Positions 1 through 64,000 of a stretch of 64,000 bases of DNA are shown here, one piece after another; the first letter of the stretch is position 1; each line of letters begins with the position of its first letter. The DNA lies in IMG/VR virus record IMGVR_UViG_3300030099_006646, positions 32,001 to 96,000 of that record. The stretch is one strand, 5' to 3'. Under the pieces are notes generated by a model, which was not told where the DNA came from, ran no database searches, and saw only the letters and a list, made by a program, of their open reading frames with translations. Origin of the DNA: a virus. Position numbers and translations under genes: made by a program.

Positions 1-1
1 A

Positions 2-3000
2 GTTGTATTAGTCAAGGTTGTTGATAACGATCCTGTATTTTCTAAAAAAGATATCTCTGATAATCCTAAACCAGCAGACTTACCTGTACTTGATGCCTCA
101 TACTATATTGAAAAAAGATTCTTACATCCGGTAGACCCTGAAAGAACAGACCCTCCGCAAGCCAAAGTTGTTATTGAGGCTTCCACTGGCAAGAAGAAAA
201 AAGTAGAAGATTGGTATAAACAACCAACAGACACTATTCTAGAAACTGATGATACATTTTATGTAATCAAAGAAACTGTTAAGCAATCTTGGAAAGATGA
301 TGTAGAACAAAGAGCAGTTTACCTTGGAACTAAAGAAGCTGCATTAGAGTTCTTTATAAAGCACTATGAGATTGAAGCCTCAAAAGAGCGCGTAGCAGAA
401 ATGCTATATAAATCTGAAGACGCTGGAATATATGTACCTCAAAGACCAAAAGCAAAATGCAAGATGCTTGTGGGAATACCTAAGCAATTATTAACTGCTG
501 ACGATATAATAAAAGATTTATCTAATGTAGATGTTACACATACCTTAGAAAGCCCATCACTTGGTGATTTAAGAAAAAATGTGAAAAAAATTGCGAAGTA
601 TATGAGAGGAATTTCTAGAGAAATAAGGAAGCAAAATATAGATTTAAATGCACTTAAAGAGTCAAATAACTTTATGGCACTGTCCTTGTTTGTTATTCAA
701 ATGTTTGAAACAAACAAAACATACCCAACGAGAGAAGATGAGCAAATAAAGATTTTCTTTGGAGGAGAAGGTCCTAGTGTTGTCGGCTTGCAAGCGTATC
801 CAAAAGACGTCGAGGATCATCTTTTTCCATCGGACGGCGAACTTACTCCTGAAGAAAAAGCTGAGTTATCTAAGCCAGTTGATATTAAGCTTGTAAAAAG
901 CTTTACAACTAATGTGGTTTTTGAGTGGAAAAGGTCGATGTTTTATCTCATTAATTCTGACTTAATGGCTAAAGAAATAGAAAAAACAGACCCCAAAAGT
1001 AGCAAGTGGTATGAGATCATATCAAAATATACATTCGATATGCCAGAATACAAACCATCTTCAAAAAAAACGAAAGATGAAGCTAGTGAACCTAAGAAAG
1101 TAAAAGAAGAACTAGAGACTGCCGAGGAAGAATTTTCTCACGGAATGACCCATTCAGAAAAGGAGGCGGCTCTGTCGGTAATTGGACCTGCTCTAAAGCA
1201 ATCTGTTGGAAACATACAAAGAACAATGTTTGAAAAAATAGAAGACCCTACAATAAAAAGGATTCTCAACAACATTGAGCAAATAAACTCTATTGAGTCT
1301 TTATATGGAGCCGTCCTAGATAAAATACCTACAGAAAAACTTTTACGAATGGCATCAAACGCTGTAACCTCTAAGATTCCAAAAGATGTTTTTTTAAATG
1401 GACCTATTGAAACCGTAAATAATATTGAATCAATGAACTTCTCAGCAAATAGTGCAAAAGACGCTTTACTGGGAACCGGTCTTGTAGATCAAGGTTTTCT
1501 TGGCAAAGCTTTTGATTTTTCTGATAAGATCAACGAAGGTATGTCTTTTGATTTTTCCAGCGGTGGAGACGAAATATTTGATGTCACAGAAGGAAAGGAC
1601 GAGGAAATATTTGCTTTAGTGAAGGACGTGGTTACTTCTACCGTTGTTGAGCATGTTAAAACAATACTTAGAACAATAAAGAACAATTTTTTTAATGAAT
1701 CAGAGATGGAAAAAATAAAGAAGATTGGCTCTTTTAATCTAAAAGAAAACCTAAAAAGTAACTCCTTAGCTTCTGTTAAAAATAATATAAATTCTTTATC
1801 TGGAGCTTTACTAGAGAACAAAGATGTCTCTAATATTTTGGATATTATTTCCAGTTTAGCTACTCCTCTTGAGATACTGGCTATCTTTGAAGGAAGAGGT
1901 GATCTAGATGTCATTGACATCATATGTACAGAAATATCAGAGCAATATCCATTGTTAGCAGCCAGACTTATCTCGATATACCAAAAAGAGGATTTCTTGA
2001 TGATCATGGGAAAAGATATTCTTGAAGAGGTTACTACGCTTATTGGCGAAGAAAGCATTAGACAAAAGAGGGAGGATCCTCCAAGTTTAGATTTTTGTGG
2101 AGATGATGATGCAGAAGATTTTATAGATCATTTAACAGGAAGATTTCCAGAAGAATTTTTGAAAGAACAGGAGGAAGTTAGAAAACAAAGCGCCCAGGAG
2201 CTTAAAAACTTAATAGATGATATTAGTACTGCATTAGAAAACGGCGATATAGAAGATTTTCTATTCGGAGGAAAGATAAAAGAGCTGCTAAATTCTATAG
2301 TTGAAGACAATAGAAGCTCTGACGTAATGTTAGACATGGTTGTAAGGGCATATTTTGGACCAATTCAAGCAATATACGCTTTGGAAGCCTTAACTCCTGG
2401 AGATATTTTTATGAGAGAGAGTATCGTCGAGGATACTGATAAAAAGGCGCAGTTACCAATGGAGATTCAGGTACAAATAAACAGGTTACTAGCAGTTGGT
2501 CAAGAAGATACAGCAAAAAAAATAAAGAAAAAAGCCGCCGATGGCAAAAAGAAGATCGCTATTAGCTTAAAAAATAACGTAAAAGAGCTTTATGAAAACT
2601 TTTTTAATGGACCTGCTGGAATTGAAAAAGAAGACTCTTATAGGATAGGACTTGGCAATAAAAATATGACTATATCTTTTTCGAATATGAAGTCATATGA
2701 TTCAAAATCCGATCCCTTAACAGGGTCGTTAGAAGAGCCAATATATAAATGGGACACAGATCCGCCGACCCCAGACTTTGCAACTTTTTCTGTAAAAGCG
2801 ATGTTAAACAATAAAATGGCTATCAATTCTGCAAAAGAAATAAAACTAAAAGAAACCATAATGCACAAAAAAGGATATTTGAATGTAGAAAACATAGACA
2901 TGTCTCCTCGCAAAGCAGGGTTTTTATCTTTCGTGAAAGAAATAATAGAAGAATCGATGCCTTCAAACCTGTACACGCCCACCACACTTCAAAAAGCTTT

Positions 3001-6000
3001 AGATGATTTAAAGCACCCTCTGTTTGACTATTCAACGAAACAATATATTAATTTTCTAGCCAGAGAAGCATCTAAGTCTCCATTTTTCAAAATACCAGTT
3101 TTAAAAAAGCTAAAGTTTACTCCAACCGATGGAGATACTAGAGTACCTCCTCTTGCTTGCGACCAGCTTGAAACAGAAGAAGCTGCGAAGGTACAAACAA
3201 ATCAAGACGATCTTATAGAGGAAATAATATTACTAGAAGATATAGAATACAGATTTAGCGAAAGAAGGAAATATTTTTCTTCTCTACAAAGAGAGCGAGG
3301 TCAAAAAATATACAACAGAACAGATATTGAAAATGCAATGTTAATGGAAATTACTGAAAGCTTTTTTAAGGTTCTTGCTTTAGAGTTTTTAATATCGGGA
3401 GTGTTTATTTTTTCAGAAATAAAGATCGAGTCCTTGATAGAAGATAAAAATAACTTTAAGATTATGCAAGATATTATGTTCTTTACTATGCAAAGATTAG
3501 GAGATGAGTTCAGAAATAAATTTTCAGAATATCTCGAACAATATATAGAGTTAAAAAAGGACATGTTAGATGAAGACTCTCTAGTTGGAGAGGAAAACTC
3601 TGAACAGAATTTAGATGATCTTTACAATATAAATAAATCAGATAAGAGCGCTATTATAAACTACATATTCAAAGAACAACTTTCTAACGTATTTGGACCT
3701 TTCCAAAAGTCGGTACAACTTTTATCAGACAAACAAAATCTTGAGATAAATGAGTTTTTAGATATTATCCCTAACCTTGATATTGCCGAAAGCTCAATAA
3801 CCCCTCCAGGCAAGGGCAGATTTACTGCACAGTTGCTGTCGAGCGACCCGTTATCGCTAGTAAGAAAAGTAGGCGGCTTTATTTTAGAAAAATACATTAG
3901 AGTAGATTACCAGCCTACTAAACAAAATCCAAAACTAACAGATTTTCTTTTTGGAAGAAGTAATGTTTTAAAAATACCATCTCAAGATTTAGATGGTAAC
4001 TTTATGTGGCTAATAGGCGGAACTGAACAGCAAGTAGAAACCGATTTAACTAATAAATATTTTAATAGATCGGCAGATAAAATCTGGGCAGAAGCAAACA
4101 AAAATCTTTATAATAACAAGTATAATTTGTATAAGAAAAGAGTTGGAGGCATGTGGAAAGTTCTTTCAAAAAGCGAAATATTCAATATTATAAAAACACA
4201 GTATAGCGCTAAGGGCACAGAATTTGGAGCGACACTTCCTGATTATGAAGAGTTTCTAGGCGAACTGCAAGAAATTAACTACACCCCAGAAGCTGAAAAC
4301 GTTGCTTATGAATATCCAAACTATCTTGGAGCTGTCAAGCTGTCTGCATTTGAAGAAATGCAAGACTTTGTAAGAAAAGATATAAATGCAGAACTTACAA
4401 AAAAACTAGAATCAAGTATTGAAAAATACGAAACCTTAGCAAATTCTACTTATATATTCAACACTCTTAACGAAGAAGTGTTAGATTTAAAAACAGTGTG
4501 GAACGCAGAATATAATATTTTAACAAACAAACTTGACGTATATATTGAGAAAAATATTGCTCCGTATTCTACCACAATGCTATTCCCACAAATTCCTGGG
4601 ATATCGCCTTTACCTCCAATTACAGATGAACCTTTCTTCAAATGGAAGGAATCTGAAACTAAACTAAAGGAAATGTTCTCACCCAGCCCGGATAAGCTTT
4701 ACGGAGTTCTTAGCGGAGCACTACAACTAGCTAAAAAAGATATTATTGATGATCTTTATCCAAAGATGATTGAACGACGTGATAATCTGGATAAACTATT
4801 AAACGATTATAAAAAAGGGAAAATAAAGGTACAGATTGACGATGAAGATATATCTACTATTTACGAACATTTTTCAGAACTCGACAAAAGAATAAAGACT
4901 TTAAAAGAATTAGATATTGTTAAAAATTTCGATGAACTAGACACTATAACTGATAAACTTGAGGAAAAAATCAACGAACTGGAAGACTTTTTAGATGAAT
5001 ATGCATATGACACCGATCCAAAAGAATTTTTCCTCTCCCAACTCGCCGCCGCTGAAGAAGCTCAACAAAAAGCTTTTGGCGATTACAATACATTCGGAGT
5101 AGCTGGCTCACATACAGAAATGTTCAAGCCTTTAAAATATGGAATTAGATTGAGCTATGTATATCCAGGAACTGTCGGCGCACCACCTCCGAGCATAGAA
5201 AATATTAGAAAAAATATTAGGAAAGTGGTAGGAGATCCAAGAAATTGGTACAATCGCGATGAAAAGTATCTAAACACACAAGAGATTTACTGGAAAGATA
5301 AAGAAAAACAATCTGTTGATAATGTTGAAATTTACTCATTACCTTTGCTAGAGATTGAAGACAAGGTAGAAAATTATTTTGAGACACTCCCTCCAAAGCC
5401 ATCTGAGGGCAGATTCGATAAAGAACCTGAAAAGAATAGCTCAATTCCATTAATACAAGAAGAAATCGTACAAAGATTTCCATTAGATTCTTTAAAGAAG
5501 AAGATGATTAATAGCGAAACGTACAATATGATAATGTCAGAGATGTACAGCTACGGAGATTTCGTTACAGCTCTTGGTGCATACTCTTCACTACATTCTC
5601 TTGGAGATATTTTTCAAAATCTTAACCTTGGTATATTTTCTGGAACAAAAATTAACCTTAAAAATGCATTTGAATCTGTTTATGAGAGTAAAGACTTTTC
5701 CTATATTAACGATGAAAGCCTCACGGCAGATATTATGAAAAATAATATCGTTAAGATGACAAACACAGCGGAAGAACCCTCAAAAGAAGAAGGTTTCCCC
5801 AAGACTGATTTTGGATACGCAGCCGCTTTTGCAGCAAAAACAGGCATGGTTATATTAAAACATTTCGTTGAAAAAACTGACCCTGCTATCATTAGAGCAA
5901 AACAAATACAAGAAATGGTTGTTAAAGCAGCGGAAATAGGAGAGGAGATAAGTGAAGACATAGATGAGTTAGCAAATATTTCACCTACAGGAGTAGACTC

Positions 6001-6238
6001 TGCCGCCGCTCTTGCAGCTAAAGAAGGAATGTTGCTTCCCATTGTAATGTTCGGAGTTAGACCCATGCCTCCAATCCCATTCCCAATAGGAGACCCTACT
6101 GCTCCATTAACAGGACCCGGAGCAGCCTATCTAGCTCTTGCTGCCGCTGGTGCAGGATCTAGCGTCATGTCTTCAGGAGATACACCACAAGACGTTATAG
6201 AAAAGGAAAACCCAGATAAAAAATGTGACGATAAATAA
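2..6238 (+). CDS. Very large (>2000 aa) putative virion/baseplate-associated protein, 5'-truncated
   Basis: The frame of ORF 401..6238 is open from base 2, so the true start is probably upstream of the window. Acidic, helical composition, hydrophobic Pro/Ala/Gly-rich C-terminus, directly upstream of the gp25-like gene. Confidence 0.6.
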   Translation, partial: VVLVKVVDNDPVFSKKDISDNPKPADLPVLDASYYIEKRFLHPVDPERTDPPQAKVVIEASTGKKKKVEDWYKQPTDTILETDDTFYVIKETVKQSWKDDVEQRAVYLGTKEAALEFFIKHYEIEASKERVAEMLYKSEDAGIYVPQRPKAKCKMLVGIPKQLLTADDIIKDLSNVDVTHTLESPSLGDLRKNVKKIAKYMRGISREIRKQNIDLNALKESNNFMALSLFVIQMFETNKTYPTREDEQIKIFFGGEGPSVVGLQAYPKDVEDHLFPSDGELTPEEKAELSKPVDIKLVKSFTTNVVFEWKRSMFYLINSDLMAKEIEKTDPKSSKWYEIISKYTFDMPEYKPSSKKTKDEASEPKKVKEELETAEEEFSHGMTHSEKEAALSVIGPALKQSVGNIQRTMFEKIEDPTIKRILNNIEQINSIESLYGAVLDKIPTEKLLRMASNAVTSKIPKDVFLNGPIETVNNIESMNFSANSAKDALLGTGLVDQGFLGKAFDFSDKINEGMSFDFSSGGDEIFDVTEGKDEEIFALVKDVVTSTVVEHVKTILRTIKNNFFNESEMEKIKKIGSFNLKENLKSNSLASVKNNINSLSGALLENKDVSNILDIISSLATPLEILAIFEGRGDLDVIDIICTEISEQYPLLAARLISIYQKEDFLMIMGKDILEEVTTLIGEESIRQKREDPPSLDFCGDDDAEDFIDHLTGRFPEEFLKEQEEVRKQSAQELKNLIDDISTALENGDIEDFLFGGKIKELLNSIVEDNRSSDVMLDMVVRAYFGPIQAIYALEALTPGDIFMRESIVEDTDKKAQLPMEIQVQINRLLAVGQEDTAKKIKKKAADGKKKIAISLKNNVKELYENFFNGPAGIEKEDSYRIGLGNKNMTISFSNMKSYDSKSDPLTGSLEEPIYKWDTDPPTPDFATFSVKAMLNNKMAINSAKEIKLKETIMHKKGYLNVENIDMSPRKAGFLSFVKEIIEESMPSNLYTPTTLQKALDDLKHPLFDYSTKQYINFLAREASKSPFFKIPVLKKLKFTPTDGDTRVPPLACDQLETEEAAKVQTNQDDLIEEIILLEDIEYRFSERRKYFSSLQRERGQKIYNRTDIENAMLMEITESFFKVLALEFLISGVFIFSEIKIESLIEDKNNFKIMQDIMFFTMQRLGDEFRNKFSEYLEQYIELKKDMLDEDSLVGEENSEQNLDDLYNINKSDKSAIINYIFKEQLSNVFGPFQKSVQLLSDKQNLEINEFLDIIPNLDIAESSITPPGKGRFTAQLLSSDPLSLVRKVGGFILEKYIRVDYQPTKQNPKLTDFLFGRSNVLKIPSQDLDGNFMWLIGGTEQQVETDLTNKYFNRSADKIWAEANKNLYNNKYNLYKKRVGGMWKVLSKSEIFNIIKTQYSAKGTEFGATLPDYEEFLGELQEINYTPEAENVAYEYPNYLGAVKLSAFEEMQDFVRKDINAELTKKLESSIEKYETLANSTYIFNTLNEEVLDLKTVWNAEYNILTNKLDVYIEKNIAPYSTTMLFPQIPGISPLPPITDEPFFKWKESETKLKEMFSPSPDKLYGVLSGALQLAKKDIIDDLYPKMIERRDNLDKLLNDYKKGKIKVQIDDEDISTIYEHFSELDKRIKTLKELDIVKNFDELDTITDKLEEKINELEDFLDEYAYDTDPKEFFLSQLAAAEEAQQKAFGDYNTFGVAGSHTEMFKPLKYGIRLSYVYPGTVGAPPPSIENIRKNIRKVVGDPRNWYNRDEKYLNTQEIYWKDKEKQSVDNVEIYSLPLLEIEDKVENYFETLPPKPSEGRFDKEPEKNSSIPLIQEEIVQRFPLDSLKKKMINSETYNMIMSEMYSYGDFVTALGAYSSLHSLGDIFQNLNLGIFSGTKINLKNAFESVYESKDFSYINDESLTADIMKNNIVKMTNTAEEPSKEEGFPKTDFGYAAAFAAKTGMVILKHFVEKTDPAIIRAKQIQEMVVKAAEIGEEISEDIDELANISPTGVDSAAALAAKEGMLLPIVMFGVRPMPPIPFPIGDPTAPLTGPGAAYLALAAAGAGSSVMSSGDTPQDVIEKENPDKKCDDK

Positions 6239-6277
6239 TAAAAATATAAGCTATTTAGATTATATGAGGTTCATTGT

Positions 6278-6658
6278 ATGGCTTTAGGATATTCTGTAAA
6301 ATTACCACTTACAACAACAGTTGCTCATTATGACATGATCAACAATATATATAAAAATGTAAAACAAAATTTTAGAAACCTATTACTAACTTCGCCGGGA
6401 GAAAGGGTAATGATTCCTAATTTTGGCGTCGGCATAAGAAGATACTTGTTTGAAAATGATCCATCTTTTATAGCTGACGAATTAAACTCCGTCATACGAG
6501 AACAGGTTAACTCTTTTATGAGTTTTTTAGTAATAGAAGATATTAGCTTCGCAACAAAAGCAGACAACGATCAATTAAAAGACAATGAACTAGCTGTAAG
6601 AATAATTTACTCTGTTCCAGGTATCTCTCTGAGAGACAGCATTATAGTTGCTCCTTAA
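6278..6658 (+). CDS. Baseplate wedge protein, T4 gp25/GpW-like
   Basis: VKQNFRNLLLTSPGERVMIPNFGVGIRRYLFE matches the gp25 signature (LLxTxxGERxxxPxFG). Confidence 0.9.
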   Translation: MALGYSVKLPLTTTVAHYDMINNIYKNVKQNFRNLLLTSPGERVMIPNFGVGIRRYLFENDPSFIADELNSVIREQVNSFMSFLVIEDISFATKADNDQLKDNELAVRIIYSVPGISLRDSIIVAP

Positions 6659-6678
6659 AATAATATGGATTAAAACAA

Positions 6679-8484
6679 ATGGCAAAAAAATTTAAACCTC
6701 CAATAGACTATACATCGAGAGATTTTGATTCAATCAAGAGATCTTTAATAAACTACGCAAAAAAATATTACCCTAATACTTCTAATGATTTTAATGAAGC
6801 CTCTTTTGGCGCATTAATGGTGGATATGGTATCTTATATTGGAGATATAATGTCTTTTTACTTAGATTATCAAGCAAACGAGTCTTTTGTAGAATCAGCT
6901 ATTGAGTTTAAAAATGTTATAAGACTAGCAGAGCAGATGGGGTATAAATATGAACCAGAGGTCACAGCATACGGAACAGTCGCTATTTTTGTTAAAGTCC
7001 CAGCCAACACATCAGGATTAGGACCAGACACTGATTATATCCCTATTCTAAAAAGAAATTCAAAACTTACATCTACACAAAACACTAGTTTTATTTTAAC
7101 CTCAGATGTTGATTTTAAAAACGCCAACAACCAAGTGCTTGTTTCTGACGTGGACGCCGCAACCGGAACTCCAACTCATTATGCTATTAAAGCGTATGGC
7201 GAAGTTATTTCTGGCGACGTCGGTGTTGAAAGATTTGTTGTAGGTGATTATACGCCTTTTTTAAAACTTACAATGGAAACGAATAGTGTGGCAGAAATAC
7301 TTTCAGTTGTAGATTCAGATGGAAATGATTATTATCAAGTAGACTATCTTTCGCAAGACATAGTTTATCTTGATTCCTTGAACACAAACACAGAGGACAG
7401 AGATTATGTCTCGAATATTTTAAAGCCTGCTTCTGTTCCTAGAAGATTTGTATTGAAGCAAGACCCAACCAGTGTATCGTTACAGTTTGGACAAGGTTCT
7501 TCAACAGACGCCATAACTGAAAATGATGATAAATTAGATCCAAATAAAGTAGCTTTAAAGATGCACGGGAAAAAATATATTTCTGAGTCTTCTTTTGACC
7601 CTACCGTGCTGGTGAAAAACAATAACTTGGGAGTTGCTCCTGAAAATACTACTGTAAGTGTTTTTTATAGAACTAATTTGACCAACAATGTAAACGCAGG
7701 GGTTGATTCTGTCAATAGATTTGTTTCTGCTGATTTCGAATTTGAAAATCCTGAGCTTTTAACAGACTCGATAGTACAAGGCATTGTTACAACTGCCGAA
7801 GTTTCTAATGAGGAGCCTATTGTTGGGACAATATCAGACCCAGGCTTACGAGAAATTAAGATTAGAGCAAAAAATAGCTTTGCTACGCAAAACAGAGCAG
7901 TTACTAAAAAAGATTATCTATCTTTAGTATATTCTATGCCAAGTCGTTTTGGTTCTGTTGCCAGGGCGATGATAAAGCAAGATAAAGATTCTTTCAAAAG
8001 AAATCTTAATCTTTATGTTGTATCTCTCGGTCTTGACGCAACTCTCTTTACTACAAAAAGAAAAATAAAAGCAAATTTAAAAAATTGGCTTGCTCAATAT
8101 AAGATGTTAAACGATACAATAGATATTATTGACGCTAAGATTTTAAATCTTGGAATAGAATATAAAGCGATAGGACAGAGAAACGTCAACAAGCTTGATT
8201 TAATACAAGATATAAATGATGCTTTACGTCAGGCATTTATTGAACATCCACAAATTGGCGAATCTTTTTTTATAACAGATGTTTATAATGTGATAAACTC
8301 TGTACCAGGAGTTGTAGATGCCGACGACGTAGAAATATTCATACCCAGAGGAGAACTTTATTCCGACTTCACCATCGATTTGGATAATTATATCTCTCCC
8401 GATGGCAGATCTATAAAAGTGCCAGATGATGTTATTTGGGAGATAAAATTTATAGGTACAGACATTAAAGGAACAATTTTGTAA
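6679..8484 (+). CDS. Baseplate wedge protein, T4 gp6/baseplate J-like
   Basis: N-terminal DYTSRDFDSIK...FYLDYQANESF; QNRAVTKKDY motif; follows gp25. Confidence 0.9.
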   Translation: MAKKFKPPIDYTSRDFDSIKRSLINYAKKYYPNTSNDFNEASFGALMVDMVSYIGDIMSFYLDYQANESFVESAIEFKNVIRLAEQMGYKYEPEVTAYGTVAIFVKVPANTSGLGPDTDYIPILKRNSKLTSTQNTSFILTSDVDFKNANNQVLVSDVDAATGTPTHYAIKAYGEVISGDVGVERFVVGDYTPFLKLTMETNSVAEILSVVDSDGNDYYQVDYLSQDIVYLDSLNTNTEDRDYVSNILKPASVPRRFVLKQDPTSVSLQFGQGSSTDAITENDDKLDPNKVALKMHGKKYISESSFDPTVLVKNNNLGVAPENTTVSVFYRTNLTNNVNAGVDSVNRFVSADFEFENPELLTDSIVQGIVTTAEVSNEEPIVGTISDPGLREIKIRAKNSFATQNRAVTKKDYLSLVYSMPSRFGSVARAMIKQDKDSFKRNLNLYVVSLGLDATLFTTKRKIKANLKNWLAQYKMLNDTIDIIDAKILNLGIEYKAIGQRNVNKLDLIQDINDALRQAFIEHPQIGESFFITDVYNVINSVPGVVDADDVEIFIPRGELYSDFTIDLDNYISPDGRSIKVPDDVIWEIKFIGTDIKGTIL

Positions 8485-10016
8485 TGGCTATTAGAAGATA
8501 CACAGCAACTAAAGATAATACTATATCTGATGCTTTTAAGTCTAACTTAAGCGGAACAGCTACTGGCTCAAACATGGGCTTCGCGGATACATTAGAAGTA
8601 TTCTCCATTTATGGACAAGTTTCAAGTTCTTCGGGCTTTACGAAGGAACGTTCAAGGATTTTGATTAAATTCCCAGTCACAGGAACTTCTGGCATTGAAG
8701 CAGATAGAGATTCAGGGTTAATACCAGCATCTGGTAATGTAAATTTTTACTTGAACATGTATAATGCTATAACTCCCAACACGTTGCCAAAAGATTTTAC
8801 TTTAAACATCTATGCATTAGATGCTGCTTGGAATGAGGGCAGTGGACTAGACATGGAAGAATATAAAGATGAGGGAACATCCAACTGGACCAATAGAGTA
8901 GATAACGTAGCTTGGTCAAATACAGGTGGTTCTTTTCAAAACACAGCTTCCACCGCACCTTGGAATGCAAACGCTACATTCCAAAACGGAGACGAAGATA
9001 TGTCTATCGATGTTACTCCTTATGTAGAGTCCTGGATCAAAGGAACTGGCGGCGGCGGTTTTGAAAACTACGGATTTCTCGTCGCCCTAACTCCAATTGA
9101 GGAAAGCGCTTCGTTGTCTTACTATGATAAGAAGTTCTTTGCACGCAGTAGCGAATATTTCTTCAAACGCCCTGTCATCGAAGCACGCTGGAACAGTTGC
9201 GAAGGTGATGATAGAGGAAACTTCTTTTTTTCAAGCTCTCTTGCCACTGCGGCAAATAATATAAATACTCTTTATCTATACAACTACGTCAGAGGACAAC
9301 TTCAAGATATCCCTGGGCTGGGCAGTGATAAGTACGTCTATGTAAGTCTTTTTTCTGGCTCATTAAATAATGATGCCCCTTCTGGAGATGCTTTGATTTT
9401 GTCTGCCGACAACGATGGCAGAGTAAGAGCAGCAGCACCCACAGTCGTGACAGGTGGAATTGTCTCTACAGGTATCTATACCGCTTCTTTTGCCTTTACA
9501 GGCTCAACAACTTTGACTGATGTATTTGATGTTTGGTTTACTGGAAGCCATTCCACAGCAGATGCGACTAAAGCAACTATCCAGTTCCATACAGGAAATA
9601 TTATTCCTAATACGCTTGATTCTTCAAATATAAACCCCACGCCAACTTATGTTACAAAAGTTACAAATTTAAAACCATCCTATACGACAAGTGAAGAACC
9701 AAAGCTCAGAGTGTATACTAGAGAGAAGAATTGGTCACCAACAATATATACAGTAGCTAATTCTGAAATCCAAACTGACATTGTAAATCAAGCCTATTAC
9801 AGAGTGACGCGAGTTGTTGATGATTTAGAAGTTATCTCTTATGGTACAGGAAGCGATCAACAGACTAAGCTCTCATATGACGTTAGTGGAAATTACTTTG
9901 ATCTTGATATGTCTCTTTTGGAATCGGGTTATATGTATAACTTAAAGTTCGCTTATTACTTAAACGGCGTTTACAAGGAACAGCCAGAGACCTTCAAGTT
10001 TAGAGTGGAGGATTAA
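8484..10016 (+). CDS. Virion protein with N-terminal DNRLRE/CBM96-like beta-sandwich
   Basis: RSRILIKF...WNEG...DVTPYVESW...NYGFLV...RPVIEARW pattern; position in the baseplate module. Confidence 0.55.
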   Translation: MAIRRYTATKDNTISDAFKSNLSGTATGSNMGFADTLEVFSIYGQVSSSSGFTKERSRILIKFPVTGTSGIEADRDSGLIPASGNVNFYLNMYNAITPNTLPKDFTLNIYALDAAWNEGSGLDMEEYKDEGTSNWTNRVDNVAWSNTGGSFQNTASTAPWNANATFQNGDEDMSIDVTPYVESWIKGTGGGGFENYGFLVALTPIEESASLSYYDKKFFARSSEYFFKRPVIEARWNSCEGDDRGNFFFSSSLATAANNINTLYLYNYVRGQLQDIPGLGSDKYVYVSLFSGSLNNDAPSGDALILSADNDGRVRAAAPTVVTGGIVSTGIYTASFAFTGSTTLTDVFDVWFTGSHSTADATKATIQFHTGNIIPNTLDSSNINPTPTYVTKVTNLKPSYTTSEEPKLRVYTREKNWSPTIYTVANSEIQTDIVNQAYYRVTRVVDDLEVISYGTGSDQQTKLSYDVSGNYFDLDMSLLESGYMYNLKFAYYLNGVYKEQPETFKFRVED

Positions 10017-10018
10017 AA

Positions 10019-13000
10019 GTGCCAATAAAAGATTTATTTAATGATATCAATAGAATAGGCACTACTACAACTTCTTCTGTACCGAGTCATGCTAAAGTTC
10101 AAGAAGAAATAGAATCCATATCCTATGCATATGAAGTTCAAAGAGATAAAGATAGATTCATACCTCATGTAGATTACTCTAAACCAGAAAATTTTGCTAA
10201 ATATGGATCTGCCGAAGAGTATTATAAAGTTGCCATCGAATCGATCTACAATTACTATCCTTATGATGGCTCCTTGAAAGAGAAAGAAGAATGGTATAAT
10301 AATGCCACTTACTTTGAGACTTTTATTTTTGATAAAGAATATCCAAGGACTAATGGATATGCACTACTATCAGCAGATGGATGGGGGACACAAGCGTCAA
10401 CGAACAGTGGCTACGGTCTTCCAAATGATCTAGAATACATCTCTTTCAAAAGTGGACCTAATAAGAAGAATATTTGGGACGAAGGGAAAAAAAGAGAAGA
10501 AAATCTAAAGTTTGCATTATCTGGCGGAGTAACCATAGAATTTTGGCTAAAGAAAGACGCTTACGCTACCGCCCTTACAAACAGAGAAGTTATTTTCGAT
10601 TTATGGAATAGCAAACACAGCAATGAGCATGATTATGGTCGTTTAAGAATTGAACTGTCTGGCACATCCCCAGGTCCAGTTTTTAGATTAACAGCTCTTT
10701 CAGGTGCAACGGGTTTCCACAATGCTCCCATCGGTACAACCGTAACGCCGTCTACTGTCGCAAGTTCCGAATGGTCTCATTATGCCTTTACTATACAAAA
10801 CACAGGCTCAACAATCGCCGTGGAAATGTACAGAAACGGCGCGTATGTCGAAACAGTGCTAACTGGTTCAGGAATTGATCATGTCACAGGTTCTATATAT
10901 GCCTATATTGGCGCAAATACAACACCACCTAAGTATACTTTAGCAGCTACAGGCTCAGGTAAGCTATCTGGCTCTATTGATGACTTTAGATACTGGAAAA
11001 CCAAAAGAAGCGCAAGAGACATTGGAAGATATTATATCTCACAGGTCGGCGGCGGCACGAACACAGATGATGCCAATGTAGATTTAGGATTATATTTCAA
11101 GTTTAATGAAGGTATATCGAACATAGCCAATATTGATAGCACTGTACTTGATTACTCTGGTCGTCTAAGTAATGGATCTTGGACCGGATACGACGCCCAT
11201 TCTAGAAATACTGGCTCTGCAATGGTTTCATCCGGCAAAGCAGATTTTGAGTTTAAAGATCCAATTATTTATAGTTCACATCCAGATGTAGTTGCTTTCA
11301 AAGAACTAAAAACAACACTAGGCGAGCGACACGATATACAAAACTTTTCTTCAATGTATAAGAGTATACCAGCTTGGATAGTTGAAGATGACGAAGAGTC
11401 AGGGCAAGAATTAAAAAAACTAACTCAAATAATGTCCAGTTATTTTGATGAACTACACAATCAAATTGAAAATCTACCATCTTTGAAAAACATACAATAC
11501 CCTTCAGGCAGTGTTTTAACTGGTAGTTTTAAGCCCTACCCATTCTCAAAAAGACTTTTAACCTCTCACGGACTCGATGTTCCTGAGTTGTTTGTTGATA
11601 CAAGCATTATTGAAAACTTTCTCTCTCGCGATGAAGAAAAGAAATTTGAAGATAAAATCTACAATACTAAAAATCTAATATATCAAAATATCTATAACAA
11701 TCTTTTGTTTATCCTAAAATCGAAAGGAACTGAAAAATCTATAAACAATCTTATTAGAGCGTTTGGTGCCAACGAAGATATCATTAATGTAAATGTTTAC
11801 GGCAAGGAAACTGACTATGAGTTTAGAAAAAATGTCAAGTATAAATCAATAAGAAAAAAGCTTATCGATTTTGACAAGCCGGATAGAAACTTAGCCACAA
11901 TATACAATTACAAATCAGGATCAGGCACTACTTCATATATTTCAGGTTCAGACCCAGGCGGTCTGTACGTGGCGAACACTGTAGAGGCAGAAATCGTATT
12001 TCCAAGAAAAGTAGAGGAAGGTATTGATGGGTATTATAGCTTTCCAAACCTAACTTCTTCTTTGTTCGGACAACACACCGCAGATACTTCTCTGCCTGAA
12101 AATAATCTAGGATGGAATGTGCTGGATCACGCCGGTTTCCAAGTTTATGCTGTTAGGAATAAACATAATTCAAAAGATGCTTATTTTGTCTTAACTGGCT
12201 CTCTTATCTCTCCTATGGTAACAAATGTTTACAAAGATGTATACGATGAGGAGAAGTGGAATTTTGCTGTTAGGATTAGACCTTCTTCTTCTTTTGGTAA
12301 TCTTGTATCAGATGGAGGTTCTCTTGGCTATAGAGTTGAGTTTTATGGAGTAAACCAGAGGCTTGGAAATATTGAAAATGAGTTTATCTTATCTTCATCC
12401 ATGTCAGTTGATAATGGTAAAAGCTTCTTAAGTTCTTCAAAGAGAGTATACGCGGGCGCTCATAGGACTAATTTTTCTGGAAGCTTATTAGACTTGACTG
12501 ATATAAAGCTATCTTATTTAAGATTCTGGATGGATGATATAAAAGATCACACTATTAAAGATCATGCGATTGGTATGTACTCATATGGTCCGAGTAACCC
12601 TTACAAAAATTCTGCTGTAACCGATACAAGCCTTGGGCAAGTAGAAATACCGGAACTTGAAACCTTAGCACTTAATTGGGATTTTAAAAATGTCTCATCT
12701 TCCGCAGATTCAAGTGGGATTATTTTTGTTGATGATTTTTCTTCTGGTTCTAGTGATTTAATTAATCGCTATGGCTGGATTGGAAATATTACAAAACAAC
12801 TTTATACTGCACGAGTTGATAAACTAAATGCCAATGAAAACAATGTTGGAATAACAGATTTTATTCTTACAACTCAAAACAGATTACCAGAAGAGTTTAT
12901 TAGCTCTGATATGATTTCAATTGGTGAAGACAGTGATCAGATCTTTACTAAAGATACAAGACCTGTTGATTACTTTTTCTCTATTGAAAACAGTATGTAT

Positions 13001-15430
13001 AGAGTTATCTCAGAGGAGATAATCAATATCTTTTCTTCTATAATCGATTTTAATAATCTTGTCGGAGAGCCGGTCAATAGATATAGAAAAGAATACAAAG
13101 ACTTAGGCAAACTTAGACAGCTTTTCTTTGAAAGAGTAGAAAACAAGCCAGATATTGAAAGATATTTAGATTACTTTAAACATGTTGATTCTTTTATCCA
13201 GGAGATGCTAGAACAACTCATCCCAGCTTCTTCTAATGTATCTGATTCGGTCTTAAACATGGTTGAAAGTCATGTCTTAGAAAGAAATAAATATGATCAT
13301 AAATTCCCAACACTTGAGAGCAAGCAACCAGACCCTATAACTACTATACAAGGTATAAATGAACTTCTCTACAACTGGAAGTTTGGTCACGCTCCAATAA
13401 CCAACAAGCAGGGTGATAACTGCACTTACTGGCATGAACTTGCTGAAAGAGCAGGTTCTGTTATTACGTCTGGAGATGCAACAGTAGATTCTCAAAGAGA
13501 GACAATAAAAACAGTTGTAAACACAGAAGTATCTGGCTCAACCTATGCGACAAGAAAGCTTGGAAAGAGTTATCGTTTTGCTACAAAACTATCTAACGAC
13601 ATTGAAGGCGGATCTAATATAAAATCGAATAACCTGTTTAACTTCCACAGACAAGCTATTAAGTTTAATAGCAGTCAGGACTTTATTAAGTTTCCTTTTT
13701 CAGAGATTCAGTCAAATAAAAACTGTGATGAAGATAGAACCCCAGAAGAACTTAGAAAAAGAAATGTAATATTAAAAGCAACTACAACTTCTAAAGGCGA
13801 AGCAATAGATGCGAATGATTATCAAGATGGAAAAGCCAACCTTCTTCTTCCTTTTACAATTTTCTCTTCTTCAGTAAACACGGGGTATCTTGGGTATTTA
13901 CAGACTGGCGCAAGTGCCTCTTTTGAAAACATGCATAGAGATGTTGTAGGTAGAAATAATCAAAGACCGTTACAAGGACCATTTACTGAAAAATATGTCG
14001 GTGGATTGCAATACAGGCACGCCCCCTTAAACTATTCTGCCTCTGCTGTGACAAACCCCGGCAGCACCGCAAGATCTTTAGATACTCCCTCTACAAGACC
14101 CGAGGGTTGGTATCTTAAAATTCCAATCACCGAGGGCTCTAGTTTAAGCCTCTTGAGCGAATCTTTTAGTGGAACTGACCCTGTGGGCTGGACTAATGTT
14201 GGAAGTACCGCTACAGGACCTTCTGGGTGGATTCTAACGCATTCTGGTCCAACCCCTTCGGCAGGAACTGGTCCAAACTCTGCTTTTGATGGAACTCATT
14301 ACGCTTATGCTGAGACATCGACACCAAACCACCCCGGCGCACTCTTTGGACTTGTGACTCCAAAACTTGATGCAGATGATGTTGCAGTTACTGACTTTAG
14401 TGCTTCTTTCTATTACCATATGCATGGTGTAAATGTTGGTAACTTAAAAGTTCAGCATTCTCAAGATCCTACGTTTGGCGGAGGTATCACTGATTTATCT
14501 GTTGTTTGGGATTTTGTAGGCGACCCTACAACTGCAAATACTTTTATTGCTGGGCAACAACAAGCTAACGCTAGTGATGCTTACATTAAAGCTCAAATAG
14601 ATTTATCATCTTACGCAGGAACAGAATTTTATCTCCGATTCCTCTACCAAGGTGGTATTACATATCTTTCTGATGTTGCTATTGATGCGATTGAGGTTTC
14701 TGGTACTGCTGCTGGATCTATGTTTAAGCTTTTGGACCCGGCTTACGACAGCTTCACTGCAATGCGTGCTGTTTATTACCGTGATGAGGTGGCAAAAAGA
14801 CCTCTAAATATTAGAAACATTAAGATGACATCATCTTCTCCCACTATTATTGGAAACTACTCTAACAATTATGAAGTTGTAAACACTTCAGGGCGTAATA
14901 TTAACAACATCTGGTTTGTACAAAACAGCGGCAATGTTGCGTCGATCACTGCCGAGTCAGTGTTTATTTCTTCGTCTTTTGATTACGCATTAGCTAATAG
15001 AGATACACTTCAAGATGGAAGCAGAAACAAAACCGTTATTGTGGAAAGGTTTTCTGCTCCTGGTGGCGCAGAAGTGATGAGTCGCGGCTTTTTAGATGTT
15101 GCTTCTGAAACTTACTCTGTATACAACTGCCTTAACTACAGGAATTCAACTGTACGAAATAACTTAAATCTTTGGAATAAACATCATAGTATATTTGGAG
15201 GGACAAGTAGTTTTGGAACACCTCAAACAACTGGTTCTTATCACAAGGTACAAAGAAACACAGGAAAGAGAATTGAATGGGAAGGCGGCGTAGCTTTAAC
15301 TGGATCTGAGTCCATAATGAACGTCATAACAGCTTCTTATTATGATAATGGCTTTATAACTCATCAAATACCGCAAACTGACTCTGCATATTCTTGGATT
15401 ACAGGCTCCATTATACAATCCGTAATTTAG
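10019..15430 (+). CDS. Large baseplate wedge protein (gp7/P2 gpI-like core) with LamG and MAM domains
   Basis: ILKSKGTEKSINNLIRAFG (gpI/gp7-type KGT motif); LamG motifs TIEFWLK, WSHYAFT, GSIDDFRYW; MAM-like segment at about 14155-14705; GTG start. Confidence 0.65.
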   Translation: MPIKDLFNDINRIGTTTTSSVPSHAKVQEEIESISYAYEVQRDKDRFIPHVDYSKPENFAKYGSAEEYYKVAIESIYNYYPYDGSLKEKEEWYNNATYFETFIFDKEYPRTNGYALLSADGWGTQASTNSGYGLPNDLEYISFKSGPNKKNIWDEGKKREENLKFALSGGVTIEFWLKKDAYATALTNREVIFDLWNSKHSNEHDYGRLRIELSGTSPGPVFRLTALSGATGFHNAPIGTTVTPSTVASSEWSHYAFTIQNTGSTIAVEMYRNGAYVETVLTGSGIDHVTGSIYAYIGANTTPPKYTLAATGSGKLSGSIDDFRYWKTKRSARDIGRYYISQVGGGTNTDDANVDLGLYFKFNEGISNIANIDSTVLDYSGRLSNGSWTGYDAHSRNTGSAMVSSGKADFEFKDPIIYSSHPDVVAFKELKTTLGERHDIQNFSSMYKSIPAWIVEDDEESGQELKKLTQIMSSYFDELHNQIENLPSLKNIQYPSGSVLTGSFKPYPFSKRLLTSHGLDVPELFVDTSIIENFLSRDEEKKFEDKIYNTKNLIYQNIYNNLLFILKSKGTEKSINNLIRAFGANEDIINVNVYGKETDYEFRKNVKYKSIRKKLIDFDKPDRNLATIYNYKSGSGTTSYISGSDPGGLYVANTVEAEIVFPRKVEEGIDGYYSFPNLTSSLFGQHTADTSLPENNLGWNVLDHAGFQVYAVRNKHNSKDAYFVLTGSLISPMVTNVYKDVYDEEKWNFAVRIRPSSSFGNLVSDGGSLGYRVEFYGVNQRLGNIENEFILSSSMSVDNGKSFLSSSKRVYAGAHRTNFSGSLLDLTDIKLSYLRFWMDDIKDHTIKDHAIGMYSYGPSNPYKNSAVTDTSLGQVEIPELETLALNWDFKNVSSSADSSGIIFVDDFSSGSSDLINRYGWIGNITKQLYTARVDKLNANENNVGITDFILTTQNRLPEEFISSDMISIGEDSDQIFTKDTRPVDYFFSIENSMYRVISEEIINIFSSIIDFNNLVGEPVNRYRKEYKDLGKLRQLFFERVENKPDIERYLDYFKHVDSFIQEMLEQLIPASSNVSDSVLNMVESHVLERNKYDHKFPTLESKQPDPITTIQGINELLYNWKFGHAPITNKQGDNCTYWHELAERAGSVITSGDATVDSQRETIKTVVNTEVSGSTYATRKLGKSYRFATKLSNDIEGGSNIKSNNLFNFHRQAIKFNSSQDFIKFPFSEIQSNKNCDEDRTPEELRKRNVILKATTTSKGEAIDANDYQDGKANLLLPFTIFSSSVNTGYLGYLQTGASASFENMHRDVVGRNNQRPLQGPFTEKYVGGLQYRHAPLNYSASAVTNPGSTARSLDTPSTRPEGWYLKIPITEGSSLSLLSESFSGTDPVGWTNVGSTATGPSGWILTHSGPTPSAGTGPNSAFDGTHYAYAETSTPNHPGALFGLVTPKLDADDVAVTDFSASFYYHMHGVNVGNLKVQHSQDPTFGGGITDLSVVWDFVGDPTTANTFIAGQQQANASDAYIKAQIDLSSYAGTEFYLRFLYQGGITYLSDVAIDAIEVSGTAAGSMFKLLDPAYDSFTAMRAVYYRDEVAKRPLNIRNIKMTSSSPTIIGNYSNNYEVVNTSGRNINNIWFVQNSGNVASITAESVFISSSFDYALANRDTLQDGSRNKTVIVERFSAPGGAEVMSRGFLDVASETYSVYNCLNYRNSTVRNNLNLWNKHHSIFGGTSSFGTPQTTGSYHKVQRNTGKRIEWEGGVALTGSESIMNVITASYYDNGFITHQIPQTDSAYSWITGSIIQSVI

Positions 15431-15454
15431 TGAAAACAACTATTTAGACATAAG

Positions 15455-18400
15455 ATGAACGACGAGAATTTAACATTTGTAAGTGCAAGTAACTTTGGAA
15501 GCTATATGGCTTCTTCGAGCGTCAACGCAACTGCACATAGAGTATGGGGCGCTACTTATGAAGATAAAGCAAACTCAGGATTTGTCCCAACTAATTTTGT
15601 AGGAATCAATGCAAATATCCAAGAGGCTGTCTCTTCTTCCTTTAATACTTTAGGATATCCTGCGTCTGTCCCTGTCATACTCCAAGCACAACAAGGGGCT
15701 GTAAGCTTTGTAAGCGGCAGTGATCAATATTTTGATGCAGGTAATCAAACAGCGTTTAGCTTTGGTAACGGCTCGCAAGATAGTGTTTTTTCTGTTAATT
15801 TTTGGATTAAGTGTGATGACCTTACAAGCGGAGCATATCAATACATTGCTGCTAAAAGTGAACAATCGCCGTCCAATTACGAATATGAGATTTATATTCA
15901 GAACTCACCAGCAGGAACTCTTAAGGTTAGATTATATGATGATAGCGCAGGAAGCTATATTCAGGCGTACACCACCAACAGCTTGAGCGCTTACGAAGGA
16001 GAGTTCTTCCATGTAACAATCACATATAACGCCAACGAGTCGGCATCAGGTATAAAAATTTATATTAATGGCGTATCAGTTAGTACTACCGGAGCCAGTT
16101 CGGGCACTTATACTGCAATGGAAGTCACCGACGCCAAATTAAATCTTGCAAGAGGGCGCGAAAACAATAGTAACGAATTCCAAGGCAAGCTGGCTAATTT
16201 TATGCTTTGGAGTAGAGAGTTGTCTGCGGACGATGCACTATCTCTATATAATAATGGATGCCCCACTCTGGCAAATAATGGTGTAGGTATATCTAATACC
16301 GGCTTGGTTGCCTGGTACAAGTTGGACGACTTAAGTGGTGCCGATAGCTCGGGCAATAACTATAATGGATCTTTTCCTAATAGCGCTACAGTAAGCAATA
16401 GAATGGTTTCTTTTGATTGTTATTCTCCACACACATCAAGCTATATTAATTCAGCGTTTATTCAACGAGCTGCGGACCCTAACAGTCCTTCTTATATTGA
16501 AGGTGGGCAAGTATTAAACGCCCTTATCCTCCACCGTCAAGGTCCTTATGGTTGGCCAAGTTGGAAACAAGTCCGCGTAGGAAACCACCCAGTAAATCGA
16601 GTTCACAGAAAAAACAATATATTCTCTTATGTTGAAAAAAGCTCTTTACAATCAACAGGTTATATATTTTCATATGGAACTCCCCCTTTCCCGTTTGTAT
16701 TCGCAGAAGATCCAGTTGGCTTTAATCTTACTGAATCTTGTGTATCTAGCAAACATAGACCAATACAGCACTCGTTTGTTGTAAAACAAAATGGCGAGCT
16801 AGTAAATTTAAATCTTAAGCATTCTTATGGAAATCTTGAAGAGCATTATACAAATGAGAAGATCAATATAAGGTTGAAGTTTAATGGAGATTTCCCAGAG
16901 CAGTTCACAAAAATCTATGATGATCTTAAAGAAATATACATCGATAAGAAATTTACTTATGATTTTGATGACGTTGCTCAGAACTTTGCCGAAGCCTTAA
17001 CCGAAGAAGAAGAAAAAGAAAACCCTTACGGAATGGATGTTCCTTTTAAAAAATGGGTCAACATGACTTATACCGAATGTGTATTTCCAAAGCAACAAAA
17101 CACTTTCCTTGCAAAAGCAAGAAAAAGAACCCAATATGCGGAAGTTTCAGGTTTAGGTTCAAATGGTTATGATAGAAGAGATTTTAGAACTTTCTGGAAA
17201 GATGATTTAAATGATAGAGCCATCCGTACAAATACTGTGTCTTTAAACTCTCAAGGCTTCCCAACAGCCTTTGTACAAAGCCTCTGGTCTTTAGATACGG
17301 GTGGTACAGAGCCATTTCACGCCGCCGTTCTTAACAAAAATAGCTCATCATTTGGAGAGCTTTTAGTTGCCAGAACACCCTTGAAAGGACCTGGCGGACC
17401 TATGGCTGCTGGAGGTTTTTACGACACAACTGCGTCTCTCTCTTTATACAGGTTTCAAGGCGGAGGAACTCCAACTCCACCCGATAGGTTTCTTTATGGC
17501 ATACCTTTATATGCCACTGATCAGATATCAGGAAAGAAACCTTTTTTCAACTCCTATGAAGATTTCGCGGAAGACATCAGAGGTATAGGCAAAGATTACT
17601 CTATCTTACCAGAGTTTCGTATTTCTGACCACATGGATTATTATGTAAGACAGAAAGAAGGAAATTTTTTGGCTAGAAACGATGCTTTTCTTTCTATGAT
17701 TGGGGGAAACATTACATCTAGCGCAGATCAAGAAGAGTCTACAACAGGAGGTAGGAATACTATTAATGTTCCATCGACCAGACCTCCAGGTATTGATGAA
17801 AATTTCTTTATTGAATACTCGCATTCTGATTTTCTCAAATATTTTCAAAAAGTTGCTGACGATCATCAAGAAGAAGGCGAAGTTAAAAGCTATACATTTT
17901 CAATGAAAGGAATAAAAAAGCTTCTTCCATATAAAGGATTTTATCCACATCAAAGAACACTCCAGCTAGGAACTATTTTGTCTCAATCGTATGGTTCTGT
18001 ATTATCTGGTTCACACGTAAGAGATGCCTCTATGGTTCCACCGCAAGCGACCGAGACAGCAATTTTAAATTCTTTTTTAAGACCGCTTGCAGCCCCTGGT
18101 ATAATGTTTAACTCTATTAAATCATCTTTGGCAGTTGATTATCCTGTTTTTACAGGTTCAGTAGGCATAACCGTCTCCACAGATAGTACTTTTTCTCTTA
18201 AATACATTAGCAGTGCCCCTAACTTCCGATTGCCATTCGAAACAATAATCCAGCCCGATACTTATATACCGACAGTAAAAAAAGCAGAACTAGATGCAGG
18301 CACTTTTATACAGAAATCTATCATTATGGACGAACCCATCGGCGGCGCAGGAACACTATTTTCTTTTGCAAAAACTGGACTAGGCGCTCCTTTATATTCT

Positions 18401-19945
18401 CTTGCGGCTAATAACTTTTTTGGTGAAATACCTAGATTTTTCTTAAAAGATGAAAAATTTACTGATTTCATATCTAAACCACAAGGGCAGTTTAAATCAG
18501 TTGAGGCAGGAAAATCTTATTACATGGATGTAGTTGTTAGAAAAACTAGTGATATGGTCTTGTCCGAGGGACAAGCCCTTCTTGGTGCCGGTGATTATAA
18601 TTTTAGCCAAACAAAAGGAGCTTATTATGGACCACCTTTGTCTTCTTCTGTAGCGGGCAACGTCGGCTCTAATGTCAGAGATCCAGCTTACGCACCTTAC
18701 ACTCCTCCATATTTTTATGAAGATTCTATAGCAAGAATTAAATACACTCCAACAACCTCTGGTCAACCGACACTAAGCGATATTCTATCAAATTCAGAAA
18801 TTAATACTGAGTATACAGGCTCTTCTGTTATACTTGGATTTAACGATATTGCATCAAAAGCAAAAATGACCATATCCGCTTCTGTTAATCTATTTGGAAG
18901 ATCTCGCTACAAAAAAGTTAACTACTCAACAAACATAGGTCCAGATGGCAATTACATACCCACTAGCATAGAAGACACAGACGCCTTTTCTTTCGACGCA
19001 TGGTCTATTGGAACGAAATTTGAATGTCCTGCTTTAAACTTTTCTGCTTCTACTGATTTCCATAGCGCATCTACAGGTAAAGGTTTATGGGCTGGATACG
19101 GGTCCTTACCAACCGGCTCCACAGGACTCTGGCTTGAGCTTAAAGAAAGCTTTGCATTTAGGAGTTCTGTCTCAGATGTTGATGCTACCTTGACAGGATC
19201 TTTAATAGACATTTGCGGCTTCCAAACAAATCAAAAGCGTATTGGAAGACCAGCCCATAAAAAAGTCATTTCTGAAGCTATTATTGCTATTCCGTTTACC
19301 TACGAAACACATAAACCAGGCAACGCAACAACCTTAAAGTACCCTGAGACCGATAAAAGATTCTTTAGGATACCAATAGGAACCTACAATCAAGCTTTAA
19401 AACAAAGCCAAGAGGGAGTACCTCCCGAAGAAGCGGTCCTTGGTGCTGGACAGACTTCTGCCGAATCTATTGTCAATATGATCAATAAGATGCAGAAATA
19501 TAACTTACCTCCTCAGTTTGATTTCCTTACATTCCCAGACCTTAAGCCTTTTGTTATGTATATTTTTGAGTTTGAGCATTCTTTAACCCAGCAAGACCTA
19601 ACAGATATCTGGCAAGGTTTGATGCCGGAAATATCCAGAACGGCTCAAGAAGATGAAGTTATTGTTTCTCATAAAGCAGGGCATACAGAGTTCTTTGGAG
19701 GAAAAAGATTACCAAACACAACTCGGTGGATGCTATTTAAAGTCAAGAGAAAGGCTGAAAAAAGCTACTTTGCAGTAACAGCAGATGCAGAAGACGATCA
19801 AAGGTTTAAGTTTAAGTTTGGCAACGAAGAAAAAGCCCCAGAATATAGTTATAACTGGCCATATGACTTTTTCTCACTTGTCGAATTGGCTAAAATGGAA
19901 GTAGATATAGAGTTTGGACCAAAAAAGAAGGCATTTGAAGACTAA
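15455..19945 (+). CDS. Large baseplate/fibre-associated protein with LamG domain
   Basis: FSVNFWIK, FFHVTITY, KIYING, FQGKLANFMLWSRELS, GLVAWYKLDD near the N-terminus. Confidence 0.6.
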   Translation: MNDENLTFVSASNFGSYMASSSVNATAHRVWGATYEDKANSGFVPTNFVGINANIQEAVSSSFNTLGYPASVPVILQAQQGAVSFVSGSDQYFDAGNQTAFSFGNGSQDSVFSVNFWIKCDDLTSGAYQYIAAKSEQSPSNYEYEIYIQNSPAGTLKVRLYDDSAGSYIQAYTTNSLSAYEGEFFHVTITYNANESASGIKIYINGVSVSTTGASSGTYTAMEVTDAKLNLARGRENNSNEFQGKLANFMLWSRELSADDALSLYNNGCPTLANNGVGISNTGLVAWYKLDDLSGADSSGNNYNGSFPNSATVSNRMVSFDCYSPHTSSYINSAFIQRAADPNSPSYIEGGQVLNALILHRQGPYGWPSWKQVRVGNHPVNRVHRKNNIFSYVEKSSLQSTGYIFSYGTPPFPFVFAEDPVGFNLTESCVSSKHRPIQHSFVVKQNGELVNLNLKHSYGNLEEHYTNEKINIRLKFNGDFPEQFTKIYDDLKEIYIDKKFTYDFDDVAQNFAEALTEEEEKENPYGMDVPFKKWVNMTYTECVFPKQQNTFLAKARKRTQYAEVSGLGSNGYDRRDFRTFWKDDLNDRAIRTNTVSLNSQGFPTAFVQSLWSLDTGGTEPFHAAVLNKNSSSFGELLVARTPLKGPGGPMAAGGFYDTTASLSLYRFQGGGTPTPPDRFLYGIPLYATDQISGKKPFFNSYEDFAEDIRGIGKDYSILPEFRISDHMDYYVRQKEGNFLARNDAFLSMIGGNITSSADQEESTTGGRNTINVPSTRPPGIDENFFIEYSHSDFLKYFQKVADDHQEEGEVKSYTFSMKGIKKLLPYKGFYPHQRTLQLGTILSQSYGSVLSGSHVRDASMVPPQATETAILNSFLRPLAAPGIMFNSIKSSLAVDYPVFTGSVGITVSTDSTFSLKYISSAPNFRLPFETIIQPDTYIPTVKKAELDAGTFIQKSIIMDEPIGGAGTLFSFAKTGLGAPLYSLAANNFFGEIPRFFLKDEKFTDFISKPQGQFKSVEAGKSYYMDVVVRKTSDMVLSEGQALLGAGDYNFSQTKGAYYGPPLSSSVAGNVGSNVRDPAYAPYTPPYFYEDSIARIKYTPTTSGQPTLSDILSNSEINTEYTGSSVILGFNDIASKAKMTISASVNLFGRSRYKKVNYSTNIGPDGNYIPTSIEDTDAFSFDAWSIGTKFECPALNFSASTDFHSASTGKGLWAGYGSLPTGSTGLWLELKESFAFRSSVSDVDATLTGSLIDICGFQTNQKRIGRPAHKKVISEAIIAIPFTYETHKPGNATTLKYPETDKRFFRIPIGTYNQALKQSQEGVPPEEAVLGAGQTSAESIVNMINKMQKYNLPPQFDFLTFPDLKPFVMYIFEFEHSLTQQDLTDIWQGLMPEISRTAQEDEVIVSHKAGHTEFFGGKRLPNTTRWMLFKVKRKAEKSYFAVTADAEDDQRFKFKFGNEEKAPEYSYNWPYDFFSLVELAKMEVDIEFGPKKKAFED

Positions 19946-20989
19946 ATGGAATTTTTCAATCAAAAAGAAGAAGTAATAGATATCAAGCTAACTCAATACG
20001 GCAAGAGATTGCTCGCCAAAGGTGAGTTTTCGCCAATGTATTACGCCTTTTTTGATAAAGATATTGTTTACAACTCTGAATTTGGTGGCTTTACCGAACC
20101 TCAAAACAATGCAGAAACAAGAATCAAAGAGGAAACCCCTCGATTAAAAGTTCAGCACAACTTTATTGGAGTTGAAACACAGTTTCATGAGCTGAAAGAG
20201 ATTATAAGAAAAGAAGAAAAATATACAGATGTCCATATTAAAGAGAAGTTGCAAGATATAGAAAATAAGTATTTTGCTTTAGATTCAGCAGTCGGTAATA
20301 CAAGAGTTGGAAGTTTGTACAATCCTGCATGGGAAGTTAAATTTTATAATCAAAACTTGTCTAGCTCTGCGAGCATGATAACAGGGTCTACTACTCCAAA
20401 CATAAAAATACCCCAACTAGAAGGCGAGTTAGAATTTGTAACATTTATGTCTAAAGATGCGAGTCTTGTTGAAGATGCAGTCACTGATTTTACGGTGGAA
20501 GTTCCAAGCGACCAGGAGGAACTTGAAGGCGCTCCGCTTGAGTTTGAAGACGGGTCTATCATAGCCTTGCAACAAGATTTTATGTTACTAGGTATAGATG
20601 AAAAGAACACTGAGTTCCTTCACGAAAACTTTGAAATAGAGGTTTTCATGGAAGAAACTATAACTGGAGATCAAGCCAGCACAGGAATGAACGATAACCA
20701 AAAAACAACAAAACTAATTCCACTTCAGTTTTACCCAGAAGATGAAGAAAAAAGAACAGAACTTCAAGAGAAAGGAATCTACCCTGACACGAACACTAAT
20801 TTTGTTGAATATTATTTTGATATATTAATAGATGACGCTATACCTACCACTATCTTGTGTCAGAATATTGGTGAAGATGAAAAGAAATCTATTTACGTTA
20901 GACAGATATTTACATGTGACGACGATGTAGATCCTAATGTTTACGCCGACATATACGAACAAGATGATATAGGGGAGCCTTGCGAATGA
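19946..20989 (+). CDS. Baseplate/tail-associated protein (N-terminus paralogous to 27326 ORF)
   Basis: DIKLTQYGKRLLAKG..F...YYAFFDKDIVY resembles the 27326 N-terminus. Confidence 0.55.
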   Translation: MEFFNQKEEVIDIKLTQYGKRLLAKGEFSPMYYAFFDKDIVYNSEFGGFTEPQNNAETRIKEETPRLKVQHNFIGVETQFHELKEIIRKEEKYTDVHIKEKLQDIENKYFALDSAVGNTRVGSLYNPAWEVKFYNQNLSSSASMITGSTTPNIKIPQLEGELEFVTFMSKDASLVEDAVTDFTVEVPSDQEELEGAPLEFEDGSIIALQQDFMLLGIDEKNTEFLHENFEIEVFMEETITGDQASTGMNDNQKTTKLIPLQFYPEDEEKRTELQEKGIYPDTNTNFVEYYFDILIDDAIPTTILCQNIGEDEKKSIYVRQIFTCDDDVDPNVYADIYEQDDIGEPCE

Positions 20990-23900
20990 CATTACCAATA
21001 GACAACGCAACTCTTTTAGGGGATTTTGTTCCTAATGTTTATATCAGCAGGATTATGTTGAGCTACGGTACTCAAACAACAACAGTCCGTGGCGACAGTC
21101 CTCATTATGATATACCAACAAAAGAACAGTATCAGGCAAATGTAGCTCAACAGCAAATAGGTTCTCCTACTATAGATCCACTTGGAAATGACGGTCTAGG
21201 TGGGCAAATGCAACTTGGACAAACGACCCTGTACGAATCAGTATACTCTGGTCTTTACGGAGCAGAAAAAAAGAAAACTGGCATTTCAACTTACTCTAAT
21301 GATGATCCTGGTAAAAACAATAAAACACTCAAGGTAAGAGTAGACTTGGTTGTAAAAGATGTAATAGAAAACAAACTTTTATCTAACTGGTTTAATGAAG
21401 AAAAGCTAAAGGAATATATTAATTTGTCTATTGTTCAATCAACGGATGTAAAATCTACAGAAATGCTGGATTCTATAGATCCTGCTGTAGATTTTGGATG
21501 GTACGGCTTGACCTCTATACCAGGGAAAACTTCTTTAAAAACAATAAACTTAGGAGAAATATATCCCTCGAATGGAGAAGGAGAGACAAGCCCTGCTCAC
21601 AATCAGGGTGGTACTAAGGTTCAATATGACCCCAATCGCTTTAACTCCTACGAATACACAACAAATGATTTAGGACAAAGAGTATATAACATAACATTCT
21701 CTACTACTTTTACCGTTGAGAAGCCAAACGTTAATCACTTGGCATACTTTGTTGTTGCTAACGTCGATAAGAAATTCTTTGAAGACTCTTTTGAACCTTC
21801 TATTGATATTGGAAATGTTCCAGGTCTATACAAGCACTTGACTGGCAAAAAGGCTTTCGAGTTTGTTATCAAGGATGGAAAAACAATCACAGATGCGTAC
21901 TATTATGTTGATAGAGACAATGCGGTATGGCTTGGTGACATTCATTTCATGTATAACCTTCCAGAAGAGGGGCTTGTTTCAGCAAAACAAGTAGCTTCTC
22001 TCAGGGAAGACCAATTGGTAAATATGGTTGGTATTCCAATGAAAGGCAAGACTCATGCTGAAGGACTTGCTTCGGTAGACAGCGAAGAGGACATGTTCTT
22101 AACAGAAGTAAAAGCAACGAACACTACAATACAAGACTTTAGACAAAGAGACGTGGTAGATAAACTAGATATAGATTTTTCTGAAGCAAACAAACTTTTC
22201 TCAGCAAAAGATATAACAGAGGAAAAATTCAAAAATCAAAAGATAGCAGACGGAACTGTATTCCATACTGATTTTTGGGCATCACGAGATATGGACAATA
22301 GACTTAACTTTTGCTTTGGTGTTGACATGAGAGCATTGCTTGTAAAGTATTCTCAATATTCTAAGTTATGGGAGAATCTCTCTAAAAAAGATAAACACTC
22401 CTTATTAATAAGCAAATTTTTCAAAAGCTTGACAATCGTGAGAAAAAGAGTGAAAGCTATTGATGACACTAATCTTTTTGATGAAAATATTCCAGTTCAA
22501 AAAATCGCCAAACGGGGTTATTCTTCTCCTAAAACCGGACTCGTTACTAAGCTGTCTATCGAGTTAGGAGGAGCACCCGGATATGAATACTGTTTTTTCA
22601 GTGGATACGACGAATCTATGAGAGATATATCTGATGGCTTTTATCAATACGGAATAAAGTTTACTTTTGAGGATACATTAAAAAAACTAATTTTAAAGAA
22701 AATAAGAAGCTTGGAGACATCCTTAAAGCTTGCAAAACAATTATATACTATTTCTACACAGCCTCAATATTACAATCTTATATCTGACACATACACGAAG
22801 CTTTATAAAGAAGAACAAAACGATGAGTATTTTGGCATTATTCCTGATCTGCTTAGTAAATTTAATCAAATGTACTCTTTAGTTACAAGCACTAATAGTG
22901 TCAAAAAAGAGGGCTTCTTAGAAAACTTGTTAAACATCTCCTCTCCAAATACAGGAACCCCAGATGGGCTAGAGTTTATTATCAACATGATTGAAGAGTT
23001 TTTGGAAAAAATATTGTCTATCTTTTCTTTGAAAAGTGTATCTGCAATATCAGACTCAGGGACGAACGCATACAGCCCTTCAGGAGTTAAATCTTCAAAG
23101 CAAATAGCCTTTTTAGATGGAGAGACTTATTTTGGTGAAATATTTGACGCTAGTATGAGAAACAGTGGCTATGAATATCTATCTTATGGAGTGCAATCAG
23201 AACTGCCAGAAAAGCTAGGTATTAAAAGAATATCTTATTTAGATTTTGAAGAAAGAGCACTTGCCGAAAATCTAAAGTATTTTACAGATGAAACTGCGGC
23301 AGTGCCAATTAAACTAAAATACAAGAACAAAGGGATTCAATTTGAATCTAACTTGATAGAAGATAAATATACGTTTCTCTCGCCTTCTTGTATAAAAATG
23401 CCAGAGTCAGGAAAGATAATAACACTGCCATTTACTTCACCTGAAGACCCCAATTATGATTCCCAGTCTTCTCCTGTAAACATACAGTATGAAGCTTTGA
23501 ATAGTTTTTATCTAGAGATAATAAAAAAACTCTTGATAGGTCAAGACGCTGGCGTGTTATTAAATAAAAACAACACTGCTCAATCGCAAAAGTCACTCTT
23601 GACTAGTGTTTTATCCGCCAAGGGCTTGTCATTTGGACTTGCTGCAACAGAAGGTATACCTGCAAAAGAAGCGCTGGTGCAGCAATTAATAGAGAACGAT
23701 GGTCCCCTTGTTCAAGCCGTCATACCTCAGTTAGAATTAGATGAAGAAAAACAAGTCCCCCCTGAGTTTGTAGAAGAACCAAACTACAATGATGCACTGT
23801 TTTTTATGTCAAACCCAAACAACAGAAAAGATAATATTAAGCTATTTGAACAGTTTCCAACATTCTTGAAAGCACTAAGAGGAAATGGATTTCTTCCTTT

Positions 23901-24561
23901 AAACGAAAACGATCTTAAAGGAATACCAAATCATTTTAAACAGTTAATCACATTAGACCCTAGTCCAGAGGATACAGGAGTAGACACAACTTACCTAAAA
24001 GATAACTTAAACTTTTTTGAAAACAATATAGAAAACATAGGTGACCTAGCAACTGGTAAAAACAATTTTGGTATTTTTATTAACTACTTCAATCTTGTTC
24101 AAATAGAATATCTAGAAGGATTTATTTTCAACAACATTAAAGGACCACACTGGAGCAAATTAACACCAGAAACATTCAGTAATATAAAATCTAATGACAA
24201 ACCAGTGCTTTGCAGACTAAGATATTACACTAATAAAAAACTTGGAGTTACAAGAGATAGTGCTGTTGATCTTCCCATATATGATAAGTATTTTATCCTA
24301 GCTTCTATGAAGGAGCTTTCTCATTTGCCTAATTACAAAGGCGGTGATGAGATGATAAAAGATTTTAATAAAATGTCAAAGCATAAGAAAACTATGGATA
24401 ACGTTGACTCAGAGAATTTAGGCGCAGGCGGTCCATCCAAAGGTAAAAAGGCAAATGAAAAAAGCAAAAAACTTGGCACCACTCTGAGCGTTGAGGGAGG
24501 CTTCACGGGTGATGGCTTCAACAGCGGCGCAGGCGGCGGCGGCATGGGCGGCTCTTATTAA
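20986..24561 (+). CDS. Hypothetical large virion protein
   Basis: About 1190 aa. Start placed at ATG 20986 (AGGGGAG SD, ATGA overlap with the previous stop). Gly-rich C-terminal tail. Confidence 0.55.
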   Translation: MTLPIDNATLLGDFVPNVYISRIMLSYGTQTTTVRGDSPHYDIPTKEQYQANVAQQQIGSPTIDPLGNDGLGGQMQLGQTTLYESVYSGLYGAEKKKTGISTYSNDDPGKNNKTLKVRVDLVVKDVIENKLLSNWFNEEKLKEYINLSIVQSTDVKSTEMLDSIDPAVDFGWYGLTSIPGKTSLKTINLGEIYPSNGEGETSPAHNQGGTKVQYDPNRFNSYEYTTNDLGQRVYNITFSTTFTVEKPNVNHLAYFVVANVDKKFFEDSFEPSIDIGNVPGLYKHLTGKKAFEFVIKDGKTITDAYYYVDRDNAVWLGDIHFMYNLPEEGLVSAKQVASLREDQLVNMVGIPMKGKTHAEGLASVDSEEDMFLTEVKATNTTIQDFRQRDVVDKLDIDFSEANKLFSAKDITEEKFKNQKIADGTVFHTDFWASRDMDNRLNFCFGVDMRALLVKYSQYSKLWENLSKKDKHSLLISKFFKSLTIVRKRVKAIDDTNLFDENIPVQKIAKRGYSSPKTGLVTKLSIELGGAPGYEYCFFSGYDESMRDISDGFYQYGIKFTFEDTLKKLILKKIRSLETSLKLAKQLYTISTQPQYYNLISDTYTKLYKEEQNDEYFGIIPDLLSKFNQMYSLVTSTNSVKKEGFLENLLNISSPNTGTPDGLEFIINMIEEFLEKILSIFSLKSVSAISDSGTNAYSPSGVKSSKQIAFLDGETYFGEIFDASMRNSGYEYLSYGVQSELPEKLGIKRISYLDFEERALAENLKYFTDETAAVPIKLKYKNKGIQFESNLIEDKYTFLSPSCIKMPESGKIITLPFTSPEDPNYDSQSSPVNIQYEALNSFYLEIIKKLLIGQDAGVLLNKNNTAQSQKSLLTSVLSAKGLSFGLAATEGIPAKEALVQQLIENDGPLVQAVIPQLELDEEKQVPPEFVEEPNYNDALFFMSNPNNRKDNIKLFEQFPTFLKALRGNGFLPLNENDLKGIPNHFKQLITLDPSPEDTGVDTTYLKDNLNFFENNIENIGDLATGKNNFGIFINYFNLVQIEYLEGFIFNNIKGPHWSKLTPETFSNIKSNDKPVLCRLRYYTNKKLGVTRDSAVDLPIYDKYFILASMKELSHLPNYKGGDEMIKDFNKMSKHKKTMDNVDSENLGAGGPSKGKKANEKSKKLGTTLSVEGGFTGDGFNSGAGGGGMGGSY

Positions 24562-24576
24562 TAAAAGGTAACAATA

Positions 24577-27243
24577 ATGCCAGAACAATACACATCTGAA
24601 AATGAAAAGCAACTTTTATCAAAAAATAAAAGAAACAGGTTTGTCAATAAATCTATTGCAGAGTTTATAAACCCTGCTACTGGACTAGTATCAAAAGAAA
24701 GTGTAACAGACAACTTTAGAAGCGATGTAATGAACTATTGGAAATGGAATGATGTAGCGGGAGCTGTAACGTATAATACTCCTCTACAAATGTCTCAGAC
24801 TCCAGAGTATGCAGTAAACGATTCTAAAAAGAAAATAATGAAATTCCTCAGTGCTGATTTAGGGGCAAAAGTATCTTTAAGAAAAATCCAACAAACAATA
24901 GACAATAACATTCCCGGTCAGATTGAGGAGCTTTATGAGGTTTATATTAATGGCACAGATGCAGAAATAGCGCAAACAAGCCCGTTTGTCGCTGAAGCCC
25001 CGGTAACTTGGTGGAGAGACTGGTGTTTATCAAAGTTCTCTAATGGCGCTATGAATGAAGACATAGTTTTTAGTATGAACAGACCTGAGACAAAAACTCT
25101 AAATGAAGAAACGTCTTTTTTCGAAAGAAACTTTGTGAAAATTAAAGGAAACTACAATTATCTTAAACTAGGATATGAAAAGTTAATCAGTGGATTGAGA
25201 GATGATGTTTTAGATGATGATCCAGAAGTTTTTAATGAAAAAGTTCTTCCAAATCTATACACTTACATGTCCGTCGTGAGTGTCAACAATAAAATTATTA
25301 GTGCCAATAAAAACCAGAAAAACGCTAACCCGAATCCAACTAAAATAATCGGTAAGTTTAAAAATCATCTTACTTTAAATGGACTACTTGAAGATTTTGA
25401 TACAGAGTCTTTGTTCTATAAGGAGACTAAAAATGATAAAGAGCCTTTTACCTATAATAGATTCGACTTGGCAAACAACAGTATTAGTAATTATTTAGAT
25501 CTTTGGACAGACGCGGCAGCTTTCAGAAACAAGATGCACATGAATGCTGATTCTTTTCTAGAGGAAGCCCAAGCAGGATACAGTGAAATACTTTTTTCTG
25601 AAGCTGATTTTAATATAATAAACAATTATAACTCGGCGGCTTCTATGTTCCCTATGAATATACAAATTCAAATTGAACCTGAGCAAAATAAATCTGTGTT
25701 TAGAGCGCTTAAAGCTACTAAGTATAATCCTTTTATGTTGAGATATATTGCCACTAGCGAAGGAAGTCTCGGCTTTGACTCTTTGTCATCAAATGAAGAA
25801 ATAACTGAGGACACACCTCTTACTTCTTTACCTTTCAGTGATTTTCTCGAACAAGCTAAAAACGGAGACTTAGCACTCGACCCTGGTTTAAAAAAGGATT
25901 ACGTCTACATTGGATCTGCGAACGATGAGTATGACTTTGAAGCCCCGCAGAACAGCTTGTTTACGAAATTAATGTCACTAGGTCTTGAATCAAAAATGAA
26001 TTCTTTGATAAACTCCACTTCACGAACCTGGGAAGACATTCTACAAGGAGATGAATGTTACGAAGAGACAGTTGTATATGAAGTTGAAAAGTGGACCGCA
26101 GGCGGCGGTGGACAATTACTAAATAAGGTTCAGACCTTCTATCTGCCTAATGATGATACAGATATGATAGAGATGTTTGATACGCAAGTAAAATATAATA
26201 AATTTTATGTGTATAGGATATATGCCCACAAGGTCGTATTCGGCACACAATACCAGTATAATCTAGGAGAAGCTTCTATATCTGTTACTCCAAGCAAAAA
26301 GTCTGCTTTATTAACAGTCACGACAAGTCCATCGATAAAAATCATTAGAGTTCCTTACTATAATGTAGATCAGTTTGGTCTTGACATAACCGGTCCAGGG
26401 ACTGGAGTATTTTCACTCCCCTCACATAATACAACTATTGTTATAGATGAAGCTCCTCTTCCTCCTGAGATCGAGTTTGTCCCTTATATCAAAACTCCCT
26501 CTACATTGCTTATAAATCTAAAAGACACCATAGGGACAATGAAACAACTTTATCGCCCTATAGAAGAACAAGATGTTGAACAGTACCAAGTCTTACTAGA
26601 AAACCAGCTTAAAAACGACTATAACCTAAGCAAAGAAGAGCTTGCTGAAATCGACATATTCAACAATGAAGTGTTTTTTAAATCCGAAGAACCATCACAA
26701 TATTTGCAGATTTTTCAAACTGTCATAAAACCAACTAGTTATAGTGATTTTCAAGATTCTGAAAAACAACTATTAAACGGACCAAATAATTCTGTTAAAG
26801 TAGACTTAAATTTCAATCAAAAATATTATTTCACTTTCCGAGCTATAGATTATCACGGAAAGTTTTCTAACCCTACTGATGTTTACGAAGTAGAAATAAA
26901 AGAAGAAGATAATTTTGCTTATCCGGTGATTAGAATCTTCAACATAGAAGAAGAAACGAAAGCTGATCTTTTAAAGAAAAAAGAACAAGAAACAAACTTT
27001 TCAACAAAAGGTAAAAAATATATTCATATTAAACCAGCATACCACCAGTGGATAATGAAAGAAAAATATGTCGAAGAAGATTATGATAGCGCATTCGACA
27101 TTCCTGATTTTGAAATAGGTGAAGCAGAAGAATCAGTCTTCAGAAAAGACAGGAGATTTAAGATCAGACTAACGTCTAAAAAGACGGGCAGAAAAATAGA
27201 CTTAAATGTCAAATTTAAACAAAGACAAGAAAAACTTTACTAG
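24577..27243 (+). CDS. Hypothetical virion protein, possibly with Fn3-like C-terminal beta domains
   Basis: DTQVKYNKFYVYRIYA and KYYFTFRAIDYHGKFSNPT resemble Fn3 strand patterns. Confidence 0.5.
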   Translation: MPEQYTSENEKQLLSKNKRNRFVNKSIAEFINPATGLVSKESVTDNFRSDVMNYWKWNDVAGAVTYNTPLQMSQTPEYAVNDSKKKIMKFLSADLGAKVSLRKIQQTIDNNIPGQIEELYEVYINGTDAEIAQTSPFVAEAPVTWWRDWCLSKFSNGAMNEDIVFSMNRPETKTLNEETSFFERNFVKIKGNYNYLKLGYEKLISGLRDDVLDDDPEVFNEKVLPNLYTYMSVVSVNNKIISANKNQKNANPNPTKIIGKFKNHLTLNGLLEDFDTESLFYKETKNDKEPFTYNRFDLANNSISNYLDLWTDAAAFRNKMHMNADSFLEEAQAGYSEILFSEADFNIINNYNSAASMFPMNIQIQIEPEQNKSVFRALKATKYNPFMLRYIATSEGSLGFDSLSSNEEITEDTPLTSLPFSDFLEQAKNGDLALDPGLKKDYVYIGSANDEYDFEAPQNSLFTKLMSLGLESKMNSLINSTSRTWEDILQGDECYEETVVYEVEKWTAGGGGQLLNKVQTFYLPNDDTDMIEMFDTQVKYNKFYVYRIYAHKVVFGTQYQYNLGEASISVTPSKKSALLTVTTSPSIKIIRVPYYNVDQFGLDITGPGTGVFSLPSHNTTIVIDEAPLPPEIEFVPYIKTPSTLLINLKDTIGTMKQLYRPIEEQDVEQYQVLLENQLKNDYNLSKEELAEIDIFNNEVFFKSEEPSQYLQIFQTVIKPTSYSDFQDSEKQLLNGPNNSVKVDLNFNQKYYFTFRAIDYHGKFSNPTDVYEVEIKEEDNFAYPVIRIFNIEEETKADLLKKKEQETNFSTKGKKYIHIKPAYHQWIMKEKYVEEDYDSAFDIPDFEIGEAEESVFRKDRRFKIRLTSKKTGRKIDLNVKFKQRQEKLY

Positions 27244-27273
27244 TAATAAAAACTTTTACAAATGAATAAAAAC

Positions 27274-27284
27274 AACTATTTATA
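27274..27284 (+). promoter_or_regulatory. Putative phage late promoter motif AACTATTTATA (representative copy)
   Basis: The same core recurs upstream of many genes (6251, 15438, 33717, 44423, 51862, 55561, 55918, 58601, 61715). Confidence 0.65.
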
Positions 27285-27325
27285 AAAAGTGTGTGTAATG
27301 TCTAATTATACAAGGAGATAAAATA

Positions 27326-28255
27326 ATGGGCTTTCTAGACAACAGCGGTGACATCATTCTTGATGCAGTTTTAACAGATACAGGGCGCTTTCGCTTGGCT
27401 AAGGGCGACGGGAGCTTTAAGATTACAAAGTTTGCTTTAGGTGACGATGAAATCGATTATTCAAAGTATGACAAGAATCACCCAAGTGGTTCCGCTTATT
27501 ACGACTTAGATATCATGCAAACACCAGTTTTTGAGGCTTTCACGAATAACGCATCCAGCATGAAATCTAGATTAACGTCTATGGCTAGAAATAACTTGCT
27601 TTACCTACCTATCATCAAGATAAACGAGCAAAATCCTGAAAACGCCAGATATGCAGTAAACAATTCTTTTTTGGTCGCTGTTGACCAAACAACCGAAACT
27701 CAGCTTTTTAACGATGGTACTACAAACACAAGCGGCATTCTCCAAGGACAAACACTTACAAAAGGAAATTTTATTCTTCTTGAGCAGGGTCTTGATACAA
27801 CAGAAATACCCGATAGTGTAACCATCGATTCAGATCTTGTTGAATCGCAATATATCATTGAGATTGATAATAGATTTGGAAAAGTCGCTACAACAAAAAA
27901 TAGCTCCATTGCAAACCCTTCTTACATTGACGATGATAATATCGCCAGCTACTTCTTTTCATTATCGCAGAATAATGACTATGTAATGGACAGTTGGACG
28001 GGTAAGATTAATCCAGACAAAAACACTCAAGCAAACGTCAAAGGCATTCGAGGTCCAAAAGGAACTAGATTTGAGTTTATGATTGCTTCTTCTTTGGATT
28101 TGGCAACAAGCACATACTTATTTGAAACTCTTGGCGGCTCCGGTTATCCAATCGGTTCTAATAACTACCGCTTTATTGATTCGAATATTAGGATTATCGG
28201 TGGAACCACTGGGTACACACTTGATATTCCAATTAGATACATTAAGGCACAATAA
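27326..28255 (+). CDS. Baseplate/tail-fibre attachment protein (N-half of P2 gpH-like anchor domain)
   Basis: DAVLTDTGRFRLAKGDGSFKITKFALGDDEIDY; AAGGAG SD. Confidence 0.6.
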   Translation: MGFLDNSGDIILDAVLTDTGRFRLAKGDGSFKITKFALGDDEIDYSKYDKNHPSGSAYYDLDIMQTPVFEAFTNNASSMKSRLTSMARNNLLYLPIIKINEQNPENARYAVNNSFLVAVDQTTETQLFNDGTTNTSGILQGQTLTKGNFILLEQGLDTTEIPDSVTIDSDLVESQYIIEIDNRFGKVATTKNSSIANPSYIDDDNIASYFFSLSQNNDYVMDSWTGKINPDKNTQANVKGIRGPKGTRFEFMIASSLDLATSTYLFETLGGSGYPIGSNNYRFIDSNIRIIGGTTGYTLDIPIRYIKAQ

Positions 28256-28267
28256 CGAGGAACACAA

Positions 28268-29413
28268 ATGGCTACAACTTTTAAGACACTTACAAACAAC
28301 GACGTAACTTCAACAAGAACTCTCTTGCACGAAGCTATACCTATCACTGGCTCTATTGTGTCAGGTACTTACAATGGCGCAGGCACAGTTGTCTTGGGCT
28401 CAGAAGAAAATATTAAAACCTATTCTCACGGTATGTTCCAATCTGTATATGATTATCCTTACCTTAGTTCCTCGGCTAATCATATTTTTGATATTACACT
28501 TGGCTACTCTACTGGAGGGAACTCTCTTTCTGCTTCAAGTAATACGCAAAACTCTAAGAAAGTTAATATTTACAATGAGTTATCTCAAGTTCTCGCCGGG
28601 TACGACGCCACAGGTTCTGTTTTGCGTTTCGATGAAGATGGAAATATTGTAGACGGCGGAACAAAATTAGATAACTGCTTCTTTCTTAACTTTTCTCGTT
28701 TGCTAAATAAGGATGAGATCAAAAAAGGATCTTTTAATCTTCAACTAGGAGTAGAGCCTGCATACAGTCAAGTACCAGGCGGCACAACATCCACTAAGCT
28801 AATTTCAATCCAAGATATTAGCGGAACAAGCGGCTATAAAGTAAACTCCCCAGCCGGTGAATATGGTGTCTTGTTTGCTACCGGATCAAACCACGCTCAG
28901 GGCACAGTTATCAGCGGCTCTGGACTTGTTGGCGACGGCAATCCTTGTGGTCTTATTTTCTATCAAGCTGGTATTGCAGTTATTTCAGGATCTGTTTTTA
29001 ACGACGAGGCTGACGGAGGAGTTTTGGCTAATTCTCTTGGAACTAGCAGGCTAGGATCTACCGCTGGGCAAACAGGTTTTAATGCAGTCACTGGATCTTC
29101 TATCAATACCATTGCCGATGGAATCAGAAACAGAATTTATAATGTTTCGTTCAACAATACCACAGAACTTAACTCAACAATTTATTTCTGTAGAGCTAAT
29201 CATAATGATTTCAACTACAGCTCAAATCCAACTTACTTAAATAATAGTAAAATTAGGGTTAAGAATCTCTCAACAGATGCACCTGTTTCATATATTACAA
29301 CAGTTGGTCTTTATTCTGCTGATAATGAGTTGCTCGCTGTGGCAAAACTTTCTGAACCTCTCAAGAAAACCCCCGAGACAGAACTTACACTAAGAGTAAG
29401 ATTGGATTACTAG
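28268..29413 (+). CDS. Baseplate/tail-fibre attachment protein (C-half of gpH-like anchor domain)
   Basis: C-terminal YITTVGLYSADNELLAVAKLSEPLKK. Confidence 0.6.
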   Translation: MATTFKTLTNNDVTSTRTLLHEAIPITGSIVSGTYNGAGTVVLGSEENIKTYSHGMFQSVYDYPYLSSSANHIFDITLGYSTGGNSLSASSNTQNSKKVNIYNELSQVLAGYDATGSVLRFDEDGNIVDGGTKLDNCFFLNFSRLLNKDEIKKGSFNLQLGVEPAYSQVPGGTTSTKLISIQDISGTSGYKVNSPAGEYGVLFATGSNHAQGTVISGSGLVGDGNPCGLIFYQAGIAVISGSVFNDEADGGVLANSLGTSRLGSTAGQTGFNAVTGSSINTIADGIRNRIYNVSFNNTTELNSTIYFCRANHNDFNYSSNPTYLNNSKIRVKNLSTDAPVSYITTVGLYSADNELLAVAKLSEPLKKTPETELTLRVRLDY

Positions 29414-29423
29414 GCGTCATGCT

Positions 29424-30626
29424 ATGGCTTTATACAAATTTGGACCAAACGATGTTTTTGTTAGTAGATTAAAGACGTATCCACATACAAATTTTTTAAT
29501 CTACTCTGGTTCATATTATTACAACAGCAAGACAGCTCAATCTGGCGCTTTTTCAAACCCTGTTAAGAACGTCCCGGTTGGGAACATTAGTCTTTATGAA
29601 CTAAACATTGATAGACCTTCGGATAGCCTTATCTATCCTTTTACTACCAAAGAAGGTAGCTTAGATTCTTTTAACACTGTATCTACTAATGATTTCATGG
29701 GCTTTGACTATGGAGACACAATCACTGGTAGTTATTTTTTATCTGCTACTATCGATAGAAGGTTTTATTTAGAATATGTAGCCGACTTGCCTATTCCTAC
29801 TTCTAACGTATCTTATCGCCCACACATAATGGCACTTAAAAACACAACAAACGACTACATGCGCTTAAGTCCTCATTATGAATATTCAGCTTCGCTTACT
29901 AACCCTCTGGGAGGTTGGGATAAAGATAGGCAAATGATGACCATGATTAGCATTCCATCTATTTTTTATGGTTCATCAATCAAGAAAGGCTCGGTGGACT
30001 TAAAATTTTACACGACAGGCACTTTAGCGGGACAGCTATTAGATTACTATAAAAATGGCGAACTTATACAGTTTTCAGGCGCAGTCCCAGCCAATGACGG
30101 AAAATGTGCAGGCACCGTCCTTTACGATCAGGGGATTATCTTACTAACAGGTTCTTGGACCATTTCTGGTCACAGGGAACAGTTTAGGGATGGTGCTACA
30201 CAGTACAATACTGCTTGGGTTTACTTCGGAGCGTCAGGGTCTGCTGGTAACAATTACCTTTTGAACTCTAGTTTTACGTTAGATTTTAAAGGAACAGAAA
30301 AAATTCCTAATATTACAATGCTTGCCCACGCACCTCAGAACAAACTAAACAACTCAAACAACCCTACATTTCTTGAGACAAGTACAAATGCGAACGCTTA
30401 TGTCACCGGCTCAACGATTTATAAAGAATATGACAGTTTAGGTGTTAAAAATATCGTAAAAAGCCCTTATAATAATTATACTGCAAGTTTTCAAAGAGAA
30501 ACTTACATTTCAGAAATAGGAATATACGATAAGGACAAAAATCTTATTGCGATTGCAAAGTTAGCTAATCCAATAAAGAAAACAGAAGAAAAAGATTTTA
30601 CTTTTAAATTGTCCGTAGACATATAA
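29424..30626 (+). CDS. Paralog of the 28268 protein
   Basis: Shares IKKGS, N.S.NPT and C-terminal YISEIGIYDKDKNLIAIAKLANPIKK motifs with 28268. Confidence 0.6.
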   Translation: MALYKFGPNDVFVSRLKTYPHTNFLIYSGSYYYNSKTAQSGAFSNPVKNVPVGNISLYELNIDRPSDSLIYPFTTKEGSLDSFNTVSTNDFMGFDYGDTITGSYFLSATIDRRFYLEYVADLPIPTSNVSYRPHIMALKNTTNDYMRLSPHYEYSASLTNPLGGWDKDRQMMTMISIPSIFYGSSIKKGSVDLKFYTTGTLAGQLLDYYKNGELIQFSGAVPANDGKCAGTVLYDQGIILLTGSWTISGHREQFRDGATQYNTAWVYFGASGSAGNNYLLNSSFTLDFKGTEKIPNITMLAHAPQNKLNNSNNPTFLETSTNANAYVTGSTIYKEYDSLGVKNIVKSPYNNYTASFQRETYISEIGIYDKDKNLIAIAKLANPIKKTEEKDFTFKLSVDI

Positions 30627-30635
30627 GTTAGATAT

Positions 30636-31172
30636 TTGATTTTAGCCCTAGACATTTCAACCAGCATTACAGGAGTAACAATACTTGAAAAAGATGGAAC
30701 TCTTGTTTATAATGATGCATGGGACACACGAAAATACAAAAACTTTTTCGAAAAGGTAGAGTATGTTGAGAAGAACATTAAAAAGCTTCATAATAACGGC
30801 TTCGGAATCAGAAGAGTATATATTGAGCAATCTCTCCAGTCTTTCAGATCTGGATTCTCGTCGGCTAAAACTCTGTCAACTCTCGCTCGTTTTAATGGGG
30901 TGGTGTCATGGCTGGTATATCGAATATTGCAGATTGAGCCACAGTACTTAGCTGCGACTTCTGCTCGCAAGCTATGCGGCATTAAAGTTCCACGAGGAAC
31001 AAAAGCAAAACAAGTTGTTATACAGCACATTCTAGATAATGTCCCAGAAATTCAAATAGAGTATACAAAGCAAAACAACATTAAGCCTCATTGTTACGAC
31101 AAGGCAGATAGTTGGGTTATTGCTAAAGCAGGGCTTATACAATGTCAACAGGAAGAAAAACAGCAATCATAA
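30636..31172 (+). CDS. RuvC-like Holliday junction resolvase
   Basis: ILALDISTSITG, VYIEQ and YDKADS provide the RuvC catalytic acidic residues; TTG start. Confidence 0.8.
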   Translation: MILALDISTSITGVTILEKDGTLVYNDAWDTRKYKNFFEKVEYVEKNIKKLHNNGFGIRRVYIEQSLQSFRSGFSSAKTLSTLARFNGVVSWLVYRILQIEPQYLAATSARKLCGIKVPRGTKAKQVVIQHILDNVPEIQIEYTKQNNIKPHCYDKADSWVIAKAGLIQCQQEEKQQS

Positions 31173-32083
31173 AGGATATCTTTGGGGCTTGTTACGGCTC
31201 CGGTTCCGAAATGCTGTTTCACTGCCCTAAATGTGAACACCACAAGCGCAAACTTTCTATTAACATAGAAAAGGATGCTTGGAAGTGCTGGGTTTGCGAT
31301 TGGTCAGGACGAAACTTAACCAAGATTGTCCGCCGCTATGGCGACCTTTATCACAAGAAGAAATGGTCAGAACTTGTAAATAAAGTCGAACTTGCTTCTT
31401 TTGAAGAAAAGATGTTTGCTATCGAGGAAGAAGAACCAGAACAAAGGGTCGAACTTCCAAAAGAGTTTAAGTCTTTAGCCAACAAAGCCGTTCCTCGTTC
31501 AGCAGGACAAGCCCTTCGTTACTTGCGAGAAAGAGGAATAAAAAAAGACGACATTATAAGATGGAAGATTGGTTATTGTGAAGACGGAGAATTTGCCAAG
31601 CGAATCATCATACCATCCTTTTCCTTAAATGGTCATAGCAACTACTTTATTGCCCGTTCCTACGATGGGCACTGGAAAAGATACCTAAACCCCAAGGCAT
31701 CCCGTAACATCGTTTTTAACCACCTTTTCTTGGACTTTGAGGACGATCTAACAATAGTCGAGGGAGCATTTGACGCAATCGTCGCAGGACCTAATGCAGT
31801 TCCCCTTCTAGGCTCAACCCTTCGTGAAACATCCAAGTTATTCCACGAGATTGTAAGAAACGATACAACAGTCTACATGGCTCTTGACCCTGACGCAAAA
31901 GCAAAAGAACACAAAATAATCGAACTTTTGTTAAAATACGGCGTCCAAGTCTACAAAATAAATCTAAATGATTACGATGATGTAGGAGAAATGACTCCCG
32001 AGGACTTCAAAAAAAGAAAGGAAAACGCTTCTTTTGTAGAGGATAAATTCTATTTACTTATGGAAAAGACGCTTGGTCTTTAG
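31142..32083 (+). CDS. DNA primase (DnaG-like, Zn finger + TOPRIM)
   Basis: CPKC...WKCWVC zinc-binding domain; RIIIP; IVEGAFDA and LDPDA TOPRIM motifs. Confidence 0.9.
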   Translation: MSTGRKTAIIKDIFGACYGSGSEMLFHCPKCEHHKRKLSINIEKDAWKCWVCDWSGRNLTKIVRRYGDLYHKKKWSELVNKVELASFEEKMFAIEEEEPEQRVELPKEFKSLANKAVPRSAGQALRYLRERGIKKDDIIRWKIGYCEDGEFAKRIIIPSFSLNGHSNYFIARSYDGHWKRYLNPKASRNIVFNHLFLDFEDDLTIVEGAFDAIVAGPNAVPLLGSTLRETSKLFHEIVRNDTTVYMALDPDAKAKEHKIIELLLKYGVQVYKINLNDYDDVGEMTPEDFKKRKENASFVEDKFYLLMEKTLGL

Positions 32084-32100
32084 CAAGGGAGACATTAAAA

Positions 32101-32883
32101 ATGACGAAAGTAGATGGAAACGTCACTATTCGAGGCGATGTAAAGCTTCAGTATAGAAGTGATATTTATTCACCACCACCAGTAACATACTTAAGAATGA
32201 ACGAAGGGACAGGCACAACAGCCGCAGATTCTTCAAACGCAGGTAATGGTTTTGATGGAACGCTAGGAGGCACCGCTTCTTGGTCCACCGAATTCAAGAA
32301 TGGTCCTTACGCTGTTGAGTTTGATGGCGACTCTGATTACATTGATATGGGAAATAATACAGCCCTAGCCCCATCTACTGCTTTCAGTATTTCTTACTGG
32401 GTAAGAGCGAACTCTTTCACAGGATACACCAGAATGGTTTCTAAATACCCAACTGGTGGAAGTTCACCCTCTTACTCTTACGCTATCTTGACAGGAAACG
32501 GCACAGGTCAAGTTAGATTTATTCTTATGCAAGCATCCAACACAGGTTCTGGTACAGTCTTAATGACTAATAGCGCTGAACTATCTGTTGATACTTGGCA
32601 CCATGTTGTATGCACTTATTCAGGTGCTGATAGAAGAATGCGTATTTATGTTGACGGAGCCCTAAAAACTTCCACACTTACAGGAACAGTTCCTACTTCT
32701 ATAAACCAAGGCACAGCAAAGTTGTCTTTGGCGGCAAATCTTGCTGGTTCTGTTGGAGCACGTCAGTATTTTAATGGCTACATGGACGAGTTCTCTATTT
32801 GGGATGTAGAACTAACAGCAGATCAGATTTCTTATGTTTACGGCAACGGCGTCCCACCAGATCTTTCTGTCGGAATTCCATAG
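32101..32883 (+). CDS. LamG/concanavalin-like domain protein, copy 1
   Basis: MNEGTGTTAADSS, FDGDSDYI, WHHVVCTY, YVDG, GYMDEFSIW. Confidence 0.85.
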   Translation: MTKVDGNVTIRGDVKLQYRSDIYSPPPVTYLRMNEGTGTTAADSSNAGNGFDGTLGGTASWSTEFKNGPYAVEFDGDSDYIDMGNNTALAPSTAFSISYWVRANSFTGYTRMVSKYPTGGSSPSYSYAILTGNGTGQVRFILMQASNTGSGTVLMTNSAELSVDTWHHVVCTYSGADRRMRIYVDGALKTSTLTGTVPTSINQGTAKLSLAANLAGSVGARQYFNGYMDEFSIWDVELTADQISYVYGNGVPPDLSVGIP

Positions 32884-32898
32884 GAGAAAATAAAAAAA

Positions 32899-33699
32899 AT
32901 GTCTCAAATAGATGGAAATATTCTAGTTCAAGGAAGCACAAGTACTCAATATCAAAGTGATATCTATACACCGCCACCCGTAGTTTATTTAAGAATGAAC
33001 GAAGGATCAGGTACAACAGCCGCAGATTCTTCAAACGCTGGAAATAATCTTGACGGAACTTTAGGAGGAAATGCCTCTTGGACATCTACTAAGTATAAAA
33101 ACGGACCTTATGCCGTAGAATTTGATGGTAACGCCGATTATATTGACTTGGGAACCAGCACCACGCTCAAACCTAATACTGCTATGAGTATATCAGCGTG
33201 GGTATATTCAGAGGATTTTGGTAGTGATTTTAAATATATAATTGCTGCATGGCCAGGACAAGGTGCTGCTTCTAATTATTCTTTTTTCCTTGGTCACGGC
33301 GGCTCAGGCGAGGGGAATGGAAAAATAGGGTGGGGAGTTATGAAGCATCCTGCTGGAGGTACGGGCGTTTGGCTTCAAACTGATGATGTGGTAATCACTT
33401 TAAATCAGTGGCACCACGTTGCAGTAACATATTCTGGTGCAAATAATAGAATGCGTATCTATATCGACGGCGCTTTAAAAGACGCTACTCACTTGAGAAA
33501 TGCTGTTCCCTCACAGATTAGCCAAGGAAGCCATAACGTAGCAATTGGATACAACTATAACGGTTCCCCTTCTTATCCTTATTCTTGGGATGGTGCTATA
33601 GATGAACTTTCAATGTGGGATGTAGAGCTTACAGCGAACCAAGTTTCTTATTTATATGGAAACGGAGTTCCTCCTAATGTTTCTGTTGGAATTCCATAG
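32899..33699 (+). CDS. LamG/concanavalin-like domain protein, copy 2
   Basis: Same LamG motifs as copy 1 with near-identical N- and C-terminal segments. Confidence 0.85.
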   Translation: MSQIDGNILVQGSTSTQYQSDIYTPPPVVYLRMNEGSGTTAADSSNAGNNLDGTLGGNASWTSTKYKNGPYAVEFDGNADYIDLGTSTTLKPNTAMSISAWVYSEDFGSDFKYIIAAWPGQGAASNYSFFLGHGGSGEGNGKIGWGVMKHPAGGTGVWLQTDDVVITLNQWHHVAVTYSGANNRMRIYIDGALKDATHLRNAVPSQISQGSHNVAIGYNYNGSPSYPYSWDGAIDELSMWDVELTANQVSYLYGNGVPPNVSVGIP

Positions 33700-33744
33700 G
33701 CTTTTAGAAATAAACTAACTATTTATAGAATACGGAGAGTTTCT

Positions 33745-33963
33745 ATGAAAATCACAAAGACAAGACTAAAAGAAATCATTAAAGAAGAAGTTCAGAAAAT
33801 CCTTGAAGCAAAGCACAAAGACGAAGAGGTCTCTGGTGTTAAAGTTGTTGAGGAAGAAGAAGAACTTGACGAAATGTCTGCGATGTCAACTGGAGCAGTC
33901 GCAACCTCGTCTAAAAAAGAACCTCTCGAAGAAGAAGACGGTTTTTACGAGCCCCACATTTGA
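33745..33963 (+). CDS. Small acidic protein with MKITKTRLKEIIKEE N-terminal motif (putative internal head protein)
   Basis: Upstream ACTATTTA motif and GGAG SD; possible read-through to 34050 (see findings). Confidence 0.65.
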   Translation: MKITKTRLKEIIKEEVQKILEAKHKDEEVSGVKVVEEEEELDEMSAMSTGAVATSSKKEPLEEEDGFYEPHI

Positions 33964-34058
33964 CCCGACGAACTTAAATGGCCAGGTGGGTCAGAAGTCG
34001 TAAAAAAACAAAAAGCTCGCAAAAAAGCCAATCAGAAAAAACCTGAATAACTTTATCC

Positions 34059-34086
34059 TTGAATAACTACAAATAGTGTTTATAAT
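34059..34086 (+). promoter_or_regulatory. Sigma70-like promoter for the SbcDC fusion
   Basis: TTGAAT (34059-34064), 16-nt spacer, TATAAT (34081-34086); ATG at 34093. Confidence 0.55.
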
Positions 34087-34092
34087 AAACGA

Positions 34093-37000
34093 ATGAAGAT
34101 TGCACACATTTCTGACATTCACATTCGCAACTATCGCTATCACTATGAATACGAACAGGTCTTTGAGCAACTCTACGCAAAGCTAGAGGAACTAAAGCCT
34201 GATCTTATCGTAAACACAGGCGATACTGCTCATACTAAACTTAACCTTAGCCCGTCTTATTTTGATATGGCGGTTAGAATGTTTGAGAGGCTAGCTGACA
34301 TTGCCCCTTATCATATTATCTTGGGGAACCACGATCTAAACCTTCGTAATCTCTCCAAGATAGATGCCGTTTCCCCCCTTGTTGCGGCATTGGACCACCC
34401 TAACATTCACTTTCACAAATATTCTGCGGAAGTGGACATAGGCAATAACTTTTGTTTTCATGTCCTATCCATTGTAGACGAAGAAAATTGGACACTCCCA
34501 ACAGACATGGATAAAGTACATATCGCTCTTTTTCACGGCTCTGTTGCTGGTGTTCAAACTTCTACTGGCTGGACAATGACTCACGGTGACATTAACTTAG
34601 ATCGCCTTACAGAATACGATTATGCTCTTCTTGGCGATATTCACAAGCCTAATCAACCCTTAGATAAAGAAGGGCGTATTCGCTATGCTGGTTCTCTTGT
34701 GCAACAAAACTTTGGAGAATCAGAAGAAAAAGGATTTCTTCTTTGGGACATTAAAGATGCTGATACTTTTAAAGTAAAACACTACGCATTAGAAAACCCA
34801 AAGCCCTTTGTCACTATCAACCTTACAAAGAAAGGCAAGATACCAGCAAAAGCAAAGATCCCAGAAGGGTGCCGGTTACGTCTTGTAACAGAAGTTAATC
34901 TTCCTATGGACATAATCAAGCGAACGATTGAACTTGCGAAGACAAAGTATAAACCAGAGACAATCAATTTTCATTCTAAAGTTGTCGGCAACAGAAAAGG
35001 AGGAGACGACGCATCTAATACAGTCTTTAAAGACGATTTGCGAAGTGTAGAAGTTCAAGAAGGTCTTATACAAGATTATTTAAAAGACTATGAACTTGAA
35101 GAAGAAACACTGCAACAAATCTTCGCTTTAAACCAGAAGTATAATAAACTCGTTACAGAAGAAGAAGAGGTAAGTCGCAACGTTCACTGGTCTGTGAAGA
35201 GTCTTGAGTGGGACAATCTTTTTAACTATGGAGAAGCAAATACTATTGATTTCAATAATCTAGAAGGAACAGTAGGTATTTTTGGCAAGAATTTTTCTGG
35301 TAAATCTTCTATTGTTGATTCATTCCTTTATACTTTGTTCAACACAACCTCCAAGAATGAAAGGAAAAACCTCAACATTATTAACCAGAATAAAGAAAAC
35401 GGAAGAGGAAGCGTCAGTATTGATATTGGAACTGACACTTATCATGTTGAAAGAACAAGCGAGAAATACGAAAAGAAACTTAAAGGCAACATTACAACAG
35501 AAGCCAAGACAAATATTGAGTTCTACAAGGTAGATAACATTACAGGCGAAGAAACACCTCTTAATGGTGATACAAGAGCGCAAACAGACAAAAACATTCG
35601 TTCTGTCTTTGGTTCAATAGAAGACTTTCTTTTAACTTCTATGGGTTCTCAGTTAGAGTCTCTTGCTTACATTAACGAAGGCTCGACAAAGCGTAAAGAA
35701 ATTCTTGCTAAGTTTCTTGACTTGGAAGTCTTTGAGAAGAAGTTTAAAAAAGCAAAAGACGACGCTGCTGATTTGAGGGTTGCTCTCAAAAAGATGAAGG
35801 ATAGAGATTTTGTAACAGAACTTAAAGAAAAAAGAAAAGAACTTGCTTTAAGCGAAACAAAGATTGATATCAAAAAAAGAGAAAATGAAGACCTTAAAGA
35901 ACTTACATTAGGATTTAGAGAAAACATATTAGCTTTAGAAACAAAGATTAACTCTATACCAGATGAAATAATCGAAATCCAAGAAGTCTTAGAAGAAATA
36001 AAAGAAAAGAAAGAAGAACTTGACAGCATTTCAAACAAAGAAAAAGATTATATGGATGAAATTGCTGAAAAGCTTGAGTTTGTAAAGAAGTTTGAAAACT
36101 TCCAAAAAGTATTTGATATTGATGATGCTTTAAAAAACAAAGAGTTTGGCGAAGATATGATCTCAGAGCTTGATAGTTTTTCAAGAGATATTGAAGTTTT
36201 GGAAATAAAGTTCAACAATCAGTCCAAAAAAGCATCTCTTTTAAATGAAGTCCCTTGTGGTCCAAAATATTCCTCATGCAAGTTTATTAAAGACGCCTAT
36301 AACGCATCTTCTCAACTAGAGAATACCAAGGTGGCTTTAAATGAACTAAAGCTCTCAAAAGGGCAAAAACAAGCCGAATTAGATAACTTAGAACACGATA
36401 AGAATATTGAAAGAATCAACGGATATATAAAGGCAAAAGAGAAAAAGAACAAATATGAAAAACAAGTTAAAGATATTAGATTAGATATTGAACGGAACAA
36501 GATAAAATCCCTACAGATCAATAATGATCTTAATAACTTAATAGAAAAAAGAGAAGAATACGAAGAGAACAAGGATGCTATTGAAAACCTTCAATTTCTT
36601 GTAAAGGAAAAGAAGAAGCTGAAACATATCGTCTCAACAAATGAGATTGCAGTAGAAAAAGCATCAGAAGATCTTCTTGATCTTTACAAAGCAAATGGCT
36701 CTCTAGAACAACAATACAAACAAATTGAACTTGAGCAGAAAGAACATGATACTTTAAACAAGAGCTTTTCAACTTACGACTTGTATATGAAGTGTGTCCA
36801 TTCAAACGGCATTGCATATGACTTAATCAAGCAAAGCCTACCTATTCTTAACCAAGAAATACAAAAGATTTTATCTAATGTGGTTGAGTTTGAGGTTATG
36901 TTTGAGAATGACGACAACAAACTTGACATTTTGATCAAACACCCTAAGTATGAGGCACGACCCATTGAGATGGGCTCAGGCGCAGAGAAGACAATCGCAG

Positions 37001-37245
37001 CAATGGCTATTCGTTTAGCTCTTTTAAATGTTTCTACCTTGCCAAAAGGAGATGTATTTATCCTTGACGAACCAGGAACAGCCCTTGATGAAGAAAATAT
37101 GGAAGGATTTATTCGCATTTTGGATATAATTAAAAGCGAGTTTAAAACAATCTTTCTTATTTCACACTTAGAAGTCTTAAAAGATATTGTAGATAAGCAA
37201 ATAATCATTAACAAAGAAGATGGTTATGCTAAAGTAAACGAATAA
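34093..37245 (+). CDS. Fused Mre11/SbcD nuclease - Rad50/SbcC ATPase (T4 gp47-gp46-like)
   Basis: HISDIH, GD, GNHD, GDIH phosphoesterase motifs; Walker A GKNFSGKSS; coiled coil; GSGAE signature; FILDEP Walker B; ISH H-loop. Confidence 0.9.
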   Translation: MKIAHISDIHIRNYRYHYEYEQVFEQLYAKLEELKPDLIVNTGDTAHTKLNLSPSYFDMAVRMFERLADIAPYHIILGNHDLNLRNLSKIDAVSPLVAALDHPNIHFHKYSAEVDIGNNFCFHVLSIVDEENWTLPTDMDKVHIALFHGSVAGVQTSTGWTMTHGDINLDRLTEYDYALLGDIHKPNQPLDKEGRIRYAGSLVQQNFGESEEKGFLLWDIKDADTFKVKHYALENPKPFVTINLTKKGKIPAKAKIPEGCRLRLVTEVNLPMDIIKRTIELAKTKYKPETINFHSKVVGNRKGGDDASNTVFKDDLRSVEVQEGLIQDYLKDYELEEETLQQIFALNQKYNKLVTEEEEVSRNVHWSVKSLEWDNLFNYGEANTIDFNNLEGTVGIFGKNFSGKSSIVDSFLYTLFNTTSKNERKNLNIINQNKENGRGSVSIDIGTDTYHVERTSEKYEKKLKGNITTEAKTNIEFYKVDNITGEETPLNGDTRAQTDKNIRSVFGSIEDFLLTSMGSQLESLAYINEGSTKRKEILAKFLDLEVFEKKFKKAKDDAADLRVALKKMKDRDFVTELKEKRKELALSETKIDIKKRENEDLKELTLGFRENILALETKINSIPDEIIEIQEVLEEIKEKKEELDSISNKEKDYMDEIAEKLEFVKKFENFQKVFDIDDALKNKEFGEDMISELDSFSRDIEVLEIKFNNQSKKASLLNEVPCGPKYSSCKFIKDAYNASSQLENTKVALNELKLSKGQKQAELDNLEHDKNIERINGYIKAKEKKNKYEKQVKDIRLDIERNKIKSLQINNDLNNLIEKREEYEENKDAIENLQFLVKEKKKLKHIVSTNEIAVEKASEDLLDLYKANGSLEQQYKQIELEQKEHDTLNKSFSTYDLYMKCVHSNGIAYDLIKQSLPILNQEIQKILSNVVEFEVMFENDDNKLDILIKHPKYEARPIEMGSGAEKTIAAMAIRLALLNVSTLPKGDVFILDEPGTALDEENMEGFIRILDIIKSEFKTIFLISHLEVLKDIVDKQIIINKEDGYAKVNE

Positions 37246-37256
37246 AGGAGAAAAAA

Positions 37257-37451
37257 ATGGAAAAAATCAAAGCAGCTTTAGATAAAGCAGTAGAAAAAGT
37301 AATCAGCCGCAAGTTTCTTGCTTGGCTTACAGCGACAGGACTAGCAGGTTATGGCTTGTTAGAATCAAGTGACTGGGTTGCAGTCACAGTTATGTATATT
37401 GGTTCTCAAGCTCTTGTTGATTTAGCCACACAGTGGAAGCATGGGAAATAA
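37257..37451 (+). CDS. Putative holin
   Basis: 64 aa with two hydrophobic segments, SRKFL motif, strong SD. Confidence 0.55.
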   Translation: MEKIKAALDKAVEKVISRKFLAWLTATGLAGYGLLESSDWVAVTVMYIGSQALVDLATQWKHGK

Positions 37452-37842
37452 AACCATGTTAGCTTTAAAAAAAGCTTGGACATGGATAAAAAAGCACTGG
37501 TATGTTCCGGTGCTTTTTGTTTTAGTTATTGTTGGTAGCTTGTTTAGCTTCTCTAGGAACAAGAAATTGATTAAACTACTTGAGATTAATAAAGAAAGCT
37601 ATGAAAAACAAATCAAAGCCATAGAAGAAAGCCACGCAACCGAGCTTAAGAAAAGAGACGAGCTTTACGCTAAATATGTTGAAACAATGAAGAAGCTCAA
37701 CAAAGAGCATGAGATAGATTTAGATAATCTTTCCAAAGAAAAGAAAGAAAAAATGGACAATATGGTTAAGAAATACGAAGGAACACCAGAAGAACTTGCA
37801 AAAGAACTGGCAGAAATGTTTGGAGTTGATTATGTTGAGTAA
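37441..37842 (+). CDS. Inner-membrane spanin-like protein
   Basis: N-terminal TM (WYVPVLFVLVIVGSLF) followed by a long coiled coil; follows the holin. Confidence 0.5.
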   Translation: MGNKTMLALKKAWTWIKKHWYVPVLFVLVIVGSLFSFSRNKKLIKLLEINKESYEKQIKAIEESHATELKKRDELYAKYVETMKKLNKEHEIDLDNLSKEKKEKMDNMVKKYEGTPEELAKELAEMFGVDYVE

Positions 37843-38311
37843 ACTTCTATCCGTATTTCTATGTTGCTTATTGGCTTTTATGCCGACTGTCGTAATAGCT
37901 GGTGAGTCAGACCCAGATAACTCTATAAGTTCAAATGGAAGGGTGACTGTAATAGGTCAGGGCGAGAAAACTCCCTATGGGGGTCTTCTTTTTGATTTAA
38001 AGGCTTCTGTCAAACTAAAGTTAGATAAAGAATTTGCTTTAAAGAAATACCAACTAGAGCTAGACTTGCAGAAGAAGCTTATTACTTCTGAGTTTAAGTT
38101 AAAGCTTGATTTGCTTCAAGCAAAGCATGATGGATTAAAAGATAAACATACTGCTTTGTTGAAGATTAAAGATGAAGAGATAAATCGCCTACAAGAGTTA
38201 GTTAAAAAAAGCCCCAACGATTATAATCATTGGTGGTTTGTAGGAGGAATTATAGCAGGGTGTCTTCTTTCTATAGGAGTTTATTACGCTGCTATCAAAA
38301 TCGCAGAATGA
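37832..38311 (+). CDS. Signal peptide + coiled coil + C-terminal TM protein (spanin-like partner)
   Basis: Start at ATG 37832 (GGAG SD); MLSKLLSVFLCCLLAFMPTVVIA; C-terminal WWFVGGIIAGCLLSIGVYYAAI. Confidence 0.45.
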   Translation: MLSKLLSVFLCCLLAFMPTVVIAGESDPDNSISSNGRVTVIGQGEKTPYGGLLFDLKASVKLKLDKEFALKKYQLELDLQKKLITSEFKLKLDLLQAKHDGLKDKHTALLKIKDEEINRLQELVKKSPNDYNHWWFVGGIIAGCLLSIGVYYAAIKIAE

Positions 38312-38706
38312 AAGATAAAGACCCACATTATGTTGTCAAGCTAGAGAAGGCGATTGCCGAGAAATACGGCAAAGAAGCAATCCAAAACCCCAAGTCTGGC
38401 TGGACACCCGAGAAAGAAAAAGAATACATTGAGCAAGTAAAGAAAATAAAAGAAAAGAGAAACCAAAAACAAGACGCCTCAGAAAAGGTTGAAACTAATG
38501 GGTTTTTGATTAATAAAAAACTACTTAATAGAGAACAAAAAAGAAACTGTCCTGTTTGCGAAAGTTATTCGCTAGAAATAAAAGATGATGTCTATATGAC
38601 AAAATTTGATTGTTGTTTTAGATGTTACATACAATATGTAGAAGATAGAGAAGAACGTTGGGAAACAGGATGGCGTCCAAACATAGGAGACAAAAACAAT
38701 GGCTAG
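38308..38706 (+). CDS. Hypothetical Cys-rich (Zn-finger-like) protein
   Basis: Start at the ATGA overlap at 38308; CPVC...CCFRC. Confidence 0.6.
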   Translation: MKDKDPHYVVKLEKAIAEKYGKEAIQNPKSGWTPEKEKEYIEQVKKIKEKRNQKQDASEKVETNGFLINKKLLNREQKRNCPVCESYSLEIKDDVYMTKFDCCFRCYIQYVEDREERWETGWRPNIGDKNNG

Positions 38707-39223
38707 TAAAGAAGATTTAGAGGTAATCAGAGCAATCGGTCAGGCAGCAGCTAATGCTTATGACGGAGCTTTAAATGAAGAAGGCGAACCTATCGATATT
38801 GGTTTGGACAGAGAAAAAGGAAACCCTACTCTTAATAGTCGAATTGTAGATGGCTTTAAAATCAAGATGCTTGGAAAAAATCTTTGTGTTTCTTATCAGT
38901 CTGATGTGTTTTTAAAAGATGTACATGACAATGGCTTTGAAAATGATTTAGAAAGAAAAATGAATGATATATCCTCTTTTTTGAAAGAAGAGTTCAAAAA
39001 GATTACTAAAAAAGCTCTTAATCTTAAATCTCTTGGCGATGTAGACGCAAAAGTTCAACAAACTTCCCGTGTTAGAACTTTCGTTGTAGCCACTAAGATG
39101 TATGAAGTTGGCAACCTTTCTAGCGTTGATGCCGTGGAGGGAGAGACGAATATGAAAGGACTCAACAAGAGATTGGACGAGAACTTTCGCTCTTTCCTCG
39201 CAGAAGGTGCATGGAAGGCATAG
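38699..39223 (+). CDS. Hypothetical protein upstream of terminase
   Basis: 174-aa ORF with AGGAG SD. Confidence 0.6.
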   Translation: MASKEDLEVIRAIGQAAANAYDGALNEEGEPIDIGLDREKGNPTLNSRIVDGFKIKMLGKNLCVSYQSDVFLKDVHDNGFENDLERKMNDISSFLKEEFKKITKKALNLKSLGDVDAKVQQTSRVRTFVVATKMYEVGNLSSVDAVEGETNMKGLNKRLDENFRSFLAEGAWKA

Positions 39224-39242
39224 TAGATAACTTATCTGAATA

Positions 39243-40817
39243 ATGTCTTATAAGCCAACAAAGAAAGAAATATTAGCAGAAATTGTTAAATCAGGGAAGG
39301 ACCCATCTTACTTTATTAACAACTATGCCAAAATCGCGCACCCTATGCGTGGATTGATTCCGTTTAAGTTGTACCCATTCCAGGATCAGCTTCTTTGTGA
39401 TTTTAATGACCACAGGTTTAATGTTATCTTAAAAGCAAGACAGCTCGGTATTTCAACTATTACCGCAGCATATATTGCTTGGATGATGATGTTCCACCGA
39501 GATAAAAATATCCTTGTTATTGCTACAAAGTTTGGGACCGCTGCCAATCTTGTAAAGAAAGTAAAAGCAATCATTAAGTATCTACCTTCTTGGATGAAGA
39601 TTGCCAATATTCATATTGACAATAGAACTTCTTTTGAGCTTTCTAATGGTTCTCAGATTAAAGCGTCTTCTACTTCTTCAGATGCTGGTCGTTCAGAAGC
39701 GCTTTCTCTCCTTGTTATTGACGAGGCAGCGCATGTTGATGGTCTTGACGACCTTTGGACTGGTCTATATTCTACTCTATCGACTGGTGGTCGATGTATT
39801 GCACTTTCAACCCCGAATGGCTGTGGAAACTGGTTTCATCAAACTTATATTGATGCCGCAGCAGAGAACAACGATTTTTTCCCCACAAAGTTAATGTGGG
39901 ACGTCCACCCAGAGCGCAATCAAGAATGGTTTGAAAAAGAAACAAGAAACATGTCTAGACGACAAGTTGCTCAAGAACTTGAATGCAATTTTAATATGTC
40001 TGGTGAGACTGTATTCCACCCTGACGACATGAGTTACATTGAACAAAGTGTAAAGCCTCCAAAATATAAAACTGCCTTTGACAGAAACTTTTGGATCTGG
40101 GAGGAATATCAAGAAGACTCCACTTATCTTATTTCAGCCGATGTCGCAAGAGGCGACGGAAAAGATTATTCTACATTTCATGTTATAAAAATTGAGACAA
40201 ATGAAGTTGTAGGAGAATACCAAGGAAAGTTAACACCAGACATTTTTTCTGGTATACTTTATGATGCTGGTAAGGAATATGGCGACTGCATGATTGTTGT
40301 GGAGAATATGGCTGCTGGACATACGGTATTGGATAAACTTGTGGAAAGAGAATATCCTAACATTTATTACTCTTACAAATCTACTCACGAGTATGTAGAT
40401 CAGGTAACTGCCGAGCATTCTAATAGTGCTATAGCAGGTTTTACAACCTCTAGCAAGACTAGACCTCTAATAATCGCAAAAATGGAAGAATTCATTAGAA
40501 ATAAACTACTTACGATATATTCGACAAGATTACTTGAGGAGATGAAAACATTCATTTGGCACAATGGTCGCCCGCAAGCTATGAGAAAGTATAATGATGA
40601 CTTGGTTATGGCTTGTGCGATAAGTTGCTGGGTGAGAGATACAGCTTTTGAAACAAACAAAAGAGAACTAGAATATAAAAAAGCATTTTTGGATTCTATG
40701 ATGACTACAAAAAAAGAAATCAATACAACAATCCCAGGAATGCAAGGATATAAAGCAATAAAAACACAGAATACGGTTAAACAATACAAAGATTATAATT
40801 GGCTTTTAAAAGGATAG
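39243..40817 (+). CDS. Terminase large subunit (T4 gp17-like)
   Basis: LYPFQ, KARQLGIST Walker A, LLVIDEAAH Walker B, LSTPNG, ADVARGDGKDYS, DDLVMA nuclease motifs. Confidence 0.95.
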   Translation: MSYKPTKKEILAEIVKSGKDPSYFINNYAKIAHPMRGLIPFKLYPFQDQLLCDFNDHRFNVILKARQLGISTITAAYIAWMMMFHRDKNILVIATKFGTAANLVKKVKAIIKYLPSWMKIANIHIDNRTSFELSNGSQIKASSTSSDAGRSEALSLLVIDEAAHVDGLDDLWTGLYSTLSTGGRCIALSTPNGCGNWFHQTYIDAAAENNDFFPTKLMWDVHPERNQEWFEKETRNMSRRQVAQELECNFNMSGETVFHPDDMSYIEQSVKPPKYKTAFDRNFWIWEEYQEDSTYLISADVARGDGKDYSTFHVIKIETNEVVGEYQGKLTPDIFSGILYDAGKEYGDCMIVVENMAAGHTVLDKLVEREYPNIYYSYKSTHEYVDQVTAEHSNSAIAGFTTSSKTRPLIIAKMEEFIRNKLLTIYSTRLLEEMKTFIWHNGRPQAMRKYNDDLVMACAISCWVRDTAFETNKRELEYKKAFLDSMMTTKKEINTTIPGMQGYKAIKTQNTVKQYKDYNWLLKG

Positions 40818-40820
40818 TAA

Positions 40821-42752
40821 ATGGCTAGCAAGAAAAACACAAGGAACCCTCAAAGTAACCTCTTTAAACAACTTACCCGTTTATTTTCAGGTCCTATCAC
40901 AGATTACAGAAGGCAAAATCCTAGAAAAGAAAGAAGACGCCAGCTAGACAAATATAGTTTTCAATCTGCCGGTGGATTAGAGTTTAAAAAGAGCGCTTAT
41001 GACCCATACAAAAACCTTGGAGCCAACTTCTTTAACAATCAAAGCCGTATGGAAAGATACCTTGACTTTGACCAAATGGAGTATTCTCCAGAGCTTCACT
41101 CTGCTTTAGATATTTATGCAGATGAAATGACAACTTCTAACGAGTTTAGCCCTCTTTTAGGTATCGCCTGTCCTAACGAAGAAATACGCTTTACTCTTGA
41201 GAACCTTTATCACAACGTCCTAAACATTGATTTTAATCTTTTTGGCTGGTGTCGCACAATGTGCAAGTATGGAGATTATTTCCTTTACCTTGATATTGAC
41301 GACGAACAAGGAATTAAAAACGCCATCGGTCTTCCAGCAAAAGAGATTGAGCGCTTAGAAGGCGAAGACCCAACAAATCCAAACTACGTCCAGTTCCAAT
41401 GGAACTCGGGCGGTCTAACTTTCGAAAACTGGCAAATGGCTCATTTTCGTATCTTAGGCAACGACAAACACGCTCCCTACGGGACATCCGTCCTCGACCC
41501 CGCTCGTCGCATTTGGCGACAACTTACACTCCTTGAAGATGCTATGATGGCTTATCGTATTGTTAGAGCACCAGAAAGAAGAGTTTTTTATATTGATACT
41601 GGTAATATTTCTCCCGAAGATGTCGAACAATACATGCAGAAAGTCATGACCCAAATGAAGCGCAATCAAGTTGTAGATGCCGACACAGGTCGAGTCGATC
41701 TTCGCTACAACCCTATGTCTGTTGAAGAAGACTATTGGGTTCCCGTAAGAGGAGCAACTAACACTCGTATTGAAAACCTTCCAGGTGGAACCTATACAGG
41801 TGACATTGATGACGTTAAGTATTTAAGAGATAAACTATTCAGCGCAATCAAAATCCCTGCATCTTACCTCTCTGCCACCGACGAAGGTGGAGAAGATAAG
41901 ACAACTCTCTCGCAGAAAGACATTCGTTTCGCCAGAACAATTCAGCGGCTTCAAAGAGCTGTTATTTCTGAGCTTGAAAAGATTGGTGTTATCCATCTTT
42001 ATACGCTCGGCTTCAGAGGAGAGGATTTGGTTTCATTTAGCTTGACTTTAAATAATCCTTCTAAAATCGCTGAACTCCAAGAACTTGAACACTGGAGAAC
42101 AAAATTTGAAGTTGCTTCTTCTGCCACAGAAGGCTTCTTTAGCAAACGTTGGATTTTCGAGAATTTATTCAATATGTCACATGAAGATATCAATAGAGTT
42201 CAAAGAGAAAAGTTTTACGATAAAAAATATGATACTGCCTTAGAAGGAACTACAGAAGAAGCTCTTGGAGACACAGCCGGTGGTGCAGGTTTTGATACAG
42301 GCGGGGAGGGTGATCTGTTCGATGATGCCGGTGGAGATGACCTTGAAGCCCCTGATGCCGAAGGTGCCGATCTAGATCTTGAAGAACCCGCTGCTGAAGA
42401 AGCGCCTGCTGAAGAAGAATCTCCAACAGGTGGTCTTATAACAGCTCCTGGCAAAAGAGATGATGAAAATTATAAAGTAACAAAAGTTGATAAAATGGGA
42501 AATAAAAAAGAAACAACTACCGCCTCAAACGGAAAGTGGAATACTCCTGTAAGTCACGATCGCAGAACTTCTTCTGGTCCTCGAAAAAGACAAATAAAAG
42601 CCAAAGGAGATATCCCACAGCCAATGAAAAGCTTAGGTCGTGGTATCACAGAAGAACTTGCTACTACTTATAAGAAGGAAGAAGAACTTTTGTTTCAGAC
42701 AAAGATAGATATTGATAATCTTATAGCTGGCTTGGAGAACAAAATTAAATGA
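40821..42752 (+). CDS. Portal protein (T4 gp20-like)
   Basis: ALDIYADE; LLEDAMMAYRIVRAPERRVFYIDTGN; EDYWVP; LPGG; DDVKY. Confidence 0.95.
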   Translation: MASKKNTRNPQSNLFKQLTRLFSGPITDYRRQNPRKERRRQLDKYSFQSAGGLEFKKSAYDPYKNLGANFFNNQSRMERYLDFDQMEYSPELHSALDIYADEMTTSNEFSPLLGIACPNEEIRFTLENLYHNVLNIDFNLFGWCRTMCKYGDYFLYLDIDDEQGIKNAIGLPAKEIERLEGEDPTNPNYVQFQWNSGGLTFENWQMAHFRILGNDKHAPYGTSVLDPARRIWRQLTLLEDAMMAYRIVRAPERRVFYIDTGNISPEDVEQYMQKVMTQMKRNQVVDADTGRVDLRYNPMSVEEDYWVPVRGATNTRIENLPGGTYTGDIDDVKYLRDKLFSAIKIPASYLSATDEGGEDKTTLSQKDIRFARTIQRLQRAVISELEKIGVIHLYTLGFRGEDLVSFSLTLNNPSKIAELQELEHWRTKFEVASSATEGFFSKRWIFENLFNMSHEDINRVQREKFYDKKYDTALEGTTEEALGDTAGGAGFDTGGEGDLFDDAGGDDLEAPDAEGADLDLEEPAAEEAPAEEESPTGGLITAPGKRDDENYKVTKVDKMGNKKETTTASNGKWNTPVSHDRRTSSGPRKRQIKAKGDIPQPMKSLGRGITEELATTYKKEEELLFQTKIDIDNLIAGLENKIK

Positions 42753-43567
42753 AATTTAAACATAATAAAAAAAGAAATACCGCTTTTGTATTTGAGAGCT
42801 TAGTGAGAGAAGTTGTAAAGAGCGTTATTTCTGAAGATCTTGATCGCAAAAACAAAATAATCAAAACACTTAAAACATTCTTTAACAAAGAAACTGAACT
42901 TTATAAAGAGTTGCAAATTTATAACTCTATCTTGGAAACAAGAGATATGGATAAAGAGTTAAAAGAAAAGGTTATCAAAGAAGCAAGATTTCAACACTCC
43001 AAGCTTGATAAGGATTCTATTTTTAATTCTCAAACATCTCTTATCAACGAAATCAATAAAAATGTAACAAAAGATCTTTTTAACAATTTTATCCCTAACT
43101 ACAAGAACTTAGCTACGATTTATAACTTTTTAAACTTGGATGTTGCTCCAAAAAAGAAAGTTATTTTAGAAAGCAAGCTTGTAGAGGAACTAAAACAACT
43201 TGAAGAAGAAAAGAAAGTCCCAACAGACCAGCTTACTTTTAATGTTTTTATGAAAAAATATAACAAGCAATATGGCGATGGACTCTTACAGGAACAAAAA
43301 ACACTTCTCAACAAATACATCACGTCTTTCTCCGACAACGGGCTTGGATTAAAAGTCTTCCTTAACGAAGAAGTTGGACGTATCAAGACAAAACTAAAAG
43401 AAACTCTTGAGACAGAGCTTGTAAAAGAAAACGATGGTATTAAAGAAAAAATCCTAAAGGTTACAGAGATTGTAGAATCTTTGAAAAGTCAACCTATCAA
43501 TCAAGATGTTCTCAAAAGTATTCTTAAAATACAAAACTTGTTAAGTGAGATGGAACAAAATGGCTAA
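42749..43567 (+). CDS. Hypothetical head-module protein
   Basis: MKFKHNKKRNTAFVFE; helical; overlaps the portal stop. Confidence 0.65.
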   Translation: MKFKHNKKRNTAFVFESLVREVVKSVISEDLDRKNKIIKTLKTFFNKETELYKELQIYNSILETRDMDKELKEKVIKEARFQHSKLDKDSIFNSQTSLINEINKNVTKDLFNNFIPNYKNLATIYNFLNLDVAPKKKVILESKLVEELKQLEEEKKVPTDQLTFNVFMKKYNKQYGDGLLQEQKTLLNKYITSFSDNGLGLKVFLNEEVGRIKTKLKETLETELVKENDGIKEKILKVTEIVESLKSQPINQDVLKSILKIQNLLSEMEQNG

Positions 43568-44084
43568 AGAAATTAATGTAACAGTAAAATATAAGAAACT
43601 TATTGAAGTTGCCTTGGATGTCAAGAAGTCTTTGGATGGAAATCTCATGATCTTCGACCATAAAGATATTGATATTGTTATCATTACAGAAAGCAAGAAG
43701 GTTGTTACATTCCCAAAAAACGAATATTCCAAGCACGTTTATCCAACGCAAGACAAGTTATTTAATTATTTAAGGCGCGATGGTGTTATTAAATACGACA
43801 GCATTAAAGGTGGAAACATTTTTATGTCTATGGAAGCTATGATTGCAGAATCAGAAGAAGTTAATTCTATTGATGCAACACTCTACTCTATCTCTAAGTT
43901 TATGACTGAAGAAAGAGAAATTTTTAAATACGAAGATGAGATGATGCAGCAGGAGGAAGAAAACCTCACAGATCCTTCACCAGAGGACTCAACAGAACTT
44001 GGAGAGGTCCCACAAGACCCAAGGAAAGGGAGCATCGTTCCAGGCATTAACCCTTATGGTCTACCTGCACAATACAACATGTGA
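43560..44084 (+). CDS. Hypothetical protein
   Basis: Start placed at ATG 43560; acidic C-terminus. Confidence 0.6.
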   Translation: MAKEINVTVKYKKLIEVALDVKKSLDGNLMIFDHKDIDIVIITESKKVVTFPKNEYSKHVYPTQDKLFNYLRRDGVIKYDSIKGGNIFMSMEAMIAESEEVNSIDATLYSISKFMTEEREIFKYEDEMMQQEEENLTDPSPEDSTELGEVPQDPRKGSIVPGINPYGLPAQYNM

Positions 44085-44088
44085 TTGA

Positions 44089-44403
44089 ATGGATTTAGTT
44101 TATTTTATTTTATGTGCCTATGGCATGACGCAGATTATTCTTTATGGTTCTATCTTTAATAAAATTCGACCTTCTAAAGATTGGCTTAAAGGCTTCGGAA
44201 AATTATTTCACTGCGCGATGTGCATGGGCTTTTGGGTAGGAGTTTTTCTTGCTTTTTTAAGTCCTTTTTGTTCTTTGTGGCAGTATGAACTTAGTGCTGC
44301 TAATATTTTTCTTCTAGGGTGTCTATCGTCGGGAGCATCGTATATTTTAAACCGCCTTGTGAATGACGACGGAGTTTCTATCACTTTAAATAAAAATGAA
44401 TGA
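44089..44403 (+). CDS. Membrane protein with CxxC (DUF1360-like)
   Basis: Three hydrophobic segments; LFHCAMCMGFWVG. Confidence 0.6.
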   Translation: MDLVYFILCAYGMTQIILYGSIFNKIRPSKDWLKGFGKLFHCAMCMGFWVGVFLAFLSPFCSLWQYELSAANIFLLGCLSSGASYILNRLVNDDGVSITLNKNE

Positions 44404-44463
44404 TGCTTTAAGTGCTTAAAGATACTATTTATTGTGGTATTTTATATTTAGGAGTCTAGTAAA

Positions 44464-44529
44464 ATGCAAAGACAAAACACCCCCCGAGTTAGACGCTGTT
44501 GCAGCGGAAGTAATACCAAGCAGGGGTGA
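44464..44529 (+). CDS. 21-aa leader-like peptide MQRQNTPRVRRCCSGSNTKQG
   Basis: TACTATTTAT motif at 44423, TTAGGAG SD, ATG 44464, TGA 44527-44529. Confidence 0.55.
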   Translation: MQRQNTPRVRRCCSGSNTKQG

Positions 44530-44544
44530 GCCCTGCTTCTTTTT
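44518..44544 (+). terminator. Intrinsic terminator-like hairpin overlapping the leader stop codon
   Basis: AAGCAGGG-GTGAG-CCCTGCTT followed by CTTTTT. Confidence 0.6.
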
Positions 44545-44556
44545 AGGAAATAAAAT

Positions 44557-45177
44557 ATGACTAAACAACTTATTAGAGAATTTTATGAACTTTGCCCTGA
44601 TGGTAACTGCGTTATGGACGTGTTGACTGAGGGCGAAAAAACCCGTCGTGATAATGGATCAGTGTTTCTTGTTGGTATTTGCCAAAAAGCAGGCACAAAA
44701 AACGGAAACGGCAGGGTTTATCCTAAAAACGTCTTGGAAAGAGAGATAGAAAACTATCAACAACTTGTTCGCGAAAGACGCGCACTTGGAGAGCTTGACC
44801 ATCCAGACGATTCTGTCATTAATCTTAAAAATGCTTCACACCTTATCACAAAAATGTGGTGGGATGGGGACAGTGTAATGGGAAAGATTGAAGTTTTAGA
44901 CACTCCGTCCGGTAAAATACTTAAAGACCTTTTGAACTCTGGCGTAAAGTTGGGAATTTCCTCCAGAGGTATGGGATCTGTAAAAGAATCTATGGGCGCT
45001 TTAACTGTAGAAGACGATTTTCAACTTATTTGTTTTGATATGGTAGCTGACCCTTCTACTCCTGGTGCTTTTATGAACCTTTCAGAGTCTAAAAAGACAC
45101 CGACCTTTACAAAGGAACTTTCCCAAGTTGATAAAATCAACTTTGCTTTAAATGACATCCTCAAGGAGGCAAAATGA
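44557..45177 (+). CDS. Prohead core protease (T4 gp21-like)
   Basis: NGNGRVYP, ALGELDHP, SHLI, LDTPSGK, GISSRGMGS, DMVADPS. Confidence 0.95.
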   Translation: MTKQLIREFYELCPDGNCVMDVLTEGEKTRRDNGSVFLVGICQKAGTKNGNGRVYPKNVLEREIENYQQLVRERRALGELDHPDDSVINLKNASHLITKMWWDGDSVMGKIEVLDTPSGKILKDLLNSGVKLGISSRGMGSVKESMGALTVEDDFQLICFDMVADPSTPGAFMNLSESKKTPTFTKELSQVDKINFALNDILKEAK

Positions 45178-45578
45178 AAAAAGCAGAACTAAAAAGAGCT
45201 TTAAAGCCCCTAGTCAAAGAATGCATCAAAGAAGTATTATTTGAAGACGGTGTGTTATCTGGTATTATTGCCGAAGTCGTCACAGGTCTCGGAGCAGGTC
45301 AAGTTGTCATGGAACAAAAAACCCAACAAGTTGACCAAGAAGCTCTTCTTCGCGAAAAGGCAGAGCAAATGGAAGCCGAAAGACAAAGAAGAATAAAAAG
45401 ACTCAATGAAAGTTCTGGATTAGGCAAGAAGGTTAACGTATTTGAAAGCGTTAAACCGATTCAAGAATCCAAGCAAAGCGGTCCTTCCCCGCTTGCTGGA
45501 ACATCTCCAGGCGACAGCGGAGTTGACATCTCAGGCATTATGAATGTCTCGCGCCATAATTGGAAGGACCTCATCTAA
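45174..45578 (+). CDS. Hypothetical prohead core-like protein
   Basis: MKKAELKRALKPLVKECIKEVLFE, similar in pattern to the 33745 N-terminus. Confidence 0.55.
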   Translation: MKKAELKRALKPLVKECIKEVLFEDGVLSGIIAEVVTGLGAGQVVMEQKTQQVDQEALLREKAEQMEAERQRRIKRLNESSGLGKKVNVFESVKPIQESKQSGPSPLAGTSPGDSGVDISGIMNVSRHNWKDLI

Positions 45579-45587
45579 GGGAAAATA

Positions 45588-45806
45588 ATGGCAAAACCAA
45601 AAAATTTAGAAGTAACTTTGCAGCAATGTAAAGGAGATCAAAACAGACTAATCAAGAGATTTATTAAAAAATTTAAAAAGTCTGGAATAATGGACGAGTT
45701 GAGAGATAGAAGGTTCCATCAAAAGAAATCAGACAAAAGAAGAAGAAAGAAAAACCAAAGAAAGAGAATACTTAAAAAAGAGCAACAAAAAAGAGGAGTT
45801 AAATAA
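45588..45806 (+). CDS. rpsU: Phage-encoded ribosomal protein bS21
   Basis: LIKRFIKKFKKSGIMDELRDRRFHQKKSDKRRRKK matches the bS21 pattern (LRRFKR..K.G...E.R.R..Y.KPS..R..K). Confidence 0.8.
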   Translation: MAKPKNLEVTLQQCKGDQNRLIKRFIKKFKKSGIMDELRDRRFHQKKSDKRRRKKNQRKRILKKEQQKRGVK

Positions 45807-46279
45807 TGTCAGTTTTTGAACAATATTCACCAGGGCTTGGAAGCGTAGGAAATTATCAGGTAGCAGGGACACCTTGGCTTACATCGTCAACCATCCCAGC
45901 TTCTGGCAATGTAGCTAATACTTCAAGAAATTCTAGCACGCAACATATCCAGTTTCCTTACGTTACAAAGCAGATTACAATAGAAAACATTGGAACAGGA
46001 GAAATCTGCTTTACTCTTAAGGACGAAGGAAATGCTCTTGGCGATGGCGTTAACGGTGGTCACTCCTTTACTATTCCTCCATCAGGATCAAATGGATCGC
46101 CTCTTAGTAGAGTGACTCTTGACATGAAAACAAAAGAAATTTTTATCTCAAACAAACATAATCAACCTGGAGGCTTTCAGGTTTATGCTTCTTTAACAAG
46201 AATCGACAGAAGACACATGTTTGAACTCACAGGATCTGGTATTAACAGCGAGCCAGGTGATACAACAATCGTACCATAA
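45806..46279 (+). CDS. Putative virion structural/decoration protein
   Basis: Beta-rich, Gly/Ser-rich; lies between bS21 and the fibre genes. Confidence 0.5.
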   Translation: MSVFEQYSPGLGSVGNYQVAGTPWLTSSTIPASGNVANTSRNSSTQHIQFPYVTKQITIENIGTGEICFTLKDEGNALGDGVNGGHSFTIPPSGSNGSPLSRVTLDMKTKEIFISNKHNQPGGFQVYASLTRIDRRHMFELTGSGINSEPGDTTIVP

Positions 46280-46296
46280 CAGCTTAGGGGAAGGAA

Positions 46297-49002
46297 ATGC
46301 CAGTCAGTTTTATTGGAGCAGGAAATTTTAAAGGAACTTGGGACGCTAATGCAAATAGCGGTTCCGCTGATTTTTTAAACACAGGAGAGCCTTTACTAGC
46401 CTCCTCGGCAAGTGCGACTGCCGGATACAATGTTGCTGTAACTCCAGCACAAACTGCCTCTGTAGGCGATTACTGGCAGGTTACAACTGCTGGATCTACA
46501 AACATTGATGGCGAGACTAACTGGCAACTTAACGATTGGTGTCTTTATGTAAGCTCTTCAGACAATGGACTTCACTGGCGAAGATTAAGTGTATCAGATA
46601 CTGTTGCATCTGTCACTATTGGAGAAGCTTCTTCAGAAGGACTAAAGACAGATCTTCTTGCAAGCGCTAGTGCTCAAAGCGGACCTAATAACGCTTATGG
46701 CAAAAATGGAGAGATTTTATTTTGCTCTTCTTCGGATGCCGCAGGTAACAACAAATATTTTGAAGGAAGCAACGCCCTTACTTGGAATTCTAATGGAAGC
46801 GTTCTCAATCTTACAGGAACTCTTAAAGTTTCTGGAACAATCGAAGCAACAACACTGCACACTGTCGAGGTAACCTCTAGTGTATTGTTCGAAGACGGTT
46901 CAACTCGCTTTGGAAATTCAACAGACGATAGTCACGAGTTTAGTGGTTCTGTTTATGTTTTAACTGGTTTAACCTCAAGCGCGGGTATTTCTGGCTCTTA
47001 TCTTATGGGCGATGGTTCCCGACTAACTGGAATTACTGCTGGCTCTACTCTTGGGAATCCTGGCTATGGAAACGCTGCTACTTCTAGAGTTCCTTTCTTT
47101 GGGGTAATCGACGGTGCCAGCAAGCTTGGATTAAGCGGCTCGGCAAATTTTAGCTTCTTTACTGCCTCTAACGATCTTCAGGTTACTGGAAATATCCGCG
47201 CTAGCAATCTTTATGTTGGAGACTTTATTTACCACGAAGGCGATACTGATACGTATGTCCGCTTTCAAAATGGTGGAATCACCACGGCTGCTGATGCTAC
47301 TGTAGGTTCTGTTTTGACGTCCACAGGACTCACGATAAACCCAGGAAATGCAACCGGGTTTGATTTCTTAGTAGAGACTGCGAACTTTACCCGAGGCTTA
47401 CATGTAGATGGTGGAAGCGACAATGTAGGTATACGAACTGCTCCCTCTGGTGTCATCGAGGCTTTAGTAGTATCAGGCTCTACCCTGTTTGGTTCTGCAA
47501 GCGCTAGCACACATAGATTTACAGGCTCTTTGGTTGTCAGCAATGGCATATACACAACCCAAGATATTATTCACTGGGACGATACCAACACAAAAATAAC
47601 TTTTACAGACGATCAGATTGACTTTACAGCAGGAGGCGTCACGCTTTTATCTCTCGATGAGACAACTCAAGATATTGTTATTGTTGGTGACGGCACAGAC
47701 GTAGACTTCCAGGTCAAAGGTTTGAATGATAATCATGCTATATTCCTTGAAGGATCATCAGATAAAGTTGGAATAGGATTTAGCTCCCCCGCAGAGAAAT
47801 TATCAGTATCAGGTTCTACTGTCTTCGGGCGACCAAATGGTGAAGCAGACAAGCACACTTTTTCAGGCTCTGTTTATGTTTCCGATGACATTCATGTTGC
47901 CGACAGGATTTCTCACTTAGATGATTCAAATACTTTCTTCAACTTTAATGCAGACACTATCAACGCTACTGTTGGAGGCATTAGAGCTTTTGAGAACTCC
48001 ACAAATACATTTGAGTTCAATCCCGATGGAGAAACCTTCACTGTAAGTGCCCAAGGATCTTCTATATCTAACACTTTCTATATAAATGGACCAGCAGATA
48101 ACGTTGGAATACGATGCGCTCCTCTCAATTTACCAGAAGCTTTAGCTGTTTCTGGCTCAACCTTGTTCGGATCAGCCAGCGCAAACAGTCACCAGTTTAC
48201 AGGCTCTGTATATGTAAGCAATAACATAGCTTTTGCAGGCAACCTTCAAAACGCCGCAGATGATGATACTTATATCGATTTCCTCACAGATAGAATGCGC
48301 TTCTTTGCAGGTAATATTCAGTTTGCTGATTTCCTTGAATCTGCCACGGGACAAGATGCAATAACTTTCAATGGTAATAGTAGCGACGTTGACCTGATTA
48401 TTAAATCCGACCCAGGTGGAGGAACTGCAACAACTGCACATTCACACACTGTGTTTGTTGAAGCTTCTTCTGCTAGAGTCGGTATAGCGGAATCCTCTCC
48501 TGGAGCCCAGCTTGATGTATCTGGCTCAACTATTATTGGACGAAACGACGGTGCTACTATCTCTAGCAATCAAATCAGAGGTACGCTGTATGTAACAGGA
48601 AATGTTGGAATTAATACGGCAGTTACGGGATATTCCTTAACTCTTCCAAACTCAGATGACTTTTTAGGTCGAGGCATGGCTTATGCTTGGTCTACTTATT
48701 CATCTGCCCGATACAAGCAGAATGTCACACCTTTATCTAATCCAATTGAAACAGCCAAAAAACTACAAGGTGTCGAATTTACGTGGAAAGAATCTGGGCA
48801 TAAAGATTTTGGATTTATTGCAGAGGAAGTTGGAAAGGTCTTACCACAGCTAGTCTCTTATGAACCAGGCGGAAAAAATGCCATTGGAATGGACTACTCT
48901 AAAATCACTTCTCTATTGGTTGAGTGCGTAAAGCAACAACAAGAACAAATAGAAACACAAGAAGACAGAATAAAACAACTAGAAAAAAAATTAAAATCTT
49001 AA
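46297..49002 (+). CDS. Fibre protein with repeats and C-terminal peptidase S74 chaperone
   Basis: Repeated VSGST.FG...H.F[ST]GS.YV units; C-terminal YSSARYKQNV, LQGVEFTWK, GFIAEEV, MDYSKI and coiled coil. Confidence 0.8.
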   Translation: MPVSFIGAGNFKGTWDANANSGSADFLNTGEPLLASSASATAGYNVAVTPAQTASVGDYWQVTTAGSTNIDGETNWQLNDWCLYVSSSDNGLHWRRLSVSDTVASVTIGEASSEGLKTDLLASASAQSGPNNAYGKNGEILFCSSSDAAGNNKYFEGSNALTWNSNGSVLNLTGTLKVSGTIEATTLHTVEVTSSVLFEDGSTRFGNSTDDSHEFSGSVYVLTGLTSSAGISGSYLMGDGSRLTGITAGSTLGNPGYGNAATSRVPFFGVIDGASKLGLSGSANFSFFTASNDLQVTGNIRASNLYVGDFIYHEGDTDTYVRFQNGGITTAADATVGSVLTSTGLTINPGNATGFDFLVETANFTRGLHVDGGSDNVGIRTAPSGVIEALVVSGSTLFGSASASTHRFTGSLVVSNGIYTTQDIIHWDDTNTKITFTDDQIDFTAGGVTLLSLDETTQDIVIVGDGTDVDFQVKGLNDNHAIFLEGSSDKVGIGFSSPAEKLSVSGSTVFGRPNGEADKHTFSGSVYVSDDIHVADRISHLDDSNTFFNFNADTINATVGGIRAFENSTNTFEFNPDGETFTVSAQGSSISNTFYINGPADNVGIRCAPLNLPEALAVSGSTLFGSASANSHQFTGSVYVSNNIAFAGNLQNAADDDTYIDFLTDRMRFFAGNIQFADFLESATGQDAITFNGNSSDVDLIIKSDPGGGTATTAHSHTVFVEASSARVGIAESSPGAQLDVSGSTIIGRNDGATISSNQIRGTLYVTGNVGINTAVTGYSLTLPNSDDFLGRGMAYAWSTYSSARYKQNVTPLSNPIETAKKLQGVEFTWKESGHKDFGFIAEEVGKVLPQLVSYEPGGKNAIGMDYSKITSLLVECVKQQQEQIETQEDRIKQLEKKLKS

Positions 49003-49090
49003 GTAGTTGTTATCTTTAACAAAGCCTCTGCGCCTTGTTTTTTCTTGATAAAATAAGTATTTTTCCTTATTTTCTTTCCTATTTATTTGC

Positions 49091-49120
49091 GGTGAGGGAC
49101 AAGTGTATCTTGCCCTTGCC
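49091..49120 (+). promoter_or_regulatory. 5' leader hairpin following CCTATTTAT motif
   Basis: GGTGAGGG-A-CAAG-TGTAT-CTTG-CCCTTGCC. Confidence 0.5.
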
Positions 49121-49155
49121 AATAACATAATAACAAACAAGGGAGAAAATTTATT

Positions 49156-51729
49156 ATGGCTGCACCTTTTGATAATAATGCTGTTTCTATTTACGGACAG
49201 TATGCACAATTTGAGCTACTAGCAAGTGGCTCCTCCGCACCTGCTGCCTCCGGGTCCGCAGTGCGCGTCTTCGCTTCCGCGTCCAAACTTTACATGGTAC
49301 GTCCTGGTGAAGATCACAAAGAAATCGCTACCACCTCTGATGGTCTTGATTTCAACTTACAAGACGGCGACGGTATTGCTGATTTCACATTTGATGGATC
49401 TGCAAACGCTACTGTTTCTGTCGACATTCAGAACCTTTCCGCTACAACTACAGTAGCTGACGGCGACCTCGTTATGATTGACGACGGTGCTGGCGGAACA
49501 CTCCGCAAAATGACTCGTGCTCACTTTATCGAGTCTGCACCTCTCGATGCTATCGACATCGATGGCGGTGCTATTGATGGTGCTACCTTGGGTGCTAACG
49601 CTCAAGTAACCATTACTGACGCCGATATGAACGGTGGAACAATCGATGGCGTTGCTATCGGTGCTTCCTCTGCTGCTGCCGGTACATTCACCGATCTTTC
49701 ATCTAGTGGTAACACTGTCCTTGGTAACGCTGCTACAGATCACGTCATGTTCATTGCTGATGTAGCATCTGACTTCACTCCATTTAATGACAACCTTTAC
49801 GATCTTGGAAACGGTAGTGCTCGTTTTGCAGAAGGTCACATTGTTGCCCTTCACGCTGACCAACTCGGTCAGGCACTCGATGCAAACAGCCAAGCAATCA
49901 CAAATATTAACGTTGATTCCGGTGCTATTGATGGTGTAACAATCGGTACAAACTCCGCTGCAACTCAGGTTGTTGCTACACAATTTACCGCTTCTCACAT
50001 GAAAGTTGATAACGACCTTTTGGTTGTTGGTGACCTTCAGGTTCAGGGTAACATTGACAGCGTTTCTGTTACACAGAACTCTTTAGAAGTTTCTGACTTC
50101 CTCATTATTGCTGGTAACTCTGGCTCTGCTGCTAACATGGACGGCGGCGGTCTTCAGTTCGGTGGAACAAAGCTCGGTGGCTCCGCTGCTGCTGCTATTC
50201 TTTACGACCACAGCAATTCCGCTCTAGACTTTAACATTGGTTCTACCACAGAAATGCGTCTACAAGACGGTGTTCTTCGTCCAGAGACTGACAACGATGT
50301 AGACCTTGGTGCTTCTGGTGCTGAGTTTAAAGATCTCTACCTCGATGGTGTTGCTTACATCGACAGCCTCCAAGCTGACCAACTAGGCGCTGCTCTTGAC
50401 GCAAACAGCCAAGCTATCACAAACATTAATGTTGATTCTGGTGCTATTGATGGAGCCGTCATCGGTGCTAACTCCGCTGCTGCTGGTACATTTACAACTC
50501 TCGATTGCAACGACGGTGCTTTCGCAGTTGCTAACCTCGACATCGACGGAGCCACAGACATCGGCGATGCTCTTGTAGATGCTGACTTGATCATGGTTGA
50601 TGACGGTGCTGGTGGAACCAACCGCAAGTCTGCAATGTCTCGTGTCATGACTTACATTGAGTCTGGTCTTGATACTCTTGCAAACAACCTTAGCATGGGT
50701 GACAACAACATCACTAACGTCGGAGATATTAACTGCGACAGCGTTAGCGTAGATGATGCTGCTGTTGGTCTTGACATTCAGTTCGGTGGCAACACTGGCT
50801 TAAACAAAATGTCTTTGACAGACAACTTAGCTTCTGCTCTTTCTATCGCAGAAGCCGGTAACGAGTACATGAGATTTACTACAACTGATTCCCAAGAAGG
50901 AATTGGTTTTGGTAAAATGGCTGCTCCTTTGACTGACGATGCTGTCATGCTTGGTGCCCCAACTTACCGCTGGTCTCAAGGTCACATTAAGGTCCTTCAC
51001 GCTGACTCACTTGGACAGGCACTTGATGCAAATAGCCAAGCTATTACAAACATCAATGTTGACTCCGGTGCAATCGACGGAACAGTAATCGGTGCTAACA
51101 GCGCGGCTGCTGGTACTTTCACAAGCCTTGTTGCTGGTGGAGACGTTGACCTCGGTGATGCTTCAACTGATACTATCACAGCTACAGGTCGTTTTGACTC
51201 TGACTTAGTGCCTTCTTCTGATAGCGCCCGCGCTCTCGGATCTTCCGCACTTCAGTGGTCTACTGCTTATGTTGATGAAGTTGAATCCGCTACTGGTGGA
51301 TTAACACTTACAACTGCTGGTGGTATTTCTGTCGCTGGTACAGCAAATGCTGACGGCTACCTTTTACAGCTTCCAACAACTGGAGACGCTCGTGCTCGTG
51401 CTTGGGTTACTTACTCATCTGCTCGTCACAAGACTAATGTCCAAACAGTTAAGAATCCAATTGATACTGTGAAGTCTCTTCGTGGTGTTACTTACGATTG
51501 GAAAGGAACTGGACAGGCTGACGTCGGGTTTATCGCTGAAGAAGTTGGAGCAATCGTTCCTGAAGTTGTGTCTTTCGGTAAAGACGGACGCGCAGAAGGT
51601 ATTGACTACGGTCGTTTAACTTCTGTCCTCGTTGAAGCTATGAAGCAACAGCAGTCTGAGATTGAAAAGCTACAAAATGTAGTTTTAAATCTTACTTCTG
51701 AGCAACCTAGCCTCTTAGAAGACAAGTAG
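49156..51729 (+). CDS. Fibre protein with internal repeats and C-terminal peptidase S74 chaperone
   Basis: Three ALDANSQAITNINVDSGAIDG repeats; YSSARHKTNV, LRGVTYDWK, GFIAEEV, IDYGRL. Confidence 0.8.
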   Translation: MAAPFDNNAVSIYGQYAQFELLASGSSAPAASGSAVRVFASASKLYMVRPGEDHKEIATTSDGLDFNLQDGDGIADFTFDGSANATVSVDIQNLSATTTVADGDLVMIDDGAGGTLRKMTRAHFIESAPLDAIDIDGGAIDGATLGANAQVTITDADMNGGTIDGVAIGASSAAAGTFTDLSSSGNTVLGNAATDHVMFIADVASDFTPFNDNLYDLGNGSARFAEGHIVALHADQLGQALDANSQAITNINVDSGAIDGVTIGTNSAATQVVATQFTASHMKVDNDLLVVGDLQVQGNIDSVSVTQNSLEVSDFLIIAGNSGSAANMDGGGLQFGGTKLGGSAAAAILYDHSNSALDFNIGSTTEMRLQDGVLRPETDNDVDLGASGAEFKDLYLDGVAYIDSLQADQLGAALDANSQAITNINVDSGAIDGAVIGANSAAAGTFTTLDCNDGAFAVANLDIDGATDIGDALVDADLIMVDDGAGGTNRKSAMSRVMTYIESGLDTLANNLSMGDNNITNVGDINCDSVSVDDAAVGLDIQFGGNTGLNKMSLTDNLASALSIAEAGNEYMRFTTTDSQEGIGFGKMAAPLTDDAVMLGAPTYRWSQGHIKVLHADSLGQALDANSQAITNINVDSGAIDGTVIGANSAAAGTFTSLVAGGDVDLGDASTDTITATGRFDSDLVPSSDSARALGSSALQWSTAYVDEVESATGGLTLTTAGGISVAGTANADGYLLQLPTTGDARARAWVTYSSARHKTNVQTVKNPIDTVKSLRGVTYDWKGTGQADVGFIAEEVGAIVPEVVSFGKDGRAEGIDYGRLTSVLVEAMKQQQSEIEKLQNVVLNLTSEQPSLLEDK
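49849..51081 (+). repeat. Three ~87-nt near-identical intragenic repeats (~49849, ~50368, ~50995)
   Basis: Each encodes L[HQ]AD.LG.ALDANSQAITNINVDSGAIDG, with mostly synonymous differences. Confidence 0.85.
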
Positions 51730-51749
51730 CAATAACTACTATTTTTATT

Positions 51750-51812
51750 CCTGCCGGGGGTTTATCCCCCGGTAGGTTTATGCCGGGAGGAACACCACCT
51801 CCCGGTTTTTTT
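51750..51812 (+). terminator. Tandem hairpins, the second an intrinsic terminator
   Basis: CCTGCCGGGGG-TTTAT-CCCCCGGTAGG, then GCCGGGAGG-AACACCA-CCTCCCGGT followed by a T run. Confidence 0.85.
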
Positions 51813-51902
51813 ATGCGACATTTTATAAAATTTTTCATTTAAGTCTTTTAGAACAATGAGATACTATTTATTAGAGACTAATTCTATTCGGAGGAGAACA
51901 AA

Positions 51903-53051
51903 ATGTCATCTATGCTCGAACAAGCCATCATTGATGCTGAAGCCTTAAGAGAAGTTGCTCTTAAGAACGCTGAAGCCGCCGTTATCGAAAAGTATTCTAC
52001 CCAAATTAAAGAAGCAGTAGAAGAGATTTTAAACACAACCACTCTTAACGAAGAAGAGGAAGAAGACGAAAAGCCAACAGACGTACTTGACCAAGTACAA
52101 CACGCAGCCGCAGATGACGACCATGAGCATGATGATGACTGTCCGTGTCCTGACAAGGAAGACAAAGAAGAAGTTGTTCTTGATCTTACAGATCTTCTAG
52201 ATGCCATGAAGAATGAAGAAGAAGACGAAGGTCTAGATGTTTCTGAGATGTTAGACAGAGAAGAAGTCGCGGAAGAAATCGTACCAGAAGATGATGAATC
52301 AATGGATGAAGAAATTGAACTTGATGAAGCTGCTTTGGAATCTCTCCTAGAAACAGAGGAAGAACTCGAAGAAGAATCAAAACCGGATTTTTTAGATCTT
52401 GATAAAGATGGAGATAAAGAAGAGCCGATGAAAAAAGCTGCAAAAGAAAAGGAAGTAAACGAAGAGACAATAGAAGCAGAAGTTGAAATCTCCGAAGATA
52501 ATATTGCTGACATTGTTTCCGAAGTTCTTGCAGATCTTACAGAAGAAGTTACAGTAGACATTGCAGATCCTCTTCCAAAAGCAGGTTGGTCAGAATCTAA
52601 GCCCGCTGAAGCTGGTACAGAAGAGTATCAAGAAACTCTTAGAAAAGAAATTGAAAAAACAAAAGAAGCTACAAATGAGAATAAAGAACTCAAAGCACGA
52701 AATAAAAAACTAAACGAAACACTTAACAAGGTGCATGGAGTTTTGAAAGAAACTGCTACTGCTAATGCACGATTGTTATATACGAACAAGGTTTTAACAA
52801 ACACCTCCTTGAATGAGCGACAAAAGATTAAAATTGTCGAAGCGTTGTCTAAAGCCGGTTCTGTTGAAGAAGCAAAGATTATCTTTGAGACTCTTCAAAG
52901 CGCAGTGGGCACTTCTGCTAATGTAAAACAGCCACAATCACTGAGCGAAGCGGTTACAAAAAGTTCTTCAACTTATTTGCCAAAGACAGAAAAGAAGCAA
53001 GATAAATCTTCTTCTGCTACTGATCGATGGAAAATTTTAGCAGGTCTATAA
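51903..53051 (+). CDS. Prohead scaffolding protein (gp22-like)
   Basis: Highly acidic with C-terminal coiled coil (NARLLYTNKVL; RWKILAGL); immediately before the capsid gene. Confidence 0.8.
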   Translation: MSSMLEQAIIDAEALREVALKNAEAAVIEKYSTQIKEAVEEILNTTTLNEEEEEDEKPTDVLDQVQHAAADDDHEHDDDCPCPDKEDKEEVVLDLTDLLDAMKNEEEDEGLDVSEMLDREEVAEEIVPEDDESMDEEIELDEAALESLLETEEELEEESKPDFLDLDKDGDKEEPMKKAAKEKEVNEETIEAEVEISEDNIADIVSEVLADLTEEVTVDIADPLPKAGWSESKPAEAGTEEYQETLRKEIEKTKEATNENKELKARNKKLNETLNKVHGVLKETATANARLLYTNKVLTNTSLNERQKIKIVEALSKAGSVEEAKIIFETLQSAVGTSANVKQPQSLSEAVTKSSSTYLPKTEKKQDKSSSATDRWKILAGL

Positions 53052-53084
53052 AAACAAACTAAAATAATAAGGAGAATTTAAATA

Positions 53085-54860
53085 ATGTCTGTTTTACAAA
53101 AACTTACTGAAGGTATTCAAACACGCAACCTTCAGCAAGAAGGAGATGCCCTCCTCGAAAAGTGGGAGCGCACCGGACTTCTTGAAGGAATTACTGACGA
53201 GAATAAGCGTCAAGGAATGGCTCGTCTTCTAGAAAACCAAGCAGCTCAGTTGCTTAAAGAATCCTCTAGCATGGCTGCTGGAGATGTGGAAGGTTTCGCT
53301 TCTGTTGCTTTCCCAATTGTCCGCCGCGTATTCGGTGGTCTTATCGCGAATGATCTTGTATCCGTCCAGCCAATGAGCCTCCCTTCTGGTCTCATTTTCT
53401 TCTTGGACTTTCAAGTTTCCGATGAAACACCTAAGCTTGATTTTGATGCAGGTGACTCCCTCTACGGTGGTGGAGTTGTTGCAAGTCAATTGACAGGTGG
53501 TGTTAACCTTGAAGGCGATAACGCTTCCAAAGGTGCTTACAACTTGAACAATGGCTACGCTTCCCCAACTGGCTCTCACGATATTGCTGGTGGAACTTTA
53601 GTGGTTATTGCTTCTGGTTCTGTTGGTTCTGCTGCTGGAACATTCCCGCATCTAAACCAAGCTGCTCAAGATAAGCTTGACAAGCTCGTTCGTTTCGACC
53701 CTGACTTGTCTGGTTCTTTGGTCGTTGTTGTTGAGACAACAGGTTCTACTGCTGGAAACATGGAACAACTTAATGTTAAAAACCTTGTTCCAATGATTGA
53801 AACTAGACTCGGCACTACGGCAAAGCTTGTTCGTCGTTTGACAACAGTTGCGACAGGATCTTCATCCGACGATCCTTCCACATCAAACTTCAGACTTCAG
53901 CTTACCTTTGCTCAGGCTGCTGGCACCACTCCGTTCGATAATGGAGCAGGCACCTCTCTTATGGGTAACTTAACTGGTGCAGCAACACTTGTAGGGCTTC
54001 AGTACAACATTGATGACAACTTCACTGCTAGTACAGCAATTGGTTCTGTTGTCGGTGCTACTGCTTGGGAACTCGAAGCTAATACTGGTATTCCAGAGAT
54101 TGACATCAAAGTTGACTCTGTTGCCGTTACAGCAATGACCAAGAAGCTCAAAGCTAAGTGGACACCAGAATTAGGTCAAGACTTGAATGCTTACCACAAC
54201 CTCGATGCTGAAGTTGAACTTACAAGCATTCTTTCTGAGCAGGTTGCTCTTGAAATCGATCAAGAGATCCTCGAAGACCTCGTTAAGGGTGCCAAAGCTG
54301 GTACTTACTACTGGAGCCGCTCCCCCGGTCTCTTCGTTAATCGCACAACTGGTGCTGAAATTGGAGCTTCTGCTGCTGCTCCTGACTTCACTGGTACAGT
54401 TAGCGAATGGTACGAGACACTTCTCGAAACCATCAATGACGTAAGTGCTCAGATTCACCGTAAGACACTTCGCGGTGGCGCAAACTTTGTTGTTTGTGGA
54501 CCAGAAGTTGCTAACGTGATGGAGTTCACAGCCGGCTTCCGCGCTACAGTGACTGCTGATGATGCCAAAGGCACAATCGGCGCTGTTAAGACAGGTACTC
54601 TAAATAACAAGTGGGATGTCCATGTTGACCCATACTTCCCACGTAACGTTGTTCTTGTTGGTCGCAGAGGTTCTGGATTCCTCGAATCTGGATATGTCTA
54701 CGCTCCATATGTACCTCTCCAGGTAACACCAACTATCTTCGGTACGGAAGACTTCGTACCACGTAAGGGTGTCATGACCCGTTACGCGAAGAAGATGGTA
54801 CGTCCTGATATGTACGGTCTTGTTATTGTACGTGGTCTCCTTGGTGAGTCCGGTAGCTAA
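53085..54860 (+). CDS. Major capsid protein (T4 gp23-like)
   Basis: VQPMSLPSGLIFFL, KLKAKWTPELGQDLNAYH, YAPYVPL, PRKGVMTRY; highly biased codon use. Confidence 0.95.
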   Translation: MSVLQKLTEGIQTRNLQQEGDALLEKWERTGLLEGITDENKRQGMARLLENQAAQLLKESSSMAAGDVEGFASVAFPIVRRVFGGLIANDLVSVQPMSLPSGLIFFLDFQVSDETPKLDFDAGDSLYGGGVVASQLTGGVNLEGDNASKGAYNLNNGYASPTGSHDIAGGTLVVIASGSVGSAAGTFPHLNQAAQDKLDKLVRFDPDLSGSLVVVVETTGSTAGNMEQLNVKNLVPMIETRLGTTAKLVRRLTTVATGSSSDDPSTSNFRLQLTFAQAAGTTPFDNGAGTSLMGNLTGAATLVGLQYNIDDNFTASTAIGSVVGATAWELEANTGIPEIDIKVDSVAVTAMTKKLKAKWTPELGQDLNAYHNLDAEVELTSILSEQVALEIDQEILEDLVKGAKAGTYYWSRSPGLFVNRTTGAEIGASAAAPDFTGTVSEWYETLLETINDVSAQIHRKTLRGGANFVVCGPEVANVMEFTAGFRATVTADDAKGTIGAVKTGTLNNKWDVHVDPYFPRNVVLVGRRGSGFLESGYVYAPYVPLQVTPTIFGTEDFVPRKGVMTRYAKKMVRPDMYGLVIVRGLLGESGS

Positions 54861-54884
54861 GACTTAGCGTTTCGTTAAAAAAGA

Positions 54885-54916
54885 GCCTCGGTGGTGAATT
54901 CCACCGGGGTTTTTTT
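54885..54916 (+). terminator. Intrinsic terminator after the capsid gene
   Basis: GCCTCGGTGG-TGAATT-CCACCGGGGT followed by a T run. Confidence 0.85.
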
Positions 54917-55018
54917 ATGTTTGAAGATTAAAGAAACTACTTACATCGTAGGGAAAACCTACACCATATAGTTTTTGATATGATTATAAATGGTATAACC
55001 AAGGGAGGATTTTAAACT

Positions 55019-55489
55019 ATGGGAACCAAAAGAATAGGACTTGCGAGAACGCAAGCATTAATTGAAAATTTGAAAAGAGAACTTCAAATGAACCAAGCAG
55101 TCATTGTTGGGGATGCACACAAAGTGATCACAATCACCGCAACAACTCAAGTTCTTACAGCAGACGACTCTGGAGCCGTTGTTTTTCTTGGAGGCGGTTC
55201 AGCAGCTACTGCAACTTTACCAGCAGTTCAGTCTGGTTTGAAGTTTACTTTTATTGTGACTTCTGCACAACAACACATTATTAACGGCGGTGCCACTGTG
55301 CTGAAAGGCATGGTCACCGCAGTTAGAGAAGCTGGACCTGCTGTTAGCCAGCAAAAAAACAGCGCCGGGACACAGATTAAATTTAACGCTTCTGCAATCC
55401 CTGGCGACCGTGTTGATGTTGTCTGCGATGGAACCAACTGGTATGCTTCAGGTATGACTGAAAGCCCAGTACAGTTTGCTCCAACTTGA
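55019..55489 (+). CDS. Putative capsid decoration protein
   Basis: Small beta-rich protein (LTADDSGAVVFL, GDRVDVVCDGTNWY) in its own unit after MCP; GGGAGG SD. Confidence 0.5.
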   Translation: MGTKRIGLARTQALIENLKRELQMNQAVIVGDAHKVITITATTQVLTADDSGAVVFLGGGSAATATLPAVQSGLKFTFIVTSAQQHIINGGATVLKGMVTAVREAGPAVSQQKNSAGTQIKFNASAIPGDRVDVVCDGTNWYASGMTESPVQFAPT

Positions 55490-55508
55490 TTCTTGCTTGT
55501 CTCTTGTC

Positions 55509-55540
55509 AAAAGCCCTCTTCTTCGGAAGGGGGTTTTTTT
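55509..55540 (+). terminator. Intrinsic terminator with UUCG tetraloop
   Basis: AAAAGCCCTCTTC-TTCG-GAAGGGGGTTTTTTT. Confidence 0.9.
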
Positions 55541-55560
55541 ATGTTTTTTGGTTTATTTAC

Positions 55561-55571
55561 AACTATTTATA
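55561..55571 (+). promoter_or_regulatory. Putative late promoter motif AACTATTTATA
   Basis: Lies directly between a terminator and the SD of the next gene. Confidence 0.65.
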
Positions 55572-55590
55572 ACATCCAAGGAGATTTATA

Positions 55591-55872
55591 ATGGGTAAGA
55601 AAAGAAAACAAATGTTTAACCCCAAATATGCCGGTCATCCACGAAGCCGCCTTAATCAAGTAGAAGAAATTACAGCAGAAGCTCCTACTCCAAAACCAGT
55701 AGAAGCCAAAAAGCCTACTCCAAAACCAGTAGAAGCAAAGAAGCCAGAGCTAAAGCCTGCTCCAAAACCAGTAGCAGCTAAAAAGGCTGCTCCCAAGGCA
55801 GAAAAGAAAAAGCCTGCTCTTAAGCCCGTATCAAAAGAAGCTTTGAAACCTGCTAAGAAAAAGAAAAAGTAA
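55591..55872 (+). CDS. Lys/Pro/Ala-rich histone-H1-like small basic protein
   Basis: PTPKPVEAKK repeats (30-nt units at 55684, 55714, 55756); promoter motif at 55561 and AAGGAG SD. Confidence 0.6.
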   Translation: MGKKRKQMFNPKYAGHPRSRLNQVEEITAEAPTPKPVEAKKPTPKPVEAKKPELKPAPKPVAAKKAAPKAEKKKPALKPVSKEALKPAKKKKK

Positions 55873-55950
55873 GTTGGTTAGTTAAAAGGGTGTTTTTTAC
55901 CATTATGTGTTTTTCTATACTATTTACTCTGATATAGGAGAATAATATTA

Positions 55951-57240
55951 ATGGCGTCCCCTACACTTACTCCCGCTAGCCAAATGTCAAAGGTAATATT
56001 ACCTGCGACTGGCAACACTGATACTGCCGCATCAGGCTCTTTATATGCTTTAGGAGTGTATGTTGATAACACTTCTGATCTTTATGACGTTAGCTTTATT
56101 TCAGGTGCTTCAGACCAAGTAACTTACACTTACAGAAAACTCGGTGGAGCAGTATTAGATATTGAACTCACAGAGGAAGATGTCTATTCTCACTATGAAG
56201 ACGCTGTTTTGGAATATTCTTATTTGGTGAATATCCATCAAGCTAAGAATTCTTTACCTAATGCCCTTGGAGCCGCCACAGGAACTTTTGATCAAGACGG
56301 ACAACAAACGTCAGATTCCGCTCTGTTTGGCATTACAGCCTCTCTACAGTATCCTGAGTTTTCTTTTGACTATGCCCTTAGAGTAGGCAAGAAAACGTCT
56401 ACAGAGGTCGGAATCGGGGGGGATTTGCCAATTTATTCTGCTTCCTTCGACGTCGTAACAGATCAACAAGATTACGATCTTCAAAATCTTATCTCTTCTT
56501 CCGCTGCAACAGATACAGATGCTCTTTATTTTGATAAAGTTGGCAATAAAAGAGTGACCATTAGAAAAGTTTATTATAAAACACCATATGCTCAGTGGAG
56601 ATTTTACAGCTACTACGGTGGATTAAATACCATCGGCAACATGTCTACTTATGGTCAGTTCGCAGACGATTCACAATTTGAAGTAGTTCCAACATGGCAG
56701 AATAAACTTCAAGCAATGGCTTACGAAGATGCAATCTATACAAGAACATCACAATATTCTTTTGAAATTAAGAACAATCGATTAAGAATATTCCCTCCAC
56801 CAGAGACTGAAAATTTCCCAGAAAGGTTTTGGATTGAGTTTACGGTTAAATACGACCCTTGGACTGAAGATGACACCGCAGATAGTGGCTTAACAGGCGT
56901 TAATAACATGAACACGCTTCCTTTCTCCAACCTTCCATATAACAGTATCAACTCTATAGGTAAACAATGGATTAGAAGATTTGCTCTTGCAATATCTAAA
57001 GAAACTCTTGGACAAGTCCGAGGGAAGTTCGGCTCTATACCCATCCCAGGTAATGATGTCACTCTAAATGCGTCTGATCTTTTATCTCAGGCTCAATCAG
57101 AGAAAGAAACACTCAGAGAAGAACTCAAGACAGTTCTAGATGAGCTTACATACGAAAAGCTCAGTGAGAAACAAAACAATATTACAACAACTGCACTAGA
57201 AACAATGCAGAAGATACCTGTCGGTATTTTCCAAGGATAG
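55951..57240 (+). CDS. Neck protein (gp13-like)
   Basis: LGGAVLDIEL; QWIRRFALAISKETLGQVRGKF; VTLNASDLLSQA. Confidence 0.8.
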   Translation: MASPTLTPASQMSKVILPATGNTDTAASGSLYALGVYVDNTSDLYDVSFISGASDQVTYTYRKLGGAVLDIELTEEDVYSHYEDAVLEYSYLVNIHQAKNSLPNALGAATGTFDQDGQQTSDSALFGITASLQYPEFSFDYALRVGKKTSTEVGIGGDLPIYSASFDVVTDQQDYDLQNLISSSAATDTDALYFDKVGNKRVTIRKVYYKTPYAQWRFYSYYGGLNTIGNMSTYGQFADDSQFEVVPTWQNKLQAMAYEDAIYTRTSQYSFEIKNNRLRIFPPPETENFPERFWIEFTVKYDPWTEDDTADSGLTGVNNMNTLPFSNLPYNSINSIGKQWIRRFALAISKETLGQVRGKFGSIPIPGNDVTLNASDLLSQAQSEKETLREELKTVLDELTYEKLSEKQNNITTTALETMQKIPVGIFQG

Positions 57241-57251
57241 GAGGATGATTT

Positions 57252-57740
57252 GTGCCTAAAGATAAATGGACCCAGCCAGATCAGCCACCTCCTCCACTTT
57301 TTCTAGGAGAAAAAGAGCGAGATCTTGTAAAGCAAGTTAATGATGAGCTTATTGAGCGAGTCATTGGACAACAAATTCTTTATTATCCTATAAGCCAAGA
57401 ACATACAAACTACCATCCTATCTACGGCGAGGCAATAAATAAAAATTTCTTATCTCCTATTAGAGTGTATGCACTGGTTGAGTTTGGTGGCGTCGAGACA
57501 ACAACTGAAAAGCATGGCTTAGATAAAGTTTACTCAATCACAGTCCATTTCCACAAAAGAAGACTAACAGACGACCAAGATTTATATGTTCGTGAAGGCG
57601 ATTTTGTCCTTTACGATGATGATTATTACGAGATTGCAACCCTGTCCGAGCCAAGAGAGATTTTCGGTCAAGCAGGAAAGAGCTTGGAAGTTTCCGCAGC
57701 TTGTATTAAGTCCAGAAGAGGTTTATTCGATGCCCAGTAA
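57252..57740 (+). CDS. Neck/head-completion protein (gp14-like)
   Basis: YGEAINK.F, VREGDFV; GTG start with GGAGG SD; synteny. Confidence 0.7.
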   Translation: MPKDKWTQPDQPPPPLFLGEKERDLVKQVNDELIERVIGQQILYYPISQEHTNYHPIYGEAINKNFLSPIRVYALVEFGGVETTTEKHGLDKVYSITVHFHKRRLTDDQDLYVREGDFVLYDDDYYEIATLSEPREIFGQAGKSLEVSAACIKSRRGLFDAQ

Positions 57741-58578
57741 AGATCCAAACGTTAGAGAAGAATTGTTAATGCCTTCTACAATAGAAGACATCGATGCAGC
57801 TATGCTTGATTATCTTAACAATACTCTTGATATCCACACAGAAACTAACAAAGGTTTCAAAAAAGTCCCTGTTATCTGGGTCGCAGCAGAAAGAGCCGCT
57901 CAAATTAAACAACATAAAGATTTGCGTGATGACAATGGGGCTATTATTTATCCTTTAATGACCTTGGAAAGAAACTCTATTACAAAAGATTTGACACAAA
58001 AAGGCTCTATATATGCAAATATACCTCCGGTTAACGATGAAAAAAAAGGATCTATAACCGTTGCAAGAAGAATAAATCACAAGAAAACTTCAGAATTTGC
58101 AAATGCAGATGCCAAGAGAAGATTTAATCAAGTAAACTTTAAAACAAAGAAGCAAAATGAAAAGATTGTCTATGAAACTTATACAGTACCCCTTCCTGTA
58201 TATATAACTGTTAACTATACTGTTTCAATCACAACAGAGTATCAACAGCAAATGAATGATATTATGACACCGTTTATAACAACCCCAGGCGGAATAAATT
58301 ATTTCCAACTTAAAAGAAACGACCACATGTACGAAGGGTTTATAGAGTCTGATTTCGCCGCAAACAACTCAGTAAGCGATCTACAAGATCAAGAAAGAAA
58401 GTTCATGACCGATATTAACATTAGAATATTAGGTTATTTAATAGGTGAAGATAAAAACCAAGAGACACCTAAAATAGTGAAAAGACAAAGTGCAGTCGAA
58501 GTACGTTTCCCCAGAGAACACGTTATTTTTGGAGATATTCCCGAGCCACTTGGCGACGACGGATTTTATAAACCTTAA
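57730..58578 (+). CDS. Tail terminator/sheath stabiliser (gp15-like)
   Basis: Start placed at ATG 57730; KVPVIW...ER, PLMTLER, PVYITVNY...QMNDI; synteny. Confidence 0.7.
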   Translation: MPSKDPNVREELLMPSTIEDIDAAMLDYLNNTLDIHTETNKGFKKVPVIWVAAERAAQIKQHKDLRDDNGAIIYPLMTLERNSITKDLTQKGSIYANIPPVNDEKKGSITVARRINHKKTSEFANADAKRRFNQVNFKTKKQNEKIVYETYTVPLPVYITVNYTVSITTEYQQQMNDIMTPFITTPGGINYFQLKRNDHMYEGFIESDFAANNSVSDLQDQERKFMTDINIRILGYLIGEDKNQETPKIVKRQSAVEVRFPREHVIFGDIPEPLGDDGFYKP

Positions 58579-58600
58579 AAAGTATTTTGGCGTTTTCACT

Positions 58601-58611
58601 AACTATTTATA
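58601..58611 (+). promoter_or_regulatory. Putative late promoter motif AACTATTTATA
   Basis: Upstream of the tail sheath gene. Confidence 0.65.
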
Positions 58612-58662
58612 AGAGAATGAAATTATATTCACCCTAAATCTAGAGTAATAGGAGAATAAAGG

Positions 58663-61600
58663 ATGTCAGTTAAAAAGTATAAATTTGTTTCCCCCGGAGT
58701 TTTTGTCTCTGAAATCGACAACTCTCAAATAACAGAAGCACCAGCCGACCCAGGTCCAGTCCTCATTGGACGCGCACAAAGAGGTCCTGGTCTCCGCCCA
58801 GTACAAGTAGATTCTTTTTCCGAATTTATTAACATTTTTGGAAACCCTACAGCAGTAGGAACACAAACAGATGCATGGCGAGCAGGAGATAGCTCTGCTC
58901 CACTTTATGCTGTTTATGCAGCACAAGCTTGGCTAAGAAACAATAGCCCTATTACTTTTGTTCGTCTCCTTGGTGATGAGCACCCTAAAAAAACCTCTGG
59001 TGGCGAAGCTGGTTGGTATACTAGAGACACAGACGGTACCTTCAACGGAATGGCTCAGGACGGCGGTGGCGCATATGGTCTTTTCATTTTCCCCTCCGGT
59101 AATGTAGCTCACATCGCAGCAGTCCACGCCGATTCCCGTAATAATTATACTGGATCTCTTGCAGCTATTTTCTATTGTAACTCGGGATACATTGGTCTTT
59201 CCGGTTCTATTGCTGGTTTTGATCCCACCTCAACAGACGTAGCCCACAACACATCTAGTGCAGGTGCTCTTATTGCTAGCCTTTCTGGTGAAAAGGCATT
59301 TACCGCTGAAATTTTCAACTCTTCACAAGAAGTTGTTGATAAACTCACATTCTCTTTGGATAAAAACTCCGACAAGTACATTAGAAACGTTTTTAATACA
59401 TCTCCTTCTAAGTCTTGGACTCGCGTCACAGACAATAGCGTGACTTATTTCCTTGGAGAGACTTTTGAAAGACACTCTGCTGAAGCATTTAAGTCGAATG
59501 GAGTAAAGCAAGCCTCCTCGGTTGGAGCTTATGGAGCAATTGTTCCGCTGAAGCTTCAAAATTCTGCCACTTCAATTGAACAGGGAGACCACAGGAAAGC
59601 TTCTCAAGCCGCTCAAACAGGCTGGTTCTTTTCGCAGGACTTAAATACTATCAATGGTTCTACTCTTGCTGCTCCTGTCGCAAACAACTACAGCCCTCAA
59701 AAGCAGCAAAAGCTTTTCAAGATTCATGCTCTTGACACAGGCGCATGGGATACAAAGAACCTTAAGGTATCTATTTCAAGCGTAAGAGCCTCTTCTAATG
59801 ACTCTAATCCATATGGAACATTTACCGTTGAACTAAGAAGAATCGACGATTTAGACTCGGCAGTTCAGATTATTGAACAGTTCAATAACTGTAACTTAAA
59901 CCCCGACTCCCCTGATTATGTTGCAAAGAAAATCGGTGACAGATATCAAACGTGGGATACAACAAATAATCGGTACACTGAATATGGCGACTACGCCAAT
60001 CAATCTAGGTTCATTCGCGTAGAAATTAATCCCGATGTCAACAACAAGACAACTGATGAAAGACTACTGCCGTTTGGTGTATATGGACCACCTCGACATC
60101 AAACTATTCAGTTTACTAGTGGTTCTCACTTGACAGCTATTAACAGCTTCACGCAGGAAACGGTCGCATCTGCTCCACGAATGGCTTATCCTGCTTCTGG
60201 TGCTTCTTACCCAGGTGGTAGAAACGCTCTCAATAGAGACACTGGATTTCTTTATTTCCCACTCACCTGCACCAACGGCAGTTCGACATTATCTTACGCA
60301 TTTACTGCTTCGTTGGAATTCCCAAGAACTTACTTGAGAATTAGTAGCTCTGACGGAAGAGTTCAATCTCCTAAGAGTGCTTATTTCGGAGTAGATACAT
60401 CACTGGGTGCTGACGGGTTTAGTACTTATAACTTTGGTACTCAAGATGTATTACAACCTAAAGCAAAAGATATTGATGACTTCTCTGTTTCAAATAACGG
60501 TGCCACAGCTTACAGTTGGATCTTCTCTCTTGATGATATCTCTCGTCAGGGCGGCACAGGAACTGGCGGTGACATCACACCAGACGCCTTGTACGTTTCT
60601 GGCTCAAGAGCAGCAGGAAACTCTATTACAGCTATTTCTAGCTCATATACTTCTGTACTTGATGAAGGTTTCAACTCTTTCACAACCGTCCTACACGGCG
60701 GAAATGATGGTCTTGATATTTATGAAAAAGAGCCATTTAACAATACAGATGCTCTTAGTGGAGATGCAACAGAAACATCAAGCTATGCTTATTACAGTGT
60801 AAAGAAGGCTGTTGATTCTATCTCTGACGCAGAAGTTGTAGAGTATAACTTAGCAGCAATGCCCGGTATCACTAACACTGCTCTAAACGACTACTTGATC
60901 AGTGTCTGTGAAGACAGAGGCGACTCATTGGCAGTTATTGATATACCTAGCGCATATGTACCAGCGGTCGATGGAGGATCTGCGAACTCTTACGCAGCTC
61001 GACGTTATACAGCAAAAAATGCAATCGATGCACTCAAGACAAGAGGACTTAACTCAAGCTATGCTTGTACTTACTTCCCTTGGGTTCAAATGAGAGACAC
61101 GGTTAATGATAGAATTTTATGGGCACCACCTTCTATTGCAGCTTTGGGAACTTTCTCTAGCTCTGAAAGCGCAACAAGACTTTGGTTTGCTCCTGCTGGA
61201 TTCAATCGCGGCGGTCTTACAGAAGGCTCCGCTGGTATCCCTATCATTGGAGTAAGAGACAAGCTTACATCTAAACAAAGAGATGATCTTTACGAAGCGA
61301 ACATCAATCCTATTGCTTCTTTCCCAGCAGAAGGGATCGTTATTTTCGGTCAAAAGACACTTCAGGTGACTCGTTCTGCTCTTGATAGAATCAATGTTAG
61401 AAGGCTCATGATTTTCGTTAAAAAGCAAATCTCTAGAATTTCTAATGGTCTTCTTTTTGACCAGAACGTTCCTGCAACATGGGATCGTTTCTTAGCTCAG
61501 GTTGATCCTTTCTTAGAAGGTATTAAAACTGACTTTGGCTTGACTGATTTTAAAGTTGTACTTGATGAAACTACAACAACGCCAGATTTGATTGATAGAA

Positions 61601-61701
61601 ATATCATGTATGCTAAAATCTTCCTCAAGCCAGCCCGCGCCATCGAGTATATTGCGATTGACTTTAATATCACAAATACAGGCGCATCTTTTGAGGACTA
61701 A
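58663..61701 (+). CDS. Contractile tail sheath protein (gp18-like)
   Basis: FVSPGVFVSEID, WFAPAGFNRG, INPI, FGQKTL, DRINVRRL. Confidence 0.95.
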   Translation: MSVKKYKFVSPGVFVSEIDNSQITEAPADPGPVLIGRAQRGPGLRPVQVDSFSEFINIFGNPTAVGTQTDAWRAGDSSAPLYAVYAAQAWLRNNSPITFVRLLGDEHPKKTSGGEAGWYTRDTDGTFNGMAQDGGGAYGLFIFPSGNVAHIAAVHADSRNNYTGSLAAIFYCNSGYIGLSGSIAGFDPTSTDVAHNTSSAGALIASLSGEKAFTAEIFNSSQEVVDKLTFSLDKNSDKYIRNVFNTSPSKSWTRVTDNSVTYFLGETFERHSAEAFKSNGVKQASSVGAYGAIVPLKLQNSATSIEQGDHRKASQAAQTGWFFSQDLNTINGSTLAAPVANNYSPQKQQKLFKIHALDTGAWDTKNLKVSISSVRASSNDSNPYGTFTVELRRIDDLDSAVQIIEQFNNCNLNPDSPDYVAKKIGDRYQTWDTTNNRYTEYGDYANQSRFIRVEINPDVNNKTTDERLLPFGVYGPPRHQTIQFTSGSHLTAINSFTQETVASAPRMAYPASGASYPGGRNALNRDTGFLYFPLTCTNGSSTLSYAFTASLEFPRTYLRISSSDGRVQSPKSAYFGVDTSLGADGFSTYNFGTQDVLQPKAKDIDDFSVSNNGATAYSWIFSLDDISRQGGTGTGGDITPDALYVSGSRAAGNSITAISSSYTSVLDEGFNSFTTVLHGGNDGLDIYEKEPFNNTDALSGDATETSSYAYYSVKKAVDSISDAEVVEYNLAAMPGITNTALNDYLISVCEDRGDSLAVIDIPSAYVPAVDGGSANSYAARRYTAKNAIDALKTRGLNSSYACTYFPWVQMRDTVNDRILWAPPSIAALGTFSSSESATRLWFAPAGFNRGGLTEGSAGIPIIGVRDKLTSKQRDDLYEANINPIASFPAEGIVIFGQKTLQVTRSALDRINVRRLMIFVKKQISRISNGLLFDQNVPATWDRFLAQVDPFLEGIKTDFGLTDFKVVLDETTTTPDLIDRNIMYAKIFLKPARAIEYIAIDFNITNTGASFED

Positions 61702-61743
61702 AAAACACTTAATACCTATTTAATATAAAGGAGAAAACATAAC

Positions 61744-62337
61744 ATGGCAGCGAAAGGATTTTGGGGTGGACAAGGAGGAGCTATAGTTGATCCAAAAAGA
61801 TCATTTAGATGGCTCGTTTCTTTTGGAAACAACGTACAACAACAAAACGGTCAAAACGTAGTAGGATTGCAGGAATGGTATGCTAAATCCGCAAATAAGC
61901 CAAGCTTTGAAATTACGGAAACCCCACATAACTTTATTAATCATACCTTTTATTACCCTGGTCGTGTTCAATGGCAAACTATTGACATTACATTAGTTGA
62001 CCCTTCTTACCCAAATGATGCTTCTCAAGCTCTTGTTAAGGCTTTGCAAAACTCTGGTTATTACTTACCTACAGATGTTCGCTCTGCTTCTAATACAATC
62101 ATGAAGTCTAGTGCTGTCAGCGCTCTTGGTGGACAGGTTAAACTTAAGCAACTTGGACAAGATAACAGCGATATTTTAGAAACTTGGACCTTGATTAATC
62201 CTTGGATTAAGAATGTTACCTTCGGTGATTTAGCTTATGACACAGAAGACATGGTAGAAATTACTTTAACAGTTAGATATGATTATGCTACTATCGATGT
62301 TAAAGGAGACAAATCTCCTACTTCCAAACCACAATAG
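61744..62337 (+). CDS. Tail tube protein (gp19-like)
   Basis: DPKRSFRW, PGRVQWQTIDITLVDP, FGDLAYD, ITLTVRYDYA. Confidence 0.85.
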   Translation: MAAKGFWGGQGGAIVDPKRSFRWLVSFGNNVQQQNGQNVVGLQEWYAKSANKPSFEITETPHNFINHTFYYPGRVQWQTIDITLVDPSYPNDASQALVKALQNSGYYLPTDVRSASNTIMKSSAVSALGGQVKLKQLGQDNSDILETWTLINPWIKNVTFGDLAYDTEDMVEITLTVRYDYATIDVKGDKSPTSKPQ

Positions 62338-62345
62338 AGGTATAA

Positions 62346-63233
62346 ATGTCTAGAAATAATTCTGATCGTCTCGGGTTGGACGATAATACAACCCCTGACG
62401 GCGGCGCAGACGCCCCTGTAGCTGCCGTTGAAGGAGGATCACAAGGGTTATCCTTCTCTATGCCTACGGAACACGTAGAGCTGCCTTCAGGGGGGCGATA
62501 CTACTCTGAAAACCATCCTTTATACAATCAAGAAACGATTGAAATTAAATACATGACTGCAAAGGAAGAAGACATTCTAACTTCTCCTTCTCTTGTCAAA
62601 AAAGGACTTACAGTTGAAAGGCTTTTAAGAAGCATTATCATCGATAAAACAATCGATCCACAACATCTTCTTATCGGAGATAGAAATGCTATTATTATTG
62701 CATCCAGAGTTACTGGGTATGGTCCTGAATACAAGGCTCAAACTGTATGCCCTGCTTGCATGGCTCAAGACAAGTGGGAGGTTGATCTTTCTAACTTGAA
62801 TATCAATCCAGGTGGCGTTGCTTCCGCTAATGGATATGAAGTTGCTGAAGGAAAAAACGATGGCGAGTATGATATTATTGTACCCAAGACAAAAGTAACA
62901 GTAACTGTTAAGCTCTTGACAGGTCGCGACGAACTTTCTATTGCTCAAAGAACAAAGAAAAGAAAAAAACACACACAAGAAGAAACAAGCTTGGTAACAC
63001 AAATGAAGTCTATGATTGTAGCCGTTAACGGAAGCCGCAAGGAATCAGATATTGAAAGACTTATTGAATTTTTACCTGCTTTAGATTCTCGCTACATTCG
63101 TAATGCTTATTCAAATATCAATCCAAACTTGGACATGAAATATCCTTTTGAATGTCAAAACTGTGGACATGAGGACACACTGGAGGTCCCGCTGACTGCG
63201 GAGTTTTTTTGGCCTAAGGGAAGAACAAGCTGA
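62346..63233 (+). CDS. Tail assembly chaperone / baseplate hub (gp26-like)
   Basis: VELPSGG, MTAKEEDIL, GDRNAI, CPAC and CQNC, C-terminal EFFWP. Confidence 0.75.
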   Translation: MSRNNSDRLGLDDNTTPDGGADAPVAAVEGGSQGLSFSMPTEHVELPSGGRYYSENHPLYNQETIEIKYMTAKEEDILTSPSLVKKGLTVERLLRSIIIDKTIDPQHLLIGDRNAIIIASRVTGYGPEYKAQTVCPACMAQDKWEVDLSNLNINPGGVASANGYEVAEGKNDGEYDIIVPKTKVTVTVKLLTGRDELSIAQRTKKRKKHTQEETSLVTQMKSMIVAVNGSRKESDIERLIEFLPALDSRYIRNAYSNINPNLDMKYPFECQNCGHEDTLEVPLTAEFFWPKGRTS

Positions 63234-63399
63234 ACTGGTGTATGAAGAGATTTTTAATCTTAAATACCACGGAGGGTGGAGCTTTATCGAGGCATACAAC
63301 CTTCCTGTAGTTCTAAGAAAATGGTTCTTGGCTCGCCTTAACAAACAATTCCTCAAAGAAAAAGAAGATATTGAAAAGGCTAGAAAAAAGAATAGATAA
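63211..63399 (+). CDS. gp51-like tail assembly chaperone extension, likely reached by frameshift
   Basis: GLREEQAELVYEEIFNLKYHGGWSFIEAYNLPVVLRKWFLARLNKQFLKEKEDIEKARKKNR in the +1 frame after a T7 run. Confidence 0.7.
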   Translation, partial: GLREEQAELVYEEIFNLKYHGGWSFIEAYNLPVVLRKWFLARLNKQFLKEKEDIEKARKKNR

Positions 63400-63406
63400 A
63401 TCTATA

Positions 63407-63440
63407 AATGCTCTCTTGTTTTCAAGAGAGCATTATTTTT
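63407..63440 (+). terminator. Intrinsic terminator
   Basis: AATGCTCTCTTG-TTTT-CAAGAGAGCATT followed by ATTTTT. Confidence 0.8.
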
Positions 63441-63481
63441 ATTAAAACACTAATTACTAATAATCATAGGGATTCCATATC

Positions 63482-63817
63482 ATGAAAGAAGAAAATGAAC
63501 TTGCAACACAAATCATTGATCTAGGAGCCAAGCGCAAAGGCGAGCTTAACGAAACAATCCTTGCAGCTTTTGGTGAATGGATAAAGACTATCATGAAATG
63601 GACATTTGGAGAAAATGTATTCTTTCCTTCCAAAGTAAGAGGAACTCAGTCTGAGGTTAATTCCTTTATGAGCGCTTTGAAAAATGAAAGAAGGTATATG
63701 AATGCATACAAGAATCATGGTCTTGGAGACAAGAGAACCTATGATAGCAAATACAAGCTAGACGCTGCCGTAAAGAAGTTTGAGCAAACAACAGGTTTAA
63801 AGTGGCCGTTTAAATAA
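63482..63817 (+). CDS. Hypothetical protein
   Basis: 111-aa ORF after an ACTAATTA motif. Confidence 0.6.
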   Translation: MKEENELATQIIDLGAKRKGELNETILAAFGEWIKTIMKWTFGENVFFPSKVRGTQSEVNSFMSALKNERRYMNAYKNHGLGDKRTYDSKYKLDAAVKKFEQTTGLKWPFK

Positions 63818-63828
63818 GGAGAGTTTAA

Positions 63829-64000
63829 ATGGCTGAAGAAACAGATGTAGAAAGTGTGGTCCAGAGAGTCGCTGCTCTTCAAAAAGAAAAAGCTTTGCTG
63901 GATACCATTAGAGATGCTTATAACGATATAGCTGGCAAGAAGTCAGAAATAACAGAAGCACAGCGAAACGATTTAGACAAGCTTCAAGAAGAGTATGATG
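63829..64000 (+). CDS. Probable tape measure protein N-terminus (runs off the window)
   Basis: TAAGGAG SD; helical MAEETDVESVVQRVAALQKEK...; position after the chaperone genes. Confidence 0.45.
   Translation, partial: MAEETDVESVVQRVAALQKEKALLDTIRDAYNDIAGKKSEITEAQRNDLDKLQEEYD

Follow-up and report, generated by a model that had tools for sequence, protein, structure and literature searches.

A [S/T]-G-S tripeptide enriched in outward-facing virion proteins of a marine T4-like phage is a credible candidate tag for glycan attachment

Chloroviruses and mimiviruses encode the glycosylation of their own capsids, and their particles are decorated independently of the host secretory machinery. Concerning bacteria, the general O-glycosylation of Bacteroidota recognizes the sequon D-[ST]-[AILVMT] and is periplasmic, whereas virions assemble in the cytoplasm. 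By the usual assumption, the sugar gene clusters of marine phages modify the glycans of the host envelope. Mycobacteriophage virions carry glycans attached by glycosyltransferases that the phages themselves encode (Freeman et al. 2023, as summarized in PMC12619734), and that summary places the glycans at the C-termini of capsid and tail-tube subunits. Two bacterial systems are also relevant. The heptosyltransferases Aah and TibC act on the autotransporters AIDA-I and TibA (PMC3835316), and GtfA/GtfB is the priming complex of serine-rich-repeat adhesins (PMC6973325).

We analysed a stretch of 64,000 nucleotides of phage DNA, referred to as the window (positions 32,001 to 96,000 of IMG/VR record IMGVR_UViG_3300030099_006646). 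An earlier note on this DNA had counted the tripeptide [ST]GS by hand in eight virion proteins, and we reproduced all of these counts exactly (17, 11, 6, 6, 6, 5, 5 and 4). We also recovered what it had reported on the absence of the motif from terminase, portal and SbcDC, on the position of five of the six copies in the major capsid protein (MCP) within an inserted region, on the frequency of the related [ST]AS and SSS (~2-2.7-fold enriched), and on the occurrence of the motif in unrelated folds (at least seven families without BLAST-detectable similarity). When 14 virion proteins were pooled, TGS occurred 34 times against 6.8 expected and SGS 35 times against 8.2 (Poisson P ~1e-13 and ~3e-12, respectively). 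Ranked by enrichment across the virion set, they come first and second of the 8000 tripeptides, with 69 copies against 15 expected. The genome as a whole contains 85 copies, of which 69 lie in ~10 virion proteins, and the remainder of the genome is at expectation.

The enriched proteins are rich in Ser, Thr and Gly, some contain internal repeats, and the Gly of the motif is encoded by GGC more often than expected. An artefact of composition, repeats or a DNA-level word would fit these features, but it is highly improbable and largely refuted by shuffling. The enrichment exceeded composition-preserving controls, and block shuffles of 15 and 30 residues gave 16.3±3.9 copies, never more than 31 in 2000 shuffles, where the phage proteins have 66; local composition therefore does not explain the excess. 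The permutations SGT, TGT, GSS, SSG, GTS and STG were found at 0.85-1.5 times expectation, indicating that the excess depends on residue order. Other xGy combinations were at ~1-fold, and only TGS and SGS stood out. As for the individual positions, the middle residue was graded (G 4.6-fold, A 2.4-fold, S 2.1-fold), and the third position favoured Ser (69) over Thr (19). Repeats supply many of the copies in the tail fibre ORF 46297, and likewise in the spike of the cultured Flavobacterium phage immuto, but ORF 10019 shows no periodicity among its 17. Finally, the nine-base words and codons at the motif sites are varied, and the signal thus lies at the protein level.

The motif-bearing genes of the window all lie on the + strand. 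ORF 8484 (8484..10016) encodes a 510-residue virion protein without a family match and carries five copies against 0.8 expected from composition (p ~0.001-0.002). The 1803-residue product of ORF 10019 (10019..15430), a protein of the baseplate or a fibre, contains a ConA-like (Laminin_G_3) domain and, as a weak match, a MAM-like one, and carries 17 against 2.6. Five of these are within the LamG domain, where, on comparison with the LamG consensus, we take the motifs to overlie glycine turns. The 1496-residue ORF 15455 (15455..19945), with an N-terminal Laminin_G_3 domain, has six against 2.0, and 18 of the broader [ST][GAS]S against 6.3. ORF 28268 (28268..29413) encodes a conserved virion protein of 381 residues, which has at least 8000 homologues in metagenomes. 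The protein has six copies against 1.0, and five sites are kept in half or more of 119 homologues, one of them as I-S-G-S-V-F in 118 of the 119. Its 400-residue paralogue (C-terminal half), ORF 29424 (29424..30626), has five against 0.5. A 157-residue protein (45806..46279) has two against 0.5, and its homologues 11 against 2.1. ORF 46297 (46297..49002), a 901-residue tail fibre whose C-terminus carries a Peptidase_S74 chaperone, has 11 against 2.6, mostly two per unit of an internal repeat of ~113 residues; 8-10 of the 11 derive from 4-5 such repeats. A second fibre of 857 residues with a Peptidase_S74 C-terminus (ORF 49156, 49156..51729) has three against 1.4. Whole-protein shuffles gave p<=0.002 in six proteins and p=0.016 in ORF 15455, and by this procedure the tail sheath (p=0.06) and ORF 49156 (p=0.14) were not individually significant.

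In the head, the gp23-type MCP (53085..54860) has six copies against 0.7 expected. Five fall between residues 162 and 259, inside an insertion domain (residues 141-300, 53505..53984) for which 0.36 would be expected, and the sixth, S-G-S, forms the C-terminus of the protein. At residues 163, 210 and 220 the motif is present in 22-29 of 37 relatives. The head-tail adaptor, a gp13-like neck protein (55951..57240), has a single copy, and its homologues have 68 against 15.2. The 1012-residue tail sheath (58663..61701) has four against 1.5, all N-terminal to the conserved core (Pfam match to residues 713-1004), which contains none. Sheath homologues hold 93 copies against 25.5 expected, over 44 alignment columns; in the family comparison 82 motif sites occupied these 44 columns, most control patterns occupied 14-27, and the overlapping SG[ST] occupied 34.

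On the other hand, the SbcD-SbcC fusion (ORF 34093), the large terminase (ORF 39243) and the portal (ORF 40821), internal or non-virion proteins that serve as negative controls and are encoded within 34093..42752 (+ strand), have no copy in 2217 residues. The buried tail tube and baseplate hub (61744..63233, + strand) have none either, and their homologues (n=35) have none against 5.0 expected. ORFs 20980, 24577 and 6679 also lack the motif, and the 1945-residue ORF 401 has one. Enrichment is limited to outward-facing proteins and domains. Non-virion proteins, however, are not depleted in [ST]GS, which counts against reading the motif as an attachment tag.

The excess is common to all 40 IMG/VR relatives and to immuto, and every related IMG/VR locus holding these virion proteins is 2-8-fold enriched. 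Virion proteins of immuto without a BLAST match in our phage are enriched as well (26 against 5.9 and 12 against 1.3). Within the lineage, some motif sites are fixed and others have been gained and lost. No excess was found in T4 (12 against 16 expected), cyanophage Syn33 (8 against 7.8), Cellulophaga phage Ingeline (10 against 6.3) or pelagiphage HTVC111P (4 against 3.9), and the control TJE1 had 13 against 10.

A hydrophobic residue precedes the motif at 61% of sites in our phage and 62% in immuto, and follows it at 60% of the immuto sites. The preceding residue is L, A, V, F or I at 49 of 69 sites, and not Asp, and the sequon of the Bacteroidota system was thus rejected. Motifs lay at strand ends in both AlphaFold models, whose low to moderate confidence is too weak for judging solvent exposure. 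Taking these features into account, the main rival reading is structural. The pattern phi-[ST]-G-S-phi (phi, hydrophobic residue) would form a tight turn or corner that ends beta-strands in surface domains and fibre repeats, with nothing attached, and the sugar genes described below would serve elsewhere, for example in remodelling host envelope glycans during infection. We regard this as possible but rather doubtful. The near-invariant I-S-G-S-V-F with its hydrophobic flanks, the many copies borne by periodic hexapeptide or 113-residue fibre repeats, the strand-end positions, the glycine turns presumed in the LamG domain and the size grading of the middle residue, as a tight turn would require, all agree with it. 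However, beta-rich fibres, sheaths and capsid insertions of a comparable kind occur in T4, Syn33, Ingeline and HTVC111P, and these phages show no excess. A turn also does not readily explain why only TGS and SGS stand out of all xGy, why Ser is favoured over beta-branched Thr right before a strand, why families without detectable similarity are involved, or why motif density is maintained while sites turn over in variable domains.

The earlier note had gone on to propose that the motif is a sequon selected for virion glycosylation. Concerning enzymes that might act on it, the genome encodes four soluble glycosyltransferases (three GT4 and one GT2-like) and ~15 sugar-nucleotide enzymes directly upstream of the virion module. 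The sugar genes include PMM, GMD, UDP-GlcNAc 2-epimerase, DegT, WbqC, a C-methyltransferase, and a kinase plus nucleotidyltransferase. Two of the GT4 genes are in tandem (genome nucleotides 5951-7210 and 7210-8457), ~24 kb upstream of the window. Their products matched Pfam PF00534/PF13692 with 54.6 and 38.2 bits, above the gathering cut-off of 26.4, and have no transmembrane segment. The residues E286...E294 and E278...E286 are invariant in alignments, and we take these to be the EX7E motif known from the C-terminal Rossmann domain of GT4 enzymes. The pair is 58-84% identical in all four complete relatives, is syntenic in immuto and Mel-JY01, is weakly matched in RM378 through its second gene, and is absent from T4 and Syn33. 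The prediction of a heterodimer gave an ipSAE of 0.88 (best control, 0.00), with at least 93% contact agreement among runs and a partner pLDDT of at least 90. Of 80 solved complexes 58 attain the mark applied, as do 2 of 110 mismatched pairs; resemblance to solved glycosyltransferase complexes may account for part of the pass.

Some results on these enzymes run against the tag reading. By sequence the pair is generic GT4, far under every NCBIfam equivalog cut-off, which also suits the structural reading; the usual assumption on marine phage sugar clusters mentioned above counts against the tag as well. The only PDB sequence match of the second enzyme, chlorovirus glycosyltransferase B736L (PDB 3oy2, E=0.002), is weak and generic to GT4. 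RM378 and Mel-JY01, in the partial regions examined, carry the pair yet are only 2-3-fold enriched. Among the relatives, on the contrary, the excess co-occurs with the conserved pair, and it is missing in phages without the pair. This co-occurrence sets one clade against outgroups, without independent gain or loss, and is thus phylogenetically confounded. The pair spans phages with hosts from three phyla, which fits an acceptor borne by the phage better than host glycans. DNA seems an improbable acceptor. In LC-UV-MS of immuto DNA, the one peak reported besides dA, dC and dT was identified as fdPreQ1, with no modified nucleoside beyond it (bioRxiv 10.1101/2023.04.13.536721), and the orthologous pair is therefore unlikely to be a DNA glycosyltransferase. 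Enrichment, glycosyltransferase genes and co-occurrence thus speak for the sequon of the earlier note, while single-clade confounding, together with conserved and periodic sites that also fit a structural motif, keeps it a candidate.

Surface proteins are 4-5-fold enriched and only phages with the pair show the excess, which makes [ST]GS a credible candidate attachment tag for a sugar coat made by the phage. A strand-end O-glycosylation tag is our best reading, held tentatively at slightly less than even confidence. We infer that proteins are the substrate of the glycosyltransferases and the tripeptide their acceptor; which residue would be modified and what a coat would do are likewise inferred. 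In the proposed scheme, phi-[S/T]-G-S-phi would be an acceptor at the end of a beta-strand or start of a loop, placed on outward domains (MCP insertion, outer sheath domains, neck, peripheral baseplate proteins and fibres). Late in infection, the soluble GT4 heterodimer would O-glycosylate the tag Ser or Thr in the cytoplasm, on folded or folding virion proteins. The remaining two glycosyltransferases and the ~15 sugar-nucleotide enzymes would extend the glycan and supply its unusual sugars, and the outcome would be a sugar coat across the whole particle. The lineage is one of the most abundant among marine T4-like phages. That it coats capsid, sheath, neck, baseplate and fibres with rare-sugar O-glycans through a heterodimer reading this pattern is plausible, although somewhat short of probable. 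If so, it would have no described precedent among phages as a protein glycosylation system that is both sequon-directed and particle-wide. A literature search for glycans on virion proteins of this lineage, by MS or staining, found none.

Compared with mycobacteriophages, as far as the summary cited above describes them, our phage likewise has its own glycosyltransferases, its own capsid and tail proteins as proposed acceptors and a putative surface glycan coat. Its MCP ends in S-G-S, but most candidate sites are internal strand-end tripeptides over a dozen proteins, with none in the tail tube, and the hosts would be Bacteroidota-type rather than Actinobacteria. With Aah/TibC, the candidate system would share soluble cytoplasmic O-glycosylation of many Ser/Thr on beta-rich surface proteins. 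Aah, however, has no sequence consensus, whereas our phage shows a sharp tripeptide, and its candidate enzymes are GT4 and not of the GT9/BAHT type (no match to the heptosyltransferase family PF01075 at E<=1 in the ~75% complete record). GtfA/GtfB, adjacent GT-B genes forming one complex that O-glycosylates Ser/Thr in the cytoplasm, resembles the phage pair, whose heterodimer is predicted; in both cases the pair is conserved and the number of extending glycosyltransferases varies. The phage pair lacks the DUF1975 domain (TIGR02918, 15.6 bits against a cut-off of 574.6), its candidate acceptors are folded beta-rich virion domains and not Ser-rich repeats, and no accessory Sec genes were among the genome Pfam matches. 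Both phage subunits keep EX7E, and neither therefore looks like a pure chaperone, unlike in GtfA/GtfB. Like our phage, chloroviruses and mimiviruses encode pathways for sugar nucleotides (GMD, aminotransferase and others) along with soluble glycosyltransferases, but they are eukaryotic viruses with atypical N-linked sequons or fibril glycans.

The specificity of the tag and its confinement to virion proteins would also suit a reader other than a glycosyltransferase, either an enzyme of another modification, such as Ser phosphorylation or acylation, or a phage folding or assembly factor that docks at strand ends. The phage carries an unusual proteostasis gene set (GroEL, an FKBP-type isomerase, Hsp20 and two ClpP homologues) together with GNAT and zeta-toxin/AAA_33-type kinase domains. 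Nevertheless, the GT4 pair is the only enzyme pair found to track the enriched lineage, and to our knowledge chaperones do not read tripeptides. We consider a reader of this kind unlikely.

Returning to the upstream genes, no match to PF02397, PF00953 or PF01943, for an initiating phosphoglycosyltransferase or Wzx flippase of a lipid-linked (Wzx/Wzy-type) polysaccharide pathway, was present in the record, and the host could supply these. At an estimated completeness of just 75%, the record may be missing genes that we list as absent. The genome ORF at 11058-11846 had been considered as a GT-D (DUF1792) extender, but it matched neither PF08759 at E<=1 nor any PDB entry, and scored 16.3 bits against NF040628 (cut-off, 75). 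The gap-free block with the glycosyltransferase and sugar genes is preceded by a ACTATTTAT-type element, the same as the one that lies ahead of the sheath, fibre, scaffold and protease genes.

The window spans nt 32001-96000 of a single viral contig of 158.6 kb, estimated to be ~75% complete, and the virion module in it is that of a distant T4-type myovirus. Its ORFs, named here by their start positions in the window, encode a gp23-family MCP (53085), tail sheath (58663), tail tube (61744), baseplate hub (62346) and wedge (6679), portal (40821), large terminase (39243), a gp13-like adaptor (55951), two fibres with Peptidase_S74 C-termini (46297 and 49156) and two ConA-like/LamG giants (10019 and 15455). 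PHROGs and Pfam assigned no family to ORFs 8484, 28268, 29424, 20980 and 24577. An SbcD-SbcC fusion, a single ORF of 1050 aa (window 34093-37245), has the baseplate gene block on one side and the head gene block on the other. The nearest cultured relative is Flavobacterium phage vB_FspM_immuto (immuto; host Flavobacterium sp. LMO8), with an MCP identity of 48% and only 37/155 genes shared (E<1e-5), and the next are Microcystis phage Mel-JY01 and Rhodothermus phage RM378. We also used 40 IMG/VR relatives, whose MCPs are 51-96% identical over the best aligned segment. Metagenomes contain at least 8000 homologues of ORF 28268, many of them in Tara samples, so the lineage can be regarded as abundant and marine.

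The earlier note had proposed that the tripeptide [ST]GS recurs across the virion proteins as a sequon. Every one of its counts was reproduced by our recount, as were the zeros for terminase, portal and SbcDC. In a pooled set of 14 virion proteins (9453 aa), TGS (34 observed versus 6.8 expected) and SGS (35 versus 8.2) took the top two ranks for enrichment among all tripeptides; the same residues in another order, like every other xGy combination, stayed at ~1x. The middle residue was graded (Gly 4.6x, Ala 2.4x, Ser 2.1x), and Ser outnumbered Thr at the third position (69 versus 19). The enrichment persisted against composition-preserving shuffles, with 66 copies observed versus 16.3±3.9 when blocks of 15 or 30 residues were shuffled, and in the genome outside about ten virion proteins the motif count was at expectation. 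Position -1 was hydrophobic at 61% of the sites versus 32% in the background, and hydrophobic residues were also enriched after the motif. As the flanks are non-random on both sides, the unit is better described as phi-[ST]-G-S-phi, where phi is a hydrophobic residue. The motif had been said to occur in unrelated folds, and the proteins bearing it indeed fall into at least seven families without BLAST-detectable similarity to each other. For fibre 46297 the count of 11 copies was correct, but most of them derive from 4-5 internal repeats with two copies each; in ORF 10019 the 17 copies show no periodicity. The fibre repeats are tandem units of ~113 aa preceding the Peptidase_S74 intramolecular-chaperone domain (window 46297-49002), and each holds L-x-V-S-G-S-T-x-F-G and H-x-F-[ST]-G-S-x-Y-V. 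A DNA-level cause of the excess was considered and rejected, the codons at the sites being varied and both the preference for GGC and the under-representation of GATC being only mild. GGC is the Gly codon at 30 of 71 sites versus 24% overall, with GGA under-used, and GATC occurs at 0.7x expectation in the whole genome (387 versus 548) of a phage that carries two Dam-type methyltransferases.

Within the MCP, five of the six copies had been placed in an inserted region, and five are inside the insertion domain by our analysis, where 0.36 would be expected. All four copies in the sheath are N-terminal of the conserved core. The T4 counterparts of these two regions face outward. No copy is present in the tube, hub, portal, scaffold or terminase of this phage, and their homologues in the relatives have 1 versus 10.6 expected. 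AlphaFold2 gave two models of low to moderate confidence, one for the MCP (pLDDT 44; 58-80 in the insertion domain) and one for ORF 28268 (pLDDT 58). In both, the motifs are found at the start or end of beta-strands, as in the MCP stretch SGS-LVVVVET-TGS, but the models are too weak for measuring side-chain exposure. For the fold of ORF 28268, the best hits of Foldseek (E 0.69) and VIA-align (Z 3.9) were not convincing. Within ORF 10019, the motif presumably lies on glycine turns of the LamG domain, judging from the sequence and the LamG consensus. The C-terminus of the MCP is S-G-S (window 54849-54857), and relatives have a small tail of [AS]-G-[AS]-[TS]. This end is reminiscent of mycobacteriophage capsids, for which C-terminal glycosylation sites are reported.

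The excess extends to the 40 relatives, in homologues of the MCP (135 observed versus 28 expected), sheath (93 versus 25.5), adaptor (68 versus 15) and fibre (83 versus 23). No relative without enrichment, which would represent a natural knock-out, was found; every locus with these proteins displayed 2-8x. In the virion proteins of immuto, SGS is the top tripeptide (58 versus 15) and TGS the fourth (43 versus 15.4), with the same flanks as here, and the motif is at expectation in non-virion proteins. Strongly enriched immuto proteins include ones without a BLAST match in this phage. A 373-aa protein of immuto (135031-136152) holds 12 motifs. No excess was observed in T4 (head, tail, baseplate and fibres; 12 versus 16), Syn33 (8 versus 7.8), Cellulophaga phage Ingeline with its same-class host (10 versus 6.3), pelagiphage HTVC111P (4 versus 3.9) or TJE1 (13 versus 10), and RM378 (11 versus 4.0) and Mel-JY01 (19 versus 8.8) were intermediate over the partial regions counted. 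On these sequence counts, the excess is a property of the lineage and not of T4-like virions. In a comparison aimed at motif gain after acquisition, the immuto tail spike was set against homologous fibre segments of HTVC111P and Ingeline, and 19 of the 26 immuto sites were in a non-homologous N-terminal repeat region. Fixed sites are present at MCP residues 163, 210 and 220 and at five positions in the ORF 28268 family, one of which is present in 118 of 119 homologues. The sheath family displays turnover, with 82 sites over 44 columns, a single one of which is conserved in half or more of the sequences.

Site invariance is accounted for by the main rival reading, a structural motif of strand ends with nothing attached, as are the hydrophobic flanks and the repeats. 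We consider this a serious possibility, with the chances nevertheless clearly against it: an excess in this lineage only, across unrelated folds, is left unexplained, and so is the preference for Ser ahead of the strand. The structural and glycosylation readings are compatible, since an enzyme can read a structural element. Even a purely structural motif would be of note, as a design rule of unusual sharpness for the ends of beta-strands that is specific to this lineage.

Glycosyltransferases and sugar-nucleotide enzymes, which the earlier note had suggested looking for elsewhere in the genome, were found close upstream of the window, in a ~25-kb gene island for unusual sugars (genome nt 950-26000; loci L041 and L042). 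The island encodes three GT4 and one GT2-like glycosyltransferases, phosphomannomutase (PMM), UDP-GlcNAc 2-epimerase, WbqC, three SDR epimerase/dehydratases (one GMD-like), and a PfkB kinase and cytidylyltransferase-like protein that resemble an NDP-heptose module. It also encodes a GNAT, a PhyH dioxygenase, a hexapeptide acyltransferase and methyltransferases including a sugar C-methyltransferase. A DegT aminotransferase is divided into two adjacent ORFs (L041:18115-18738, 207 aa, and 18745-19500, 251 aa); as immuto has a similar short piece (214 aa, 41% identical) next to a WecE of full length, the division may be natural and not due to faulty sequencing. The only island genes common to immuto are this short piece, the hexapeptide transferase and a tandem GT4 pair. 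All four glycosyltransferases lack transmembrane segments, and the ~75% complete record gave no match for an initiating phosphoglycosyltransferase, Wzx or a GT9 enzyme. A DUF1792-type (GT-D) glycan extender, proposed for the ORF at genome nt 11058-11846, was not supported on testing.

The tandem GT4 pair (genome nt 5951-7210 and 7210-8457) adjoins a PD-(D/E)XK nuclease, and both proteins keep the EX7E motif. The two genes are adjacent in immuto and in Mel-JY01, RM378 has a weak match to the second, and the pair is absent in T4 and Syn33. Among the four complete IMG/VR relatives, the first gene is present in all (58-84% identity) and the second was found in two (47-83%), with no matching ORF of at least 250 aa called at the other two loci. 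A heterodimer was predicted (ipSAE 0.88, best control 0.00; partner pLDDT at least 90) with at least 93% contact agreement between runs; in calibration, 58 of 80 solved complexes attained this ipSAE mark, as did 2 of 110 mismatched pairs. The prediction supports binding of the two proteins to each other, and part of the score may come from resemblance to GT complexes already solved. An acceptor carried by the phage itself is suggested by the conservation of the pair in phages whose hosts are as different as Flavobacteriia, Rhodothermus and Microcystis. LC-UV-MS of immuto DNA gave dA, dC, dT and a single further peak, identified as fdPreQ1, with no other modified nucleoside (bioRxiv 10.1101/2023.04.13.536721), which argues against DNA as this acceptor.

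The most economical account, to which we tentatively give nearly an even chance, is that the candidate tag is the acceptor of a phage-encoded O-glycosylation system that would modify it in the cytoplasm, with a conserved two-protein primer and variable extenders. This organisation would be like that of GtfA/GtfB (PMC6973325). Membership in the GT9-heptosyltransferase or GtfA/GtfB family was rejected; as no GT9 enzyme and no DUF1975 domain were found in the ~75% complete record, and equivalog scores are far under the cut-off, the putative system would lie outside both. Mycobacteriophage virion glycosylation, cited in PMC12619734, is a precedent for the outcome. Should the tag be a glycosylation sequon, sequence alone would suffice to predict the glycosites of phage particles in thousands of marine phage genomes, and the large, puzzling sugar-gene islands of marine phages would gain a function. 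Virion glycosylation would reach beyond mycobacteriophages to an abundant lineage with Bacteroidota, Rhodothermus and cyanobacteria as hosts, and the compact enzyme-tag pair would be a candidate for glyco-engineering. The question is directly testable because a cultured member, immuto, exists.

Concerning expression, the T4-type late promoter TATAAATA is rarer than expected, and no copy of it lies upstream of a gene. A promoter-like element of the ACTATTTAT type, (A)CTATTTAT(A), has 15 copies on the coding strand and two on the other (5.2 expected), including window positions 27276, 33719, 44425, 49079, 51864, 55563 and 58603 (genome +32000) and genome positions 2542 and 27361. It lies 10-130 nt upstream of virion genes, among them the sheath, fibre, scaffold and protease genes, and of the sugar-gene block, a gap-free gene block (genome 2566-25998) that holds the GT/sugar genes. 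Replication genes have the element TGnTTATAATA instead, which lies ~30 nt upstream of SbcDC (window 34080) and of the genes for helicase, DNA pol III alpha, GroEL and other non-virion proteins. As the sugar block and the virion genes share the ACTATTTAT-type element, we infer that they are co-expressed. The genome at 93-158 kb (L043-L046) encodes GroEL, an FKBP-type prolyl isomerase, Hsp20, two ClpP-like proteases and peptide deformylase, along with PEP carboxykinase, IMP dehydrogenase/GMP reductase, adenylosuccinate synthetase and a PAP2 membrane phosphatase; the two Dam-type methyltransferases are also located here, as are pol III alpha and a family A polymerase.
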